Part shown: piece after piece, positions 1 to 64,000 of the stretch | Position numbering within the stretch: position 1 is the first letter of the stretch | Layout of the letters: every line of letters begins with the position of its first letter | From: a virus | Virus record (IMG/VR): IMGVR_UViG_3300022916_000005 | Length of the DNA stretch: 64,000 nucleotides | Reading direction: 5' to 3' (one strand) | Translations under genes and position numbers: made by a program | The notes under the pieces: generated by a model | Seen by the model: the letters and a program-made list of their open reading frames with translations, nothing else | Databases searched by the model: none | Told to the model about the DNA's origin: nothing

Positions 1-94
1 GGAAAAATATAGAATGGGTATCTGGGACAATGAACAAGGATTGGGCAAGAAGAGAATTTAATAATAATAATATGTACTGTATTGTAGAGTGAAC

Positions 95-307
95 ATGAAG
101 TACCCAATTGGAACAGTATTTTGTTATCACGAAATCAATTGCCCACCAAATTATTGGAAGTTTTGCATAATTATTGGACATAAAGATGGAACGTACTCTA
201 CAAAAATGATTCGTTATGATGGAAAAGCATACGCTGATTATGGATTTTGTTGTAATATAGACCTGTGGGAAACGAACAACAAAGGAACAATATTTAAAAT
301 AACATGA
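95..307 (+). CDS. Small SH3/KOW-like beta-barrel paralog (K-(I/V)-G-(T/D)-(I/V) family)
   Basis: MKYPIGTVF N-terminus shared with about 30 small ORFs in the window. Confidence 0.55.
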   Translation: MKYPIGTVFCYHEINCPPNYWKFCIIIGHKDGTYSTKMIRYDGKAYADYGFCCNIDLWETNNKGTIFKIT

Positions 308-489
308 AGTACCCAATTGGAACGATTATAGGAATTCCTTTTAATAAAATGTATTTTCCAGAACACCAGTGGAAATACTTGATCATCATTTCTCAAAATT
401 ATTTCAACTTTGCGCCTCGTTATGAAGGAATCGTTATCTCGCATAGTGGCAAAAAGAAGTATTAAAAACATGGGAGGAAAAATATTAAT

Positions 490-789
490 ATGAGCATTTT
501 AAGAAAATTTAAAAGAAAGAAACAAATCAAGGAAAAGAACATCAAACGAAAGGCAGCAGAGAAAAAGTTGCAAGAGCAAGCAACAATGTTTGATAAATTA
601 CCAGAAGGATGTTCAATTTGCAAGACACCCTTCGACAAGCAAAATAGAGAACACGCTATGACATGGCGAGTTTTTATTAACAACAAAGAAAAAAGAGTAT
701 CTCTGTTTTGCCCAAATTGCTATCAGGAGGCAGAGGAAAAAAATGAAAAAAGGGATTCAAACACCGGACAAACACAAACCAAGAATTGA
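490..789 (+). CDS. Hypothetical zinc-binding protein
   Basis: CSIC...CPNC pairs; GGAGG RBS upstream. Confidence 0.6.
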   Translation: MSILRKFKRKKQIKEKNIKRKAAEKKLQEQATMFDKLPEGCSICKTPFDKQNREHAMTWRVFINNKEKRVSLFCPNCYQEAEEKNEKRDSNTGQTQTKN

Positions 790-1129
790 TTTTAGTTTTG
801 GACAAGAAGAATCAAGAGTAAGATGGGGCCACGTTACTTTTGTAGAAAAAAGACAATTACAAGAATTTGATATTTGTCTCTCCAGAGACAAAATGACTAG
901 AGGTGAATTTGTAAGGAACTGCATTGATCTTTACATTTCAAGGGATAAATCTTTTAACGATGTCTTAGACAAAATGTTGATAAGAATGAATCGAAACATG
1001 GATCCAGATGAAACCAAAATCTCAAGAGAGATTTTAAAGAAGAGAGAGAAGCAGGCAGAACTTGATGATGAGATTTTAGGGGAAGGTGATATTAAAAGTT
1101 TCTTTGACAATGTTGAAGAGAATAGTTAA
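743..1129 (+). CDS. Hypothetical protein
   Basis: 128-aa ORF with purine-rich RBS, overlapping the previous gene. Confidence 0.6.
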   Translation: MKKGIQTPDKHKPRIDFSFGQEESRVRWGHVTFVEKRQLQEFDICLSRDKMTRGEFVRNCIDLYISRDKSFNDVLDKMLIRMNRNMDPDETKISREILKKREKQAELDDEILGEGDIKSFFDNVEENS

Positions 1130-1214
1130 TCTCTTTCTGTCTTTTTGCATATTGAATACTATTTATTACAATAAAGCAAGTTTTATCTGCTATTAAAAAG
1201 GAGAAAGTACAACA

Positions 1215-1811
1215 ATGAGTAAGAAACTATTACTAACAGAGGCAACCACAAAGTCGTTTATGCGATTAGCTGGTTTGAAGTCTGGAGCATTCCTGACAGA
1301 GATGGCAGATGAAGGTTCTGACGTTGGCGAAGCACCAGAAGAGGGTGTTGTAGAGGAAGAAGTAATCCCAGGAGAAGATGAGGAGATTGACATCGAGGCC
1401 GATCTTGAAGGTGAGGCTCCTATGGACACTCCTGTTGAAGCTCCTGTTGAGGGTGGAGATATGGCTCCAATTGACGATGTCCCTGTTGAGGATGGAAGTG
1501 CGGTCCCTAATGCGGAGGCTATCGCAGCAGCAGTAGCTACAGCAGTTGCTCAAGTAATTCAGGATGAGTTAGGTATTGAAGCTTCCGTAGAAGGTGGTGA
1601 TGAGATGGGACTAGAAGGTGAGTTAGGAGAGGAACTTCCTGTAGAAGACGATCTTGGGCTAGATACCGAAGTTCCTGTCGAAAGTGAAGAAATGCCTCCA
1701 ATGGATGATGAACTTGTCAACGAAGTTACAGAGCGAGTATTTAAACGACTCAAAGGGATGCAAAGAAAGGCTCCTGCAAAACAGAAGCGAGTTATTCGAC
1801 AAAAGAAGTAA
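1215..1811 (+). CDS. Highly acidic protein, possible prohead scaffold/core protein
   Basis: E/D-rich low-complexity body, LLTE/FLTE motifs, basic C-tail, late-type motif at 1158, AAGGAG RBS. Confidence 0.45.
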   Translation: MSKKLLLTEATTKSFMRLAGLKSGAFLTEMADEGSDVGEAPEEGVVEEEVIPGEDEEIDIEADLEGEAPMDTPVEAPVEGGDMAPIDDVPVEDGSAVPNAEAIAAAVATAVAQVIQDELGIEASVEGGDEMGLEGELGEELPVEDDLGLDTEVPVESEEMPPMDDELVNEVTERVFKRLKGMQRKAPAKQKRVIRQKK

Positions 1812-1860
1812 GACATTCGTTCTTATTTCGACATAATAAAAACAACAAAAAGAGGCTTAA

Positions 1861-2448
1861 ATGAACTATAGATGCAATCGAGAGCAAGAAAATCTCGAAG
1901 ACGTACAGGAATGTCATTCTTCTGTCATTATTGTAGAAGAGGCACGCATTATTGGGATGTATGGCGATATTGATTTTGAAAAGACGGCAGAAGTTATTCA
2001 CGCCCTTGACCATTTTGGAATGGACGAAGATAATAAACAACCTGTTAGGTTTAACATTTCAACTCCAGGTGGAGATCTTGTAAATGCTCTTGCGATTTAT
2101 GACGCAATGATGGAACTAAGATCGAAAGGTGTTGAGATTCATACTAAAGGAGTGGGAGAAGTGTCTTCGGCAGGGGTTTGTTTAATAGCTGCTGGATCAA
2201 AGAGAGTGATGGGTCCAAATTGTCGCTTAATGATCCACGGTCTTTATTCTACTTTTAACGGAACAATTGCAGAAATTGAAGACGAGATCAGAGAAACAAA
2301 GATCAGAGAAAAACAATATATTAAGATTCTAAAAGATCATAGCGAACTAACCGAAGAACAATATCAGCACTTTATTGATTCTGGCAAGAATGTGTTCATT
2401 TCTGCAGAATCTGCTTTAAAGTTCGGTTTAATTGACGAAATTCTATAA
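1861..2448 (+). CDS. clpP: ClpP-like ATP-dependent protease proteolytic subunit
   Basis: ISTPGG, AIYDAM, catalytic SSAG Ser, MIH His, C-terminal SAESALKFGLIDEI. Confidence 0.88.
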   Translation: MNYRCNREQENLEDVQECHSSVIIVEEARIIGMYGDIDFEKTAEVIHALDHFGMDEDNKQPVRFNISTPGGDLVNALAIYDAMMELRSKGVEIHTKGVGEVSSAGVCLIAAGSKRVMGPNCRLMIHGLYSTFNGTIAEIEDEIRETKIREKQYIKILKDHSELTEEQYQHFIDSGKNVFISAESALKFGLIDEIL

Positions 2449-2468
2449 AACAACAACAAGAGGAAGAA

Positions 2469-4028
2469 ATGAAACTATATTCAAGAGAAGAAGAGTTAAA
2501 GGCATCCTTGATTAAGGGTGCAGAACAAATTGCAAGCATTGTATCAAGCACTTTGGGTCCAAATGGTTGTCCTGTCATTTTAAAAGCAAAGGGAGAAAAA
2601 CCTTTAATTACGAAAGATGGAGTAACTGTTGCAAGATTTACAACATACGAAGACCCTTTTGAGAATGTCGCTGCATCAATCATCAAACAAGCATCAGAAG
2701 AAACAAATACCACTTGTGGAGATGGAACAACAACTACAACAATCTTGGCTAGTGCTATCTTTAAAGAGTCACAAAAATATATCTCTCTTGGTATTTCTCC
2801 TTACAAGTTAAAGAGGGAGATTGATGTAGTTGTAGAAAAGATCGTTACTCAAATTGCAGAACTTGCAAAACCAATTGGTTCATTAAAAGAGATTCGAGAT
2901 ATTGCAAGGATTTCTGCAAACAACGATTCAAAGATTGGAGATCTTGTTGCAGATGCTATCGATCAGATCGGTAGAGATGGAGCAATCACTATTGAAGAGG
3001 CCAGATCATTAGAGACAACGCTAGAGATTGCTGAAGGGTATAGATTCGATTCAGGATATGTTGCAAAAGATTTTATTACAGACACAAAGAATGGCTTGGC
3101 AAAGTTAGACAATCCTTACATTCTTGTCACTGATGAATCAATTGACAACATCAAATCAATTGCAAAGATTTTAGAGACTGTTGCAAGAGATGAATCGTCA
3201 ATTGTTCTTATTGCAAACGATTTTGGGAAAGAAGTGTTGTCAACATTATTGATTAACCATATTCGAGGAACAATCAAGAATGTAGCAATTAAGGCTCCAA
3301 GATACGGAGAAGAAAGAAGAGCAATTCTAGAAGATATTGCATTGGCAACTGGTTCAACGTTTATTAACAAATTGGCAGGACTTAAAGTATCTGCCGTAGA
3401 GTTGAAGGATCTTGGAAGGGCAAAATCTATTGAGATTTCAAGTACAGAAACGATCATTGCCGAAGCTAATGGAGAACAAGGAAAGATCGAAGAACAGGTA
3501 GAGAAGTTAAAGTCATTGATTAAGCAGACAAATAATATGAAGGAAGCAGAGCGGATTCAAGACAGAATTAATCAATTGTCTGCTGCTGTTGGGATCATCA
3601 AGGTAGGTGGTAGAACTGAAGTAGAAGTGACAGAGAAGAAATTTAGAATTGAAGATGCCTTAGAAGCTGCAAAATCTGCCATCGAAGAAGGAATTGTCCC
3701 TGGTGGTGGTACAACATATTTAAGAGCGATTTTAGACATTAATGACCATTCCGATGTAGAGTATGGATACAAAATTGTTTACAATGCAGTAATGGAACCG
3801 CTGAAGATCATGGCTGCAAGAACAAAAGACACATCAGAAAGACAAATTTTTAACAAGTTGACCAACGATGACACGAGCGGATATGACTTTGCAAATGAAG
3901 AATTTGTAGATGACATGTTTGAAATTGGAATTGTGGATCCTGCAAAAGTATTGAAATATGCATTAAGAAATGCAGCAAGTGCAGCAACTACATTACTCAT
4001 TACAAATCATGCCGCGATAGAAGAATAA
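2469..4028 (+). CDS. groEL: Chaperonin GroEL (phage-encoded, no GGM tail)
   Basis: TLGPNG, ITKDGVTVA, GDGTTT, EEGIVPGGG, GIVDPAKV motifs; 519 aa. Confidence 0.96.
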   Translation: MKLYSREEELKASLIKGAEQIASIVSSTLGPNGCPVILKAKGEKPLITKDGVTVARFTTYEDPFENVAASIIKQASEETNTTCGDGTTTTTILASAIFKESQKYISLGISPYKLKREIDVVVEKIVTQIAELAKPIGSLKEIRDIARISANNDSKIGDLVADAIDQIGRDGAITIEEARSLETTLEIAEGYRFDSGYVAKDFITDTKNGLAKLDNPYILVTDESIDNIKSIAKILETVARDESSIVLIANDFGKEVLSTLLINHIRGTIKNVAIKAPRYGEERRAILEDIALATGSTFINKLAGLKVSAVELKDLGRAKSIEISSTETIIAEANGEQGKIEEQVEKLKSLIKQTNNMKEAERIQDRINQLSAAVGIIKVGGRTEVEVTEKKFRIEDALEAAKSAIEEGIVPGGGTTYLRAILDINDHSDVEYGYKIVYNAVMEPLKIMAARTKDTSERQIFNKLTNDDTSGYDFANEEFVDDMFEIGIVDPAKVLKYALRNAASAATTLLITNHAAIEE

Positions 4029-4069
4029 TTAATATAACTATATAGTATATAACTGAAGGGTAAAGATGT

Positions 4070-5254
4070 ATGGCAAATATTGAAGAAATGATAAAAAATA
4101 TAATGAATGCTGCCGAGGTGTTTGACAGGATCCCAATTACATTAGGGAAACCAATGTTAAAAGAAGAATATAGAGATGTTCAAGGGAAATCTGAAAAGTC
4201 TGGAGGAGATCTTGGTATTCGTTTACCCGTTATTGGATGGTCAGAGGCAAGGTTGGGAACTCTTGGGACAAAAGAAAGGGATGTCTTTAAGAAGTACCTT
4301 GATAACATTGGAAAAGGTGGAGATTCTGCAAAAGAGATCATCAAGAATAAGTTCAATGCTTTAAATAAGTTTGTTCAAAGAGGACCAATTCCAGGGGCCA
4401 GTGCTGGAGAAAAGTTATCACACTTGTTGTTCATTGATTTATTTATGACATTATTGAATGAATTTAGTGCTGGTGCATCTGGCATGTTGACAGAAGCTTT
4501 TGTTGCTGCCATGATTGACGGGATTCAAAAGGCAGGTAGAACAATTGTTGATATTGTCGGACCAAATGGGGAACCCTTGTCATTAAAAGTAATTGAACCA
4601 AAGACTCCAATTAGAGGTAGTGCAGCAAACTTGTCAGTTGGAATTCTCGCAAGTGGGAAGGGAAGTATTGATTACCTCATCTTCGAGAAATCAGGAACAC
4701 AAGGAAATATCAACGCAATTGAAGCATATTATCTTCCAATTACAAGAGAAAACTTTTTAAGAACAACAACCGCAAAGGTGAATCAAAAGTATATCAATTT
4801 GACAAGTGAAAAGTTGTTTGCAGAAATTGAGAGGTTTGTTGATCAGAATGTTACGCCCGAGGATAGTGATGACGAGATTGACAGAGATGTATCACGACCT
4901 CCAAGACAGGAAAGATTGTTACAAGAGGGATATGAAGAAAAGATTGGCAGAAGTATTGCCAAAGAGTTTTTTGTAAAGTCTCAATTGCTGATCAAGAAAG
5001 CAGAAGTAAAGAGAAATTTACCGTTTGCTGTTCTTAACCTCGGAGAAAAAGAAGAATATTTAAATAACATCCAATCATATACTGCCTCAATCGAGAAAGA
5101 TGTTAAAACAATTTATGATGGAGTATATTGGTTAGGAGTTTATATCAGCAGATACTTCATTGACAACAAAACAGAAGCAGTGAACGAAGCCTCAAAAGAA
5201 TTAGACAAGCTAAAAGATGCTGTTGACTCCGTTGTTCAAGGTACGGTAGAATAA
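4070..5254 (+). CDS. Hypothetical late protein, possible PD-(D/E)xK nuclease-like fold
   Basis: GMLTEAFVA...VDIV...SLK pattern; MLKEE and LLQEG motifs; late-type motif at 4037. Confidence 0.35.
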   Translation: MANIEEMIKNIMNAAEVFDRIPITLGKPMLKEEYRDVQGKSEKSGGDLGIRLPVIGWSEARLGTLGTKERDVFKKYLDNIGKGGDSAKEIIKNKFNALNKFVQRGPIPGASAGEKLSHLLFIDLFMTLLNEFSAGASGMLTEAFVAAMIDGIQKAGRTIVDIVGPNGEPLSLKVIEPKTPIRGSAANLSVGILASGKGSIDYLIFEKSGTQGNINAIEAYYLPITRENFLRTTTAKVNQKYINLTSEKLFAEIERFVDQNVTPEDSDDEIDRDVSRPPRQERLLQEGYEEKIGRSIAKEFFVKSQLLIKKAEVKRNLPFAVLNLGEKEEYLNNIQSYTASIEKDVKTIYDGVYWLGVYISRYFIDNKTEAVNEASKELDKLKDAVDSVVQGTVE

Positions 5255-5260
5255 AAGTCC

Positions 5261-5289
5261 TTGACAATCCCCTCCATTCGTATTATAAT
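5261..5289 (+). promoter_or_regulatory. sigma70-type promoter (cassette copy 1)
   Basis: TTGACA-17 bp-TATAAT; downstream leader nearly identical to the one after 8320. Confidence 0.8.
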
Positions 5290-5319
5290 ATGACATAACT
5301 TGATATAGGTAGGTCCAAA

Positions 5320-5574
5320 ATGATTCAATTCCTTCTCGCTTGTTTGGGTCTTTTTCTGATCATATTCCTCATTTTGGTAAGTCGTTATTATGAGGAAAAA
5401 TTGGAGGAAGAAGTCCATAAAACAAGATGCCCAAAATGTGGTGGAATGTGGAAGATACACAACTGGTTTCGCGGTATGGTGGTTCTTTCTTGCCCCAAAT
5501 ATCACGAGTTAAACCATGTCAGCCTTTCCTCATTTGAACAATTTGAAAAATATTGCAACAACAAGGAAGGATAA
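5320..5574 (+). CDS. Membrane-anchored Zn-ribbon protein (paralog of 8379)
   Basis: N-terminal hydrophobic helix, CPKC...CPKYH. Confidence 0.65.
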   Translation: MIQFLLACLGLFLIIFLILVSRYYEEKLEEEVHKTRCPKCGGMWKIHNWFRGMVVLSCPKYHELNHVSLSSFEQFEKYCNNKEG

Positions 5575-6092
5575 TGATCAAGCCATATCAAATTTGGGCA
5601 GATGGCACCGTCATTTATAATCGCGATCACTATACTCCAAGACCTGATGGTTGTGCCATTAGTATCCCAGAGAAGATAATCATTTGGTATCAAAATAACA
5701 AGTATCACCGCACTGATGGTCCTGCCATTGAATATGCCAATGGTGGCAAAGAATGGTATCAAAATAACAAGCGTCACCGCTTTGACGGCCCTGCCATTGA
5801 ATTTGCCAATGGCGACAAATCTTGGTACATTGATGGCAAGTGTCACCGCATTGACGGCCCTGCCATTGAATATGCCAATGGTACCAAATTTTGGTTTCAA
5901 AATGGCAAATATCACCGCATTGACGGCCCTGCCATTGAATATGCCAATGGTGACAAATTTTGGTATCAAAATGGCAAACATCACCACATTGACGGCCCTG
6001 CCGTTGAATATGCCAATGGTACCAAATTTTGGTATATTGATGGTGTCGAATATTCCGAGCATGACTATAAAATTGAGATGAGCAACAAATGA
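5574..6092 (+). CDS. HRIDGPA 23-aa repeat protein, class A, 5 units
   Basis: [11 protein letters not shown] cap plus 69-nt repeats; start at MIKP after AAGGAAGG. Confidence 0.85.
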   Translation: MIKPYQIWADGTVIYNRDHYTPRPDGCAISIPEKIIIWYQNNKYHRTDGPAIEYANGGKEWYQNNKRHRFDGPAIEFANGDKSWYIDGKCHRIDGPAIEYANGTKFWFQNGKYHRIDGPAIEYANGDKFWYQNGKHHHIDGPAVEYANGTKFWYIDGVEYSEHDYKIEMSNK

Positions 6093-6712
6093 AAAATAAA
6101 AATAAAAATAACAGCAGCAGTAACAATCATTTAGATCGAATTAATGCACTTCTTATTGATAAGCTTGAATATCTTGATGACAAAACAAAAGAAGTATTGA
6201 CATCTTTTGAGAATCATGTTACAAATAGAGGGAGCTTAACGATGAATCAAGAAAAATGGTTCATCAAGATGGAAGAAGAATATAGTGATGAGAATATCGC
6301 TATTATGGATGAATGGGAATATGGAGACGAAGAAAAAGAAAACGCTACAATTGCTGCACATTACAATTCTGCGGGAAGATGGCACACAGATCTGTCAGCT
6401 AAGATTCTGATCGATTATGTTCCAACATACACGGAATATAGAAGCTTGACAGAGAATTCTTATGCCAAGAAAGTAATTGAAGAAACAAAGAAGACTCCTA
6501 GATTTGCAGTTGGTAATTTGGTTCAAGCAAGGGCAACAGCAAGCTTGGGATATAAAAATAAACCAGGGATGATTGTAAAGATAGTTAATGATCCTATTCT
6601 TGTTTCTGCTCGTGGAGCAAAAGAATATATGGTAAAGTTTTATCATGGCCCTCTTTTGACAGTTCAAGAGAGGTGGCTAAAATTTCAAAAGGGAGAAAAG
6701 AAGGGGAAATAA
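6089..6712 (+). CDS. Hypothetical protein with C-terminal SH3/KOW-like domain
   Basis: PRFAVGNLV...GMIVKI...YMVKF C-terminal pattern. Confidence 0.5.
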   Translation: MKNKNKNNSSSNNHLDRINALLIDKLEYLDDKTKEVLTSFENHVTNRGSLTMNQEKWFIKMEEEYSDENIAIMDEWEYGDEEKENATIAAHYNSAGRWHTDLSAKILIDYVPTYTEYRSLTENSYAKKVIEETKKTPRFAVGNLVQARATASLGYKNKPGMIVKIVNDPILVSARGAKEYMVKFYHGPLLTVQERWLKFQKGEKKGK

Positions 6713-6946
6713 ATGAATTTAATAACAATACAAGAAGAAGAAAATCCACCAGAAACAGTGTATCTGCCAGCGAACACATTGGTTCTAAATAAGGACAATA
6801 GCCTTGAATTTTATACAGAAGGGGAACCACAAACGGCAATTATGATCAATTGGATGGAAAATTATAGAAAGTGTTTGGTAATGATAAAACACAACAGATT
6901 AGTTTACGTAGACAAAAATAAAATATATAAATAAAAAGGAGATATA

Positions 6947-7213
6947 ATGGTCAATTTAACAAGAGTAGTAAAAATTACAACGTACGATTGTTCTGGAGAA
7001 AGTTGCTATAGATTAAGCTCGATTGATGTGAACCCGAAAAATGTAGAAACAATTGAAGAAGATGTGTCGATGACTAATCTTCATAGTAAAACTCCGATTA
7101 GTAAAGAGATTGATAAGTATGCAAGGTTTACCAAAATTGCATTAACAAGCGGAAAAGAAATCACAGTAATCGGGGAAAATGGCAAAATTTTAAGCAAAAT
7201 CAAACTAGGATAA
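6947..7213 (+). CDS. FlbD/SwrD-like small protein
   Basis: MVNLTR...VNPKNVETIEE...TKIALTSGKEITV resembles the FlbD family pattern; AAGGAG RBS. Confidence 0.45.
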   Translation: MVNLTRVVKITTYDCSGESCYRLSSIDVNPKNVETIEEDVSMTNLHSKTPISKEIDKYARFTKIALTSGKEITVIGENGKILSKIKLG

Positions 7214-7220
7214 TCAAAAG

Positions 7221-7631
7221 ATGAAATGGTATCAGATCTTCTCAGATGGAACCGTTATTTATGATGATGATTTAAAACAGGATACGATATACCCTGACGG
7301 TTGTTCCATTGAAATTCCAACAAAATCTTTGAGATGGTTTAAGAACAACAAGCTTCATCGAGATGGTGGTCCTGCCGCCGTTTATACCGATGGTACCAAA
7401 CATTGGTTTCAAAATGGCAAACATCACCGCATTGACGGCCCTGCCATTGAACGTGCCAATGGTGACAAATTTTGGTATCAAAATGGCAAACATCACCGCA
7501 TTGACGGCCCTGCCTGTGAATATGCCAATGGTGGCAAATATTGGTACATCGAAGGGATCAAATACACAAAGGAAGGACATCAAATTGTTGTCGATTCAAT
7601 GACAAAGGAGAATGAGAATGAAAACACCTGA
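7221..7631 (+). CDS. HRIDGPA repeat protein, divergent class A cap, 3 units
   Basis: YQIFSDGTVIY cap plus repeats. Confidence 0.85.
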   Translation: MKWYQIFSDGTVIYDDDLKQDTIYPDGCSIEIPTKSLRWFKNNKLHRDGGPAAVYTDGTKHWFQNGKHHRIDGPAIERANGDKFWYQNGKHHRIDGPACEYANGGKYWYIEGIKYTKEGHQIVVDSMTKENENENT

Positions 7632-7883
7632 TTACAGTACGTATATTGTTTTTGCAGATGGTGTAGTTGTTTTCCCTAGAAATTGTAGTTCACTTTCTAG
7701 GATCAATCCTTCTTCGTGGAATATTGTCAATTCAAAGTACGAAGTGTTTATTTATTGTGTAGATGGGAAGACAGTGACAAAAAAGGTGTGGATAAAGTCT
7801 AACCTTTCTTGTGATGAAGAAACGTAATTCAAAACTATTTATATCGTATGAATAAGCATTCAAAATAAGGATGAACATGCGAT

Positions 7884-8144
7884 ATGAACGAACATGACTT
7901 TGATGAAAAAGAATTATATGAATGGATTGGTTCTGTAAAAGAATCTTTGTCAACATTAAAAGAAAATTCATTAGATGTAAAAGATCAGATAACAAAGTTG
8001 GCAACCAGTGTCAGCGTATTGTGTACCAAACATGCTACTTTAGAAAATGACGTTAAGAACAAGGCAAGATTTTGGGGAGCGATTGCTTCGGGTGTTGTAA
8101 GTGTTGGAATGGGTCTCATTTTCGTCCTAATAAAAATCGTATAA
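7884..8144 (+). CDS. Coiled-coil plus C-terminal transmembrane protein (XhlA/holin-like architecture)
   Basis: Heptad-like N-part, hydrophobic C-terminus, late-type motif at 7834. Confidence 0.45.
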   Translation: MNEHDFDEKELYEWIGSVKESLSTLKENSLDVKDQITKLATSVSVLCTKHATLENDVKNKARFWGAIASGVVSVGMGLIFVLIKIV

Positions 8145-8378
8145 AAACAGCAGCATAAGGAGTATAACGATATGGATATATTATTCATTATTGTATTTAT
8201 TATTGCATTGACACATATAGAACAAGAACGAAATAACAACAAATATAAAGAAGAATGTAAAACATCAAGAGCGGCAAGATTACTTAACAGACACTACCCA
8301 GATCGTCAATAGAACTACCTTGACAACCCTTTCAGTTTGAGATATAATAAGACATAAATTGATACAGGTAGGTCTAAA

Positions 8379-8621
8379 ATGTTAGGTTATTTTCTTATTG
8401 GTTTGATTATCTTTTCGTTAATTTATGCAATTTGGGGAGAAATCGATCTAAATAAAAGAATTGAAGAATGCAAATGTCCAGAATGTAACGTAAACTTTAT
8501 GATCTTTGCAAAAATTCATAGTGTTGCGTTTGTGCAGTGTCCAAAGTGTGGATTGCATAATCAGTATGTTAGTAGGTATACCATCAAAGATTTTGAAAAG
8601 CGTTACAACAATGGCATTTAA
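8379..8621 (+). CDS. Membrane-anchored Zn-ribbon protein (paralog of 5320)
   Basis: TM helix, CPEC...CPKC; promoter at 8320 with the same leader as 5261. Confidence 0.65.
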   Translation: MLGYFLIGLIIFSLIYAIWGEIDLNKRIEECKCPECNVNFMIFAKIHSVAFVQCPKCGLHNQYVSRYTIKDFEKRYNNGI

Positions 8622-9018
8622 TTCTTACCAAATATGGGCAGATGGCACCGTCATTTATGATGGCGATTATGATACTCCAAAGCCTGACGGTTGTGCCATT
8701 GGTATCCCAGACAAGGCAATTGCTTGGTATCAAAATAACAAGTATCACCGCATTGACGGCCCTGCCGTTGAATGTGCCAGTGGTGACAAATTTTGGTATC
8801 AAAATGGCGAGTATCACCGCATTGACGGCCCTGCCATTGAATATATCAATGGTACCAAATATTGGTTTCAAAATGGCAAACATCACCGCATTGACGGCCC
8901 TGCCCGCGAATATGCCAATGGTGAAAAATATTGGTACATTGAAGGTGTCTGTTATTTCGAGCACAAATACAACATCAAGATGAAAACTTATCACAATGAA
9001 AAAGAAAAAGAAGCATAA
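8611..9018 (+). CDS. HRIDGPA repeat protein, class A, 3 units
   Basis: [12 protein letters not shown] cap plus repeats. Confidence 0.85.
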   Translation: MAFNSYQIWADGTVIYDGDYDTPKPDGCAIGIPDKAIAWYQNNKYHRIDGPAVECASGDKFWYQNGEYHRIDGPAIEYINGTKYWFQNGKHHRIDGPAREYANGEKYWYIEGVCYFEHKYNIKMKTYHNEKEKEA

Positions 9019-9141
9019 CCCATACAACGTCTTGAAAGGGAAGATTAGAGAGGATCACTTCAAAGATGGTGGAACTTTGGCAGAATGGCGAGGAAAAGCA
9101 GCAACATTCCCAGATAAAAAGAAAAAGGAGAGTAAAAACAA

Positions 9142-11451
9142 ATGCAGAGGAAAATTACGTATTCCTTCAAAATAGGTGACATCATCTTTGACCAACTTAG
9201 TGGATGTCATCTTGTCGTGGTCAAAAAAGATGAATATGGAAATTTTATCCTACAGTCATTAACGACAAAATATAGATTACCGATGCCTCCTACAGATTGG
9301 TTTGATGAATTCATTCTTATTTTTGAGACAAAAGATGAAGAATAAAAAAGTCAGTCACTACAATCTACATGACATCATTTGGGATGATTATCTTGGTGGA
9401 TATTACTTCGTTGTCAAAATGATTAATAAAAATGCTATACTTGGAGAAAGAATTTCAAACAGATTAGATGAGGGTGATAATCAAATATCTGTCCTTCTTA
9501 GCGAATGGCTTGAGGAATTTACATTAATATCGAGGATCCCAAAATGAAATTTCCAAGATTACAAAAAGATGATATTATTCTATGGTATAACGTTAATAAA
9601 AGCTTTCACAAAACGTATCTTGTCAATACTATATGTGTGGTTTCTTCCGTTTGTGGTGAGGAACAGTATGAGACAAACAGAGGAGGGACTCTTTATCGCA
9701 GAGATCTGATCGATTATGTAAACTTAACAAACCAAAAAACAAATTGGCGCATTTTGTTTATCTTTTCAAAAGAGAAGGGGATCGTTTGGCAAAGCGATTG
9801 GAGAGTAACATGAATACTGATGAAGTAGCGACCCTTTTTTGTGAAGAAGGAGACATCCTTAGATATTCGTATTTAAATGGCGAGACCTATTATTGCTATA
9901 TAACTTCTGTCAAAGATGGCTATGCAAGAGGAATTCGTTGTGGTGGTAGAGTTGGTGGACCTTACATGTTTTATGAGAATTGTATTTCGATTGGTAAATG
10001 GAAATTGGTGGCAAGATTGTCTGATGGAGAATAAGATGTATCATTCCGTTATTCTAAAAAAGTACAAACACTTGAGACAAAAAGTAAGACAGAATATTCA
10101 CAAATATGTTCCAAAGAAGTATCATAAACATATTCAGTATTTGATCAATAAGAAGATTCTATAACAACAAAAGGAGGTAACAAGCATGAAGCGATTTATG
10201 ATTCCAAGAATTGCAAACTGTTGCAACGGTTCTATAATTTGGGCTGGCATCCCATCAACTGCCAAATTCTTCCATTGACCATCCGTTCAGAATGGGTTAT
10301 AATCTACCTATGAAAGACAAAAAAGTACACATTTAAAGATGTTGCTTAGTAAAACTGATTGGAGAATCTTGGTCAAATATGAAAACTGATTACAAAATGA
10401 AGTTCAAAGATGTGGCAATTGGTGATATCTTTTATACCAAGTTTTTTGGACCTTTTTTTATTGTAGAAGTTATCAAACAAGAGAGAGGATATTATAAAAA
10501 TAAATATGTCATTCGCACTCCAAAAGGGATTGATTACGCATATGCCAATGATGACGAAAGGGTAAATTGGTTTAAGATTAAGACATCAGACTACTATGCA
10601 AAAGTGAAATCTGACAAAGAACAGGATACGAAATAAAATGTCATCATTTATTCCAAAAAAACATTCAATTCTTAAGATCCAAGATTCTCTTTTTCACAAC
10701 CCATCCACGCATAGTCTTATCTTTGTTCTTGAACGTTATGAGGATGGATTATGCAAAAGACAAAATTGTGAAACTCCATGTAATCGAAACGTGTCTCCTT
10801 TAGAAAGTGATGACCCTATTACTATTGTCTATATAATGTCTGGGAAGGATAAGGGTACTACAAAATGTTGGTCATCTTATGCCTTCAATCATGTAGAGAA
10901 AGTTACAACTATTTTTGAGATAGATCAAGATGAAGTATAAAGACATCAAGGTAGGAGATATATTTCGTGTCATTAATAATGATAAGACTTTTTCTACGAC
11001 TCCTTTTCTAATTAATTTTGTCATGGAGACTTCGGCACCTTATTTCGAAATTGGATACATATTGGTTGGTTCTCATCTTGGCAGATTAAGTCTTAATAAA
11101 GAAGATGGTGTACGGTGGCACAGAGTTGCAACATCATATGACAGAGAGAGGAATAGGATGAGTCGTAGTGTAAAAAAGAATGCCGTTCATTCTTTTACAA
11201 CTAGAGGTTCGAGAGCAGGAGCACAAAAAAAGTGGAAAAAGGGAAATAACAAGAAAAGTAGGCGTGATGTAAATGAAATCACCAAACTTGTTTCTTTGTT
11301 GACGGAAGAGGGAATCGACGAAGTTGAAGATAAACTTGATCTGCCATTGACAAGAAAGAAAAAGACTGGAGACATTTGGGATTCTCCTTGTGATGGAAAG
11401 ACACGAGTATATCAAGATGAAGATTATTACGAAGAGGCACTAAGAAAGTGA
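9142..11451 (+). other. Cluster of short hypothetical genes, mostly SH3-like paralogs (9142, ~9335, 9544, ~9810, 10379, 10638, 10930)
   Basis: Tightly packed 60-170 aa ORFs with KIGDII/QKDDII/EGDIL/IGDIF/VGDIF motifs; promoter at 10275. Confidence 0.55.
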
Positions 11452-12248
11452 TCAAGCTATATCAAATTTGGGCAGATGGCACCGTTATTTACGATGACGA
11501 TCATGATACTCCAAAGCCTGACGGTTGTGCCATTGGTATCCCAGACAAGACAATCACTTGGTATCAAAATGGCAAACTTCACCGCACTGACGGCCCTGCC
11601 ATTGAATATGCCAATGGTGACAAATCTTGGTATCAAAATAGCAAACTTTACCGCATTGACGGCCCTGCCATTGAATATGCCAATGGTGACAAACATTGGT
11701 ATCAAAATGGCAAGCGTCACCGCATTGACGGCCCTGCCGTTGAACATGCCAATGGTGACAAATCTTGGTGTCAAAATGACAAGTGTCACCGCATTGACGG
11801 CCCTGCCGTTGAATTTGCCAATGGCGACAAATCTTGGTACATTGATGGCAAGTGTCACCGCATTGACGGCCCTGCCATTGAACATGCCAATGGTGCCAAA
11901 TATTGGTATCAAAATGACACACTTCACCGCATTGACGGCCCTGCCGCCATTTATGTCAATGGTACCAAACATTGGTTTCAAAATGGCAAATATCACCGCA
12001 TTGACGGCCCTGCCCGCGAATATGCCAATGGTGGCAAAGAATGGTATCAAAATAACAAGCGTCACCGCATTGACGGCCCTGCCATTGAATCTGCCAATGG
12101 TGCCAAATTTTGGTATCAAAATAACAAGCGTCACCGCATTGACGGCCCTGCCATTGAACATGTCAATGGTGACAAATCTTGGTACATTGATGGGAAGCGC
12201 TATTCCGAGCATGACTACAACATCAAAATAAGGAAACTAAATGATTAA
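11448..12248 (+). CDS. HRIDGPA repeat protein, class A, 9 units
   Basis: Longest array of the 69-nt unit. Confidence 0.88.
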   Translation: MIKLYQIWADGTVIYDDDHDTPKPDGCAIGIPDKTITWYQNGKLHRTDGPAIEYANGDKSWYQNSKLYRIDGPAIEYANGDKHWYQNGKRHRIDGPAVEHANGDKSWCQNDKCHRIDGPAVEFANGDKSWYIDGKCHRIDGPAIEHANGAKYWYQNDTLHRIDGPAAIYVNGTKHWFQNGKYHRIDGPAREYANGGKEWYQNNKRHRIDGPAIESANGAKFWYQNNKRHRIDGPAIEHVNGDKSWYIDGKRYSEHDYNIKIRKLND

Positions 12249-12648
12249 TAATGAAGTAAAATGTTCTTTTAACCCAATTCCAAAGAGGAAGAGAGGGAAA
12301 GATCAAGAAACAAAAAAAGCAGGAAGGTACTTTCGTTCCATAATCCGTGTAAAAGGACTACAAGACAGCAAGTGGGCAATTCTTGCAAATCTTGATATTC
12401 CAGAGTTTAATAGCCTTCTTGAAGAAGGGCACACAAAGGAAGATATTGTCAAAGCAGGACTAAAATATCTTAACGAAGAGCAAATTCCAAAAACGAAGGA
12501 TGGAACTCCAAAAAAGGGTGGCAAACTTCCTTATGGAAAAATCCAATTTTACAAGATGGTTCCAAATGATCAGGACAAAATTCAGTGTCTATTGACGACA
12601 AATAACAGAAGCAGTTCTCACTTTTGGGGAGAAGGGGTCAAATTGTAA
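12241..12648 (+). CDS. Hypothetical basic protein
   Basis: 135-aa ORF translationally coupled to its neighbours. Confidence 0.6.
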   Translation: MINNEVKCSFNPIPKRKRGKDQETKKAGRYFRSIIRVKGLQDSKWAILANLDIPEFNSLLEEGHTKEDIVKAGLKYLNEEQIPKTKDGTPKKGGKLPYGKIQFYKMVPNDQDKIQCLLTTNNRSSSHFWGEGVKL

Positions 12649-13124
12649 TGATTGAGTCTTACCAAATATGGGCAGATGGCACCGTCATTTATGATGACAA
12701 TAATGACATTCCAAAGCCTGACGGTTGTGCCATTAGTATCCCAAGCAAGACAATCATTTGGTATCAAAATGGCAAACATCACCGCATTGACGGCCCTGCC
12801 ATTGAACATGCCAATGGTACCAAATATTGGTTTCAAAATGGCAAACTTCACCGCATTGACGGCCCTGCCCGCGAATATGCCAATGGTGACGAACTTTGGT
12901 ATCAAAATGGCAAGCGTCACCGCATTGACGGCCCTGCCGTTGAATATGTCAATGGTGACAAACATTGGTATCAAAATGGCAAGCGTCACCGCATTGACGG
13001 CCCTGCCGTTGAACGTGCCAATGGTGGCAAATATTGGTACATCGAAGGGATCAAATATTCCGAGCATGACTACAATATTAAAATCATTAATTTAAGCAAG
13101 GGCAAAAATAATGACTCACTATGA
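12648..13124 (+). CDS. HRIDGPA repeat protein, class A, 4 units
   Basis: [11 protein letters not shown] cap; TAATG coupling to the upstream gene. Confidence 0.85.
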
Positions 13125-13707
13125 CACTTTAGAGATTAATGAAAACTCTTCCAAAAAAGAGATCAAAAGTTCATACAAGAGACTTGCAAAGATCTATCAT
13201 CCCGACAAAGATACCGGAGATGAAGAGACATTCAAAGAGATCAATGTTGCCTACACTATCTTGTCTGATGAGGAAAAGAGAAAACAATATGACAACCAAC
13301 TGAATGTTGAGAAGTATCATGACTACCAAGAGCAAATGTTTCGAGAGAGAATTCAGAGAAACAATAAACCGAAAGAGTGGAAACCCTCAACAGAAAAAGA
13401 TGTCAAAATCAATTTAAGGACAGATGTTAAAGCTATTCAAGAAGGGTTTGAAGGAGAAGTTGAATACGTATTAAGAGTAATTTGTAAAGATTGTAATGGT
13501 GAAGGTGGAGAAGGAAAGAAAGACTGTGCTGATTGTAATGGAAGCGGAGTTGTCGTAAACTCTAATGGACCTTTCTTCCAAGCTTCAATGTGTCGCAAAT
13601 GTGATGGCAAAGGGAAAACGTTTGACAATCCGTGCGATACCTGTTATACTACAGGAGTAACAATGGAAAAACATACAATCAAATTTGATGTCAAAGAAAG
13701 GAAATAA
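13111..13707 (+). CDS. dnaJ: DnaJ-like co-chaperone (J domain plus Zn finger, truncated C-terminus)
   Basis: HYDTL...YHPDK J-domain; four CxxCxGxG-type repeats. Confidence 0.88.
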
Positions 13708-14157
13708 ATGATCAAGCCATATCAAATTTGGGTAGATGGCACCGTCATTTACGATGACAATAAAGACATTCCAAAGCCTGACGGATGTGCCATTAGTATC
13801 CCAGACAAGACAATTAAATGGTATCAAAATGACAAACTTCACCGCACTGACGGCCCTGCCATTGAATGTGCCAATGGTACCAAAATTTGGTATCAAAATG
13901 GCAAGTGTCACCGCATTGACGGCCCTGCCATTGAACATGCCAATGGTACCAAATATTGGTATCAAAATGGCAAGTGTCACCGCATTGACGGCCCTGCCAT
14001 TGAATATACCAATGGTGCCAAATTTTGGTATCAAAATAACAAGCGTCACCGCATTGACGGCCCTGCCATTGAATCTGCCAATGGTGACAAATCTTGGTAC
14101 ATTGATGGGAAGCGCTATTCCAAGCATGACTACAAAATTAAGATAAGTAACAAATGA
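13708..14157 (+). CDS. HRIDGPA repeat protein, class A, 4 units
   Basis: MIKPYQIWVDG cap plus repeats. Confidence 0.85.
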   Translation: MIKPYQIWVDGTVIYDDNKDIPKPDGCAISIPDKTIKWYQNDKLHRTDGPAIECANGTKIWYQNGKCHRIDGPAIEHANGTKYWYQNGKCHRIDGPAIEYTNGAKFWYQNNKRHRIDGPAIESANGDKSWYIDGKRYSKHDYKIKISNK

Positions 14158-14901
14158 ACATAGTTAATATTCGTCAACATTATCATTGTAGGGCAATTTT
14201 GTCAAAGGATTATACAATTGTTGATGCCTTTGGAGAAGGAAAAGGAGGGAAAGAAGAGGAACACTTTGACTTTTCAGATATTCAAAGAGAATACAATGAC
14301 TTCCTAAATATTGTAAATGCAGCAGTTCCTTATGGATATGATTCATTTGATCTTCCAACTTTTCAGTTATTTTGGGAAGATCTGATCGGCACTGTTGGGT
14401 TTCATGTTGATGATTTTTTATATATTCTTGCAAGAAAGATGGGTGGGGATCTTACAATTTTAGTTCAAGATAAAGAGAAAGGAAGGTTGGAAACAATTGA
14501 CAAATTCATTGAGCTAAATAAAGAGTTACGATATAATATTGATTCATTTGTCAATTATTTTGATATTTGTGAAAAGACAAAAACAGAAAACACAACACTA
14601 AGAATGGGTTGGGATGAGCTTTAATAAAGTAAAGGAAGGATGTTTATATCGCTTTGCAGGAACTAATCATACTTACTATTATTATGTTGTAAAACGAGAA
14701 GAAGCACGGTCTTTTCCCAATTCCAACATTCATGTTATTATCATTCATCCTAAAAAACATGGGTTGCTGAGTAGAGAATGCACCATTAAAGGATGTCCTT
14801 GTACGTCTACAATTGGAAAAGGTTCGCTATTTGAAATTGACAGTGTTTTAATGGCATGATATGATACAAGCAAGAAGAGAAAAAGAAGGAGAAAATAAAT
14901 A

Positions 14902-15594
14902 ATGGCATGTAGTATTTGTGGTCAGAAAGGTCATAACAAAACAAAATGCCCACACGTTTCAGAAGAACAAAGAAAGGAATTGTCAATTCGTAGGTGTGGA
15001 TATTGCAGAGAAGAAGGACATACAAGACTAAAGTGTAAGGCTTTAAAAGAAGATCTAAAAGGCTTACACGATTACGAAAGATTAGCAAGAAGTGCAATGA
15101 AAAGTTTGATGATCGAAAAAGGGGTTGGAGCGGGGACAATCGTGTCATTGACAAAGCAATGGCCAAATCAAGATCCCAACTTAAGGGATAACTATATCAT
15201 TTCCCATATCGAATGGAGCAAAATCTTATTTAAAGATGCTTCAAGAAGTTGGGGATCAGTAAACTCAATCATTTTGAAGAAATTTGAGGATAAATCTATA
15301 AGAAGAGTTGCACTTCGTTTGTTTTTTGGCACTTCAGATTTTTTAAGAATTATTGTGCCTTTGTCTGAAAGACAGGTAGAGATTCAAATTCCGAGTAATT
15401 GGGAAAGTATCGTTCAGATTGAAGACAGATATTTTGAAACATATTTTAATTACAAGAAGAGAGAAAGAAATACACTTTATAAGTGGTGGGAATCTGTGCA
15501 GTTTTCGTCAGAAATGCAAAGGAGAACTCATATTGTAGAGGGGCTTTTGTCTGTCGAAAATTATCCTTGCAAGTTCCTCAAGACTAATGTATAA
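14902..15594 (+). CDS. Protein with two N-terminal CCHC zinc knuckles
   Basis: CSICGQKGHNKTKC and CGYCREEGHTRLKC. Confidence 0.7.
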   Translation: MACSICGQKGHNKTKCPHVSEEQRKELSIRRCGYCREEGHTRLKCKALKEDLKGLHDYERLARSAMKSLMIEKGVGAGTIVSLTKQWPNQDPNLRDNYIISHIEWSKILFKDASRSWGSVNSIILKKFEDKSIRRVALRLFFGTSDFLRIIVPLSERQVEIQIPSNWESIVQIEDRYFETYFNYKKRERNTLYKWWESVQFSSEMQRRTHIVEGLLSVENYPCKFLKTNV

Positions 15595-15911
15595 TGTATC
15601 TAGAAGTCGAGGGGGTTTAAAATGGTAGCTGCAGCGTTGCTGTTACTTCTCATTGTTGTTGTTTATTAGGTGGTGGAATTTTTCCCTTGACCATCTGGCA
15701 AGGATGGGGTATAATGGGGTACACCAAATGAGGGAAGGGGTTGAAAATGATTGAGAATTTGATGTTGCGATGTTGGTTTGGATGCCCGGCAATTTTACGT
15801 TGTACGTATCTTCATCTCATGGTATCATGTATCTAGAAGTTGAGGGGATGGGTTGACAGGGTGTTGACTCGTTGTGGTTGATTGGTTCAAGAAAGAAAAG
15901 GAAGAATAAAA

Positions 15912-17132
15912 ATGGCTGGTATTAGTTTCAAGGCATTTCATGCAAGCGTTCGTGACGTGATTGAGTTCCCCGTACTTATCCGTGGTGCTCACGGAATCGG
16001 TAAGTCTGAGGTTGTCTATGCGTTTGCCCGAGATACAGCATATGACGAAGAGACGGGGCGACCTGTCGTTTTGGTTGACGGGATGACTCCGTACTCTGTG
16101 GTGGAGCGACGAGCGTCACAAATGACGGAAGGTGACTTGATTGGTATGCCAGATGCCAATCCTGATCTTTCTCCAATCCTCCAGTACAAGACTACTGCGT
16201 GGTGTGCTCCCGACTGGCTCGTCGAGGCTTGTGAGAAGCCTGTCCTACTCTTCCTTGACGAGGTTGACCGAGCGACGACAGAGGTACGGCAGGGCTTGTT
16301 CGAGCTTGCCGACTCTCGGAAGATCTATGGCAAAAAGTTGCACAAAGGAACGATGATCTTTGCAGCAGTCAATGGCGGGCAGAATGGCGACGCCTATCAG
16401 GTGAATGACATGGACCCTGCCGAGCTTGACCGTTGGACCGTGTTTGATGTCGATCCTACCGTTGAGGACTGGCTCAACTGGGCGAAGGATGATGGAAAGG
16501 GTAATCGTCGGATTAGTCCTGTCATCTACGACTTCATCGTTCACAACAACGGACACTTGGAGCACAATGGGGCTTATGATCCGAAGAATGTGTATCCTTC
16601 TCGCCGGTCTTGGGATCGGCTTGACAGGGCACTGAAGTTGAACGGGCTCATTGACGATGTTCTCGAAAACAAGGACGCTCATATCGTGCGTGTCGTCAAC
16701 ATCGCCACCGGCTTTGTTGGATTCGAGGCTGCGATGTCCTTCTCGGACCATATCCGAAAGTACAAGTCGGTTGTCAAGTTCGAGGATATTCTTGATAGGG
16801 GCAAGTTCGAGTTGACCAAGGATTTCCTCTTGAACGATCACTTGGCGATGATTGACAAGATGGATGCGGCCAAAGTCTTCGAGAGTAACATCCCCGAGGC
16901 TCGGATGAAGAACTTGTGCGAGTACTTTGTCAGCCTTCCTTCCGAGATCGGAATGAAGCTCACCGACTTGTTGATGGCCAAGGATACCTTGGATGTCAGC
17001 GGGAAGGATGGGGATGGAAACATTCGGAGGTTCATGAACACCGAGACGAGCAAGGGGCTTACCCACAAGATCTTCGTCGAAGTGCTCCTTGGAGAACAGT
17101 CCAAGAAGGAGAATGAAGATAAGAGCGAGTAG
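15912..17132 (+). CDS. MoxR-like AAA+ ATPase
   Basis: Walker A GAHGIGKS, Walker B LLFLDEVDR, MDPAELDRW, PSRRSW; GC-rich codon usage. Confidence 0.88.
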   Translation: MAGISFKAFHASVRDVIEFPVLIRGAHGIGKSEVVYAFARDTAYDEETGRPVVLVDGMTPYSVVERRASQMTEGDLIGMPDANPDLSPILQYKTTAWCAPDWLVEACEKPVLLFLDEVDRATTEVRQGLFELADSRKIYGKKLHKGTMIFAAVNGGQNGDAYQVNDMDPAELDRWTVFDVDPTVEDWLNWAKDDGKGNRRISPVIYDFIVHNNGHLEHNGAYDPKNVYPSRRSWDRLDRALKLNGLIDDVLENKDAHIVRVVNIATGFVGFEAAMSFSDHIRKYKSVVKFEDILDRGKFELTKDFLLNDHLAMIDKMDAAKVFESNIPEARMKNLCEYFVSLPSEIGMKLTDLLMAKDTLDVSGKDGDGNIRRFMNTETSKGLTHKIFVEVLLGEQSKKENEDKSE

Positions 17133-17142
17133 TAACTATTTC

Positions 17143-17193
17143 CCCGTACAGATGGAAAGGGCAACATTATAGTGCAACATTCATCTGTACGGG
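17143..17193 (+). other. 12-bp stem-loop whose loop carries two GCAACATT copies
   Basis: CCCGTACAGATG / CATCTGTACGGG perfect inverted repeat between the ATPase stop and tRNA-Asn. Confidence 0.6.
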
Positions 17194-17200
17194 CATTTTC

Positions 17201-17273
17201 TGATCCATATCCCAATTGGCAGGGAGCTTCACTGTTAATGAAGAGGTTGTTAGTTCGAGTCTAACTGGATCAG
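17201..17273 (+). tRNA. tRNA-Asn(GTT)
   Basis: TGATCCA/TGGATCA acceptor, CTTCA-CTGTTAA-TGAAG anticodon arm, TTCGAGT T-loop. Confidence 0.92.
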
Positions 17274-17275
17274 CC

Positions 17276-17977
17276 TTAAATTCTTTTTGGGATTTCTTTT
17301 AAAGAGATAAGTTCGTGATCGAATTCCCAATGACAATTACGACACAAGACTAATAAATTTGAAGGATCGTTTACTTCTTTTATAAGGGCCTCGTCAGGAT
17401 ATGAAGAAACTGGCTTGATGTGACACAATTCGATGTGTTTATCATACCCACAATTTTGACAAGGTTGTTTTGTAAGTGACTTGTTCCAAGATCGACAAAA
17501 GGCCCTGACATGAGCGTGAGCCCAAGAAGGATGTTTGTCTTTAACAGATGATGTTTCTCTATATTTTTTGATAGGAGTGTTCTTTGTTTTTTCTTTTGTG
17601 CTATTATGAGTACAATCGATGCAAATTCCGCTCTTATTTCTAGAAGGGTCTCTTGAGATTTCTTTGTTACATTGAGTACAATATCTCTTTGGTAAGTTTG
17701 GTCCTCTTTTTCTTGTTTGTCTAATTGTTCTTTGGTCTAGCTCTTCCTTTTGTTTGGACTTGCACGAAGAACATACGATTCTTTGGTCTTTGTAGTTTTT
17801 TCTATCAACAGGATTCCCGCAATGAGTGCATGTAATTGTTTTTAATTTGCACTTTGGATATTTTTTGTTATTATAGGAGGCAGCACAACTACGGTTACAA
17901 AAGTGATTGGGGGATTTTCTAATTTCAGTATCGCTTTTATCAAATTCGGTTCCACAATGAAGACAGGTTACTAACAT
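17276..17977 (-). CDS. HNH homing endonuclease with N-terminal Zn fingers
   Basis: CQNCG...ELCHIKP...NLLVLCRNCHWEFD; the only convincing minus-strand gene, lying between two tRNAs. Confidence 0.85.
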   Translation of the reverse strand: MLVTCLHCGTEFDKSDTEIRKSPNHFCNRSCAASYNNKKYPKCKLKTITCTHCGNPVDRKNYKDQRIVCSSCKSKQKEELDQRTIRQTRKRGPNLPKRYCTQCNKEISRDPSRNKSGICIDCTHNSTKEKTKNTPIKKYRETSSVKDKHPSWAHAHVRAFCRSWNKSLTKQPCQNCGYDKHIELCHIKPVSSYPDEALIKEVNDPSNLLVLCRNCHWEFDHELISLKEIPKRI

Positions 17978-18049
17978 ATTATATTTTCCTTTTGTTGTTA
18001 TATAGTAAATAGTTTGCAATAAAGGAAACGACCTAACATTTTTACTTAT

Positions 18050-18122
18050 GCCCTCGTTGTCTAATGGATAAGGCCCTGCGCTTCTATCGCAGTTTTTGAA
18101 GGTTCGAGTCCTTCCGAGGGTA
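18050..18122 (+). tRNA. tRNA-Arg(TCT)
   Basis: GCCCTCG/CGAGGGT acceptor, CTGCG-CTTCTAT-CGCAG anticodon arm, GAAGG-TTCGAGT-CCTTC. Confidence 0.9.
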
Positions 18123-18223
18123 CTCTAAGTCGTTGATATCATTACACATTTTCCCATTGACAATTGGTTCCACTCGTGGTAAGATGTGTATACCAAGTGA
18201 GGGACAACATCACCGAGGACAAA

Positions 18224-18785
18224 ATGAAAAGTATCTTATCATATCTATTAGGAGCAGCAACGACTTCTTCTGTGTTTCTGGCGGTAATGTTTGGAGTGCT
18301 TGGACAACTTACGACACTTTTATGGATATTAGCAGCAATGTTTGTAATACTTTCGTTCTCATTTCTGGTAAAGTATATCGACAAGAAGTATCAAGAAGAA
18401 GAAGGTAATTAAATGTTGAACAAGGTTGTGTGTGCATTTACACTAGTTTTCATCGCACTAATTGCTCTCAATTTTGGAATCGCCTTATTGTGGTATGCAT
18501 TCCCCGCAGTAAAGACGCTTCCATATAGTGTTGCGGTCTCTAGTATCTCGGCGGGATTTCTGGTATCACTTGCTGTAGATTCTCCTTTCAGGAGGTAATT
18601 AAATGTTGAACAAGGTTGTCTTCGTTATCGCACTTTTGGTAATTTGTCTTTGTGCGTTTATATTTGGGTTGATGATATTGGTTATGGTATTCCCAGTAAT
18701 TGAAACAATACCATATTCAAGTCTGGTGGTTGGATTTTTAATTGGAACAATGTTGTCAATGGTAGTTCCTTGGCATCGAGAATAG
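18224..18785 (+). other. Three small two-TM membrane proteins (18224-18412, 18413-18598, 18603-18785); the last two are paralogs
   Basis: Hydrophobic ORFs; both MLNKVV genes share AGGTAATTAAATGTTGAACAAGGTTGT; promoter at 18157. Confidence 0.6.
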
Positions 18786-19154
18786 AGATCATATTAAATG
18801 AAGTTACCCTTATTGTATGGGGTGGGCGAGGTATATATAAGGTGCCTTGCACGATAGATGGGTGGTTATCTATCACATTTTCATCATCGAGAACAAAAAA
18901 TGGAACAAAACATCAGAGTAGGAACAATCATCTATCACAAAACAAATAAACAATATGGTGTTGTTTATAAGATAGATAATTACAGTCGTACTGTGCGGAT
19001 TTTGTGGGGAAAATCCAAATTCTTGGTAGGGCATTCTATTAGGTGTCTTTACGAGTATCATAACTATTATCAAATCATCATCGAATAATTTTCCATTGAC
19101 CATCCAGGTAGGATGTGCTATTATAGGGTACACCAATTGAGGAGTATTTTCAAG

Positions 19155-19505
19155 ATGAAGTATGAAAAGGAAATCCATGAAGCTATGGATAATGAAAAGT
19201 TTGGATTTCTTAGCGGGCTTTCGTTAAAAGAACAAGAAGAAGTTGTCAATGATTTTATTGATCTAAAGATTTCGAGCCGAAAAGACTTGACAGACAAGCA
19301 GTTTGTCAATCTTGCAGAACTATATGTTCGTTTGACAAAAGATCTTTCAATCAAATTTATGGACAGCTTTTTGCAAACTCCTTCTCTTACTTTTAAAGAA
19401 ATTGTTCATAATGTTTCTCGACTCATGAGGGTTCAAACTACCCTCGGTATTTGCCATACAATTTATGTCGAGAGAACTTTCGATCCGAAATTCATCATCG
19501 AATAG
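19155..19505 (+). CDS. Stand-alone homolog of the C-terminal domain of the AAA+ ATPase at 15912
   Basis: NLAELYVRL vs NLCEYFVSL; NVSRLMRVQTTLGICHTIYVE vs NIRRFMNTETSKGLTHKIFVE. Confidence 0.65.
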   Translation: MKYEKEIHEAMDNEKFGFLSGLSLKEQEEVVNDFIDLKISSRKDLTDKQFVNLAELYVRLTKDLSIKFMDSFLQTPSLTFKEIVHNVSRLMRVQTTLGICHTIYVERTFDPKFIIE

Positions 19506-19571
19506 TTTCCCATTGACCATCCAGGTAGGATGTGCTATTATAGGGTACACCAATTGAGACAGAGGCAGAAC

Positions 19572-20822
19572 ATGGCTTACGATCTTCAGAAAAGCATTTA
19601 CTCTTTACTTAGGGACCAGCCCTTTTTTAGTGTCTTCTCTCGCATGGTCGAGAAGAAGGCAACCAAAGGGATCCCAACGGCAGGAGTACGAGTAACTAAT
19701 GATGGTTATTTCGAGATGGCATACAATCCCGACTTCTTTGAGAACATTGGGGGAGAAGGGGTTAGTGAGGAAGTTCGTGATCGATATCGCAAGGGCGTTT
19801 TGATGCACGAATTCTATCACATCATTCTTGGTCACATTACAACTCGCAGGCCAGGAGAGAAGGATGATGCTCATACTGCCAAGTTGTGGAATTATGCCAC
19901 AGACATGGCAATCAACTCCCACATCCCTAATGAGCTACCTGATTTTGCGCTTCTTCCTGGGCGTGGTCCGTTTGCGGACTTCCCAACTATGCAAAGTTCC
20001 GAGTTCTACTACAACAAGATTCGAGAGATGTCAGACGAAGAGCAGAAGAACAAGATGGGAGAAGGTGAAGAAGGCCAGATGGACGATCATGGCGAGTGGG
20101 GAGAAGGAAATGGGAATGGAGAAGGAGAAGGAAAAGAAGGTAATGGGCCTGTTACTGACGGGAGCACTTTGAAGGAAATGGCAGAAAATCGCCTGAAGGA
20201 GATGTTGAAGAAGTCCACTCAGGAAGTATCACAGTCTTCGCAGGGTTGGGGAAATATCAGTCAGGAAATCCAGAAGCACATTATGGATATGATTCGTCCT
20301 GCCGTTGTTGATTGGGCTCGCTATCTTCGATACTTTGTCAAGAAGTCGCAAAGGACAAGTAGGCGAAGCACTGTAAGGCGATTGAGTAGGCGAACGCCTT
20401 ACATCCATCCTGGAAAGGTCGTCAAGCGACAGGCAAAGATCGCTGTTAGCATTGATCAGTCTGGCTCTGTTGATGATCTGTTGCTTGCCAAGTTCTTCAA
20501 TGAACTCAACGGCTTGGCAGAACACGCAGACTTCACCGTAGTTCCTTTCGATCATGTTGTCCAGACGGATGAGGTTTTTGAGTGGAAGCAGGGGAAAAAG
20601 ATGATGCCGAAGCGCGTTAGTTGTGGAGGTACAGATTTTGACGCTCCTACAGATTATGTCAATGGTCTTGTCTTTGATGGGCATATCGTCTTGACAGATA
20701 TGTATGCGCCTAAGCCTGGGCCGTCAAAATGTCAGAGAATGTGGATTGTACCAATGGAACAGAAGGAGCGTCCTTTCTTTGATACCAATGAAGTAAAGAT
20801 TTATATTCCACACGATATGTAG
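19572..20822 (+). CDS. Metallopeptidase-vWA protein (DUF2201-like), MoxR partner
   Basis: HEFYH zinc motif, WNYATDMAIN, MIDAS DQSGS, GGTDF, LTD. Confidence 0.85.
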   Translation: MAYDLQKSIYSLLRDQPFFSVFSRMVEKKATKGIPTAGVRVTNDGYFEMAYNPDFFENIGGEGVSEEVRDRYRKGVLMHEFYHIILGHITTRRPGEKDDAHTAKLWNYATDMAINSHIPNELPDFALLPGRGPFADFPTMQSSEFYYNKIREMSDEEQKNKMGEGEEGQMDDHGEWGEGNGNGEGEGKEGNGPVTDGSTLKEMAENRLKEMLKKSTQEVSQSSQGWGNISQEIQKHIMDMIRPAVVDWARYLRYFVKKSQRTSRRSTVRRLSRRTPYIHPGKVVKRQAKIAVSIDQSGSVDDLLLAKFFNELNGLAEHADFTVVPFDHVVQTDEVFEWKQGKKMMPKRVSCGGTDFDAPTDYVNGLVFDGHIVLTDMYAPKPGPSKCQRMWIVPMEQKERPFFDTNEVKIYIPHDM

Positions 20823-21651
20823 GGAAAGATGAAATCTGCAGGAAATGTCAAGGCTGGCGATATTATTGTCTGGAAAAGTGGTAATAATATCGCCAACTCT
20901 GTGGTAATTAAAGTTGAACTAGACCGTTTTGCATTAAGTGAAGTTATAGAAATCAAAAACTATGGAGAGAAGCGAAGTGGATTTTTAAATAAAGAGAAAA
21001 CAAAAATTAGTATAAAAACTTTGAAGACTACAAAAGACTAAAGTGGAACGACTATGCCTCCAATTTTTGGCAAGTTATTGACGTATATGGACCCAAAGAA
21101 TAATGAATAAAAGAGTTAGACAATTGGTTCATGACATAAAGTCTCTTAAAGTTGGAGATGTCGTTATCTACAGGAGAGGTTCAGATAGGTGTATTGGGTA
21201 TACAATTATAACAGAAGTTGGAGAACTTATTCGTTGGAAGACCAACATTATATCGAATAGAAACGACTTCTTCCTTGGAAAAGGTTGTGAAGAAAAGTAT
21301 CGTTTGATCAGTTATGCCAAAAGACAAAACAGTTCTACTCCTGGATTAGTTTGGGATCCTATTTATGTGATTAAAGTTGATGAAGATGTTTGATGTCAAA
21401 AACTTAAATGTAGGAGACATCCTCGTTTGGAAAACCATAGGTGGAAAAGTTACTTACACCACAATTTTAGGCATGTACGGAGAAGACCTCTCCAAAAAAT
21501 ATGTAGCTAGGAGTTTTTTAATTAATGTTGGCATGTTCGATGAAGTGGATAAGATATTCTCCATAATAAACTTAGAAGAGTGGCAAGAAAAAAGAGTAGA
21601 CTTGGAAGATTATTGGCAGTTAGTTGACATTATCACTTCGGAGAAGAAGCA

Positions 21652-21828
21652 ATGAATCAAACATTACGACAATTTGCAATCGTGAACCTATCCCTCATCT
21701 TGTCAAAGCTTTCGGTTGCAGAAGAAAAGGCATCAGCCCCAACAACCGAATTGTCAGGATCTGTTGAACAACCGGCACAACAGACAGAACCTCCAAAGAA
21801 GAGTAATCCTATCGGGTTTTGCAGGTAA
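21652..21828 (+). CDS. 58-aa protein ending in NPIGFCR (below the ORF-track cutoff)
   Basis: ATG overlaps the upstream stop (AATGA); open to TAA at 21826; hydrophobic N-part, flexible linker, IGF tail. Confidence 0.55.
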   Translation: MNQTLRQFAIVNLSLILSKLSVAEEKASAPTTELSGSVEQPAQQTEPPKKSNPIGFCR

Positions 21829-22113
21829 AACCATGAATCATCGAGATATTATGTTAAAGGTAGGAGATATTATTTGCTTCCATGTCGAAAGTTTCGACAC
21901 TAAAGAACAAGAGACATATGAAACATATATTGTCATCTTTGCAGATGAAAAAAAGGTCAAGACAAGGTGTGTGCAAACTGAGAAAATTGACATAGATAGT
22001 CAAGGTCTTCACGAGGGTGAAATTTTAATTAAAATTGCTCATTGACAATCGGTCTCTGCCATGGTATGATGTTCTTGATTGGTAAGGGAAATAAACAATA
22101 AGGACATCAAAAA

Positions 22114-22521
22114 ATGAAGATAAAGCATCTTTCCAATAAGCAGAGAGCATACATAGAGCTTTGTAAGCGGGTTGCACTACAGAGTGATCATCCATTTCAG
22201 AAGCACGGAGCAGCACTCGTCAAGGGAGGAAAAGTAATTAACACTTCCTTTAATCGAAATCAGTTCAACAAGTTTGCACAGAGGTTTTGGTACAAAGATA
22301 ATGGACATGGGACAATCCATGCAGAGATTGGAGCAATCTTGAATGTTGATCGTTCCATCACAGAAGGGGCAACCATCTATGTTGTAAGAATTGGTAGAGC
22401 AGATGGGATTATGAAAAACAGTAAGCCATGCGATATGTGTGCTGCCGTAATGAAGTTTGCAGGGATCAAGAGAGTTATTTATTCCTACAAGGATGGTGTG
22501 TTTTGTCAGAACAAGATCTAA
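22114..22521 (+). CDS. Cytidine/dCMP deaminase-family protein
   Basis: HGAALV, HAE, SKPCDMC, GIKRVIY; own promoter at 22042. Confidence 0.85.
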   Translation: MKIKHLSNKQRAYIELCKRVALQSDHPFQKHGAALVKGGKVINTSFNRNQFNKFAQRFWYKDNGHGTIHAEIGAILNVDRSITEGATIYVVRIGRADGIMKNSKPCDMCAAVMKFAGIKRVIYSYKDGVFCQNKI

Positions 22522-24281
22522 AATTCAAAGTAGGAGATATCATATGGGACATTGACATAAAATGTTATGGGTATATCTTCAAAATTGACAGTGACAAGGA
22601 ATACAGAAGATTTCCTCTCTATTGTTGTCGTTATTTCCCTAAGATTAGACATTCCAATTTCTCTCATACCTCCATCAGAGAGAAAGAATCAATTCTCATT
22701 TCAAGGTTGAATTGACATGGATGATATGAAGTTCAAAGTAGGAGATTTAATATGGAATGACAATCATGAATGTTATTGTTACATCCTCGATATTGATTCA
22801 GTAAGATTTCGCTTTGTCTATTATCACAATACTCTTTTCACTAAAACAGGAAATGTCGATAATTATTTCTCAAAAGGCTCTCCAACAGAAAAAGAAAGCT
22901 TTCTTATTTCAAGGTTGAATCGATATGAATGATTTGAAGTTCAAAATAGGAGACATTATATGCGATTCTTATGATGGTTCTCTATATTATATTCGAGGAT
23001 TTACCCCGCGTGCTGGCAGTGGGTCTGGGGAATATAATATTGTCTTCATTGTTTCAAATTCGATTGGTATGGTTAATTCGTGTAATTATGATCATCTTGT
23101 AGTTGGAGGAACAGCATATGAAGAGTCATTTTTGGTCTTAAGGATTGGCAAGTAATGCGTTGCGAAGAACTAAAACTACACGACTTTGTCATATCAACAG
23201 ATAATAAAGGAGAATTTAATGAAGAAAGTCATTATGAGATAGTTGTGATGGTTTCGACTGACGGGACACACATCTCTCACGATGGCAAGGTAAAAAATTA
23301 CGCTCAAAATAAAATAAAAAACTATTGCTATGTGACATTTTATAGGTTCTCTGATAAAAGATACTATCTTGATGTTTACAAAGAAGAAAGTAGGAACAAA
23401 GAGAATCAAGATATGTATATTTTAATTTCGAGAGCACAATAGAAACATCTTGACAACCTGTTCAAGATGGGTTATGATACTATATACAAATGGTGCGATA
23501 CAAAACAACGTGAGGAGAATCACAACAATGGCGAGTAACAAGAAGACCAATCCAAATCAGATCACTGTACGCAACTTCGAGAAGGACAGTAGGCACGACA
23601 CCTATGACAAGGCAGAACTTCGTCTTGTCGAACTAAAGACGAAGAGTCCCTTCGCTAATGTCAAGATTCGACGACGTACAGATGGATATCGAGTAATGGT
23701 GCAGAACGGAAAAAAGAACATCCCAGCACCAAAGGAACGGTTCAACATCCTTCCAGACGTTCCAACACTTGAAGAGATCCTTAATACATGATGTTCCCGA
23801 CATCAAACAGAGAAAGGAAGCAAAAAGCAGAACAAAAAATTGATGATGAGTTATATCGAGGATTTGATTTACATTCATTATTGGTAGAAGCTTATCAAAG
23901 AATCGAAATTCTTGAAAGAAAAAATAAATCATTAATGAGTTCGTCAGATCACCTTGTAGACCAAATTAGTTAAGATGACAATACAAAAACTAGGATATAA
24001 CTTAAAAGTTGGTTCTGTAATTTACTATTATGACGAAAGTAATTACAGAACCAATTCTCAATATGGGGTAGTTATCAAAGCTTTTGAAGTATCTGATCTT
24101 TATTCCAATTGTGTGATTGTATCGTGGGAAAAAGGCGCTCAATACAAATATACTGTAAGGGATTTGAATAGATTTTTCCTAGAAGATAAATCCTTTATAA
24201 TTATCATTTCTTGACATCCTTTTCTCTTGACAATCCATACCTTCCATGTTACAATATCTCATAACCAATCAAGGAACTGCC

Positions 24282-25019
24282 ATGCTTATCCATTATATGA
24301 GCGATCTACATTTCGAGCACATGACGGGTGAACAGACAATCCAGTTTATCAAGTATCTTCCGTATGGCGAAACTGTTGTAATTGCTGGAGATATCTGTGC
24401 AGAGCATGATAGGTTGCCAATGTGTATTACTGGCATCGCGACACACTTTGAGAACACCATCTTCGTTCTTGGTAATCATGAATATTACAGCATCGATAAG
24501 CCTTTGTTGTATTCGATTGCCAATAAAATTGACAAAATTGATGGCATTCATTGGTTGCAGAAGTATCGACCAGTCACTATCAATGGTGTAACTTTTATTG
24601 GTGATACCATGTGGTTTTCTGACGATCCGTTGAACTCTATTTATCGTGGATGGATGAATGATTTTAAGTATATTCCCAAATTCACCAGTTGGGTATATGA
24701 CGAGAATGCAAACACAATCGACAGAATCAAGCAACTATCAAACAATGAGACGATTGTTGTTTCTCACCATGCCCCTTCGACACTGAGCATCTCCGAGAAT
24801 TATAAGACATCGAATCTTAATAGGTATTACTACACAGATATGACAGGCTTGATGTTGAGCGATAATGCTCCAAAGTTGTGGATTCATGGACACATGCACG
24901 ATCCTATTGATTACAAAATTGGAGGAACACGAGTAGTTGCCAATCCTTTTGGATACATTCATCACGCAGAAACTGGCAGCTTTGATGGGAATCGATATTG
25001 TGATACGAATCAAGTTTAA
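24282..25019 (+). CDS. Calcineurin-like metallophosphoesterase
   Basis: SDLH, AGDI, GNHE, HHAP, HGHMH, NPFGY. Confidence 0.9.
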   Translation: MLIHYMSDLHFEHMTGEQTIQFIKYLPYGETVVIAGDICAEHDRLPMCITGIATHFENTIFVLGNHEYYSIDKPLLYSIANKIDKIDGIHWLQKYRPVTINGVTFIGDTMWFSDDPLNSIYRGWMNDFKYIPKFTSWVYDENANTIDRIKQLSNNETIVVSHHAPSTLSISENYKTSNLNRYYYTDMTGLMLSDNAPKLWIHGHMHDPIDYKIGGTRVVANPFGYIHHAETGSFDGNRYCDTNQV

Positions 25020-25426
25020 GGTAGGCGATCTGATCAGGTTCGGCTTTGCCAATAATATTGATATATTATATTATGCCATTATTGTTAGAGTTGATAAACA
25101 TAGAAAAATGTATCGAGTTAGGTTTTTTGGGAATAGAAGAGGTGAGCCCAAAGAAAGAGATATTTATGTAGGATTAAAAATCACAAAGCTTAATTGGGGA
25201 CTTTAGATATGACTCCTAAATTACTTAAAGTGGGAGATGTTGTCAGATCTCTGTACAAACACGGTCTTGATAAAGTTAAGATTGGAACCATCATTAAAGC
25301 ATCATTAATAGAGAGTTTAAGCTCTAATTACAACCTTTATTGGGTAGTCTATCCTAATCAAAACCAAGAACTTATCAACACTATTGGTTGGAATATTGAA
25401 CTCGTTTATTCCAAGGACGACAACGA

Positions 25427-25795
25427 ATGATCTACCTACATCAAGTAATGCCATATGTCCGAGGAGCACAAAAGAAAAAAAAGCCCTTTATCACAATTGA
25501 AGGACATCAAGTATCTACAGCAACGCTACCATTAAGGTTGTTTGTCAAGAAGGGAACAACTTGTTATGAATGTGGAGCACAAGGGACACATTTTGAATTA
25601 GTTAAGAGTAATCCAACACAAGAGAAGATCGTGTATTCTGTCAAGCTTATAATCAATTCGACAGAAAAGAAAGATATCTTTATGACAGTTGATCATATTA
25701 GACCAAAGAGCAAGGGTGGAAAGAACGGAATGTATAATCTTCAGCCAATGTGTAACATCTGCAATCTAAGAAAAGGTAATTCAAGATGTCACTAA
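25427..25795 (+). CDS. HNH endonuclease
   Basis: CYECG...TVDHIRPKSKGG...NLQPMCNICNLRKGN. Confidence 0.85.
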   Translation: MIYLHQVMPYVRGAQKKKKPFITIEGHQVSTATLPLRLFVKKGTTCYECGAQGTHFELVKSNPTQEKIVYSVKLIINSTEKKDIFMTVDHIRPKSKGGKNGMYNLQPMCNICNLRKGNSRCH

Positions 25796-26088
25796 AGGTC
25801 GAAGTTTTAATAAGGGAAAACAATGAACTTTAAAGTAGGAACAATATTTCTCTATACAACTATTGGGAAGAAATATAACGGATTGGCCTTGATCGAAGAG
25901 AAGTGTGATAAAAATTGCATCGTTAGGATTCGGTGGAAAGAGGACAATAATCTATACAATTATAGTTTTGAGTATTTTCAAAGAATTATTGATAACGGTA
26001 CGATCAGAATCGTTGTTTAATTTTTCCCTTGACTGCCACGCCATCTTGTGGTATCATATACTTACAAATCGACAGGAGAAAATACAAC

Positions 26089-26736
26089 ATGGGAAAGGGA
26101 TTAGTTTTTTTAGGATCATTATTTTTGATATTTATGTGTCTTGGAGGATTTTCAAAAAATAAACATGTTAGTAATATTAAATTGGTACAAACAAATAAAA
26201 AGATTGTAGCGACAAAGGTTAAAAAAGAATGTAATGGATATAAAAATGATGGAACTTATTTGGCAATATCAAATACGAATTCCAATTTTGCAGATTGGCA
26301 AAAGGAAAATTCAATCTTACAGTCAGGGAAGTGGATTGTGAACAAAGGAGATCATTGCTATATGAGTTCTGCGGGAGAAGACGACCATAATATTAATTTA
26401 ACAAGCGTATCTGTTCGAAAAGATAAAATCACATTATATTTGTCAAAGCATAACGTAGTTGAACAATTTCATTTGTCAGTAGATGATGGGGATTATGGTA
26501 AACAGTTTTCAAAAGAAGATTTGGTTAAGATTAAAGAAGACGACAAATATGGAAACTATACCCTTCCCAACGATCTACTTCCTTTCCTAAAGTCTGGGTC
26601 TAAATTGCAAATAACAGTGATGGTAATGTATCATTATCCTTTGTGTGCCTATGAAACACACAACTACGAATTGGACTTGAAGGGATTTACCAGAGCATTT
26701 AAAGCATTGTCCTCTTCAAAATGTCTGTCACATTGA
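26089..26736 (+). CDS. Exported or membrane-anchored hypothetical protein
   Basis: Signal-like hydrophobic N-terminus; promoter at 26029; GGAG RBS. Confidence 0.55.
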   Translation: MGKGLVFLGSLFLIFMCLGGFSKNKHVSNIKLVQTNKKIVATKVKKECNGYKNDGTYLAISNTNSNFADWQKENSILQSGKWIVNKGDHCYMSSAGEDDHNINLTSVSVRKDKITLYLSKHNVVEQFHLSVDDGDYGKQFSKEDLVKIKEDDKYGNYTLPNDLLPFLKSGSKLQITVMVMYHYPLCAYETHNYELDLKGFTRAFKALSSSKCLSH

Positions 26737-26798
26737 AATTATTTTACTGGAAAAGTTCAAGTTGATGGACTTTTTCTTATCTCGGTACTATTTACTAT

Positions 26799-27800
26799 AT
26801 GAAGAAAATAAACTATTGCCCATTTTGTAATCAAGAAATGCAGATGCCAAAAGATTCTCGTCATCATTTCTATTGCAAATCAAAACCAAAAGAGATAACA
26901 GAATCCAAAGAAGTTAGATACTCATTTTTGACACACAACTTTCCAGAACTTGACGAAGAAACTGTCAAAAGGTTGTACCTTGAGGAGTTTTATTCATTAC
27001 CAGATTTCAAGAGAGAACACGGAATTGGGTATACTCAAACCAAGTTTCTTTTGGAGTATTATGACATCAAAACGAGGAACATCTCTCAATCAACCCTTCT
27101 CGACAAAACGAGAAATAAATATAAAGCAACATGTCTGAAGAACTTTGGAGCAGAGCACAATCTTGCCAAAGGAACTGAAGGGTACGAGAAGAGGAACAGA
27201 ACAGTAAGAGAAAGATATGGTGTCGATAATATTTTCCAGACGGAGAAGGTAAAGAAACAAATTGCAGATGATTCTTTATGGATTGAAAAGTACGGACATA
27301 CACTAAGAGAGCACAGAGGATTAAAATCAAAAGAAGTGTGGACAGCATTAAATGACGAACAAAAGACGAAATGGTTAGATAATAGTATTAGATCTGATTC
27401 TTGTCGAACCAATTGTAAAGGACCACATTCTAAATTAGAAACAAGAGTAGCTCAAGTTCTCGATTCACAATCAATTCAGTATGAACGTAACTTTGTCATT
27501 AAATACAACAAAGGAAAGAATCATTATCACTATGATTTCATGATCAAATCTCTTAACGTGATTATCGAAGTTAATGGAGATTTCTGGCACGCTAACTCAA
27601 AGAAATACAACAAAGAACAAGAAGTCAATTACCCAGCAGGATTCGTTAAAGCAAGGGATATTTGGAAGAAGGATTTCAAGAAGACAAAGAAAGCAGTAAA
27701 CAATGGGCACAAGATCGTTTTCATTTGGGAAGATGAAATGAAATATATGAGCGAAGATCAGTTAAGGAGCCTGTTGTTTGAAAGGTTGGGAATCTCTTGA
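26799..27800 (+). CDS. Putative homing endonuclease with Vsr/DUF559-like PD-(D/E)xK C-terminal domain
   Basis: TCLKNFGAEH and TVRERYGVDN repeats; SKLE...YDF...IIEVNGDFWH...FIWE. Confidence 0.8.
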   Translation: MKKINYCPFCNQEMQMPKDSRHHFYCKSKPKEITESKEVRYSFLTHNFPELDEETVKRLYLEEFYSLPDFKREHGIGYTQTKFLLEYYDIKTRNISQSTLLDKTRNKYKATCLKNFGAEHNLAKGTEGYEKRNRTVRERYGVDNIFQTEKVKKQIADDSLWIEKYGHTLREHRGLKSKEVWTALNDEQKTKWLDNSIRSDSCRTNCKGPHSKLETRVAQVLDSQSIQYERNFVIKYNKGKNHYHYDFMIKSLNVIIEVNGDFWHANSKKYNKEQEVNYPAGFVKARDIWKKDFKKTKKAVNNGHKIVFIWEDEMKYMSEDQLRSLLFERLGIS

Positions 27801-27867
27801 AACTTCCCCCTTGACAAGGCAATATGTTCGTGATAGAATGTAATTACAAATCGACAGGAGTTACAAC

Positions 27868-28773
27868 ATGGGATACATGCATATTGACAATCTTGAGAAG
27901 CCGAGGGCACAAAGGATTTTAGACTTTAAAGAGGTTTACGTAGTTGAGAAAATTCACGGCACGAGTTCAAATTTATCCTTTAAAATCAATGAGTTAGGAG
28001 AAGAAGAATTGAGGTTCTTTTCTGGAGGGATGAGTCATCAACTCTTCATTAACATTTTTGATCAGGATGCTCTTCTTGCCAATTTCCGCAATCTTGGTGT
28101 GCAAGCGATTACCATCTATGGCGAAGCGTATGGCGGAAGTATGCAAAAGATGTCGCATTCATATGGCAAGGAGGCCAAGTTCATTGCATTTGATGTCAAA
28201 ATTGTTGATCATTGGCTCGATTTCGACAAGGCCCATAAACTAGTGACAGACGACATGAATCTTGAATTCGTATGGTTTACCAAGTCGAGTACAGACATTG
28301 AAGAGTTGATCAAGTGGCGTAATCAGGAATGTCAGCAGGCAATCCGTAATGGTATGGGTCACGGGCATAAGAGTGAAGGGATCGTAATTCGACCATTGTG
28401 GGAATGTGCTACCAACAATGGAAAGCGAATGCTTGTCAAGTTCAAGAATGCCGATTTCCAAGAAAGAAAGAACCCTCCATCGGTTGAGGATATGCTCAAG
28501 AAAGAAGAGAAGCTCAAAGTTCTTGCAGATGCGAGAAAGATTGCAGATGAGTGGGTAACAGAAATGAGGCTCACTCACGTACTTGACAAGATTGTGGGTG
28601 AAATTGATATGACTCGTACTGGCGAAATTATCAAGGCAATGCAAGAAGATGTTCTCCGAGAGGCAGAGGGAGAAATTATTGTATCAAAGAATACGTTAGG
28701 GCAGATTGCCGCAACAACGGCAAAGATGCTCAAGCGTCGATTGAATGACAATTTGATGAATAAAGAAAGATAA
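27868..28773 (+). CDS. Rnl2-like ATP-dependent RNA ligase
   Basis: Motif I EKIHGT, GEAYG, FDV, EGIV, KFK; promoter at 27811. Confidence 0.8.
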   Translation: MGYMHIDNLEKPRAQRILDFKEVYVVEKIHGTSSNLSFKINELGEEELRFFSGGMSHQLFINIFDQDALLANFRNLGVQAITIYGEAYGGSMQKMSHSYGKEAKFIAFDVKIVDHWLDFDKAHKLVTDDMNLEFVWFTKSSTDIEELIKWRNQECQQAIRNGMGHGHKSEGIVIRPLWECATNNGKRMLVKFKNADFQERKNPPSVEDMLKKEEKLKVLADARKIADEWVTEMRLTHVLDKIVGEIDMTRTGEIIKAMQEDVLREAEGEIIVSKNTLGQIAATTAKMLKRRLNDNLMNKER

Positions 28774-29159
28774 TGATCAAGCCATATCAAATTTGGGTAG
28801 ATGGCACCGTTATTTACGATGACGATTATGATACTCCAAAGCCTGACGGATGTGCCATTAGTATCCCAGACAAGACAATTAAATGGTATCAAAATGGCAA
28901 ACTTCACCGCATTGACGGCCCTGCCATCGAATATGCCGATGGTGGCAAATCTTGGTATCAAAATGGCAAACATCACCGCATTGACGGCCCTGCCATTGAA
29001 TATGTCAATGGTGACAAATGTTGGTATCAAAATGGCAAGTGTCACCGCATTGGCGGCCCTGCTCTTGAATATATTGATAGTTACAAATTTTGGTATATTG
29101 ATGGTATCAAATATTCCGAGCAAGACTATAGTATTGAAATTGCTAGGAGAAGTAAATGA
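28773..29159 (+). CDS. HRIDGPA repeat protein, class A, 3 units
   Basis: MIKPYQIWVDG cap plus repeats. Confidence 0.85.
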   Translation: MIKPYQIWVDGTVIYDDDYDTPKPDGCAISIPDKTIKWYQNGKLHRIDGPAIEYADGGKSWYQNGKHHRIDGPAIEYVNGDKCWYQNGKCHRIGGPALEYIDSYKFWYIDGIKYSEQDYSIEIARRSK

Positions 29160-29449
29160 AAAAGAGAACTAAAACAATATTGGGAACATTGAGCACAATT
29201 GGAAGTTTTATCTTCTTAGTTTGGTTTATCGGAACATGCAACAGGTCATGTGAACGATATGCAGAATATCAGAGGTGCGAAATTTCTGTAGTCTCGGAAT
29301 TCTGTAAAACACAAGGATATTTGACAGGGAACGGAGATATTTATCGTGAGCAATTCCAATGTGTAAATAAAGATGGAACTATAAGTAAAAATCTGTCTGC
29401 AAAAGTTCTTGTTAATCTTAAATCTCGATGTCCTAGATAAAATAACTAT

Positions 29450-29523
29450 TCTCCGATAACTTAGTTGGTCAAAGTATTCTCCTTATAAGAGAAAAATCGT
29501 CGGTTCGATCCCGACTCGGAGAA
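29450..29523 (+). tRNA. tRNA-Ile(TAT)
   Basis: TCTCCGA/TCGGAGA acceptor, TTCTC-CTTATAA-GAGAA anticodon arm, GTCGG-TTCGATC-CCGAC. Confidence 0.88.
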
Positions 29524-31428
29524 CCTTTCCACCTTGACAACTCGTTTCCCTCGTGATATCATGTACTTGTGAATGGGAACCTCCATCATCGAGAACGATA
29601 TGTACAATGAACTAGAAAAAATAAAAAGTTACAAAAGAATGTTGTTCTTTGATACCCACTCAGAACAGTACTTTGTTGTAAAAGATGTTGTTTTGTTCCC
29701 TAAATTGTATTGTCGAAATGTGTCATGCAGAGACAACAAGAACGAGAATTGTCATTCTTGGAATTCAAGTGGAATCAGGATGTTCTGCTTTTACAAAAAT
29801 AACTCAGCTAGTACAACTTGCATTTCGTCAACAAGTTTCTTAAACAAAGTTGAAATTGGAGAATACGATGTCATCTCAAGAAATGAATAATCATGTCAAA
29901 AAGCTGTATCTAGAGATTCAACAGGCAGAGGAAATGAAGAAACTTCTTAACGTTATTTCTGGAGGGATTTCTTATCAAAATGGATATCACCAAGACCAAT
30001 CGGAAGAGACAACTCGTGCCTTCTCTGTTTTGAGCGCAGAACTTAACAAAAAGCAGAATCGTTTATGGGCGTATCTTGCTCAAGTTTCCTTTGTTAGTGG
30101 AGAACTCGAAAAAGAAACAAGAGATAAGGTGACAGAGAAGTTTGTCAAAATTGCTTTAAAGACAGGGACAGACATCCCAGGTTATCTCGGATATGACAGA
30201 TATAACAAAGATGGCAAATTGTTTCGTAAAGAAGTAAACGACAAGTTTGAAGAATTTGTTGAAGAAAACGATATTCAAGAAGAGGAAGAGGATTCTAATT
30301 CCTATAGAGTTTGGCAAGATTTGGATGATGAAGAGAAAAAAGAATGAAATATCCAATAGGAACAATCTTTTACTACAACAATAATGGAGTTTCTGACTAT
30401 TGCTATGCGGTGAGTTATAACTCCTTTACACTTTCATATAAAATAAAGTGGAATAAGATACTTTGTGGGGCATATTTTGATTATAGTGAGACATCTATCA
30501 CTGGAGGAATTAAGAGGAAATGTTGGGAGATAATCATATGAAAGTAAATATTATCGGAATGATCTTGTATGATCCTAACTTTAAGGGTGGGGAGTTTGGA
30601 GTAGTTATAGAAGGAAGTCGCGATATGGAAGGAGAGGTTTCGATTCTTTGGCAAAAATATGGCAATCAATCTGGAGTTTCAAGATCGGGCATTATTGACT
30701 CTATTGCTGATAAAGGTTTTATTATTATTTCTCCGTTAAGTGAAAAGGAAAAAGAAAGTATCCATCTAGAGATTTATGAAACAACAGACCTTTCGGAGCA
30801 CCTTTAGCCAATCTTTTTCCTTGACTGCCACGTCATCCTGTGGTATCATGTATCTAGAAACGGTCGAAAGAGTGGAGAGAAAATGAAGCGTCAATACAAA
30901 AGATTAAGCCTTAAAGAACATTTTTGTCTTGGACACTTTTATTATGTTGAGGAACTTCTTGATGAAGGAAGCATCAAACCTTGTACTCCTATCTTTAATA
31001 AAAATGGATGGTTTTACGATAGGTTTGAAGATGTTTCTTGGATTGAATTTGATGGGAAAGCCTATGTTGACGAAAATTCTGATCGTTTTAAAAGGAAGGT
31101 CTACTCTTTTAAACTTCTTCGCAAGTGCGAACTAGATTCGATTAAGGTCTTGGTTGATAATAAGATTCTCAAGAATGAGAATCCTTTATGGAAGTGTTAT
31201 TGCGATAACCATGAGTACCTTTACCACAGAAGTCTAATGGTAGAGACGAGGATTTCTGTCAATAGGATGAGAAAGTAAATGAAAAGGTTATGAGATGAAG
31301 CGCCAAAAGAACGACAAGAGAAAGAGTAAGCGTAAAAAGAAAAAGATAGACAAAGCCTTTGAAGATTGTAGGAAAAGAGAAGAAGGGCAAGACGCTCAGT
31401 GGAGAGAATTGAGGAAGTGGGGAGAAAA

Positions 31429-32580
31429 ATGATTCCAACATATAATGAATGTCTCGAAATCGTGAAAGCCAACGATTCCTTCTTTATGTCGATTGTAGAA
31501 GTGCAAGGATATAAGGTTGTGATGTTCAATTATCGTATTGCATCGTACGGAGATTTCAATTGTCCGATCAAGGACAAACCAGAGATCAAGGCTTACGAGT
31601 TGAGAGGTCTTACATTCGTCCAACAGAATGATGGTAGCATGAAACGATTTATCATGCTTCACAAGTTTTTCAATATGGGCGAGACAGAAGGATATCTTCT
31701 TAAAGATGTGAAGGACAAGAAGATTGTCTCTGTTCAAAATAAGTTTGATGGCAGTCTTATTCGATTCATTCGACTTCCTAATGGAAATGTCGTTGCCAAG
31801 ACAAAGATGAGTTTTGACAACGATCAGAGTCGTATGGCACAAGAGATTTACGACAATGATGAGAAACTACAGGAATTCATTAACACATCCTTGAAACTTA
31901 ATCGTTCTGCCTTGTTCGAGTTTGTTGGACCTTCTAACAGGATTGTGTTGAGATACAAAGAGCACAAACTTGTACTACTCCAAGAAAGGAGTGAGAACGG
32001 AAAGTATAGAAACATTGAATTGGTGAACAAGATTTATGGTATCAACATTGCCGAGGCAGAAGAATATCCTGATTATACTGTAGAGGATCTGAAGGAGAGG
32101 GCAAAGACAGAAGAAAATATTGAAGGATGGGTTGTTACTCTTGATGATGGACAGATCCTAAAGATCAAGACAGCGCAGTATTTTCAACTACACCATCTTC
32201 GTACCAATTGTATGGACAAAGAGAACTACATCATTCAGGCCATTATTGACGAGAATGTAGACGACATCTTTGCCCAGCTTGATGAAAATGATGATGATGT
32301 TCGTGATAATATCCGAGACATCGAAAAGAAAATCAGTCAGTATTACAACACTACTGCATCTAAAATATACGATACGGTATTCTACGAGTTCGATCCAAAC
32401 AAGCGAAAGAAGTTTGCATTGAAATACAAGGACACTCCAGAATTCCCTATGATGATGGCCCTTGTTGCCAAAGGAGAGGTTACTGTTCAGAATGCAACAG
32501 ATGTTGTAAAGGAGCACATCTTGAAAAGGACAAAGAAGCTCATTGGTGCAGTCAAGTTCCTTAATGACCTTGACAAGTAA
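31429..32580 (+). CDS. T4 Rnl1 (RnlA)-like RNA ligase
   Basis: ELRGLTF, HKFFN, motif I KFDGSLI, FEFVGPSNRIVLRY, EGWVV, KIKT. Confidence 0.88.
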   Translation: MIPTYNECLEIVKANDSFFMSIVEVQGYKVVMFNYRIASYGDFNCPIKDKPEIKAYELRGLTFVQQNDGSMKRFIMLHKFFNMGETEGYLLKDVKDKKIVSVQNKFDGSLIRFIRLPNGNVVAKTKMSFDNDQSRMAQEIYDNDEKLQEFINTSLKLNRSALFEFVGPSNRIVLRYKEHKLVLLQERSENGKYRNIELVNKIYGINIAEAEEYPDYTVEDLKERAKTEENIEGWVVTLDDGQILKIKTAQYFQLHHLRTNCMDKENYIIQAIIDENVDDIFAQLDENDDDVRDNIRDIEKKISQYYNTTASKIYDTVFYEFDPNKRKKFALKYKDTPEFPMMMALVAKGEVTVQNATDVVKEHILKRTKKLIGAVKFLNDLDK

Positions 32581-33607
32581 TGGTGGCACATTTGTTAACA
32601 ACATTTGATGAAATGCGAAGCAAAGTGATCGGAACAATAATTTACGACTACAAGTCAAGAGAATACGGAACAGTTTATGGATTGAAAAAGGTAAAAGGAC
32701 ATTTCTTTTTCGAGATTGATTGGGTTGATTATTATTATGATGAATTTTATGCAAGCGATCTTAAGTTTGAAATGATAGATGATAGACATTGGGTTATGGT
32801 TGCATCAAGTATCAAAGAAGAAGAGTTTCTATCAATTGTAATCGACTTGCTATAACTTTCTCCTTGACTGCCACGTCATCCTGTGGTATCATGTATCTAG
32901 AAACGGTCGAGAACAAGAGAGGAAAGAATGAGTAATACTATCCGAAAGGTTCCTCTTTGGGTCAAAAACGCCAAACCAGAAGATTTTCTTAGCATTGAAG
33001 CGTATCGTAAGTGTAAGTGTGGAGATTATTCCCACAGTTACGTTAGTGCTGTTCACCGTAGGGATGATTGGAGGGATACTAATTCTCCCAAAGGGAAGGT
33101 TGTTGCCAAAAAGAGTGTTCGTCGTCTTGAGCGTCGGATCGATAAGGTCGTTATTGCCGAAAATGTCAACATCAAGGCTGATGACGATCATCTCGACTAT
33201 GTAGAATTTTGTGAGATGATGGAACACATGGAGCAAGAAATGAGCGAATACGACTTCTAGGAGAAAGAAATGAATAGAGAAAAGAACCATGCAATCTTTG
33301 GAGTCATGATGATCATTGGATCCTTTGGTTTTACTTTTTATTTGCAATTTTGACAAAACTATCTGTTGGAACCAAAACTCACCTATCTTTCACAAGTTGT
33401 ATAGAAAATGCCACCAGAAGATAAATCAATTCAATATAAAATAGGAGATATCCTGTGTTTAGGAGGAGAGATCCTTCTAGTGGTAGACATTTCAATTTCC
33501 TATTCAAGGAAAAAGGTTAAAATCAGAAATATAAAAAACAAAATGACAGATTGGTATCAAACAAGTTTTGTTCGATCTTTCCCTAGCATTGTAATTATTA
33601 TATCATC

Positions 33608-34216
33608 ATGACAAGTACTTGGTTTACATCGGATAATCATTTTTGCCACTATAACATTATAAAACTATGCAATCGACCTTTCTCTTCTCTAGAAGAAATG
33701 AATGAGACAATGATTGAAAGGTGGAACGAACTTGTCAAGGATGGAGATACAATCTATCATCTTGGAGATTTTGGCTGGACAAGGTATCAAGAAGAGTTAT
33801 CTGATATCGTCAGAAACAGGCTAAATGGCCACATCATTTTGATTAAGGGCAACCACGACCTATCTCTGAGAAAGATGGCCAATATGGGCATTCCCGAGAC
33901 ATACAGATCATTCGTATTCGAGAACAGATACATGTTGAATCATTATCCTGCTCATAATCACACAATGACGGTAGATGATGTACTCAATCGTAAGGTGGGA
34001 TTTCTTCTTCAAGATATCGAAGACAAAGCTTTGAGAAGAAGGATGAAAACCATGCAATTGCTAATTCAGCATAACTGTGATCGAGTTATCCATGGTCACA
34101 TTCATAACTCGAATGAGAATAACTATCCAAAGCATTTTAACGTGGGAGTTGATGTAAATGATTTCTATCCCTTCTCTTGGGAAGAAGTAAAGAAACAACT
34201 TAATCAAGAAGGATAA
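33608..34216 (+). CDS. Calcineurin-like phosphoesterase (phage type)
   Basis: FTSDNHF, HLGDF, KGNHD, HYP, HGHIH, NVGVD. Confidence 0.9.
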   Translation: MTSTWFTSDNHFCHYNIIKLCNRPFSSLEEMNETMIERWNELVKDGDTIYHLGDFGWTRYQEELSDIVRNRLNGHIILIKGNHDLSLRKMANMGIPETYRSFVFENRYMLNHYPAHNHTMTVDDVLNRKVGFLLQDIEDKALRRRMKTMQLLIQHNCDRVIHGHIHNSNENNYPKHFNVGVDVNDFYPFSWEEVKKQLNQEG

Positions 34217-35034
34217 GCTTTGTAATTTTATGGTAATTTTTTCCCCCTTGACTTGACGGTCAAGCCGTGGTATGATGTAGCATAACCAGTTGAGAACAGG
34301 TGAGGTTATAATATGGCGTTTTATTTTATCTTTGGATGCTTTTTTGCTTTGATTGCAGGGATCATGTATCTTGTCAAGACCGACGAGGACACACCAACGA
34401 AGGCATTGACACTTTTTATTATGTTTCTGTGTTTACCATTTGCTTGGCCTATTGTTAGTTTAATCCTTATTCTGATTAGGGTAGTAGACTACTTTAAAAA
34501 TCGATAATTTTTTCTCCTTGACTGCCACGTCATCCTGTGGTACTATAGGGCATGAGGTTGAGGAATTGAGTCAAGGTTTGGAGGAAAGAGAATGAAGTTC
34601 AAATGTAACAAGTGTAAGAGAACCTTGACCGTGAAATCGGACAACATCTTTGAAGACGAGGAAACAGTTTTCTTTGTCGAACCTTGCGAGTGTGTTGAAG
34701 ATCGAGTAGACGAAGCCTTTGAGGATGGGAATCTTTCTGCGTTTTTGTGATTAAATTTTCTCCTTGACTGCCACGTCATCCTGTGGTACTATAGGGCATG
34801 AGGTTGGGGATGAAGGGTCATTCTTGGATAAGGTTGAGACAAAGGAGTTAATGATGTTTGTACTTCAAAATAGGCAAGATGGTCTTTACCTTGCACAGAA
34901 TTATTGTGGTTGGACCGAAGACCTCAATTGTGCCAAGATTTTCGATACTGTCAAAGATGCAGGACTAAGGCGTGGAGAGGATTTTACCCTTGAGATCTTT
35001 TCTGTCAAGATCGAGAAGGTCAAGCAAGTCGGTT

Positions 35035-35310
35035 AAACTTTTTCGTTGACAGGGCCTTCGGGCTGTGGTACGATGTGCTTGTCCTGGTGAGGGAAGGCCG
35101 TTGAAACGACGAAAACTTTTTCGTTGACAGGGCCTTCGGGCTGTGGTACGATGTACTTGTCCTGGTGAGGGAAGGTCGTTGAAACGATGAAAACTTTCTC
35201 CTTGACAGGGCGGTAGGTTCGTGGTACTATGTTCTTGGAAGTTAGGGGCCGTCAAAGAGGCGGTTGATTTTTCCCCTTGACAAGCGGCCCTGTTTGATGT
35301 AGAATGGGTC
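35035..35310 (+). promoter_or_regulatory. Four tandem sigma70 promoters (78/78/75-bp period) with no intervening genes
   Basis: TTGACA at 35046, 35124, 35202, 35277 with -10 TACGAT, TACGAT, TACTAT, TAGAAT; the first two units are near-identical 78-mers. Confidence 0.85.
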
Positions 35311-35377
35311 ATGAAGTTGGTGGAGCGGGTGCTTTGCCGACACGAAATGTTCGTTTAGGTTCTTTGGAGGTTCTGTT

Positions 35378-35863
35378 ATGACGTTTACTGGTTTTGATTC
35401 GGTCAAGGCGTTTCGTGAGGCTCACACCACTGCCGAGGGTACTTTCTTCAATAAGGAGGATTTCGCCGCTCGCAAGGTTGCGCTCGGTCGCAAGGTTTTT
35501 GCGGATCGGTTCTTCATGTCGAGCGTTCCTGTTGATGTGTCGCGAGAAGAGGCGGGTGGGAATCGTCTGTTTACCCTGCTTTTCATCGAGGATGACCTTT
35601 CGGTGACTGTCCTCGGTACGCCCGATGGCCTGGAGAGTCGCTATAAGGCGAACAAGGGCAAGGATCTGGCGATTAAGGCGTTCTCGAAGGATGGCACGCT
35701 GGATCGCTTCGTCGAGACGGATGCGGATTCCGACCTTGACGTGGAGGTCGAGCTTGAGGCGGATTCCACCGATGGCGAGCCTGTCGAGATTCTCGACGCT
35801 GACGATGCTATCTCGGAGTTCTCGGATGAGGTCGCGGAGCAGATCACCAATCTGAACGGTTAG
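35378..35863 (+). CDS. Probably highly expressed early protein with acidic C-terminal tail
   Basis: GGAGG RBS, GC-rich codons, D/E-rich last ~50 aa, stacked promoters upstream. Confidence 0.75.
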   Translation: MTFTGFDSVKAFREAHTTAEGTFFNKEDFAARKVALGRKVFADRFFMSSVPVDVSREEAGGNRLFTLLFIEDDLSVTVLGTPDGLESRYKANKGKDLAIKAFSKDGTLDRFVETDADSDLDVEVELEADSTDGEPVEILDADDAISEFSDEVAEQITNLNG

Positions 35864-35868
35864 TATCT

Positions 35869-36308
35869 GACCTGGGCATTGTCGCTAAACTGCCCATCAT
35901 CGACTGTTGACCTGCATTATTATTTAGGGGTTAGATTGTGGACAGTCTTGGTTTAGTTTAGACCTCAAACAAGTCTCAAAACTGTTTGAAATTGTTTGTA
36001 GTATCAATTTGTGTCGTGGTTATAAAGGTTGACGAAAAATGCATTGTTCACTATGTAATAGATAGACCTAAGTAAGTCCTCTTAAACTACTTCGTCCATG
36101 TGACGTTAAATGGGTCAAGAGCCCCATTGGTTATTACGGTCAAAGATCTCCGATCAACAATCTTCACTCTATTGACCTTTCGCGCTTTTGATAAAGGCAT
36201 TAATAATTACTAGGCTTAGGTAGGATTATGGAACCATTTCGTTAGCTACTGCAAGTTTAATTTTAATTTTGAGATGCTGATTATGCCTGGGCAAGCTTTA
36301 ACTGCCCA
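35869..36308 (+). ncRNA. Four compact H-type pseudoknots (35869-35896, 35960-35989, 36065-36092, 36285-36308)
   Basis: Consensus GAC-C-T-stem2-(A/TT)-GTC-Nn-AAAC-stem2'; stem 2 covaries (TGGGCA/TGCCCA, TCAAACA/TGTTTGA, AAGTA/TACTT). Confidence 0.7.
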
Positions 36309-36315
36309 TTTTTAT

Positions 36316-36391
36316 TGCTGGTTAGGGAAATGCCACATCCCGCCTGGGGCAACATTTCAGGAGATAGCTGGTTGGATTCCAGCACCAGCAA
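36316..36391 (+). ncRNA. tRNA-like RNA with non-canonical anticodon arm
   Basis: TGCTGGT/ACCAGCA acceptor, GGGA/TCCC D-stem, GCTGG-TTGGATT-CCAGC T-arm, CCTGG-GGCAACATT-TCAGG anticodon arm with 9-nt loop. Confidence 0.7.
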
Positions 36392-36895
36392 CTTCATTCA
36401 TATTGGGTATTTTTTGCTTTTGGGGTTCAATTCCCCTTTGGCTCGTGGAGAGCCAGTCTGAACCTAGAATGACAAGTGATAATATAGAGTTGGCCGCTCG
36501 AAGAACTGCATAATGTCTAGAAGCAGTTTACCGATATTTCTTTTCCCTTGACAGTGGGACGATCTTGTGTTACCATAGTGCATGAGGTTGAGGAAATAAC
36601 GAAGGAGAAAGGAAATGGAACTTAAAATAGGTTCGGTCATATGCTATAGATTTTCGGGCAGAAAATCTACAGGTGTCATCGTCGGGAAATCTCGTAAGAA
36701 GTTCTATATTGAGTGGAAGATCTTAAATGATCAGATCGTTTTATTCCCAGATAAGCCTAAAACTTTCTCCATTGGATTCCTGCAAAACAACGTAAATGTG
36801 ACAAAACTTTTCCCTTGACTCCCAGCCCGATTTGGGTTATGATGTACTTGTCCTGGTGAGGGAAGCAACAAAAACTGAGTGATCGAGGTAACATT

Positions 36896-37213
36896 ATGAG
36901 CGCAGACCGAATTCTCCTTGACAAGTGCCGCGATATGTTCAACGACATTCTTGAGGATCCTTTTGATACTGAAGATGGTATGCGAGACCTTCGAAACGAG
37001 ATCGATCTCTATTTGGAGATGACCGCCAACGTCATTGAGCTTGGCGATACTGTCATCTTCGGGACAAAGACGGGAGAGAAGACAAAGGGAAAGGTTGTCA
37101 AGATCAATCAGAAGACCTACAATCTGGAGCTTCTTGAGATTCGCGGCAAGAACGGTCGTTATCCGATTGGCACACCTTGGCGCGTAGCCAAGGCCATGTG
37201 CGAGAAGTGCTAG
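36896..37213 (+). CDS. Hypothetical SH3-like protein (paralog of 38199)
   Basis: GEKTKGKVVKINQKT...ELLEIRGKNGRYPIG shared with 38199. Confidence 0.7.
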   Translation: MSADRILLDKCRDMFNDILEDPFDTEDGMRDLRNEIDLYLEMTANVIELGDTVIFGTKTGEKTKGKVVKINQKTYNLELLEIRGKNGRYPIGTPWRVAKAMCEKC

Positions 37214-37230
37214 AGAGGAAGTAAAAACAA

Positions 37231-37649
37231 TACCCTTGGTGAGATGCCCAAGTTCGTATTGTAGATAAGATACCAACTAGAATAGATGATGATGACTTTA
37301 GTTGGAACCATTCATCACGGCTCTTATAGAAGAATAGATTAAAATCCTGTCTATCGACCATTTGGTTGATTGTGTGATGTTGCCCCAAAGGCCAAGAGTA
37401 ATCCTTGAATCACATGAAACTACACCAAATCGTCACGAGTAAAGGTTATCTTTGAATCGGGGTAAGGTTGTCAAGCGCGCTTTGTATTGTTATGAAGCAG
37501 TTTCGTAAGTGACAACCCGTTGTTAGGCGTGTTTGGGGCCATAACAGCAGAGAAGGAAAGATCATCTATTATACTCTATAGTGGGATGATCAGTTTAAAG
37601 GCGATGTGGGGGCCATTTAAGCAAATTTGATACTATGTAGGGGATATAA
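37231..37649 (+). ncRNA. Candidate ~420-nt structured ncRNA preceding the tRNA cluster
   Basis: No + strand ORF. Nested stems CCAACTAG/TTAGTTGG, CATCAC/GTGATG, GCCCCAAA(37382)/TTTGGGGC(37532), GGTTGTCA/TGACAACC, GATCATC/GATGATC. Confidence 0.55.
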
Positions 37650-37734
37650 GGCGCAGTGGTGGAAATGGAAATACACGAGAGACTCAAAATCTCTTGCCTT
37701 TAGCGGATTGAGAGTTCAAGTCTCTCCTGCGTCA
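37650..37734 (+). tRNA. tRNA-Leu(CAA)
   Basis: AGAGA-CTCAAAA-TCTCT anticodon arm, long variable arm, GAGAG-TTCAAGT-CTCTC. Confidence 0.92.
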
Positions 37735-37748
37735 CTATTGACAATTAT

Positions 37749-37835
37749 GGCCCGTTGGTGGAATTTTGGTATACGCAGTGGTCTTAGAAACCACCGGAGA
37801 AATCCATGAAGGTTCGATCCCTTCACGGGCCACCA
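37749..37835 (+). tRNA. tRNA-Leu(TAG)
   Basis: GTGGT-CTTAGAA-ACCAC anticodon arm, long variable arm, encoded CCA. Confidence 0.93.
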
Positions 37836-37842
37836 TTTTTGT

Positions 37843-37915
37843 TCTTCCTTAGCTCAGTTGGCTAGAGCGCAGGACTCTGAATCCTGATAGGTTGATTCAA
37901 ATTCAACAGGAAGAT
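37843..37915 (+). tRNA. tRNA-Gln(CTG)
   Basis: TCTTCCT/AGGAAGA acceptor, CAGGA-CTCTGAA-TCCTG anticodon arm. Confidence 0.88.
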
Positions 37916-37924
37916 CTATTTTTA

Positions 37925-38000
37925 TGCCTGTTCAAGTTCATTAGGCTGAACGCTAGACTGTGAATCTAGAGGTAGTTGATTCGATTTCAACGGCAGGTAC
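37925..38000 (+). tRNA. tRNA-His(GTG), atypical acceptor stem
   Basis: CTAGA-CTGTGAA-TCTAG anticodon arm, GTTGA-TTCGATT-TCAAC; G-U-rich acceptor, no encoded G-1. Confidence 0.75.
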
Positions 38001-38010
38001 TTTAATTTAT

Positions 38011-38082
38011 CAGAACATGATGTAATTGGGAACATCTCACGTCTGGATCGTGATTTTTTAGGTTCGAGTCCTAATGTTCTGA
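38011..38082 (+). tRNA. tRNA-Pro(TGG) with C at position 33
   Basis: CAGAACA/TGTTCTG acceptor, TCACG-TCTGGAT-CGTGA anticodon arm, TTAGG-TTCGAGT-CCTAA. Confidence 0.82.
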
Positions 38083-38198
38083 CTTGGAAGGTAGTTCAAA
38101 ACTTGTTTGTCTCGCCAATTCTTTTCCCTTGACTTGTGGACTGCCTTGTGATACTATAGGGCATGAGGTTGAGGGATTGAACGAGTTTGGAGAATAAG

Positions 38199-38534
38199 AT
38201 GACTAACGAAATGGCTTTGATGATTCGAGCAACTGGATTGCTTGACGCTCTTTGTGAAAGACCTGCCGAAGCCAATCACATGATGGAAATTATCAAATCT
38301 CTCAAAGAGGAGATTGATATCTACATCGGGATGATGGCCAAAACCATTAATGTCGGAGATATCGTTCGCTTCGGAACAGAGAATGGGGAAAAGACAAGAG
38401 CCAAAGTTCTCAAGATTAACGTCAAAACGTTCAGAGTCGAACTACTTGAGAAGCGCGGTAAGAATGGTCGTTATCCTATTGGCGACATTTGGAATGCCAG
38501 AAAGGAAGGTTGTGTCAAGATTGGCAATAAATGA
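38199..38534 (+). CDS. Hypothetical SH3-like protein (paralog of 36896)
   Basis: Shared C-terminal ~55 aa; promoter at 38129. Confidence 0.7.
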   Translation: MTNEMALMIRATGLLDALCERPAEANHMMEIIKSLKEEIDIYIGMMAKTINVGDIVRFGTENGEKTRAKVLKINVKTFRVELLEKRGKNGRYPIGDIWNARKEGCVKIGNK

Positions 38535-38558
38535 TAACAGATAGAAGAGCAAGAGGCA

Positions 38559-38954
38559 ATGATGGCGAATTTCGAGACATATGAAGTGAGAGTGTATGCC
38601 AATGGTACCAAATGTTGGTATCAAAATGGCAATTGTCACCGCATTGACGGCCCTGCCGTTGAATGTGCCAGTGGTGACAAATTTTGGTATCAAAATGGCG
38701 AGTATCACCGCATTGACGGCCCTGCCATTGAATATATCAATGGTACCAAAGTTTGGTATCAAAATGGCAAGTTTCACCGCATTGACGGCCCTGCCATTGA
38801 ATATGTCAATGGTGACAAATATTGGTATCTTGATGGAGAATGCTATACCGAGCATGACTATAACACCGAGATTGCCAAGCGAAATGCCAATACTTGCGAA
38901 GATCGCCTTGTCGAGATTGACGGTATCAAGTACAAGCTGATCAAGGCTTGCTAA
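38559..38954 (+). CDS. HRIDGPA repeat protein, class B, 3 units
   Basis: MANFETYEVRVY cap; EIAKRNANTCEDRLVEIDGIKYKL tail. Confidence 0.85.
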   Translation: MMANFETYEVRVYANGTKCWYQNGNCHRIDGPAVECASGDKFWYQNGEYHRIDGPAIEYINGTKVWYQNGKFHRIDGPAIEYVNGDKYWYLDGECYTEHDYNTEIAKRNANTCEDRLVEIDGIKYKLIKAC

Positions 38955-39393
38955 TCCTGCCAAAACTTTCTCCTTGACTTGACGGTCATCCTGTGGTATC
39001 ATGTATTATCTAGAAACGGTCGAGAAGAGAGGAAAAAGAAATGGATAAAATCAAAGCTATCTTGTGGGATAAGTTTGTAGAGGATAAATTCCTTGAAGAT
39101 GCTACTTTAGGACAGATTCAGGCAGAACTACGAACTATAGAGAAAGAACTTGTAATTGCAAACTGTGAACAAGCATCAGAAGAAAACGATTATCGACCTG
39201 GAGTGGAAACTTATGGTTACTTCGATTTAGAGCAAATCAAGCTCACTCTTGAGTATATCTCTGATCGTTGGAATTGTCAGTTTAGGGTCAGATGGCTACT
39301 AGACCTCATTAACATTTAAACTTTCCCCTTGACTTGACGGTCATCCCGTAGTATCATGTATCTAGAAACGGTCAAGAAATAACAAACGAGGCA

Positions 39394-39924
39394 ATGATGG
39401 CGAATTTCGAGACATATGAAGTGAGAGTGTATGCCAATGGTGACAAATTTTGGTGTCAAAATGACAAGTTTCACCGCATTGACGGCCCTGCCGTTGAATA
39501 TGTCAATGGTGACAAACATTGGTATCAAAATGGCAAGCGTCACCGCATTGACGGCCCTGCCGTTGAATATGTCAATGGTGACAAACATTGGTATCAAAAT
39601 GGCAAGCGTCACCGCATTGACGGCCCTGCCGTTGAACATGCCAATGGTGACAAATCTTGGTATCAAAATGGCAAGTGTCACCGCATTGACGGCCCTGCCG
39701 TTGAATCTGCCAATGGTGACAAATTTTGGTATCAAAATGACAAGTGTCACCGCATTGACGGCCCTGCCTGTGAATATGCCAATGGTGACAAAGATTGGTA
39801 TCTTGATGGAGAATGTTATACCGAGCATGACTATAACACCGAGATTGCCAAGCGAAATGCCAATACTTGCGAAGATCGCCTTGTCGAGATTGACGGTATC
39901 AAGTACAAGTTGCTCAAGGTCTGA
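39394..39924 (+). CDS. HRIDGPA repeat protein, class B, 5 units
   Basis: Same caps; own promoter at 39329. Confidence 0.85.
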   Translation: MMANFETYEVRVYANGDKFWCQNDKFHRIDGPAVEYVNGDKHWYQNGKRHRIDGPAVEYVNGDKHWYQNGKRHRIDGPAVEHANGDKSWYQNGKCHRIDGPAVESANGDKFWYQNDKCHRIDGPACEYANGDKDWYLDGECYTEHDYNTEIAKRNANTCEDRLVEIDGIKYKLLKV

Positions 39925-40011
39925 CAATCCTGCCAAAACTTTCCCCTTGACTTGACGGTCATCCTGTGGTATCATGTATCTAGAAACGGTCAAGAAATAA
40001 CAAACGAGGCA

Positions 40012-40404
40012 ATGATGGCGAATTTCGAGACATATGAAGTGAGAGTGTATGCCAATGGTACCAAATGTTGGTGTCAAAATGACAAGTTTCACCGCATTGA
40101 CGGCCCTGCTGTTGAACATGCCAGTGGTTTCAAAGTTTGGTATCAAAATGGCAAGTTTCACCGCATTGACGGCCCTGCCGTTGAACGTGCCAATGGTGAC
40201 AAATTTTGGTTTCAAAATGGCAAATATCACCGCATTGACGGCCCTGCCGTTGAATCTGCCAATGGTGACAAATATTGGTATCTTGATGGTGTCGAATATT
40301 TCGAGCATGACTATAACACCGAGATTGCCAAGCGAAATGCCAATACTTGCGAAGATCGCCTTGTCGAGATTGACGGTATCAAGTACAAGTTGCTCAAGGT
40401 CTGA
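40012..40404 (+). CDS. HRIDGPA repeat protein, class B, 3 units
   Basis: Tandem duplicate of the promoter-plus-gene unit starting at 39318. Confidence 0.85.
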   Translation: MMANFETYEVRVYANGTKCWCQNDKFHRIDGPAVEHASGFKVWYQNGKFHRIDGPAVERANGDKFWFQNGKYHRIDGPAVESANGDKYWYLDGVEYFEHDYNTEIAKRNANTCEDRLVEIDGIKYKLLKV

Positions 40405-40492
40405 CAATCCTGCCAAAACTTCCCCTTGACTTGACGGTCATCCTGTGGTATCATGTATCTAGAAACGGTCGAGAAGAAGGAAGGAAATATAA

Positions 40493-41620
40493 ATGGGTAT
40501 GTTAGACGATAAGCGACTAAAGTTGATGATTGATCTGAAGGATATTGAATCCAAGGCAATCGATCAGATCGAAAACATCTTGAAGATGGACTTTATCGTC
40601 AAGCTCGCCATTATGCCCGACGTTCACATGGGTTACACCTTACCAATTGGAGGTGTGGCTTTGACGAAAGATGTTATCTCTCCTGTTTTCGTAGGATATG
40701 ACATTGGGTGCGGAATGTGCCTTGTCGAGACCAACATTAAGGCATCAAAGTGGAATCAGGGAAAGAAAGAGAGAATCTACAAGGCAATCTGTGAGGCAAT
40801 TCCTGTCGGAAAAACGTCTCACGAGGATTCCCAGGATTATGTAGATTTTGTCTCGGAATCCAAGAACAAAAACCTTGACAAGAAGGTCAATAGTCGTCTT
40901 AAGATTCAGCTAGGAACGTTAGGATCGGGAAACCACTTCATCGAGTTAGGCGAGAACAAAGAAGGAAAGATTTGTATCACCATTCATTCAGGTTCTAGGA
41001 ACATCGGACATTCTATTGCAACCTACTACATGAACATCAAACAGGACGGGCTAGACAAGGGATTCTTGCATCTTGATTCTGTAGAAGGTCGTCAGTATGC
41101 CGCAGACCTTCTATTCGCTCAGAACTACGCATTAGACAATCGTAAGCACATGATGAAGGCTGTCCTTGAGATCCTTAATGTTAAAGATGTTGATGGTGCG
41201 ATAAAGGGGATGATCAATGAAAACCACAACCATGCCATTGTTCTTGATGGTGGACTTGTTTTGCATAGGAAGGGAGCGACTCCGGCAGACAAAGGTCAGT
41301 TAGGTGTAATTCCTGCCAACATGCGAGATGGCGTGTATGTGACGAAAGGTCTTGGCAACGATGAGTATCTTAACTCTGCCTCTCACGGATGCGGGCGAAC
41401 GATGGGGAGAAATGATGCAAAGAGAAACCTTGATGTAGATGTCTTTAAGAAGGGCATGAAGGGAATTGTTGCAAGCGTTGATAAGTCGTCTTTGGATGAA
41501 GCCCCGATGGCATACAAGGATGCAAATTTTGTCATTGATGCTCAGAAGGGTATTGCGGTAGATGTCATCGATCATATCAAGACCCTTATCGTTGTGAAAG
41601 GTACGTCAAGACCTTTATAA
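40493..41620 (+). CDS. rtcB: RtcB 3'-phosphate/5'-OH RNA ligase
   Basis: MPDVHMG, VGYDIGCG, LGTLGSGNHFIE, HSGSR, HNH, HRKGAT, SASHGCGR, DEAPMAYK. Confidence 0.95.
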   Translation: MGMLDDKRLKLMIDLKDIESKAIDQIENILKMDFIVKLAIMPDVHMGYTLPIGGVALTKDVISPVFVGYDIGCGMCLVETNIKASKWNQGKKERIYKAICEAIPVGKTSHEDSQDYVDFVSESKNKNLDKKVNSRLKIQLGTLGSGNHFIELGENKEGKICITIHSGSRNIGHSIATYYMNIKQDGLDKGFLHLDSVEGRQYAADLLFAQNYALDNRKHMMKAVLEILNVKDVDGAIKGMINENHNHAIVLDGGLVLHRKGATPADKGQLGVIPANMRDGVYVTKGLGNDEYLNSASHGCGRTMGRNDAKRNLDVDVFKKGMKGIVASVDKSSLDEAPMAYKDANFVIDAQKGIAVDVIDHIKTLIVVKGTSRPL

Positions 41621-41655
41621 AACAAAATAGAGAAGAACAACATAACGAGGCAATT

Positions 41656-42048
41656 ATGGCGAATTTCGAGACATATGAAGTGAAAGTGTATGACAATGGT
41701 GACAAATCTTGGTATCAAAATGGCAAGTGTCACCGCATTGACGGCCCTGCCATTGAATATGCCGATGGTGACAAATCTTGGTATCAAAATGGCAAGTGTC
41801 ACCGCATTGACGGCCCTGCTGCCGAATATGCCGATGGTGACAAATTTTGGTATCAAAATGGCAAGCGTCACCGCATTGACGGCCCTGCCATTGAACGTGC
41901 CAATGGTGACAAATGTTGGTACATTGATGATAAGTACTATTCCGAGCATGACTACAATGCCGAGATTACCAAGCGCAATGCCAATACCTGCGAAGATCGC
42001 CTTGTCGAGATTGACGGCATCAAGTACAAGCTGATCAAGGCTTGCTAA
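41656..42048 (+). CDS. HRIDGPA repeat protein, class B, 3 units
   Basis: MANFETYEVKVY cap and class B tail. Confidence 0.85.
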   Translation: MANFETYEVKVYDNGDKSWYQNGKCHRIDGPAIEYADGDKSWYQNGKCHRIDGPAAEYADGDKFWYQNGKRHRIDGPAIERANGDKCWYIDDKYYSEHDYNAEITKRNANTCEDRLVEIDGIKYKLIKAC

Positions 42049-42150
42049 TCCTGCCAAAACTTTCCCCTTGACTGCCACGTCATCCTGTGGTACTATAGGG
42101 CATGAGGTTGAGGGATTGAGTCAAAACGAACGAACTGAGAGGGATATATC

Positions 42151-42453
42151 ATGACGACGATTGGACGTGGAATGTTTGCGAAAGGGATCAAGTCGAGCAC
42201 AGCGAACAGCAAGGTGACGGTCAAGACACCGGACGGAAAGGTGCGAACGATGCACAAGAACGGCAAGATGGCGAAGGAAGGCGGAATCGTCGGCCCGAAG
42301 GCCCACGCGCGCAATTTGCGAACGTCCGTCAAGTCCGAGAAGGTCGTCAACCGTGTCAATACGGTTAGCGGTAGCAAGGCCGCGAAGGTCGTCATTCGCA
42401 AGCGCAACGAGGAAGCCGTCACCTTCATCACGGGTCGCATTGCCGATAACTAA
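42151..42453 (+). CDS. Small basic (K/R-rich) protein, possible nucleic-acid binder
   Basis: Own promoter at 42068, GAGGG RBS, GC-rich codons, strongly basic. Confidence 0.6.
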   Translation: MTTIGRGMFAKGIKSSTANSKVTVKTPDGKVRTMHKNGKMAKEGGIVGPKAHARNLRTSVKSEKVVNRVNTVSGSKAAKVVIRKRNEEAVTFITGRIADN

Positions 42454-42624
42454 GAAATAAACATCATGAAGAAGATAAACCCATATAAGCTCAACGATCA
42501 AGAGGCCATTAGATTTCTTATCTTTTTGGGAATTACAGGAATGTTTGACCCATTCATGGTATGTATCTTTCTTTCAGTTATGTGGAAGCACCTGGATTAG
42601 TAGTAGAAGCAACATAACGAGGCA

Positions 42625-43017
42625 ATGATGGCAAATTTCGAGACATATGAAGTGAGAGTGTATGCCAATGGTGACAAACATTGGTATCAAAATGGCAAAC
42701 ATCACCGCATTGACGGCCCTGCCATTGAATATGTCAATGGTGACAAATATTGGTATCAAAATGGCAAACATTACCGCATTGACGGTCCTGCTGTTGAATA
42801 TGCCAATGGTGAGAAACATTGGTATCAAAATGGCAAACATCACCGCATTGACGGCCCTGCCGTTGAATATGCCAATGGTGACAAATCTTGGTATCTTGAT
42901 GGTGTCGAATATTTCGAGCATGACCACAACAACGAGATTGCCAAGCGAAATGGCAATTCCTGCGAAAATCGCCTTGTCGAGATTGAAGGCGTCAAGTACA
43001 AGTTGCTCAAGGTCTGA
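42625..43017 (+). CDS. HRIDGPA repeat protein, class B, 3 units
   Basis: Class B caps (slightly diverged tail). Confidence 0.85.
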   Translation: MMANFETYEVRVYANGDKHWYQNGKHHRIDGPAIEYVNGDKYWYQNGKHYRIDGPAVEYANGEKHWYQNGKHHRIDGPAVEYANGDKSWYLDGVEYFEHDHNNEIAKRNGNSCENRLVEIEGVKYKLLKV

Positions 43018-43720
43018 CAATCCTGCCATGAATAACGATACACGATTCATTATCATATTCTCTGTTTAGCAACAATCCTCCTTGACAATCCCTCCCCTCT
43101 ATGATATCATATATATACCAGATAAGGAAGAAGCGCAAAGAAGGAAGTATGTCGTTATTTGTCGATAATTGGATGGATATGAAACAGTTTAGAAAGGGAA
43201 ACTCTTTGGTTAAGGACAGAACCTTGATCTGTGATAGATATCCCCGAGAAGGACAAAATAAAACAATGAGATATAAGATAGGAACAATACTGTACGATAC
43301 AGGAAAGAACTATAGAGAGTACGGAGTAATAAGAAGAACAAAAGACTATGCTTATAGTCATGTGAAGTACTATGAGATATATTGGTATAAGACAAAATCA
43401 ATAGAACAGTATTCAAAAGAAGGATTAAGAGAACTAGTATTAAGTGATAGATTCAGGGTAATATTAGAAGGAAAGGAAGAAGAAAAAACTTAATGAATCT
43501 AAAAGAATATAAGATAAAGGTAGGAACTGTATTGTATGATACAGATGAAGGGTATAAAGAGTATGGAGTAGTAATAGATGAGAGGGTAGAAAAAGATTAT
43601 GGAAGTATAATCTATAAGGTCTATTGGTATGGACTAAGAACAAGAGAAGATTACTATAAAACAGTCTTAGAATCTACAATTAGAATGGGTCGATATGAGG
43701 TTATTGTAGTGTAAATGGGG

Positions 43721-43875
43721 AACTGTGGGAAGATGTGGGAAGATGTGGTAAAATGTGGTAAAATGTGGAGTGTCAAAAAAACATACCAAAAGATGTAATA
43801 AAAACAGGGACTTACGCGATTTTGGAAAAAAATTTACATCCAGATTTACGTCCAAATTAGGGCATTTTAGGGCAT
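43721..43875. repeat. Iteron-like short direct repeats
   Basis: Five 10-mers like AGATGTGG(G/T)A (43721-43770), ATTTAC(A/G)TCCA x2, TTAGGGCAT x2, all intergenic. Confidence 0.7.
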
Positions 43876-45131
43876 ATTATAGCATACACTAACAACACTC
43901 CAAAAGTAGGAACAATATACTACGATACCGTATATAAAGAGTATGGTATCGTCTTGTCAACAGATATAGAACATGAAATTGTCACAATAAAGTGGATACC
44001 GATAAAAGGTACAGAAACCTTTGAAAGAATAGACCATAAATTCCCAATAGATTATCTGGATAGTCATATGTGTGTTATCTTAACATAGAAAAGGAATAGA
44101 ATGTCAAGTCCTAAATTCAGAATAGGCACGATTTTGCTCTGTGAACACCAAAGCCACAGAGCATTTGGAGTTGTCATAGGTATAGATGCTGTAAGTTATA
44201 CTATAAGTTGGCCACATTATGGCATTAAAAAGCATCCTACTGATATTATGGACAGGATATATGGCGAAAATGGCGAAAATGACAAGGATTTTCATGTAGT
44301 CATTATATGACCAAGCTTTTCCCCTTTTGTACGGGTAAATAGTTTATCTCTTATATGGCGAGATCTTATAGAAAGGCCATATTTAGCCCAAAATGTAGGA
44401 AATAGGCTTACACGGCAAAATATTGCAATACCATTATGACACCCTCTTTAAGCACATATTTATGTCATATTCTAACATATTTCGGACAGTTTTGACAAGG
44501 AAAAAGAGGCAAAAACATGATAAAAGTTCCAGAAAAAGAGGTACTAACTATAGGAGCAATAATCTATGACGCTAATTTAGCCTATTGTGAGTACGGTATT
44601 GTAATCCCAAATGAGCCAAATATATCTGAAATTGGACAAAGAGTACATATTGTGTGGAAAAAGCAAGGAATAACATCATACGAGACAATGTACTACCTCT
44701 CAAGACATTGTTACCTCATAGCCAACTAAGGAATAGAATGTCAAGTCCTAAATACAAGATAGGTACAATATTCTATGATGATAGCGAAATATACCAAGAG
44801 TATGGAATAGTCATTGGATATAGTAATGATACCTATGATCAAGATTATCATATAAGATGGGTTAATAGAACAGAGTTGCTTAATTCATACGAAGATGTAC
44901 ATACAGTTGACAATTATGAATTAATATATAAAGCATAATTGTATTAACAATCTTTGTTGTCAATATTGTGTGCATAGGGGTACCCCTCCCCCTTCCCGGA
45001 ATCTATGTCTATAGTGGTAATAGTGCCTATTTTGGTGTATTAAATCAAATAAATACACAAGAGCAAATTTGTCAGATTTTACAATCTGACTGCATTCATC
45101 CTGGTTAAATACACAGGAAGAAAATTTGCCA

Positions 45132-45179
45132 AAAAAACAAGATCACCAAAAAACAAGATCACCAAAAAACAAGATCACC
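45132..45179. repeat. Perfect 16-bp tandem repeat x3
   Basis: AAAAAACAAGATCACC x3. Confidence 0.9.
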
Positions 45180-45212
45180 AAAAACAACATGTTGGCATCT
45201 ATTTATACCAAT

Positions 45213-45788
45213 ATGAAAAAATTAATTATCAAAGAAGAAGGTGGATGGTCAAAGGCATATTCCGACTTTGACGAAGACATGACAAATCAAGGAACAAAAA
45301 GTTTCAATCAATATATACATCACGACCCGCTTAATTCATTAAGAGCATACAATGAAAAGGTATATAAAAGGGTCATGGAGTGGGCAGAATACCCTGCTGC
45401 AAGTGCCATTAATGTCTCCTTTTCTTCCTTTGTTATAAAATATAAGAAGTTGGCAAAAGCTTTTAATCCTAACAACTCACTTGGCATGGAAGAGTATGAA
45501 AGAGCCGAATCTGTCAAGATGTTAAAACAAATGTTGGAACTTACATCAACAAACGGAACATACATTCCAATGTTGAAGGTTGTATATCAATATTTGTCCG
45601 GCATTGACAACATTCGAACTCATGGGGTTCCATATACCGATCCGCATTCTGGTAATATTGGGCTTGATCGACAAGGAAATCTTTTGTTCTTTGATTTTGG
45701 CACTCAAGACCCGCGTTATAAGGGAAGTAACAAGAAACGTATCAGAAAGGAAGAACCCGACATGCTTGAAGAGAAATATTCAGTTTAA
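45213..45788 (+). CDS. Kinase-like protein (catalytic C-lobe motifs only)
   Basis: DPHSGNIG...FFDFG; no obvious Gly-rich loop; KKLIIKEE N-terminus. Confidence 0.6.
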   Translation: MKKLIIKEEGGWSKAYSDFDEDMTNQGTKSFNQYIHHDPLNSLRAYNEKVYKRVMEWAEYPAASAINVSFSSFVIKYKKLAKAFNPNNSLGMEEYERAESVKMLKQMLELTSTNGTYIPMLKVVYQYLSGIDNIRTHGVPYTDPHSGNIGLDRQGNLLFFDFGTQDPRYKGSNKKRIRKEEPDMLEEKYSV

Positions 45789-45832
45789 GAAACTATATAT
45801 ATTGTTGTTATATAATATGGAGATCAAATTAA

Positions 45833-46321
45833 ATGAAGATTAATGGACTAATGAAAAAAAGATGGTACAAGGCTTGGGTACAAGATCAACTCGGAACTGA
45901 GGGGAATGTTACTCTTGCAACAGATGAATATGTCGATCTTGTTCCAGCACTGACATATATGAATGAATTTAATGCAAGTGAATTGGATAGTGCTTGGGAA
46001 GTTGGGCCAGCATCTGGCTCTCTAACTCCTTCTGATGCTGCGGGAAATTATCGAGATCTGCACATTTCAAACGTAATCTATGGAAGAATTATCACAGGAA
46101 GTTATTCAAGTACATACGATTATGATATGGATGATATGTATTCTCTTGCCTTGGCAGGACCTAATACCTGGGTTATTCAATCTGGGACCTGGGAAGAGAT
46201 TAGAACGGCTAGTGGAACTACCTTGTGGTATGGCACTGGTTCTTCATCTACCGACCCTTCAACTGTTACTTATTGGACTGGTGCTTTTGGTTCTGGTTCT
46301 GTGGAGGTCATTTCTTCTTAA
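45833..46321 (+). CDS. Ser/Gly/Thr-rich probable virion protein
   Basis: ASGS/TGS repeats; late-type motif at 45792. Confidence 0.5.
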   Translation: MKINGLMKKRWYKAWVQDQLGTEGNVTLATDEYVDLVPALTYMNEFNASELDSAWEVGPASGSLTPSDAAGNYRDLHISNVIYGRIITGSYSSTYDYDMDDMYSLALAGPNTWVIQSGTWEEIRTASGTTLWYGTGSSSTDPSTVTYWTGAFGSGSVEVISS

Positions 46322-46375
46322 CAGCGTTATCAAACTCTGTAGTTATTATTGTAAGTTAATGAACTACTTATTCAT

Positions 46376-47317
46376 ATGGACAACAACAATAAAAAACTAA
46401 TCAAAGAATCTCAATTTATTCAAAATGATCCTGTTGAAATCATGAAGTTCAATGGACTTAAAAACTATGTCAACATTATTGCCAATTGGGCAGGGGTCGA
46501 ATCTTTTGATCGAGTCCTTGGTAACGGTTTCTATGGGGTTGCCTATGCAACATCCGATCCAAATATTGTTATAAAATTCACACAAGATGCCACAGAAGCA
46601 AAATCTGCCTCCACAATTATCGGGGATAATCTCCCAAATGTATATCACATCTATAAGGTAGGGAAACTCATTCCCGAGAACAAGAAAACAAAAGATCCAA
46701 GAAAAGACCTCAGAAAGATTTTATCAAAAGATATCTCTAAAGATATTTATGTCCTTGTAATCAACTATGTTGAAGAAGTACCAATTGAAGTATTTCAGGC
46801 AGTCGAACTCATCCCTCCAGAATACCTTAAATATCTTGATTCTATGTATATTACATTAGATCATAAAAAATTCTATGAATTAATCCGTACATACCAATCA
46901 ATATATAAAGGTAAAGAAAAAGAATTGATGACAAAGTATTATCGAAGAGAATATAATATCATTGCCTTTGTAATGGTTATGTCAATGATTGGAGGAGAAC
47001 CATACGAAGTTGATCAACTCGATTTATTTTTGAAGGAAGAATTATCCGATCCTGCATTTGAAATGACAAATACACATGACATTGCCAACATTGCATTAGA
47101 AACGGAAGTTGAACTTGAAGAGCTTGGTTACATCTGGCAAGTATTCTCTGGCACCAATGCTTTAAAAAGATCGGGCATTACATTTGATGACGTACATCCT
47201 GGTAATGTTGGAATTGGTCCCGATGGAGAGATTCAAATTATTGATATTGGTGTATCATTGGCAAAACGTAAGCCACACATTGATCAATTAAAAATGCTCA
47301 AGAAACGGAGAATTTAA
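46376..47317 (+). CDS. Protein kinase/APH-like kinase
   Basis: LGNGFYGVAY, VIKFT, DDVHPGNV, IIDIG. Confidence 0.8.
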   Translation: MDNNNKKLIKESQFIQNDPVEIMKFNGLKNYVNIIANWAGVESFDRVLGNGFYGVAYATSDPNIVIKFTQDATEAKSASTIIGDNLPNVYHIYKVGKLIPENKKTKDPRKDLRKILSKDISKDIYVLVINYVEEVPIEVFQAVELIPPEYLKYLDSMYITLDHKKFYELIRTYQSIYKGKEKELMTKYYRREYNIIAFVMVMSMIGGEPYEVDQLDLFLKEELSDPAFEMTNTHDIANIALETEVELEELGYIWQVFSGTNALKRSGITFDDVHPGNVGIGPDGEIQIIDIGVSLAKRKPHIDQLKMLKKRRI

Positions 47318-47318
47318 A

Positions 47319-49115
47319 ATGCCATTACTAACTGAACGTAAAAAAGATTTTGATTTATATTTCTCCGTTGTTAAGGCATATCTCAACATTGTTAACAGTA
47401 TCGAATATGATTCTCGATTAATTTCTCTCGATATGAATGAAAAGGAAAGATCATTAGATTTTGGTATTTCATGTGATTCTTATCTTGGAGAATTTGGCTT
47501 ACCAATGCCAATCGAATTGTTCCTTCGATTTACGATTGGACAAAAAGAAGGAGGAGCATCTCAAGGAATATCAACAGACGAAAATGGAAACAATGTTGCA
47601 TTAATTATTGTCAAAGTTCCAACACCTATTGATGCTGCCATGAATTTGGCAGATAAAATTAAAAACAATCCAGAAGGGGTAGGAGCTTTTCTCAAAGGAA
47701 TAATGCAAGATGAATATGTAAAATCTGAATTATATCATGAACTTACACATCTCTTTGATCGCTTTAAATATACTGGATCTGACATTTTTAATAAAGTTAT
47801 GGCAAATTATCCCAATGTATTAACTGGAAATGTGACAGCAAAAGATATGGTAAGATATGTCAATCATCCTTTTGAAATGACTGCATTTTATCAACAAGCT
47901 GCAGGAGTTTTCCGTGATGATTGGGCAAAAGAAGAGGACTACGACATTTCCTTGTCAGAAGTTGTAAAAGATCCTGATAAAATTCGTAAACATGTTCAAT
48001 ATTTCATTGATGAATATTTATCTCCAGATTTTGTCACACTACTTCTTCCAAAAAATCGAAAGAAGATTATAAGATGGACAATTGATTTGTTCGTTTCTAT
48101 GTATGAAGATTTATATGCCAAGGAAGATCTTCCTTCTCAAGAAAGTATGGATGCTGCACAATTTAACAGACTTGAATTGGATGAATTTATTATGCCAATT
48201 GATAAGGATAAACTTATCAACGAATTAATGGATGGGCTAACCACAGGGTTGATGGCAGAAGAAGATGAACTTCCTGATATGGAGTCTTTTTCATATGTTG
48301 TTGTATCAAATGGAAAACAAATCGGGAATACATTCGAGAATTCATGGACTGCTCACGACTTTATGATCAAAAATAACATCAATGGAGATGTCAATCGAGT
48401 TGATCGGGTTGCCAAAGATAATGATAGCGAATCATTAAATGAATCTTCAAACTCTTTTGATAATCTTTTAAAAAAATCGATCAATCTTAAACTAAATGAG
48501 GGAAGATATGATCGTATTGTAACTCAAATGAGTAGAAAATTCATTGAAGAATTGAAAACAGATGACGATAATCTTATCGAATTTGACATGATGATTCATA
48601 ACAACATTCTTGTTCACGTTCGCTGTGATATCGATCATGTTGAGAACAAAGATAAAGAATTTTCAATTGGAGGAGAGACTGGTCCTGATGATGGTCCAAC
48701 AAGAACAAATGACGCAGGATATCTAATCGATCTATATCTTGAATTTGGAAATTCAATTCCTAATACTGTATTAAACAATCTCATTCCAGAACTGAAGGAA
48801 GTGTTTAGACATGAAATTGAGCACATTCAACAGTACCAAATGACAAATGGGGATATGGTTGAAGACTATATCGAAGCAGAAGATGATTATGTTGGATATC
48901 TAACACAACCAATTGAAATTCCAGCATTCGTTCACGGAATTTACAAGAAGGCAAAAACATTGAAACAACCATTTGATGTTGTCGCTTGGGAAACAATAAT
49001 GTCATTCTCATCAGATTATTCAGATATGTCATATGAAGAGCAAGAACACGTATTCGGTGTTTGGCTAAACTATGCCAAAAAACATCTCCCCGCTGCCCAA
49101 TTCGATCAAGATTAA
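47319..49115 (+). CDS. Protein with two zincin-like HExxH domains
   Basis: HELTH...YVNHPFEMTAF and HEIEH...YLTQPIEIPAF, separated by SLNES/KLNEG. Confidence 0.7.
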   Translation: MPLLTERKKDFDLYFSVVKAYLNIVNSIEYDSRLISLDMNEKERSLDFGISCDSYLGEFGLPMPIELFLRFTIGQKEGGASQGISTDENGNNVALIIVKVPTPIDAAMNLADKIKNNPEGVGAFLKGIMQDEYVKSELYHELTHLFDRFKYTGSDIFNKVMANYPNVLTGNVTAKDMVRYVNHPFEMTAFYQQAAGVFRDDWAKEEDYDISLSEVVKDPDKIRKHVQYFIDEYLSPDFVTLLLPKNRKKIIRWTIDLFVSMYEDLYAKEDLPSQESMDAAQFNRLELDEFIMPIDKDKLINELMDGLTTGLMAEEDELPDMESFSYVVVSNGKQIGNTFENSWTAHDFMIKNNINGDVNRVDRVAKDNDSESLNESSNSFDNLLKKSINLKLNEGRYDRIVTQMSRKFIEELKTDDDNLIEFDMMIHNNILVHVRCDIDHVENKDKEFSIGGETGPDDGPTRTNDAGYLIDLYLEFGNSIPNTVLNNLIPELKEVFRHEIEHIQQYQMTNGDMVEDYIEAEDDYVGYLTQPIEIPAFVHGIYKKAKTLKQPFDVVAWETIMSFSSDYSDMSYEEQEHVFGVWLNYAKKHLPAAQFDQD

Positions 49116-49129
49116 TTCATTATCTATCA

Positions 49130-49138
49130 ACTATTTAT
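49130..49138 (+). promoter_or_regulatory. Putative phage late-promoter motif ACTATTTAT (representative copy)
   Basis: Variants at 1158, 4037, 7834, 26787, 45198, 45792, 46363, 49130, 55368, 58472, 61215, 62219 and minus strand 18005-18013, each just upstream of a gene that lacks a sigma70 promoter. Confidence 0.65.
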
Positions 49139-49167
49139 ATCAACTACAATCAAAGGATGACAATCAA

Positions 49168-50682
49168 ATGCACAAATATGCAAATCAATGGAAAAACTAC
49201 CTTCTTAACGAAGTAAATGAAAAGAAAGTTTTGGAAGAAGGAGGTCTTGAAAATATTAAGGCACTTGCTTCAAAATTCAAGGAAGCAGAAATCTGGTTTC
49301 ATATCGATCTTGATGGAGTAACTTCTGCAATCGCAATGAGAGAGTATTTGAAAAGATACGGAATCAAAACTGTAGAAGTATATCCAATTCAATACGGCGA
49401 TCAGGAATTTTCGGCCCACAAGCCAACTCCAGGTAGGTTATTTGCTCTTGTAGACTATGCACACGGTAAACCAACCATGCACATCCATACAGACCACCAC
49501 GAGACACAAACAGGAATCAAACAAAGTACAAGTACACACTTTGCCAAGGCAAGATCTAATGCAGGAACAATCTCAAGTAAGGTTGCTCCTTATGATCTCT
49601 ATTCGGCAGAAGATATTGAAGTCATCAATATGGTTGACAGTGCAGATTTTGCAAGAAATGCAATCTCTCCAATGGAAATTGGAAAGGCAGCTTTCCAATT
49701 GGAAAAAGAAGGTACTGTCGAGAAGAATAAGATCATGTTGGGACTTGCGACAAACCGCCTGTTGTTGGCGTACAAGGCAAGACCTGGATTTATGGAGGCA
49801 GTTATCATGAACTCCTCTCCTTCTTTGAGGAGTATGTACCTTAATATTAAAAAGTTGGCAAACACTCCTATGTGGAAGTTGTGGAACTCAAGTGAAAGAA
49901 GGTGGGAAGAAGGACAAACCTTACCAACTCCCGGACAGATGTATGATAATCACCAAGTCTATATTGATCAACAAAAGAAATCAAAAGATATGTTTACCAT
50001 CGGAGAGAAGAATCAAGTAATCATGCAGTACGGTTCTGCCGGTAATATTTTCAAACCAGGATCATTTCAAAGATATACAGCATTCCGTAATAATCCAGGA
50101 GCTGATTATCTTTGCATTATGTGGCCAATGGGGATTATTCAACTAAGTAAAAACCCCTTCAATGGAAAGGAAAACCCCTACAATCTTGGAGAGCTTTGTT
50201 TCTCTCCTAAAGGGATGGGTAAGTTTGAACCATTCTTGAAGAGTGATCCCATTGCTTTGTGGACAATCAAGCGTATCTCCGAGAAGGGAGTAAACACAAA
50301 GAAAGGAAATATTGAAACTGCAATGAAGTATACATATAGTGACTTTGTTGCAACGTATGGTGGTGTTGCAACAAATCTTCCACAAGAAGGCAGTGAAGAA
50401 CATGCCCAAATTGTTGAAATTATGGACAAATATTGGAAAGATATTTCTAGAGATGAAGAAAGTATTCTTTCAAAGATTGACGTAACTGCATGGGACATTA
50501 TCAAGTCTAACTCTGGTGGGCACAAAGATATCACAAACATTTCGGGATTTGATCACCTTAATGGCGGAAAAAACTATACAGGATATATGAAAGAAATTTG
50601 GTCGAGCCTTGGTCTTTTGCTCGCAGATACCACAGATGCAGGTGATAAGGTTGACAGAACAAGAGAAGGAACAAGGGAATAA
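49168..50682 (+). CDS. DHH-family phosphoesterase
   Basis: HIDLDGVTSA, LVDY, TDHH, C-terminal SGGH; true start MHKY after late-type motif at 49130. Confidence 0.8.
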   Translation: MHKYANQWKNYLLNEVNEKKVLEEGGLENIKALASKFKEAEIWFHIDLDGVTSAIAMREYLKRYGIKTVEVYPIQYGDQEFSAHKPTPGRLFALVDYAHGKPTMHIHTDHHETQTGIKQSTSTHFAKARSNAGTISSKVAPYDLYSAEDIEVINMVDSADFARNAISPMEIGKAAFQLEKEGTVEKNKIMLGLATNRLLLAYKARPGFMEAVIMNSSPSLRSMYLNIKKLANTPMWKLWNSSERRWEEGQTLPTPGQMYDNHQVYIDQQKKSKDMFTIGEKNQVIMQYGSAGNIFKPGSFQRYTAFRNNPGADYLCIMWPMGIIQLSKNPFNGKENPYNLGELCFSPKGMGKFEPFLKSDPIALWTIKRISEKGVNTKKGNIETAMKYTYSDFVATYGGVATNLPQEGSEEHAQIVEIMDKYWKDISRDEESILSKIDVTAWDIIKSNSGGHKDITNISGFDHLNGGKNYTGYMKEIWSSLGLLLADTTDAGDKVDRTREGTRE

Positions 50683-52760
50683 TGGCATCATCTTCGGTAG
50701 AATTATATTCTGTAAGTGCAGACATGATTACGGATGTAAAACGTAACAGTGAGGATATTTACATCGAGATCCGATCTCTTCCTGGAGTTACAACTCTCCA
50801 GCCAGCTACAAAAACTGCCAAAATTTCTGATAACAAAGAGGCTGTATCGGTTACTTTGAAGTTTAACCCTTTTCAGAGAATCACTGCGACTACTCCACAA
50901 GAATATATTAGAACTCTTACAAGACGCATTCAGTCATTATCTGGTGTTCAAAAGATTATCTTCTTTCCTAATACAATCACCTTTATTGGAAAGAAGGGAA
51001 AGATGAACGAAAATGTTGAACTGTTGAATGAGATATCGTACAAAGAAGCGTTTGAAGTTCTTGAGGGAAAGAAGACATTTAAATTCATTAAGGGAAAGTT
51101 ATATGACACAGATCCTTCAAAAGTATCAATAGCAGAAGATGTATTTAAAAAATTCAAAAATCAAATTCAATTATTTATCCCAACAGATCTTTCAACTAAC
51201 CAACAAGGTACTGCTCTTTTGTGGTTACTTGGAGTGGCAAAGCGAGATGATGGAGTTTATCGAGATATTATGTTTGATTCTATTGATGAAGCTGAAAAGA
51301 TGAGAAATCTTCTTGAAACATTTTTTCATTATCATCAATTCATGGAAGAGAAAGATATCTTTAGAATCCAATTCCTAGTTCCTTTACAAAGAATGGTTAA
51401 AAAAGCGCAACCTGCCATCAAGAAGTATCAAGAAAAACAATCATATACAGATGCTGCTCAAGGAGAAGAAGTTCTCCTTGACAATAATGATTGGCACATC
51501 TCTGCCATTCACAATAAAGGAGCAGCATGTCAGTTAGGTAAAGGTACAAAATGGTGTACCGCAGCACCAGGGTTGAATTTTTTCCAACGTTATTATAAGC
51601 CTGATGATCCTCTATTTTTCTTTAGAAATAAAAAGACAAATGAAAGATTTCAATTTCATTATGGATCACGTTCATTCATGGATATTCAAGATCTACACAT
51701 TAAAGATAACTTAATAGCTCAACTTCACAAAATATTAAAACAAACATCAGCATATAACAAATATCCAAAGATTAAAGAATATGATGATACTATTGTTGCA
51801 TCAAATCCAGATACACCACCAGAAATATTGAAACAATTATCAAAACACAATAATGATTCTATTAAAGAAGTTGTTGCTAAAAATCCAAACACACCACCAG
51901 AAACATTGTCAAAACTGTCAAAGTATGAAGCAGGACGTAAAGTGGGGGGAGTTATGTTAATTAGCACCATTGCTTATGCCGTTGCTAAAAATCCAAACAC
52001 ACCAGAAAAAGATTTGATAAGATTATCACAAAATTCTAACTATGCGATAGCTGTTGCATCAAATCCAAACACACCACTAGAAATGCTAACAAATTTTTCA
52101 AATAGTAAAGATTTTTGGATTCTTGACGGTGTCGTATCAAATCCAAACACACCACTAGAAATATTAATAAAAATATTCAAGAAAGAAGCAAGAAAAAGAA
52201 ATATAAATGCAGGAATTTATATTTCTTTTATACGAAATCCAAATGTATCACTTGGATTGTTGAAGCAAATATATGCACTAACAATCTTTAATAGAGATGT
52301 TTTACTGAAATTACATGCACATATTGCAATGAATCCAAACCTCGATCAAAATCTCTTTGACCTTCTTTCAAAATCGAGATCTCAGACGGTTAGATACCAA
52401 TTAGCTAAAAATCCAAATACACCACAAAAGATTTTGTCCAAGTTATCAAAAAGTAAAAATACAAGTGTTAGCAATGCTGCACTAAAGAACCTCAACAGCG
52501 AGACCAACTCCCTTCAAGAAATGGTGTCTTCCATTCTCCCATCAAATAAGTTGTCAAGCGATATTACATCTCTTATCAAAGAATACAATACAATGCTTAT
52601 TCCTTCAAGTTCTGGGGTCACAAGTATTGCATGTTTAAATGAAGACAAAGGAAAAGAAATGGTTGACAAATTGAGAAATAAAGGTTATATATCAAAGTTA
52701 ATAACAGAAATGACAAATGACGGAGAAGAACAAAATTATGTCCAAATCCTCTATTACTAA
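50682..52760 (+). CDS. Multidomain protein: PcfJ-like domain plus LRV-like (NPNTP) repeats
   Basis: AACQLGKGTKWCT...RFQFH; repeated VA(S/K)NPNTP. Confidence 0.65.
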   Translation: MASSSVELYSVSADMITDVKRNSEDIYIEIRSLPGVTTLQPATKTAKISDNKEAVSVTLKFNPFQRITATTPQEYIRTLTRRIQSLSGVQKIIFFPNTITFIGKKGKMNENVELLNEISYKEAFEVLEGKKTFKFIKGKLYDTDPSKVSIAEDVFKKFKNQIQLFIPTDLSTNQQGTALLWLLGVAKRDDGVYRDIMFDSIDEAEKMRNLLETFFHYHQFMEEKDIFRIQFLVPLQRMVKKAQPAIKKYQEKQSYTDAAQGEEVLLDNNDWHISAIHNKGAACQLGKGTKWCTAAPGLNFFQRYYKPDDPLFFFRNKKTNERFQFHYGSRSFMDIQDLHIKDNLIAQLHKILKQTSAYNKYPKIKEYDDTIVASNPDTPPEILKQLSKHNNDSIKEVVAKNPNTPPETLSKLSKYEAGRKVGGVMLISTIAYAVAKNPNTPEKDLIRLSQNSNYAIAVASNPNTPLEMLTNFSNSKDFWILDGVVSNPNTPLEILIKIFKKEARKRNINAGIYISFIRNPNVSLGLLKQIYALTIFNRDVLLKLHAHIAMNPNLDQNLFDLLSKSRSQTVRYQLAKNPNTPQKILSKLSKSKNTSVSNAALKNLNSETNSLQEMVSSILPSNKLSSDITSLIKEYNTMLIPSSSGVTSIACLNEDKGKEMVDKLRNKGYISKLITEMTNDGEEQNYVQILYY

Positions 52761-53511
52761 CAATAACGACATAACCAGTAATTGGTTTAAATACATGTTG
52801 AAAGAAAACAAACAAGGAGCAGTCAGGAATATTCTACAATTGCCTCAAGAAGATAAACTTATCTCCTCATATTTTCAAGAGAAGTATGGCAATAGATTTG
52901 CCGTTCAATTTGCAAGATGGTTTGAAGAAAGTACTCCAAACATTGTTGACATCTATAAATCAAACACACCAGATTCAATCAAGATGATTCTTGATTACTT
53001 TTATAGTGAATCCAAATTTGTACTAGCACACTTGATAAATTATCCTAATGAAATCAATAAGTTACAAAATAAGTCATATCAAGATGCCATGTCTTATGTT
53101 GACTCTTATGGAGAAAGTACAGATAGTAACATGTCAGAAACCGTGTTAAAAGTGGAAGATGGATTTGAATGGGTAAACATTGGAAGCGAATGTCGTTTAG
53201 AAGGAAAGAGAATGAAACATTGTGGGAAAACAAAAGATGGAAATCTCCTTTCATTGAGAGATGAGGCAGGACAACCACATGTCAACATTACTTGGAATGA
53301 AAATGACAACTCAGTACAGGCAATTAGTGGAAAAGGCAACATGTTCCCAAACAGAAAGTATTGGAAATATATTAAATCATTCTTTGATCAGTTTAACTCA
53401 GAACTAAAAGATCAAGCAGTACTAATGGCAATTGAGCAAGACAACAATCAACATCTAATCGAGTTTGCAAACCTTGTAGGAGCTAGTAACAATGAAACTC
53501 AAACTTTATAG
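52738..53511 (+). CDS. PcfJ-like domain protein
   Basis: EGKRMKHCG...LSLRD...PHVNI...ISGKGN. Confidence 0.6.
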   Translation: MSKSSITNNNDITSNWFKYMLKENKQGAVRNILQLPQEDKLISSYFQEKYGNRFAVQFARWFEESTPNIVDIYKSNTPDSIKMILDYFYSESKFVLAHLINYPNEINKLQNKSYQDAMSYVDSYGESTDSNMSETVLKVEDGFEWVNIGSECRLEGKRMKHCGKTKDGNLLSLRDEAGQPHVNITWNENDNSVQAISGKGNMFPNRKYWKYIKSFFDQFNSELKDQAVLMAIEQDNNQHLIEFANLVGASNNETQTL

Positions 53512-54118
53512 ACTATTATACACACTATATATTAAATCAAGACTGTTATTTCTTTGGTCAAAGTTCTATCAATTACTATTCCAAAGGAAATATAAGAAAT
53601 ATAAATTAAGTCCCTATTGTGACAAGACAAAATTAGAAGACCTATCTTACATAATGAGAAAAGTAAGCTGGAGCAAAGACGAGTTTAAAGAGTTAGGAGA
53701 TTCAATTAGTTCTCCTCACTGGTTTCAATATCTTCTTGACACTGTAATGTCAGGACTAGATCAGCCAGAAGGGGCAGTTGATTGTGATGATTTTGCAAAT
53801 TGGACTGTCAACATTCTTGATAGAACATACCCTGTCAAAATGTTGTGCGTATCTTGGATTGATGGGAAGAAAGTCAGCGGACATGCCGTGGCAGTAGTCT
53901 ATAATGGGCAAGATAAATATTATCATTTAGGAAATTGGGGAACAAAGGGACCGTTTTTATCATTTAATGCCATCATTAACTCTATCGTTCCAAAAGATAA
54001 AGTATATGTTGGTTCATACATGTTGAACAAAGATTTGAAGCTAAAGGCAGTATATGCTGGAGATGATAAAGAAACCATTGAAAGAGTATTTACAAAAGCA
54101 ATGTTTGGAGAACAATAA
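53492..54118 (+). CDS. Transglutaminase-like cysteine protease
   Basis: DCDDFA...GHAVAV. Confidence 0.6.
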   Translation: MKLKLYRLLYTLYIKSRLLFLWSKFYQLLFQRKYKKYKLSPYCDKTKLEDLSYIMRKVSWSKDEFKELGDSISSPHWFQYLLDTVMSGLDQPEGAVDCDDFANWTVNILDRTYPVKMLCVSWIDGKKVSGHAVAVVYNGQDKYYHLGNWGTKGPFLSFNAIINSIVPKDKVYVGSYMLNKDLKLKAVYAGDDKETIERVFTKAMFGEQ

Positions 54119-54121
54119 AAA

Positions 54122-55357
54122 ATGACTGATCGTATAATTCCAACACCATCATATCCATCACTAAATGCAGCCTTAACTGCCGCAGTAAATGGTGATAGAA
54201 TTATTTTTAATAGTGGAACTTCATATTCTGGAGAAGTACTACATTCTTTCGGTTCAAAGATAAATATTGAAATCAGAAATCAAACAGGAAGCGAAGTTTC
54301 AATTTCTCTAGATGGAGGTTCCTATATAGCTCTAGGTGCTGGATGGTCATTTTCAAGTGCAACAGCCCACAAACTCAACTTTTCTGGAGGGACTACTGGA
54401 GCAGCATTGTTAAGAGCATACAATGTTGTAACAGGATTAATTGAAGATGCAACATTTACAAAATCGTCAGGAGGGCTCGCTGCCCAAATTGATGCGTCAT
54501 CTTCGACAGCAGGAATGACGTTAAATCGCGTTGAACTATATGCACAAGCAGGTCAGACAAATCCTGCAAGTACCTCTTGCATGATGGTAAGAGGAAATGG
54601 CAGAACTGCTACACTAACTGCCGATAATTGCCTTTTCGAAAATGGGGCAGCAGGAATTTACGCAATAGATGGAGGTTCTGCAAGAGGCGGAACAATCACT
54701 GTTAGACGATCAATTTTTAAAAATCTTGACTATTCAATTAACTATTCTGGTCTTCAGTCTGGAGGGTTAGATGCAAGATTTAACTTGTTATATGCCACAA
54801 ATGCATACGGAAAGTATGGATTTAATTACAATTTGTCTGCTGGGTATACTCCAACAACTCTATTCTATAGAAATACAATTGACGTAACGACAAAAGCTAT
54901 TAAATATACTGCAGGAGATAGTAATTCAAATGCCGCCATTAAAGGGAATTGGGGAGCATCAATTGACACAATTACAGGGGCAGATCAAACTGACAACTCT
55001 ACGACAGGAACTCCAGGATTTACCGATCAGGGCAATAATGATTATTCTCTTCTTGCTTCTTCTATTTTAATCGATATTGGATTTGATACAGGAGATGAAA
55101 CTGATTATGCGGGAGAATCTACTCCGAGTGGAGATGCTGCTGATATTGGAGCATATGAATATCAACAACCGGCATGGTTATATGGAGAATCTCCCGAGAC
55201 AGAAAAAGATATATTAATTGATTTTATAATCAATAGAGTTGACAACATTGGGAATAATTATAACAAGAATATTCCACAAATTCCTTACGGATATCTTGTT
55301 AAATCTCCATACAGACCTCACAAAAGATCAACACCATACACATTAACATCTAAATGA
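54122..55357 (+). CDS. Right-handed beta-helix protein (tail spike/depolymerase-like)
   Basis: YPSLNAAL...GDRI start, Asn/Gly-rich beta repeats, DYSL...SILIDIG...DIGAYEY. Confidence 0.65.
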   Translation: MTDRIIPTPSYPSLNAALTAAVNGDRIIFNSGTSYSGEVLHSFGSKINIEIRNQTGSEVSISLDGGSYIALGAGWSFSSATAHKLNFSGGTTGAALLRAYNVVTGLIEDATFTKSSGGLAAQIDASSSTAGMTLNRVELYAQAGQTNPASTSCMMVRGNGRTATLTADNCLFENGAAGIYAIDGGSARGGTITVRRSIFKNLDYSINYSGLQSGGLDARFNLLYATNAYGKYGFNYNLSAGYTPTTLFYRNTIDVTTKAIKYTAGDSNSNAAIKGNWGASIDTITGADQTDNSTTGTPGFTDQGNNDYSLLASSILIDIGFDTGDETDYAGESTPSGDAADIGAYEYQQPAWLYGESPETEKDILIDFIINRVDNIGNNYNKNIPQIPYGYLVKSPYRPHKRSTPYTLTSK

Positions 55358-55396
55358 TAGATAAAGAACTAATTATCATAAGAAGGAAGAAGTAAT

Positions 55397-56098
55397 ATGA
55401 ATTTCCAATTAATGGTAGACAGTTTAGTTGATTATTCTCAAAAGAAATTGGGATTTAATAAACCACCAGAAATCGAATTCAGAGATGATGTAGAAAATGC
55501 CAAAAAAGTACTTGGTAAAACTGCTTATTACGATCCAACAAATAGAGTAATTGTAATTTATAAATCAAATAGACATGAAAAAGATCAACTCAGATCCCTC
55601 AGTCACGAAATTGTTCATCATTTTCAAAATTGTAATGGTAATTTTGATGGAATTACAGGGATCGGAGAACAAGGATATGCTCAAAACAACAAACACTTGA
55701 GAGAAATGGAAAGAGAAGCATATGAACGAGGAAACTTGATATTCAGAGATTGGGAGGATGGAATGAAAAAGCAAAGACTCGAAGAAGCAAAGAGAATTGT
55801 TGAAGACACAATGTCTCATTGGGAAGAGGAATTTGAAGATGATGGGGAAATTGTACCACCAGGAGACAAATGGAATGTTGAAATTGTTTGCAGAGGAAAT
55901 GTAACAAATGAGTTCGAAATGATTGGAATTGACTACGAAAGTTGCTATAAAGAAGTCAAGGAGTTAGCGCGCGGGTGCGATTTTGAAATCCAGCCGATTA
56001 TAGAGTCTCCAAATGATGTTCCAGAGATGGTGGAAGAGATGTTGGATGCCAAGAGAAATTCAACAAATGCTAAATTAAATGAGTGGTGTGTTAAATAA
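55397..56098 (+). CDS. Zincin-like metallopeptidase
   Basis: TAYYDP...LRSLSHEIVHHFQ...EREAY. Confidence 0.7.
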   Translation: MNFQLMVDSLVDYSQKKLGFNKPPEIEFRDDVENAKKVLGKTAYYDPTNRVIVIYKSNRHEKDQLRSLSHEIVHHFQNCNGNFDGITGIGEQGYAQNNKHLREMEREAYERGNLIFRDWEDGMKKQRLEEAKRIVEDTMSHWEEEFEDDGEIVPPGDKWNVEIVCRGNVTNEFEMIGIDYESCYKEVKELARGCDFEIQPIIESPNDVPEMVEEMLDAKRNSTNAKLNEWCVK

Positions 56099-56116
56099 TT
56101 AAAAGGAGACAGAAAA

Positions 56117-56392
56117 ATGGCACTATACAAGGCAAAAAAAGTAATTAGGAAAAGCGATATCAGAAAGGCAGCAGAATTAGAACGACTTGAAAAGGTAAGA
56201 TTGGAAGAACTAAATAAACCAAAAGAAGTTATTGAAAAAGAAGAAAAAGAACGTTTACCAACAAGTCTTGAACTTAATCACATGAAGAAAAAGGATGTTA
56301 TCAAACTATATGAGAAACTAGGAATCGATTGTAACGTAGAAGATACGAGAGCAACTCTCTTAAGGTTCATTAAGGATCATTTAAACCTATAG
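56117..56392 (+). CDS. Small protein with Rho_N/HeH-like C-terminal motif
   Basis: LNHMKKKDVIKLYEKLGI...TRATLL. Confidence 0.5.
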   Translation: MALYKAKKVIRKSDIRKAAELERLEKVRLEELNKPKEVIEKEEKERLPTSLELNHMKKKDVIKLYEKLGIDCNVEDTRATLLRFIKDHLNL

Positions 56393-56404
56393 GTTAGACA
56401 ATTC

Positions 56405-58495
56405 ATGAAGAAAGAAGACCTTTCACAATTTGTAAAGAAAATATTGATTGAACAGCGGCAAGCTATATCTAGATTGGCAGGTCCAAACGAGATAACAAAC
56501 AAAAAATTTGCACAATTGCTATATTCTCTTGTCAAAAATACAAATAGTGAAGGACAATCTTCGTTTGTAATTGATACAGGTACCAATAAGAGTATTAATT
56601 TAGTAGAAAAGGCAGATTCAGTCTTCTGTCACTTCGGAATTCATGGAAATAAACAGTTTTTCATGGAATCAAGCAATAGTGGGCCAACATTTGCAAAAAA
56701 TTACAGACAAAAGTTCGACTTTAACCGAGATTTTGAAGAAACATTTGATTATTTACTTAATAATGAACAATTTCAAGATGCAATGAGACAAATGTATGAT
56801 AAAATCGGGTCTTTTCGCTATTCTGCGGAGCTTTTCCCAGTATTAACTCACAAAATGGAAGATAGTGGAACAACTTTCTCCGTTATTCCGTATAATTCGG
56901 CAAATTTTGGAGAATATGGAGCATTTTTATTGTTTGAGTGTGAAATTTGGAGTAAATCTGTCCAAAAATGGAAAAAAATTGATCAAAAACTAAATATTTA
57001 TTGTCAAAACTTGCTAAAAAGCGATAAATCCTTCCAAAATGAGTGGAAAATCCTTACAAATGATGCAAATATGTCCATTTCTACTCAAATTGAGGTAGAT
57101 GTTGGTAGAAAATTGGCCACTTTTATGTCAGATGGTGTAGAATTTGGCGATTTAATGCGTAAATTAAGGCAAAACGACATCAAATATGAGCTAAATAAGG
57201 TCAAAAATAGCCTCCAAAACACCCTAAAAGGGGTAGCTAATAGACATCCATCACTACTTACCGGACAACAAACTCCTGGGGAAGGGGTGATTCTATATAT
57301 TAACTCTGTATTGGATAATGATAATGAGCAATTTCTTGTAAAAGCTACTTCTGATTGGTTTGATAACAAGAAAAAGGATGTATGGAGCACTCGTCAGGAG
57401 GTATTAAACCTATTTGATGAAGTAAAAAATACAATATTAACAGAGTTTCTTACATTTAATACCTCGCACGATGCCTCAATTGGTGCCAAAATTAAAGAAA
57501 TCTCTTCTTCTTTTATGAATTCTGGTCAAGCTGGTAGTAAAGTGAGGACAACTTTCATTGATTATCTTATTCCTCACCTAATTACTGGCGAAATTGACCT
57601 TGATTCGATGAAACAAGAGCTAGAACAATACATTACAAATATTGAAGGACAATTAAGCAACATCAAACAGGAGTATTCTTCTAAAGAGTACCTATTTGAT
57701 CCCAATTCTGCACGAAAAACAGAACAAACCATGTCGTGGGTAGATTCCAAATTGACAGGGCTTAAATCATGCATAGAGACGGGCTCTATGCCCATTCCTT
57801 GTCTTGTAGACATCTTGATTGGACACAAAATTGATAAAAACATCACATTCGAAATTGGGAGTGAAGATGTCAAGAACAGTAGGAAAGAAAACGTTATCAT
57901 CTACCCTGTCAGAGGTCAGGTATGGCATATTGGTCACTATAAGGCTGTGGAGCATGCAAAAGACTTGTTAAGCGACCACAAAGCAGACAAAGTGTTGATA
58001 ATGACAGTCAGAGGGGAAAAGACTTCTCAAGATGCAGATAAGAACCCTCTATCTGGTAGAGAACAATTAACACTGTTGAATGAACTGTACAAAGGAGATA
58101 GGAAGGTCGAAGTATTGCAAACATTTCCTAACTCTGCCTACATTGTTGATTTGGCAATGCATCTAAAAGGATATAATGTAGTCGGATGGTTAACCGGAGA
58201 AGATAGAGCTAACCAATATACTCAAAATCTTTATAACTTTAGCCCTCAACAGTTCGAGCAAAACAATGGGTATACTCCATTTACTAGGAACAAGAGAGGA
58301 CTCCCTGTTACAAGAATCATCAAGACAAGAAGGATACAATCAGGAACGCATGTTAGAAAGATGGCAAAAGAATTATCATTTCCACAATGGCTAAGGGTAA
58401 CTATGCCAATTAAGCTTGACAATGATGTGATTTATTTATATAATTTAGTTTACAAATCAATTAAAGAAGGCACTAATTATAACGAGGACAAATAA
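56405..58495 (+). CDS. Large protein with C-terminal cytidylyltransferase-like (HxGH) domain
   Basis: RGQVWHIGH, KNPLS, GEDR, SGTHVR. Confidence 0.7.
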   Translation: MKKEDLSQFVKKILIEQRQAISRLAGPNEITNKKFAQLLYSLVKNTNSEGQSSFVIDTGTNKSINLVEKADSVFCHFGIHGNKQFFMESSNSGPTFAKNYRQKFDFNRDFEETFDYLLNNEQFQDAMRQMYDKIGSFRYSAELFPVLTHKMEDSGTTFSVIPYNSANFGEYGAFLLFECEIWSKSVQKWKKIDQKLNIYCQNLLKSDKSFQNEWKILTNDANMSISTQIEVDVGRKLATFMSDGVEFGDLMRKLRQNDIKYELNKVKNSLQNTLKGVANRHPSLLTGQQTPGEGVILYINSVLDNDNEQFLVKATSDWFDNKKKDVWSTRQEVLNLFDEVKNTILTEFLTFNTSHDASIGAKIKEISSSFMNSGQAGSKVRTTFIDYLIPHLITGEIDLDSMKQELEQYITNIEGQLSNIKQEYSSKEYLFDPNSARKTEQTMSWVDSKLTGLKSCIETGSMPIPCLVDILIGHKIDKNITFEIGSEDVKNSRKENVIIYPVRGQVWHIGHYKAVEHAKDLLSDHKADKVLIMTVRGEKTSQDADKNPLSGREQLTLLNELYKGDRKVEVLQTFPNSAYIVDLAMHLKGYNVVGWLTGEDRANQYTQNLYNFSPQQFEQNNGYTPFTRNKRGLPVTRIIKTRRIQSGTHVRKMAKELSFPQWLRVTMPIKLDNDVIYLYNLVYKSIKEGTNYNEDK

Positions 58496-59193
58496 TGAAT
58501 CTATTTAAACAAATTGAACAAATTTTAGAAGAGACCGTCGATAAGCAAGATAAGAGATGGAACATCAATGAATCTATCGATAATCGACAAGATACCCATG
58601 AAAAGACCTGGGAAGATACGAAAAAAAGAAATAGGAAGTGGATTAACGTATTAAAAACAGGAGGAACTCCAACTGGACCCGCATATCCCGAAAAAGTTAA
58701 AACAAGCGGACACATTTCTGCTCCTCCAATGGAAGAAGATAATCACCAATTTACAAGTATCCCTTCGGAATGTGCGTGGTGTGGAGAGGAATTTGATGAA
58801 AACGAATCTGGATATGATGAATTTTGTTGCGACGATTGTGCAGAACAAAATCAAAATGCAGAAGATGGGATAGAAATTGAAGAGGGTTGTGGCAAAAAAC
58901 ACGAACAAATTGATGAAAATTATGAAGAAGATGGTTATCAATGCGTTGAATGTGGGGTAGAATATCCTGACGATAGTTATTTTACTGCATGGAGTGATTA
59001 TGAAGTTGATCAAGTTTGCCATCAGTGCGAAGAAGACGAAATTGAAGCTAGATTGTTAGATAATGATGAACTAGAAGAAATGAGTGCTGCTGGTGGTGCT
59101 GGGACATCGATTCAAGGTGCTCCAAATACAAAAAGAAAAGACATGCAGACACTAATCCGAGAAGAAGTAAAGCAAATGATGAGGAACAAATAA
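58495..59193 (+). CDS. Acidic Cys-cluster hypothetical late protein
   Basis: CAWCG, CCDDC, CVECG, CHQC; several (I/L)xE motifs. Confidence 0.55.
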   Translation: MNLFKQIEQILEETVDKQDKRWNINESIDNRQDTHEKTWEDTKKRNRKWINVLKTGGTPTGPAYPEKVKTSGHISAPPMEEDNHQFTSIPSECAWCGEEFDENESGYDEFCCDDCAEQNQNAEDGIEIEEGCGKKHEQIDENYEEDGYQCVECGVEYPDDSYFTAWSDYEVDQVCHQCEEDEIEARLLDNDELEEMSAAGGAGTSIQGAPNTKRKDMQTLIREEVKQMMRNK

Positions 59194-59194
59194 A

Positions 59195-59956
59195 ATGAAT
59201 AGAGAAGATTTTGTAAACGAACTTAAACTAAGAGAAGGCATTCAAAAGATCATTAAAACGGTTGCAGAGAAGAAAATCAAATTAATGAAAAATGAACTAC
59301 TCATTGAAGAAAAATTAAGAACAAAAATTAGAAAACTGATCGAAGAGAGTGATACTGTAAATGCTCCTCACAGTTCAACCGGAATTAACCTACTATCCGG
59401 AGTATTGCGACAAATGATTCCAATCATGGAAGAAGATTATAAAAGCTTAACGTCAGATCTTGCTCAAAGGAAGAGTTTTAGAACTCATATCCTCAATGCT
59501 GCAGAGAATGTTCTTGATATTCTTGATGCAACAGAGAAAGCGGGTCAACCAAGATCAATTAATGAAATGTTGAGAGAAGAAGGGGAGGATGATGTTACAT
59601 TTAATATTGGGGACGATGCAAAACCAGAAGATGACGAGAGATTTATTGAAATTGATGCAAAAGAAGATCCAGATGCAGACGAAATCTTCGACAGAGGGAT
59701 TGATCCTGCAGAAGACGCAACAGGACGTAACCTTGCAAAGAAATCTTTTGCAAAATATGAAAAAACAATCAAAGATGCTTATTTGACGCTTGAAGATACC
59801 AATGATCGTTCATTATTCAGAGAATATCTGAGAACAAACTTGCAACTATACTTTGATCGTTTTGAAGAAGAATTGTCAACTACCCTTCAAGAACCATCAT
59901 CAGATTCGTACGAACAAGCAAGAGAAGGACAACCTTCAGAAGACCTCGGAATATAA
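59195..59956 (+). CDS. Hypothetical late protein
   Basis: 253-aa ORF with KLREG, LIEE, MLREE motifs. Confidence 0.6.
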   Translation: MNREDFVNELKLREGIQKIIKTVAEKKIKLMKNELLIEEKLRTKIRKLIEESDTVNAPHSSTGINLLSGVLRQMIPIMEEDYKSLTSDLAQRKSFRTHILNAAENVLDILDATEKAGQPRSINEMLREEGEDDVTFNIGDDAKPEDDERFIEIDAKEDPDADEIFDRGIDPAEDATGRNLAKKSFAKYEKTIKDAYLTLEDTNDRSLFREYLRTNLQLYFDRFEEELSTTLQEPSSDSYEQAREGQPSEDLGI

Positions 59957-60084
59957 ATCTTGACAATCGGATCTTTTTATGATATAATTAACTACAGTTC
60001 GGTAAGAGCAGAAGAAAGACTGCAGGAACTACAAATTGACAAGAACATCTTATCATATATTTTCACAAATGACAAAGGAAAAGC

Positions 60085-60390
60085 ATGGCAAAATCATATA
60101 TAGATCATCTTAGAAAAAGAAAGGGATTCTCAAAAGAATTCGAAACACAACTTAGCATATTAAGTATTGAAGAGATAATTGCTGCTAAATTAGCGATATC
60201 TAGCAAGCCATTACGTAACAATAAACAAGTACCATTCTATATTCTTCAAAATCTTGACAGAATGGTATTGGATGGGATCTATAGATATGTTAAATTTTAT
60301 GATCTCTCTAATATAGAGGTTTCTGAATTGTTGGGTATCGATGTAGAAATAATTAACAAATACAAAGGAGAACAAGATGAAGACAAGTAG
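60085..60390 (+). CDS. Possible HTH protein
   Basis: SNIEVSELLGID C-terminal motif; sigma70 promoter at 59960. Confidence 0.4.
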   Translation: MAKSYIDHLRKRKGFSKEFETQLSILSIEEIIAAKLAISSKPLRNNKQVPFYILQNLDRMVLDGIYRYVKFYDLSNIEVSELLGIDVEIINKYKGEQDEDK

Positions 60391-60561
60391 CAAAGTAATG
60401 GAATTAATTAATCAAATTCGAACTAAAGAAGGGATTACGCATCTTGAGGTGCTAATCAAGTACCCAAACTTGGCAGAGTTACTAGAAAACGAACAACACT
60501 CAGACAAACGAGAGATCGTAGAACAAAAACAAGAAAACAGACAACTATTACATGACTAGTC

Positions 60562-61212
60562 ATGACAAGTATATTATTATTACTAGCTTTCTCTTTCTTT
60601 TCTAATTTAGACTATTTGTCTCTAAAGACTATAGAACTATCAACACATTCGGCAATCATAGAATCTCAAATACTATTCCCCTCAGTAAACTCAAAAGACA
60701 TCAAGTCCCTGATGTGGATCGAGACAAGAAACCGTCATTATTTGAGAGGAACATCAGGAGAGTATGGTTTATTACAATTGATGCCGTATTTCTTTGAAAA
60801 GAATTCCCCACAGGTCAATGATACGTTACAAGATAACAATCATGAATTAATCAAGTTCGATACAACAACTGACAGATTGATGCCAAGAAGCAACATCTTG
60901 ACGGGTGTCTATGTTTTGTCTAAAAATAAGAAGAAATATAAATCTATAATATATTCAGCCATAGCCCACAATGCCGGGAACAGTTCTGTAATGAGGTTAA
61001 AAAGAGTATTAAAAAACAAACCTAAGAATTGGTATTGTCACAAATTGTCTTCAAGCATCAGAGTTAGCAGAACCTTGATGTATTCTTATAGATTTGCAAA
61101 AAAAGCAAGAAGAATGTATGAATGGAAAAAGTTGTTTAATATTGACAAGTCCCTTTTGAAGATGATACAATCAAATAAACTTGAGAACATGTGTAAATCT
61201 AACTTAAGTTGA
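60562..61212 (+). CDS. Lytic transglycosylase (SLT) with N-terminal signal/anchor
   Basis: WIET catalytic Glu, GEYGLLQLMP, NILTG, AHNAG. Confidence 0.78.
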   Translation: MTSILLLLAFSFFSNLDYLSLKTIELSTHSAIIESQILFPSVNSKDIKSLMWIETRNRHYLRGTSGEYGLLQLMPYFFEKNSPQVNDTLQDNNHELIKFDTTTDRLMPRSNILTGVYVLSKNKKKYKSIIYSAIAHNAGNSSVMRLKRVLKNKPKNWYCHKLSSSIRVSRTLMYSYRFAKKARRMYEWKKLFNIDKSLLKMIQSNKLENMCKSNLS

Positions 61213-61245
61213 GAACTATTTAAAATATACAATAAGAGGTGTAAA

Positions 61246-61926
61246 GTGAAAGAGTTAATTAGAGAAAGTTTGAGAAGACAGAAGAAACAAGCAAAGGAAT
61301 ACCATCTATTTAAAACAATTCTCGTCTTTGTCAAAGACCCAATTAACGAATCCATTTCGATGGATGGTATCATAGCCTCGCTAGAACAGAGAGTTCCTCA
61401 AAGATTGTTCCGCAATGTAGAGGTCATCTATGTTGGACAATTTGAAGAATTAATAGAAAGAGAAGTATCAGCAGTGTTTCTTGATGGAGCCATTTATTTA
61501 GACAACAACCAAACTTCAGAAGAAGACTTCACTACAGATATTGTACACGAGTTGGGGCACTCTTTTGAAGGAGTTGAGGGAGAATTTATCTATGCTGATG
61601 GAGTTCTTAAGCGAGAATTCTTAGAAAAAAGAATGCAATTGTTACACGTTTTAGAACGAGAAGGGTACAAAATTAAAGATAAAAGGCCATTCGCTAATAC
61701 AGAATACGATGAAGAGTTCGATCTTTTCCTTTACCAGGAAATCGGCTATCCTGTATTGTCAGGTTTGACAGCTTCTTTTGTTGTTTCCCCATATGGCTTG
61801 ACATCTTTGAGTGAATATTGGGCAAATGGTATGGAAAACTATTTATCTGGTAACTCTCGTGAAGTAAAAACGGTAAGTCCCAAGCTTTATGCAAGAATAG
61901 GAGATTTAGTTGATAATGAAAGATAA
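61246..61926 (+). CDS. Zincin-like HExxH protein
   Basis: IVHELGHS...SPYGLTSLSEYWA. Confidence 0.65.
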   Translation: MKELIRESLRRQKKQAKEYHLFKTILVFVKDPINESISMDGIIASLEQRVPQRLFRNVEVIYVGQFEELIEREVSAVFLDGAIYLDNNQTSEEDFTTDIVHELGHSFEGVEGEFIYADGVLKREFLEKRMQLLHVLEREGYKIKDKRPFANTEYDEEFDLFLYQEIGYPVLSGLTASFVVSPYGLTSLSEYWANGMENYLSGNSREVKTVSPKLYARIGDLVDNER

Positions 61927-62252
61927 ACATTGGAGAAAGAAAGAGAAAAAAGGAAATACTATAACAATTACGATATCTTTACCCAAAAGAAGGTTTGCAA
62001 ACGAAAGTAAGGTTAAGTATGGGTATTCTCACATTTGTAGAGATTATGATTTGCAAGATTATAAACTTATAAAGGCTGGAAAAACTGTCCTAAATTATGG
62101 AACAAAGGCTTTACTAGAAGCTGAATGGATGTTTGTTTCTAAAAAGGTCAAAGAAAATAAGCCCGAGAAGAAAAAGAACAACAATCCAGACAAAACAAAG
62201 AAACTTCATTAATTTGCTACTATATAGTATATACAGTCTATAAGGTATATAC

Positions 62253-62735
62253 ATGTCAATTAAGAAAATTCAATTAAACATCTACATTCCTCCCGAATGG
62301 AGAGAATCCTTAAAAAAGATAGCAAGAACAAAATCGTTTGAACAAGATGTAACTGTGTCTTATTCTGATTTAATAAGAATTGCTATTAATGAAATGTATA
62401 AACTTGATATGAGTGGTTCAAATAAAGGAGAAAAAGATGAACAAAAAAAAGACGATTTTAACAATCAGCGATCATCCGTTAACAAGCTAGCGGAAGTAAA
62501 AGTGGGTGAATTGCTGGAAAATCCTGAGAGTTCTTTGCACTACAACATAATTGGAAACAATAAGTGTGATAGTCAAAAAAGCAAAGAAATTGGACAATCA
62601 GCAGCCAAGCCTCTGTTTGGAAACAATGAGGAAGGTTCAGAGACTACGGTTAACCTAAGTTCTATAAAGAATATGGCAATGATCCGACAGCGCCCAACAC
62701 TTTTTGTAAGTGATGATATAGTCCGTTTTGTATAG
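62253..62735 (+). CDS. Ribbon-helix-helix-like protein whose frame overlaps the GT start and reads through the intron
   Basis: QLNIYIP...LKKIA...SYSDLIRIAI RHH pattern in the first ~50 aa. Confidence 0.6.
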   Translation: MSIKKIQLNIYIPPEWRESLKKIARTKSFEQDVTVSYSDLIRIAINEMYKLDMSGSNKGEKDEQKKDDFNNQRSSVNKLAEVKVGELLENPESSLHYNIIGNNKCDSQKSKEIGQSAAKPLFGNNEEGSETTVNLSSIKNMAMIRQRPTLFVSDDIVRFV

Positions 62736-63987
62736 AAATATACAATGTAAAAATGTAGCGAAATCTGGCGTTGGAATCCAACAAAAGATTATTTGTGAGG
62801 CTTTGTTGGATTCTGGGAAGTATCGAATTATTTCATTGGGTTGCGCGATCAAGCACAGATCGTATGATCCGGTCAAGACAGACAAGTATGGGGATGATTG
62901 GATTACAATTCCTATCGATGGATTTGGAAATATTGAATTGCTAAGGACAATTGTAAGAAAAGAAAAAGTAGATGCAATTCAGATGTTTAGTGATAATAGA
63001 TTTTTTAAATGGCTATTTGCAAAAGCTGACGAAATTCAGCCATTGTGCCCAATTATTTGGAATAATATTTGGGATAGTGATTTAAGCCCATTTTTTAACA
63101 AGGTTGATTATGAATCTATGTCGAAATTGGTTGCAATTTCTAAGGTGACATATAACAATAATGTTAAAGTTGTTCCGACAGTTCCTTGTGAATATTTGCC
63201 TCACGCCGTTAACCCAAAAGATTTCTTCAAGAACGAGAATGAAGAAGAGGTGCTAAATTTTAAAAAGCAAATGATACCAGAAGAATACTTTGGCAGAACA
63301 ATTTTCTTTTGGAATAATAGGAATGCAGAAAGAAAGCTTCCTGGGAGTTTAGTTGAGTGGTTCAAGACTTTCCTTGATAGGGTAGGGCACGATAAGGCGG
63401 TGTTAGTTTTGAAAACTAATCCGAAAGATGGAAATGGTCCCGACTTAGAGGAAGTATTGAAATTCTACGAACTTGATAAAGGACAGGTTTTTCTAATTCC
63501 AAATGGGAATGTTCCAGATGGAGCAATGGGAATGATGTATAATGCTGTAGATTGTACTGTTAACATTGCTCATAGTGAAGGATTTGGATTAAGTTCACTT
63601 GAAAGTTTGGCATGTGGCACTCCTGTTATTAACAACATGACAGGAGGATTACAAGAACAAGTATATAACGAGGAAGATGACAAGTGGTGTGGTATTGGTC
63701 TTGTCCCTGTTTTGAGAAGTATGACAGGCAATCAAGAAGTTCCCTATATCTATAGAGACTTTGTCGGCAAAGAAGATTTTATTGCTGCATTAACAAAAAT
63801 TCACAACATGACAAAAGAAGAGCGTGACGAATTGGGTGCCAACGGAATCGATCATGTCGAAAAGCACTATAATTACGAGTCACTAAAAAAGAATTGGGTA
63901 CGCATTATGGATGAACTAATTGAAAAAGAAGGATCGTGGGAAACAAGAACCCCTTGGGAACGTCGTTGGGCATTGAAGGAGATGTAG
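62437..63987 (+). CDS. GT4-family glycosyltransferase, spliced: join(62437..62479,62756..63987), 424 aa
   Basis: AAGGAG RBS; splicing gives MNKKKTILTISDHPLAKSGVG; NRNAERK and EGFGLSSLESLACGTPVI motifs. Confidence 0.9.
62480..62755 (+). mobile_element. Group I intron (276 nt, no homing endonuclease)
   Basis: P AATTGCTGGAAA, Q AATCAGCAG, R TTCAGAGACTAC, S GATGATATAGTCC. P1 TCCGT|TA...TAGCGGA with U-G at the splice site; terminal G62755; P10 GCTA/TAGC. Confidence 0.92.
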
Positions 63988-64000
63988 AAAAGTGAAAAGA

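Follow-up and report, generated by a model that had tools for sequence, protein, structure and literature searches.

In a large uncultured phage, we identified 12 small-protein genes, all on the + strand between positions 5574 and 43017 of the window (the whole 64,000-nt stretch of DNA that was analysed), which are built from 48 in-frame units of 69 nt, each encoding a 23-residue beta-hairpin. These genes probably form a germline multigene family that is shaped by homologous recombination and diversifying selection and encodes MORN-like proteins, which probably bind other proteins inside the cell. All units derive recently from a single 69-nt ancestor, and recombination among the copies keeps them similar, while diversifying selection holds amino acid diversity at about five to seven positions per unit. 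The outcome in nature is that strains differ in how many of the genes they carry and in the number and content of the units, in a genome that is otherwise nearly clonal.

A preliminary description of this DNA had reported 12 genes and 48 units of 69 nt over the same span and strand, and the repeat family proved to be real. Tandem Repeats Finder returned a period of 69 for each of the 12 arrays, and the unit consensus is WYQNGKxHRIDGPAxExANGxKx, in which x1 to x5 are unit codons 7, 15, 17, 21 and 23. The 21-nt core CACCGCATTGACGGCCCTGCC, which had been called almost invariant, gave 47 matches with up to three mismatches (33 of them exact) compared with none in shuffled sequence; the 48th unit, the degenerate first unit of g2, is the only one without a match. 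In total, 46 of the 48 units are distinct. The codon lists given earlier for x1, x3, x4 and x5 were correct on the unit alignment, and the third base is largely fixed, as had been noted: it is T in all 48 units at codons 7 and 17 and in 46 at codon 23, and C in 46 at codon 21. Codons 2 (Y/F/C), 5 (G/N/D/S), 15 (x2) and 18 (A/V/T/I) also vary. The sole common silent polymorphism, Lys6 AAG/AAA, is tightly linked to the adjoining x1 allele. Two cap classes enclose the arrays, as proposed, with class A in g1–g7 and class B in g8–g12.

Table 1. Repeat genes and promoter-like sites in the window
Feature	Position	Strand	Description
g1	5574-6092	+	Class A cap, 5 units, 172 aa
g2	7221-7631	+	Divergent class A cap, 3 units (first degenerate), 136 aa
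g3	8611-9018	+	Class A, 3 units, 135 aa
g4	11448-12248	+	Class A, 9 units, 266 aa, GTG start
g5	12648-13124	+	Class A, 4 units, 158 aa
g6	13708-14157	+	Class A, 4 units, 149 aa; structure modelled
g7	28773-29159	+	Class A, 3 units, 128 aa; isolated copy, adjoins RNA ligase gene
g8	38559-38954	+	Class B cap, 3 units, 131 aa
g9	39394-39924	+	Class B, 5 units, 176 aa; structure modelled
g10	40012-40404	+	Class B, 3 units, 130 aa
g11	41656-42048	+	Class B, 3 units, 130 aa
g12	42625-43017	+	Class B, 3 units, 130 aa
Sigma-70-like match, TTGACT-17-TATCAT	39329-39357	+	Upstream of class B gene; consensus match only
Further sigma-70-like copies	38974, 39947, 40426		Upstream of class B genes; consensus match only
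Perfect (12/12) sigma-70-like sites	5261-5289, 8320-8348		Consensus match only
11/12 sigma-70-like site	13622-13650		Consensus match only

Positive selection had been proposed at x1–x5, and comparison of the 48 units codon by codon upheld this. The piN/piS ratio was 4.24 for x1–x5 and 5.5 for the seven variable codons, compared with 0.33 for the scaffold, and non-consensus codons were non-synonymous or synonymous in a ratio of 166:1 at variable positions versus 41:32 in the scaffold (Fisher p = 2e-18). The caps (pS 0.22–0.56; pN/pS ∼0.4) are older than the scaffold (piS 0.14), and therefore the units have been homogenised. Scaffold codons are atypical for the genome (Arg CGC 77% vs 5%, Gly GGC 64% vs 10%, Ala GCC 96% vs 19%). 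Linkage at p < 0.01 was confined to Lys6 with x1, codon 5 with 7 and codon 6 with 18, and most pairs of variable codons had no detectable linkage even a few bases apart, in a set of 48 units that gives low power. Since such near-absence of linkage is hard to obtain from recombination alone, recurrent mutation may also contribute.

Recombination operates by unequal crossover within arrays, by conversion of short tracts between arrays and by crossover of dispersed paralogues. The claim that both cap classes draw on one pool of units is supported by exact tracts shared across the classes, of 115 nt between g3 and g8 and 119 nt between g5 and g9. A third exact tract, of 89 nt, is common to g4 and g9, and a g4::g9 chimera in a metagenome contig (L009) is joined through it. 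The junction of a g8::g10 fusion in contig L006, assembled at k=141, falls inside the ∼20-nt core, in line with the suggestion that recombination passes through this invariant sequence.

How this plays out between strains was seen in ten contigs from metagenomes that represent almost the same phage. Their flanks are almost free of differences (none in 12.6, 10.1, 12.6, 3.8 and 2.1 kb, and three in 9.1 kb), and the changes in the repeat genes comprise gain or loss of whole units, short conversion patches, fusions of paralogues (g8::g10, g9::g10 and g4::g9) and one 28-kb deletion. Unit number changes in four genes: g1 occurs in three-unit (L010) and one-unit (L012) forms, g3 in a two-unit form (P0126), g11 in a two-unit form (L006) and g12 in a one-unit form (L004). 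The polymorphism in unit number and order that the preliminary description had thought worth seeking is thus seen between assembled strain contigs. In contig L014, the sole difference from the window in 5.3 kb is a 3-nt conversion patch in g2 that changes GKH to DTL and matches a g4 unit exactly. The g8 slot of L013 holds a variant allele with nine nucleotide changes, every one at variable codons, and a near-identical copy of this allele occupies the g10 slot of L005, where 36 of the 39 differences from the window lie inside g10. Gene g9 is missing from L013 and L006. Over 19 kb, L001 differs from the window once, at 8734 in g3 (A>G, N to D). Because these near-identical strains differ almost only in the repeat genes, the encoded proteins look like an evolving panel of binders.

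The same free change in unit number, the loss of genes in some strains (g9 in L013) and the contig that lacks 28 kb, including five of the 12 repeat genes, could also be explained if the arrays were dispensable and unstable, with unconstrained variable positions and no adaptive repertoire. We consider such neutral instability unlikely. Relaxed constraint predicts piN close to piS, but piN was four to five times piS, and the scaffold is under purifying selection. In addition, the reading frame and both caps are intact in all 12 genes and in every strain variant, and both single-base strain differences (8734 and 11946) are non-synonymous and located in units, with none in the flanks.

Collapsed repeats and joins between paralogues are typical errors of short-read assemblers, and some variants are found close to or at the end of a contig (L004, L005 and L012), so that the strain-level structural variation might be an assembly artefact and only the pattern within the genome real. 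This is improbable, because the L006 and L013 variants are well inside k=141 contigs, the identical tracts in which crossovers fall are far shorter than k (L006, ∼20 nt; L009, 89 nt), and the g2 patch would require two switches within about 42 nt. Furthermore, the variant g8 allele was assembled independently by JGI and in ENA data, and it combines sequences in ways that the window does not contain.

To relate the repeats to known folds, we used AlphaFold2 models of g6 (pLDDT 91.7) and g9 (pLDDT 92.8). Both predicted structures consist of regular hairpins arranged in a MORN-like single-layer sheet and are all-beta apart from a C-cap helix, which in g9 is accompanied by a C-terminal hairpin; a two-helix repeat like that of TAL effectors does not fit these models. 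By DSSP on the models, each unit has two short paired strand segments with turns of two and five residues between them. The structures nearest to g6 were MORN proteins (Foldseek probability 1.0 for MORN1 and MORN4; VIA-align Z 6.5–6.7), a middling likeness with Z below 8, and a phage baseplate chain and OspA, which are also single-layer beta-sheets, scored similar Z values. Known MORN repeat proteins include MORN1 (6T4D, 6T68, 6T69), MORN4-Myo3a (6JLE), junctophilins and the radial-spoke proteins RSP1 and RSP10. The models thus agree with the definition of MORN proteins by 23-residue hairpin units in an elongated single-layer sheet. However, the GxG and YEGEW signature motifs of MORN repeats (PMC7725318) are absent from the unit consensus, and neither PF02493 (MORN) nor PF07661 (MORN_2) matched g4, g6, g9 or g12 (hmmscan, E up to 0.1); PF07661 is present only on some remote homologues or clusters of the family. 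A profile search of the PDB by sequence matched no solved structure, and no YwqK-type MORN_2 immunity or antitoxin model matched, with only spurious hits in an NCBIfam scan (E up to 1).

The preliminary description had asked whether the variable residues fall on one face of the solenoid. Along the predicted strands (21-22-23-1-2-3, 6-7-8 and 15-16-17), residues switch between variable and conserved with period 2, as a single varying face predicts, and therefore the variable ones should project from one face. From this alternation and the DSSP register, we infer that the variable positions should form a binding surface on one side of the sheet. Of the three outcomes that the preliminary description had named as refuting its reading, none was observed. 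MORN arrays are protein-protein interaction modules, and MORN4 holds its partner in a central groove (PMC7725318).

The neighbours of the repeat genes include chaperone, RNA-repair, tRNA and small accessory genes, and phage ClpP, GroEL, DnaJ, RtcB and RNA ligases are encoded nearby. Sigma-70-like promoter matches precede several of them, among them g1, g3, g6, g9 and g10, and the region 28000–43600 has 60 such sites, where 38 ± 5.8 would be expected. Receptor binding is a common role of hypervariable phage proteins, and many phage repeat or Ig-like domains decorate the particle or bind the host surface. This precedent, together with the baseplate and OspA matches at similar Z, would suit adhesins that are extracellular or virion-associated rather than intracellular. 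We give this reading little credence: the genes lie in the setting described above, behind sigma-70-like promoters and outside any identified structural module, and the protein sequences have neither an N-terminal hydrophobic or signal segment nor tail-fibre-like attachment domains.

The fixed third bases (NNT at codons 7, 17 and 23; NNC at 5 and 21) and the unusual scaffold codons for Arg, Gly and Ala also recall diversity-generating retroelements, whose reverse transcriptase makes copies of a template repeat in which the adenines are randomised, so that AAY codons become NNY codons. Such mutagenesis is extremely improbable here. Of the 21 columns with consensus A, 13 are essentially invariant (CAA, AAT, AAG, GAA, AAA), and the consensus bases of the variable columns are of similar frequency (A, 8; C, 5; G, 6; T, 5). 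Strains differ through recombination, by unit indels, copied patches and fusions, and the variation is spread over 48 units in 12 genes instead of one C-terminal variable region. No reverse transcriptase was matched among the 27 larger ORFs of the window (Pfam or PHROGs). With no silent template found in the window either, the dedicated diversification system raised as a candidate in the preliminary description was not borne out. General phage homologous recombination acting on the invariant core would be enough, and no special enzyme would be needed.

We then looked at relatives of the family. Proteins with the HRxDGPA repeat motif number >7,600 at similar length, plus 630 longer ones, and are partly covered by Pfam DUF6745 (PF20530). 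For g4, this profile scored 31.1 bits against a cut-off of 27, with a match to ∼20 of 206 profile positions (one repeat), and g6, g9 and g12 scored 19.6–20.4 bits against the same cut-off, each over ∼20 of 206 positions. ESM Atlas clusters of HRxDGPA-type proteins are 100% viral, and the repeats are multi-copy in Agrobacterium phage Atu_ph07 and Celeribacter phage P12053L. Most of the longer relatives consist of repeats and little else, occasionally fused to enzyme domains such as Fic, as expected of a targeting module. Two window stretches had no match in GenBank phages (megablast), the core pattern had none in IMG/VR, and a search of bacterial genomes for related loci found no relatives. In JGI metagenome contigs the core pattern occurred at three loci, of which L004 alone is related; the match at L002 arose by chance, in a different reading frame, in an LRR-like gene, and blastn detected no similarity between L003 and the window. 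In IMG/VR, the relative with the closest GroEL (L015, 47% identity) has no repeat-family member within 10 kb. Literature searches on MORN with phage, DUF6745, and YwqK with MORN returned nothing on HRxDGPA repeats in phages. The family is unstudied as well as very abundant in viral metagenomes.

If the favoured reading of a recombining family of intracellular binders is right, the small repeat proteins would be cytoplasmic and made inside the cell from host-type promoters, and each would have its own fast-evolving partner, for which a host defence protein, a toxin or another host protein is most plausible. More tentatively, and against the balance of probability, the family may amount to a virus-side 'immune repertoire': a heritable, recombination-shuffled set of about a dozen MORN-like intracellular binders per genome, in which exchange through the core would continually yield binders specific for further variants of polymorphic defence or toxin proteins of the host, and the repeats would also drive kilobase-scale rearrangements. 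In a sharper form, the binders might be adaptors that hand host proteins to the phage ClpP, GroEL and DnaJ; alternatively, they might work with RtcB and the RNA ligases to protect tRNA against nucleases of the host. Were the proteins binders, they would offer a natural, compact beta-hairpin scaffold with 23 residues per unit and five to seven randomised positions that evolution actively re-sorts, would show that phages can diversify ligand-binding proteins by recombination as well as by the known retroelements, and would point to host targets that vary fast enough to need a repertoire. The near-clonal strains are a clean natural experiment: as almost all their differences are in the repeat genes, the targets of selection are directly identifiable.

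In comparison with known systems, the phage proteins resemble MORN proteins in their predicted 23-residue beta-hairpin repeat and elongated, twisted single-layer beta-sheet, but they carry the signature WYQNGK-HRIDGPA-E-ANG-K, are viral and about 130–270 aa long, and have many paralogues with near-identical DNA units. Among HRxDGPA proteins, the Atu_ph07 repeats are degenerate and have no tandem repeat at the DNA level, whereas the units of the 12-gene family are near-identical as DNA and have population evidence of ongoing shuffling. TALE repeats are two-helix repeats of 33–35 residues that each read one DNA base, usually within one protein. As in TAL effectors, near-identical DNA repeats each carry a few hypervariable residues and change in number and order by recombination; unlike them, the phage repeats are beta-hairpins, are spread over 12 genes and have no evidence of nucleic-acid binding. 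The earlier analogy with TALEs and VLRs consequently holds as logic only, as these germline-encoded 23-residue hairpins have no one-residue-per-base code and no somatic assembly. Diversity-generating retroelements likewise limit hypervariability to positions 1 and 2 of selected codons, there on a ligand-binding scaffold, but the phage family has no adenine specificity, neither a reverse transcriptase (among the 27 larger ORFs) nor a template was found in the window, and the mechanism would be recombination with selection. To our knowledge, this combination of unit-level concerted evolution, codon-specific diversifying selection and strain-level shuffling has not been described in a phage. Giant viruses have expanded families of repeat proteins, including ankyrin, MORN, BTB and FNIP (PMC5753266). 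These are similar in that a large DNA virus carries many paralogous repeat-domain genes thought to act at the host interface, but they belong to amoebal viruses and their copies are divergent, whereas the phage units are near-identical.

The twelve + strand repeat-protein genes (g1–g12) contain 48 in-frame units of 69 nt, and the 21-nt near-invariant core of the unit was matched 47 times at ≤3 mismatches, compared with 0 in shuffles. The 12-gene, 48-unit pattern in the preliminary description is therefore real and strongly non-random. Seven of the 12 genes (class A; g1–g7) carry a YQIWADG-type N-cap, and the other five (class B; g8–g12) have a MANFETYEV cap plus a C-terminal extension of ~45 residues. 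Per-codon analysis of the 48 units showed no or nearly no variation at W1, P13 and most scaffold codons. The variable codons x1 (7), x2 (15), x3 (17), x4 (21) and x5 (23) encode six, six, six, seven and ten amino acids, respectively, and codons 5 (four), 18 (four) and 2 (three) are less diverse. All 48 units have T as the third base of codons 7 and 17; at codon 23, T is found in 46/48 units, and at codon 21, C in 46/48. The silent AAG/AAA polymorphism at Lys6 shows tight linkage to the x1 allele next to it, with AAG accompanying CGT, TGT or TTT, AAA accompanying CAT or CTT, and TAT found with both; no linkage among other variable codons was detectable across the window units. Scaffold codons are atypical for the genome (CGC 77% versus 5%, GGC 64% versus 10%, GCC 96% versus 19% and GAC 89% versus 29%), and the units have 46% GC compared with 38% in the background. 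Conversion biased towards GC, or an ancestral unit of foreign origin, possibly explains these GC-rich codons.

Nucleotide diversity at x1–x5 was mainly non-synonymous (piN 0.422, piS 0.099; ratio 4.2), as it was across all seven variable codons (piN/piS 5.5), whereas the other 16 codons, i.e. the scaffold, gave a ratio of 0.33 (piN 0.047, piS 0.141). Non-consensus codons were non-synonymous or synonymous at 166:1 in the variable codons compared with 41:32 in the scaffold (p = 2e-18). The positive selection proposed earlier for x1–x5 is thus borne out. C-ending codons for Tyr, Phe, Cys and His account for 28–56% in background genes but none occur at positions 7 and 17, which argues that the alleles descend from a single NNT ancestor through changes at codon positions 1 and 2 only.

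The caps are older and have undergone ordinary purifying evolution, with silent-site differences of 0.22–0.56 between paralogues and pN/pS of ~0.4. In contrast, the silent difference in the unit scaffold is only 0.14, and exact tracts cross the cap classes (119 nt in g5/g9, 115 nt in g3/g8 and 89 nt in g4/g9). Therefore, the units are being exchanged and kept alike even as the caps diverge. A retroelement (DGR) reading of the NNY pattern was rejected, as 13/21 adenine columns are invariant. The consensus base of variable columns is A, C, G or T about equally often, i.e. no adenine specificity, and no reverse transcriptase match was found among the 27 larger window ORFs scanned; the results thus give no support to dedicated diversification machinery.

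An exact-sequence look-up traced a number of the proteins, or near variants of them, to as many as 18 contigs in JGI and ENA assemblies, and ten contigs (L001, L004–L006, L008–L014) were compared with the window. The source samples are those of the JGI sets Ga0233429, Ga0233440–42 and Ga0257119 and of the ENA assemblies ERZ27246003 and ERZ272501xx/502xx. Their flanks are essentially identical to window DNA. Outside the repeat genes there were 0 differences in L001 (16 kb), L008 and L010 (12.6 kb each), L009 (10.1 kb and 2.8 kb), L011 (3.8 kb), L012 (2.1 kb) and L014 (about 4.4 kb), and 3 in 9.1 kb of L005. Beyond the repeat genes, the strain contigs vary mainly at a tandem repeat of 3.3 perfect 16-nt copies, which has extra copies in L004 and is 16 nt shorter in L013, plus a few point differences.

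Strain differences instead concentrate in the repeat genes. The single change between L001 and the window over 19 kb lies in a g3 unit (8734; N to D), and L010 has a substitution in codon 15 of a g4 unit (11946) and three rather than five units in g1. In L014, three bases of g2 convert GKH to DTL, a string identical to one in a g4 unit; this is a conversion patch of at most ~42 nt. In L005, 36/39 differences fall within g10, which is swapped for a g8-like allele, and the g8 slot of L013, which lacks g9, holds a g8-like allele 3 nt from the L005 copy. L006 carries a single g8::g10 chimera in place of g8, the 92-aa ORF, g9 and g10, with the crossover point within the invariant core, and its g11 has two units rather than three. 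Genes are also shortened in L004 (g12), L012 (g1) and the variant protein P0126 (g3, two units). In L009 (ENA k141_658446, 12228–12812), g4 is joined to g9 via their common 89-nt tract and is followed directly by RtcB; ~28 kb (window 11.7–40.4 kb) is missing, including DnaJ, tRNAs, both RNA ligases and g5–g8. If this deletion is true, the whole ~28-kb block is dispensable. Reading frame and caps are intact in every strain variant.

These variants were read from assembled contigs, in which short-read assemblers can collapse repeats. Since the ENA contigs were assembled at k=141, longer than the common tracts at the junctions (20–89 nt), and since the g8 variant allele recurs in independent assemblies with combinations absent from the window, most strain variation was taken as real. 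The anticipated differences in unit order and copy number thus occur between assembled strains, as unit gains, losses and fusions, and the L006 crossover within the core, along with exact tracts crossing cap classes, agrees with the proposed diversification by recombination through it. Comparisons within the genome and between strains both lend good support to a mechanism in which homologous recombination, acting through the invariant scaffold, shuffles units and diversifying selection on a few alternating positions keeps amino-acid variety.

AlphaFold2 models of g6 (pLDDT 91.7) and g9 (pLDDT 92.8) have the same pattern in every unit. In the first pairing, [x2, E16] lies opposite [K22, x5] across a 5-residue turn (x3-A-N-G-x4), and in the second, [Y2, Q3] lies opposite [K6, x1] across an N-G turn. 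The models also have a C-cap helix, to which class B adds a further C-terminal hairpin. Variable and conserved residues strictly alternate along the strands (x4-K-x5-W-Y-Q; K-x1-H; x2-E-x3), and cross-strand pairs are variable:variable (Y2:x1, x2:x5) or conserved:conserved (Q3:K6, E16:K22). Together, strand register and alternation predict a sheet with variable residues on one face and conserved residues on the other.

The window, with ~37% GC, is densely filled with small ORFs, all on the + strand. No nucleotide match to the window was found in GenBank phages or IMG/VR, and its GroEL shares no more than ~40% identity with that of any phage, which points to a large, uncultured, novel phage. 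Other products include ClpP, DnaJ, two RNA ligases and HNH endonucleases. The phage's own ClpP, GroEL and zinc-finger-domain DnaJ are interleaved with class A repeat genes, and an RNA-repair set (two ligases, RtcB and nine tRNAs) with class B genes; such a kit would be expected if a phage had to withstand tRNA nucleases of its host. The window also encodes a 692-aa repeat protein unrelated to the family, with leucine-rich repeat variant (LRV) repeats.

Features of the window, with promoter-like sites
Feature	Position	Strand	Context	Basis
ClpP and GroEL	1861–4028		among class A genes	
GroEL	2469–4028	+		
Sigma-70 consensus, perfect	5261		upstream of g1-containing operon	consensus match only
Sigma-70 consensus, perfect	8320		upstream of g3	consensus match only
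DnaJ	13111–13707		among class A genes	
Sigma-70-like, 11/12	13622		before g6	consensus match only
tRNA genes (n=9)	17201–38083		among class B genes	
RNA ligase	27868–28773		among class B genes	
T4 Rnl1-like ligase	31399–32580		among class B genes	
78-nt tandem repeat	35035–35211		just upstream of ORF 35378–35863	
TTGACT-17-TATCAT	38974		before 92-aa ORF	consensus match only
TTGACT-17-TATCAT	39329		before g9	consensus match only
TTGACT-17-TATCAT	39947		before g10	consensus match only
TTGACT-17-TATCAT	40426		before RtcB	consensus match only
RtcB	40493–41620	+	among class B genes	
16-nt tandem repeat	45132–45184		in ORF 45126–45788	
LRV-repeat protein	50682–52760			

Promoter-like sites are enriched in 28–43.6 kb (60 compared with 38 ± 5.8 expected), and transcription of the repeat genes by the host polymerase would fit these putative promoters. 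The 78-nt repeat occurs in 2.3 tandem copies with 94% matches, and each copy has a TTGACA-17-TACGAT promoter-like site, so that such sites are stacked. On the most likely reading of their function, the repeat proteins would form a panel of binders that act inside the cell on variable host proteins.

Repeats of the HRxDGPA type are very widespread: more than 7,600 proteins of comparable length match, as do 630 longer proteins, which are mostly repeats alone with occasional fused enzyme domains. All ESM Atlas clusters of these proteins are viral, and we found no paper describing HRxDGPA/MORN-like arrays in large phages. MORN Pfam models were not matched by the repeat proteins. Foldseek ranked junctophilin-2, MORN1 and MORN4 at the top (probability 0.95–1.0; E-values 3e-4 to 2e-3), and VIA-align to MORN proteins gave Z of 6.5–6.7, with the single-layer sheets of the CPAP G-box and OspA close behind; on these models, the fold class is clear but the similarity to MORN middling. 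The 23 residues of a MORN repeat form a pair of strands, a hairpin loop of five residues and a linker of six, and MORN arrays act as a protein–protein interaction module, with the MORN4 groove holding its partner (PMC7725318). This published definition fits the architecture predicted for the phage units. In Agrobacterium phage Atu_ph07, HRxDGPA repeats occur at 12 places but are degenerate and lack DNA-level periodicity; therefore, near-identical units belong to the lineage of the window phage rather than to the family.

Follow-up and report, generated by a model that had tools for sequence, protein, structure and literature searches.

A widespread 27-nucleotide RNA pseudoknot of phages and bacteria that resembles the coremin motif of eukaryotic RNA viruses

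What are the four small, similar elements that follow one another in a mostly non-coding stretch of a phage genome behind an exceptionally strong set of promoters, and what might they do there? The initial annotation of this locus had described them as an array of covarying mini-pseudoknots of a family that it did not recognise, and had proposed three functions: RNA decoys against host defence proteins, nuclease-blocking or processing signals, and a ligand-binding motif. The stretch of DNA analysed here (hereafter the window) comprises 64,000 nucleotides of a large uncultured phage from the IMG/VR record IMGVR_UViG_3300022916_000005. It has a GC content of 36% and carries every long ORF on the + strand, amongst them the genes for GroEL (2469-4028), RtcB (40493-41620) and a phosphoesterase, as well as nine tRNAs predicted by ARAGORN. 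Searches of INPHARED with blastn and tblastn retrieved no close relative of the window phage. The best matches of its GroEL and RtcB, at ~40% identity, belong to phages of many phyla, and the relatives of RtcB (35-56% identity) contain no copies of the knot motif. A promoter-leader probe retrieved four contigs, all of them unrelated.

The surroundings of the array are richer in GC, look like an early region and contain numerous sigma-70-type promoters. Between 34000 and 42000 the GC content rises to 42-45%, compared with 33-38% across most of the window, and the same region holds the RtcB gene and six of the nine tRNAs. The promoter stack upstream of the array (Table 1) reaches scan scores of 10-11 out of 12 and contains repeat families D2 and D3, the three tandem 78-nt units occupying 35035-35268; it would drive transcription into the 161-amino-acid ORF and on into the array. 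A dispersed promoter family whose conserved leader terminates in a GAGG-rich ribosome-binding stretch recurs at 34503, 34749, 36533, 38114, 30823, 32866 and 42070, and a small inverted repeat in promoter spacers is falsely picked up by a pseudoknot descriptor. The 161-amino-acid protein belongs to no PHROG or PADLOC family and has no relative in IMG/VR. Its C-terminal half is very acidic and its gene lies behind the strongest promoters of the window; a role as a DNA-mimic protein that acts early against the host is conceivable. The ~750 nt that separate this ORF from the next promoter, at 36548, contain no credible ORF.

Table 1. Features of the array and its surroundings (window positions).
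Feature	Position	Strand	Description
Promoter stack	35035-35305	+	Four sigma-70-like promoters: three 78-nt tandem units and one near-consensus
Acidic 161-aa ORF	35378-35863	+	From the ORF list
E1	35869-35896	+	Stem 1 GAC/GUC; loop 1 C; stem 2 UGGGCA/UGCCCA; 2-nt loop 2; near-canonical
E2	35961-35989	+	Stem 1 GAC/GUC; 7-bp stem 2 of other sequence, fully paired; 7-nt loop 3
E3	36065-36093	+	Stem 1 GAC/GUC; 5-bp stem 2 of a third sequence; 9-nt loop 3
E3b (possible short-loop relative)	36094-36131	+	3-bp hairpin GUC/GAC with 5-nt loop; spacer from GUUAAA; then 4-5 bp hairpin
E4	36284-36308	+	Stem 2 as in E1; stem 1 of just 2 bp; shorter loop 3 ending AAC
tRNA-like RNA	36316-36392	+	Cloverleaf; anticodon arm of 7 bp with 5-nt loop; ARAGORN Val-AAC

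The four elements E1 to E4 lie on the strand of every gene in the window and run from stem 1 through a single C (loop 1) into stem 2, then through a short loop into stem 1' and through an A-rich loop into stem 2'. Three distinct stem 2 sequences occur, each of which pairs. We scanned both strands of the whole window, with filters off, using R1, a covariance model derived from alignment A2, which comprises 145 distinct copies from other genomes and contains no window sequence. Ranks one to four were taken by E1 (28.8 bits, E = 2.7e-5), E4 (19.2 bits, E = 0.008), E2 (15.4 bits, E = 0.08) and E3 (13.5 bits, E = 0.24), while the next-best matches in the window remained below 9 bits. E1 and E4 are thus significant alone under R1, and E2 and E3 are marginal when taken alone. 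R1 leaves the pairing of stem 1 unscored, so that the stem 1 of E2 constitutes extra support, and both E2 and E3 (the latter with a 2-nt loop 1) are also matched by the pseudoknot descriptor, which in its full form gives ~8 matches per 1.5 Mb of shuffled sequence, or ~0.3 per window. A loose sequence-only pattern found three matches in the window against 1.7 expected, which is not significant alone. Taken together, the analysis confirms E1 to E4 as true copies of a widespread, uncatalogued ~27-nt phage RNA fold, at the positions and with the pairings originally drawn for them: stem 1, the C of loop 1, the AAAC-type loop 3 and a stem 2 that changes but keeps pairing. Two small corrections apply: E3 requires either a loop 1 of 2 nt or a mismatched top pair, and E4 is a weakened copy. 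Loop 3 of E1 measures 7 nt and ends in AAAC; the AAA, C and U are present in E1 to E3 with G as the next base, and E4 is followed by a U-run. As annotated, E1 begins 5 nt past the stop codon of 35378-35863, and 7 nt separate the end of E4 from the tRNA-like RNA. The spacings between the elements are 92, 104 and ~220 nt. E2 and E3 are preceded by mini-ORFs of fewer than 10 codons only and by no credible ORF, and a search for structured RNAs in the spacers between the elements found none (z-scores near 0).

Members of the family measure ~27 nt and combine stems of 3 bp (stem 1) and 6 bp (stem 2) with a loop 1 that is a single C and a 7-nt loop that ends in AAAC. Stem 2 ranges from 5 to 7 bp, begins with U and ends with A, as it does in E1, E2 and E4. 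A scan of IMG/VR with the stem 2 sequence of E1 and E4 and a free gap of 8-14 nt retrieved the family from at least 120 contigs, the gap being exactly 8 in 94 of 122 among the matches listed. A G and two stem 1 pairs that the search had left unspecified were present in 87 of the 90 unique seed matches with gap 8, where 3.5% would be expected by chance, and the pairs occurred in 18 combinations. When stem 2 was left free and only stem 1 together with short conserved strings was required, 24 of 80 non-seed candidates paired at six of six positions and 17 of 80 at five of six; block shuffles put through the same procedure gave no case of the former and ~1 of 28 of the latter. Compensatory changes are found at four of the six stem 2 pairs among variants, and U.G wobbles fall on the gene strand, where the opposite strand would have A.C. 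Both stems covary, and they do so in tests that did not demand pairing. Within alignment A2 the junction pair of stem 1 is C-G in 145 of 145 copies and the outer pairs are of 4-6 types; the invariant positions are this closing C-G, the C of loop 1, the AAA, the C and the U that follows.

The initial annotation had proposed a search of Rfam as a check. Scanning 34800-38300 against Rfam 15 with E values up to 10 yielded five true tRNAs and nothing on the elements, and 18 motif-bearing bacterial loci (at gathering score) and one leader likewise gave no Rfam match. We found no report of the motif in phages in the literature, nor anything relevant on exonuclease-resistant RNAs of phages, and it is not singled out in two 2026 genome-language-model preprints or in a paper on 10,006 csRNAs. 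The family is absent from Rfam, and the elements were correctly described at the outset as covarying H-type pseudoknots of an unrecognised family.

The exact consensus is found in 113 contigs of species-representative bacterial genomes, compared with ~4 expected by chance, and these include Chloroflexota, Desulfobacterota, Omnitrophota, Planctomycetota, Cyanobacteria, Firmicutes, Actinobacteria, Bacteroidota, Alphaproteobacteria and Saccharibacteria; Gammaproteobacteria are nearly absent amongst them. The knot is also present in cultured phages of Firmicutes, Actinobacteria and Cyanobacteria; the carriers are Moorella MTATph1, Nostoc NMeng1, Corynebacterium phi673 and phi674, Synechococcus S-EIVl (seven copies), Lactobacillus phiEF-1.1, Geobacillus D6E, Cellulosimicrobium DS1 and a microvirus. 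Amongst the IMG/VR copies listed, 58 of 118 start 5-12 nt after the stop codon of a same-strand ORF of at least 60 codons, with a mode of 6-8 nt, and just one of the 118 starts closer than 5 nt; six of the copies listed precede tRNAs, at 4-12 nt or 45 nt. Downstream of the knots lies a ribosome-binding site with a start codon at 10-60 nt, a tRNA at 4-12 nt, or a promoter. In S-EIVl, five of the seven knots begin 6-12 nt past a stop codon and end 20-26 nt before the next start. Genes upstream of the listed IMG/VR copies are enriched for Hsp20 (eight cases) and for major head protein families. The first 8 nt after the knot are G-poor (5-13%), part of which is avoidance of an extension of stem 2 into loop 1. 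Promoter-like sites are slightly commoner downstream than upstream of the motif, a difference that is not decisive.

Some loci deviate from the single-copy pattern. Three to six knots occur within a few kb in L197 (a Bacteroidota MAG contig), L137, L050, L113 and L133. Most copies in L137 use a different, compensated stem 2 (UGAGCA/UGCUCA), which suggests that copies spread within a genome. In a group of Dehalococcoidia/SAR202 loci (L153, L160, L201, L220, L227, L228 and L239) the knot is flanked by a conserved G-rich structured stretch on its 5' side and a conserved segment on its 3' side, and it may there be one domain of a larger RNA; L153 and L160 gave no Rfam match at gathering score.

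The closest counterpart of the knot is coremin (xrRNA-C), which together with its Watson-Crick variant xrRNA-WCC is found in beny-, cucumo- and many other eukaryotic RNA viruses (PMC6546385, PMC10520033, PMC10321173). In coremin, a spacer of 10 nt separates a 3-bp hairpin (GUC/GAC, capped by a YGAD loop) from a second hairpin, and the motif stalls Xrn1. Mutagenesis showed that its loop-closing C-G pair cannot be swapped while the other two pairs are exchangeable as long as they remain paired, that the first loop base must be C or U, and that the first spacer bases are tolerant while the following AAA, C, U and A are essential (PMC6546385). In a later model, coremin forms an H-type knot through pairing of its loop with the nucleotides that immediately follow AAAC; a Watson-Crick variant was found and stimulation of -1 frameshifting was shown (PMC10321173). 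Searches that covered RNA viruses only described loops of 5-8 nt, repeats, and intergenic as well as stop-codon-adjacent copies, and scanning ribosomes were blocked (PMC10520033). The phage knot matches this picture in several respects. Both have a 3-bp first helix, most often GUC/GAC, with a fixed closing C-G and covarying other pairs; both have a single pyrimidine (C) as loop 1 and three tolerant spacer bases followed by AAA, C and U; and in both the loop pairs with the bases just after the spacer. Both often lie just past a stop codon or between genes, and both are sometimes repeated. The invariant columns of A2 are the positions essential for the stalling of Xrn1 by coremin, its covarying stem 1 pairs and the first three bases of loop 3, which vary, are the tolerant ones, and the commonest phage variant shares 14 non-loop bases with the coremin 20-mer.

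The phage knot also differs from coremin. Its stem 2 has 5-7 Watson-Crick pairs, whereas coremin has 2-3 partly non-canonical ones, and one unpaired base separates stem 2 from stem 1' in the phage knot. The phage loop has 8 nt (the C, six stem 2 bases and one free base) with U as its second base, and departs from both YGAD and YGNNAD; the base after AAA-C-U is G rather than the A of coremin. The second hairpin of at least 4 bp, which coremin requires for resistance to Xrn1, is absent from the phage family: the 30 nt downstream of the knots fold no better (-2.6 kcal/mol) than shuffles (-2.0 kcal/mol), 54% of the copies have no hairpin there, and amongst the E elements only E3b precedes one. The hosts of the phage knot are moreover bacteria, which lack Xrn1. 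Since two defining features of coremin, the loop rule and the second hairpin, fail, we file the family as a new variant of the coremin design and not as a member of coremin; judging by sequence, the knot appears to be a Watson-Crick relative of that motif with a long stem 2. Its loop-3 adenosines probably dock in the groove of stem 1, and the single C of loop 1 would cross the groove of stem 2.

Two further RNAs accompany the four elements. E3b, a possible relative, directly adjoins E3; in its pattern match at 36094-36110 every specified base (13 of 13) agrees with the commonest variant of the family, and the pattern had no match in 100 shuffles. All 22 matches in the other fetched loci are of the long-loop kind, which leaves E3b as the sole short-loop match. 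It has no canonical stem 2, carries A as the second loop base and lacks the C and U after AAA. Its two-hairpin layout is that of plant-virus coremin and comes closest to the classical layout of anything seen in phage DNA here. The tRNA-like RNA is not matched by the Rfam tRNA model even at E = 10 and has a fold z-score of -1.9; another piece just after it, at 36393-36480, contains a perfect T-arm-like hairpin. The arrangement of E4 and 36316-36392 recurs in Nostoc phage NMeng1, where a knot lies 6 nt before an annotated pseudo-tRNA (GAC).

From the fold, its family, its positions and its sequence likeness to coremin we infer, with a probability of about one half, that the knot works in cis, as a mechanical roadblock placed at gene boundaries in the transcripts of the phage itself. 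Processive enzymes that travel along the RNA would be halted there, and there are three candidates for them: a 5'-to-3' exonuclease or another 5'-end-dependent decay activity that has traversed the upstream cistron, 3'-to-5' exonucleases that enter where the RNA has been cut a short way downstream, for instance by RNase P at a tRNA, and ribosomes running past the stop codon. Each RNA segment beside a knot would then have a decay and a translation of its own, and the four or five copies in the window would punctuate and stabilise the transcript of a strongly promoted early gene ahead of the tRNA-like RNA. We favour such a roadblock because of the placement of the family at gene ends and before tRNAs, its enrichment behind highly expressed genes and the precedent of coremin, and the nuclease-blocking or processing role proposed at the outset is accordingly the best supported of the three functions. 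The position data fit protection of either the upstream or the downstream RNA, in either direction. Counting against a roadblock is the absence of the second hairpin that coremin needs to resist Xrn1, and placement at gene ends fails to explain the array itself, because neither E2 nor E3 has a credible ORF before it and the intervening spacers lack structure. A specific link to RNase J is unsupported, since full-length RNase J occurs in just 21 of 30 motif-bearing bacterial genomes, compared with 8 of 14 controls over the cut-off, and is missing in the motif-bearing cases from Omnitrophota, Bacteroidota and Planctomycetota.

The main rival is a translational role linked to the stop codon, on account of a spacing that resembles that of frameshifters. 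The knot might abut the mRNA entry channel of the terminating ribosome and control its next step, be it by blocking post-termination sliding or re-initiation, by insulating or coupling the next cistron, or by promoting recoding. The distance of 5-12 nt after stop codons seen in the listed IMG/VR copies is that of frameshift and read-through stimulators, and in six of the seven S-EIVl copies the distance to the following start codon is 20-28 nt. Coremin itself stimulates -1 frameshifting and blocks scanning ribosomes (PMC10321173, PMC10520033). Against this stand the copies that precede tRNAs or promoters and those that, like E2 to E4, follow no ORF; many copies come after tandem or multi-frame stops, which argues against read-through, no slippery heptamer was seen, and compact phage genomes have short spacers anyway. 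We therefore regard a translational device as possible but unlikely.

The bacterial copies bear on this question as well. In about 45 of 118, the knot covers the final codons of a small conserved ORF that is ~25 codons long, with an N-terminal part like MKRFMVPRVA, an HCxEGC (HCxxGC-type) motif and an end in SWA with or without two further residues. The SWA end is encoded by the knot itself, and the stop codon falls either in loop 3 or in loop 2/stem 1'. Genes for Rrf2 regulators, ribonucleotide reductases and redoxins lie downstream of these copies, which are found at L141, L143, L145 (6919-7006), L155, L188, L191 and ~40 other loci in Omnitrophota, Desulfobacterota, Planctomycetota and Clostridia. 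The peptide matches no Pfam or NCBIfam family, and stem 1 still covaries in these copies. A gene for Rrf2 may begin 7-10 nt after such a small ORF without a visible Shine-Dalgarno sequence, which would suit a translational device. As the small ORF ends inside the knot, ribosomes must regularly melt the knot in this setting; this counts against a roadblock and is a constraint for any final mechanism.

Two readings assign the array a role as a source of stable RNA. In the more far-reaching one, phages and bacteria possess their own exonuclease- and ribosome-resistant knot of the coremin design, and the array yields stable non-coding RNAs that jam or divert host RNA decay early in infection, as a counterpart of sfRNA; we consider this rather improbable. 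Flavivirus sfRNA and BNYVV ncRNA3 act as sponges or decoys for Xrn1, and the other reading has nuclease-resistant RNAs from the array working in trans in the same manner, on a host RNase or an RNA-targeting defence. The four to five copies within ~450 nt that lack an ORF, behind the strongest promoter stack of the window, would fit such a sponge, and coremin viruses do make RNAs of this kind, some with repeated motifs (PMC6546385, PMC10520033). Elsewhere, however, the family occurs mostly as single intergenic copies, which fits a role in cis, and the spacers of the array have no conserved structure, which makes action in trans doubtful.

A small ligand-binding aptamer or self-cleaving ribozyme, with the invariant bases forming a pocket or active site at the stem junction, is less probable again. 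The invariant bases do cluster at the helical junction, as those of the preQ1-I aptamer do, some bacterial copies lie in the 5' leaders of redox genes, and the spread across unrelated phages resembles that of small ribozymes. The phage copies, however, control no consistent class of genes, have no expression platform and number several per genome, and tertiary contacts of the coremin type explain the same invariant bases. The ligand-binding motif of the initial annotation fits poorly with neighbouring genes as heterogeneous as these. An unusual transcription terminator or attenuator behind highly expressed genes would account for copies that follow capsid genes, at times with a promoter directly after, and for the U-run behind E4. 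At least five U within the 8 nt after stem 2 are found in 27 of the 117 copies listed (23%), yet three quarters of the copies have no U-tract, those that lie 4-12 nt before tRNAs or before promoterless cistrons must be read through, and a terminator has no need of a conserved stem 1 and loop; we consider it quite unlikely. Farthest from the evidence, and with hardly any probability left, is the proposal that the elements are decoys mimicking type III antitoxins (ToxI) and neutralising a host ToxN-family toxin: ToxI units are likewise small pseudoknots in several copies, and phage phiTE reportedly carries a pseudo-ToxI, but ToxI consists of tandem, near-identical repeats of 34-45 nt beside a toxin gene whose product cuts them, whereas the copies here are neither tandem nor near-identical, are spaced at 92-220 nt, have no ToxN-like or other defence protein in neighbouring ORFs (PADLOC) and no match to ToxI in Rfam, and belong to a family scattered singly behind many unrelated genes, at gene ends in hundreds of unrelated phages and in bacterial leaders. 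The repeat architecture and the neighbours already largely refute a ToxI mimic.

To our knowledge, all exoribonuclease-resistant RNAs described so far come from eukaryotic viruses. If the knot does act as a roadblock, one minimal RNA design would be common to DNA phages, bacterial leaders and eukaryotic RNA viruses, and phages would have a general rule for dividing long polycistronic transcripts into units of separate lifetimes. It would also offer bacterial engineering a very small, portable part for stabilising or insulating RNA. As the family is missing from Rfam, annotation ignores hundreds to thousands of copies.

Beyond coremin, two known systems invite comparison. The frameshift knots of luteoviruses and enamoviruses (BWYV, PEMV-1 and ScYLV) share with the phage knot a position 5-9 nt downstream of the ribosomal A-site codon. 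Like the phage knot, they are compact H-type pseudoknots whose loop 1 contains a C and whose A-rich loop lies in the minor groove of stem 1, and coremin has been compared with them before (PMC10321173). Their stem lengths are reversed, with 5 + 3 bp there and 3 + 6 bp here, and the phage knot comes after stop codons and is also found at sites that adjoin no ORF. The second system, MALAT1/MEN-beta, has another fold, a U-A.U triple helix, and is eukaryotic, so that the likeness is one of arrangement only: there, a protective A-rich structure is followed after a few bases by an RNase P substrate, as E4 is by the tRNA-like RNA and six other copies are by tRNAs at 4-45 nt.
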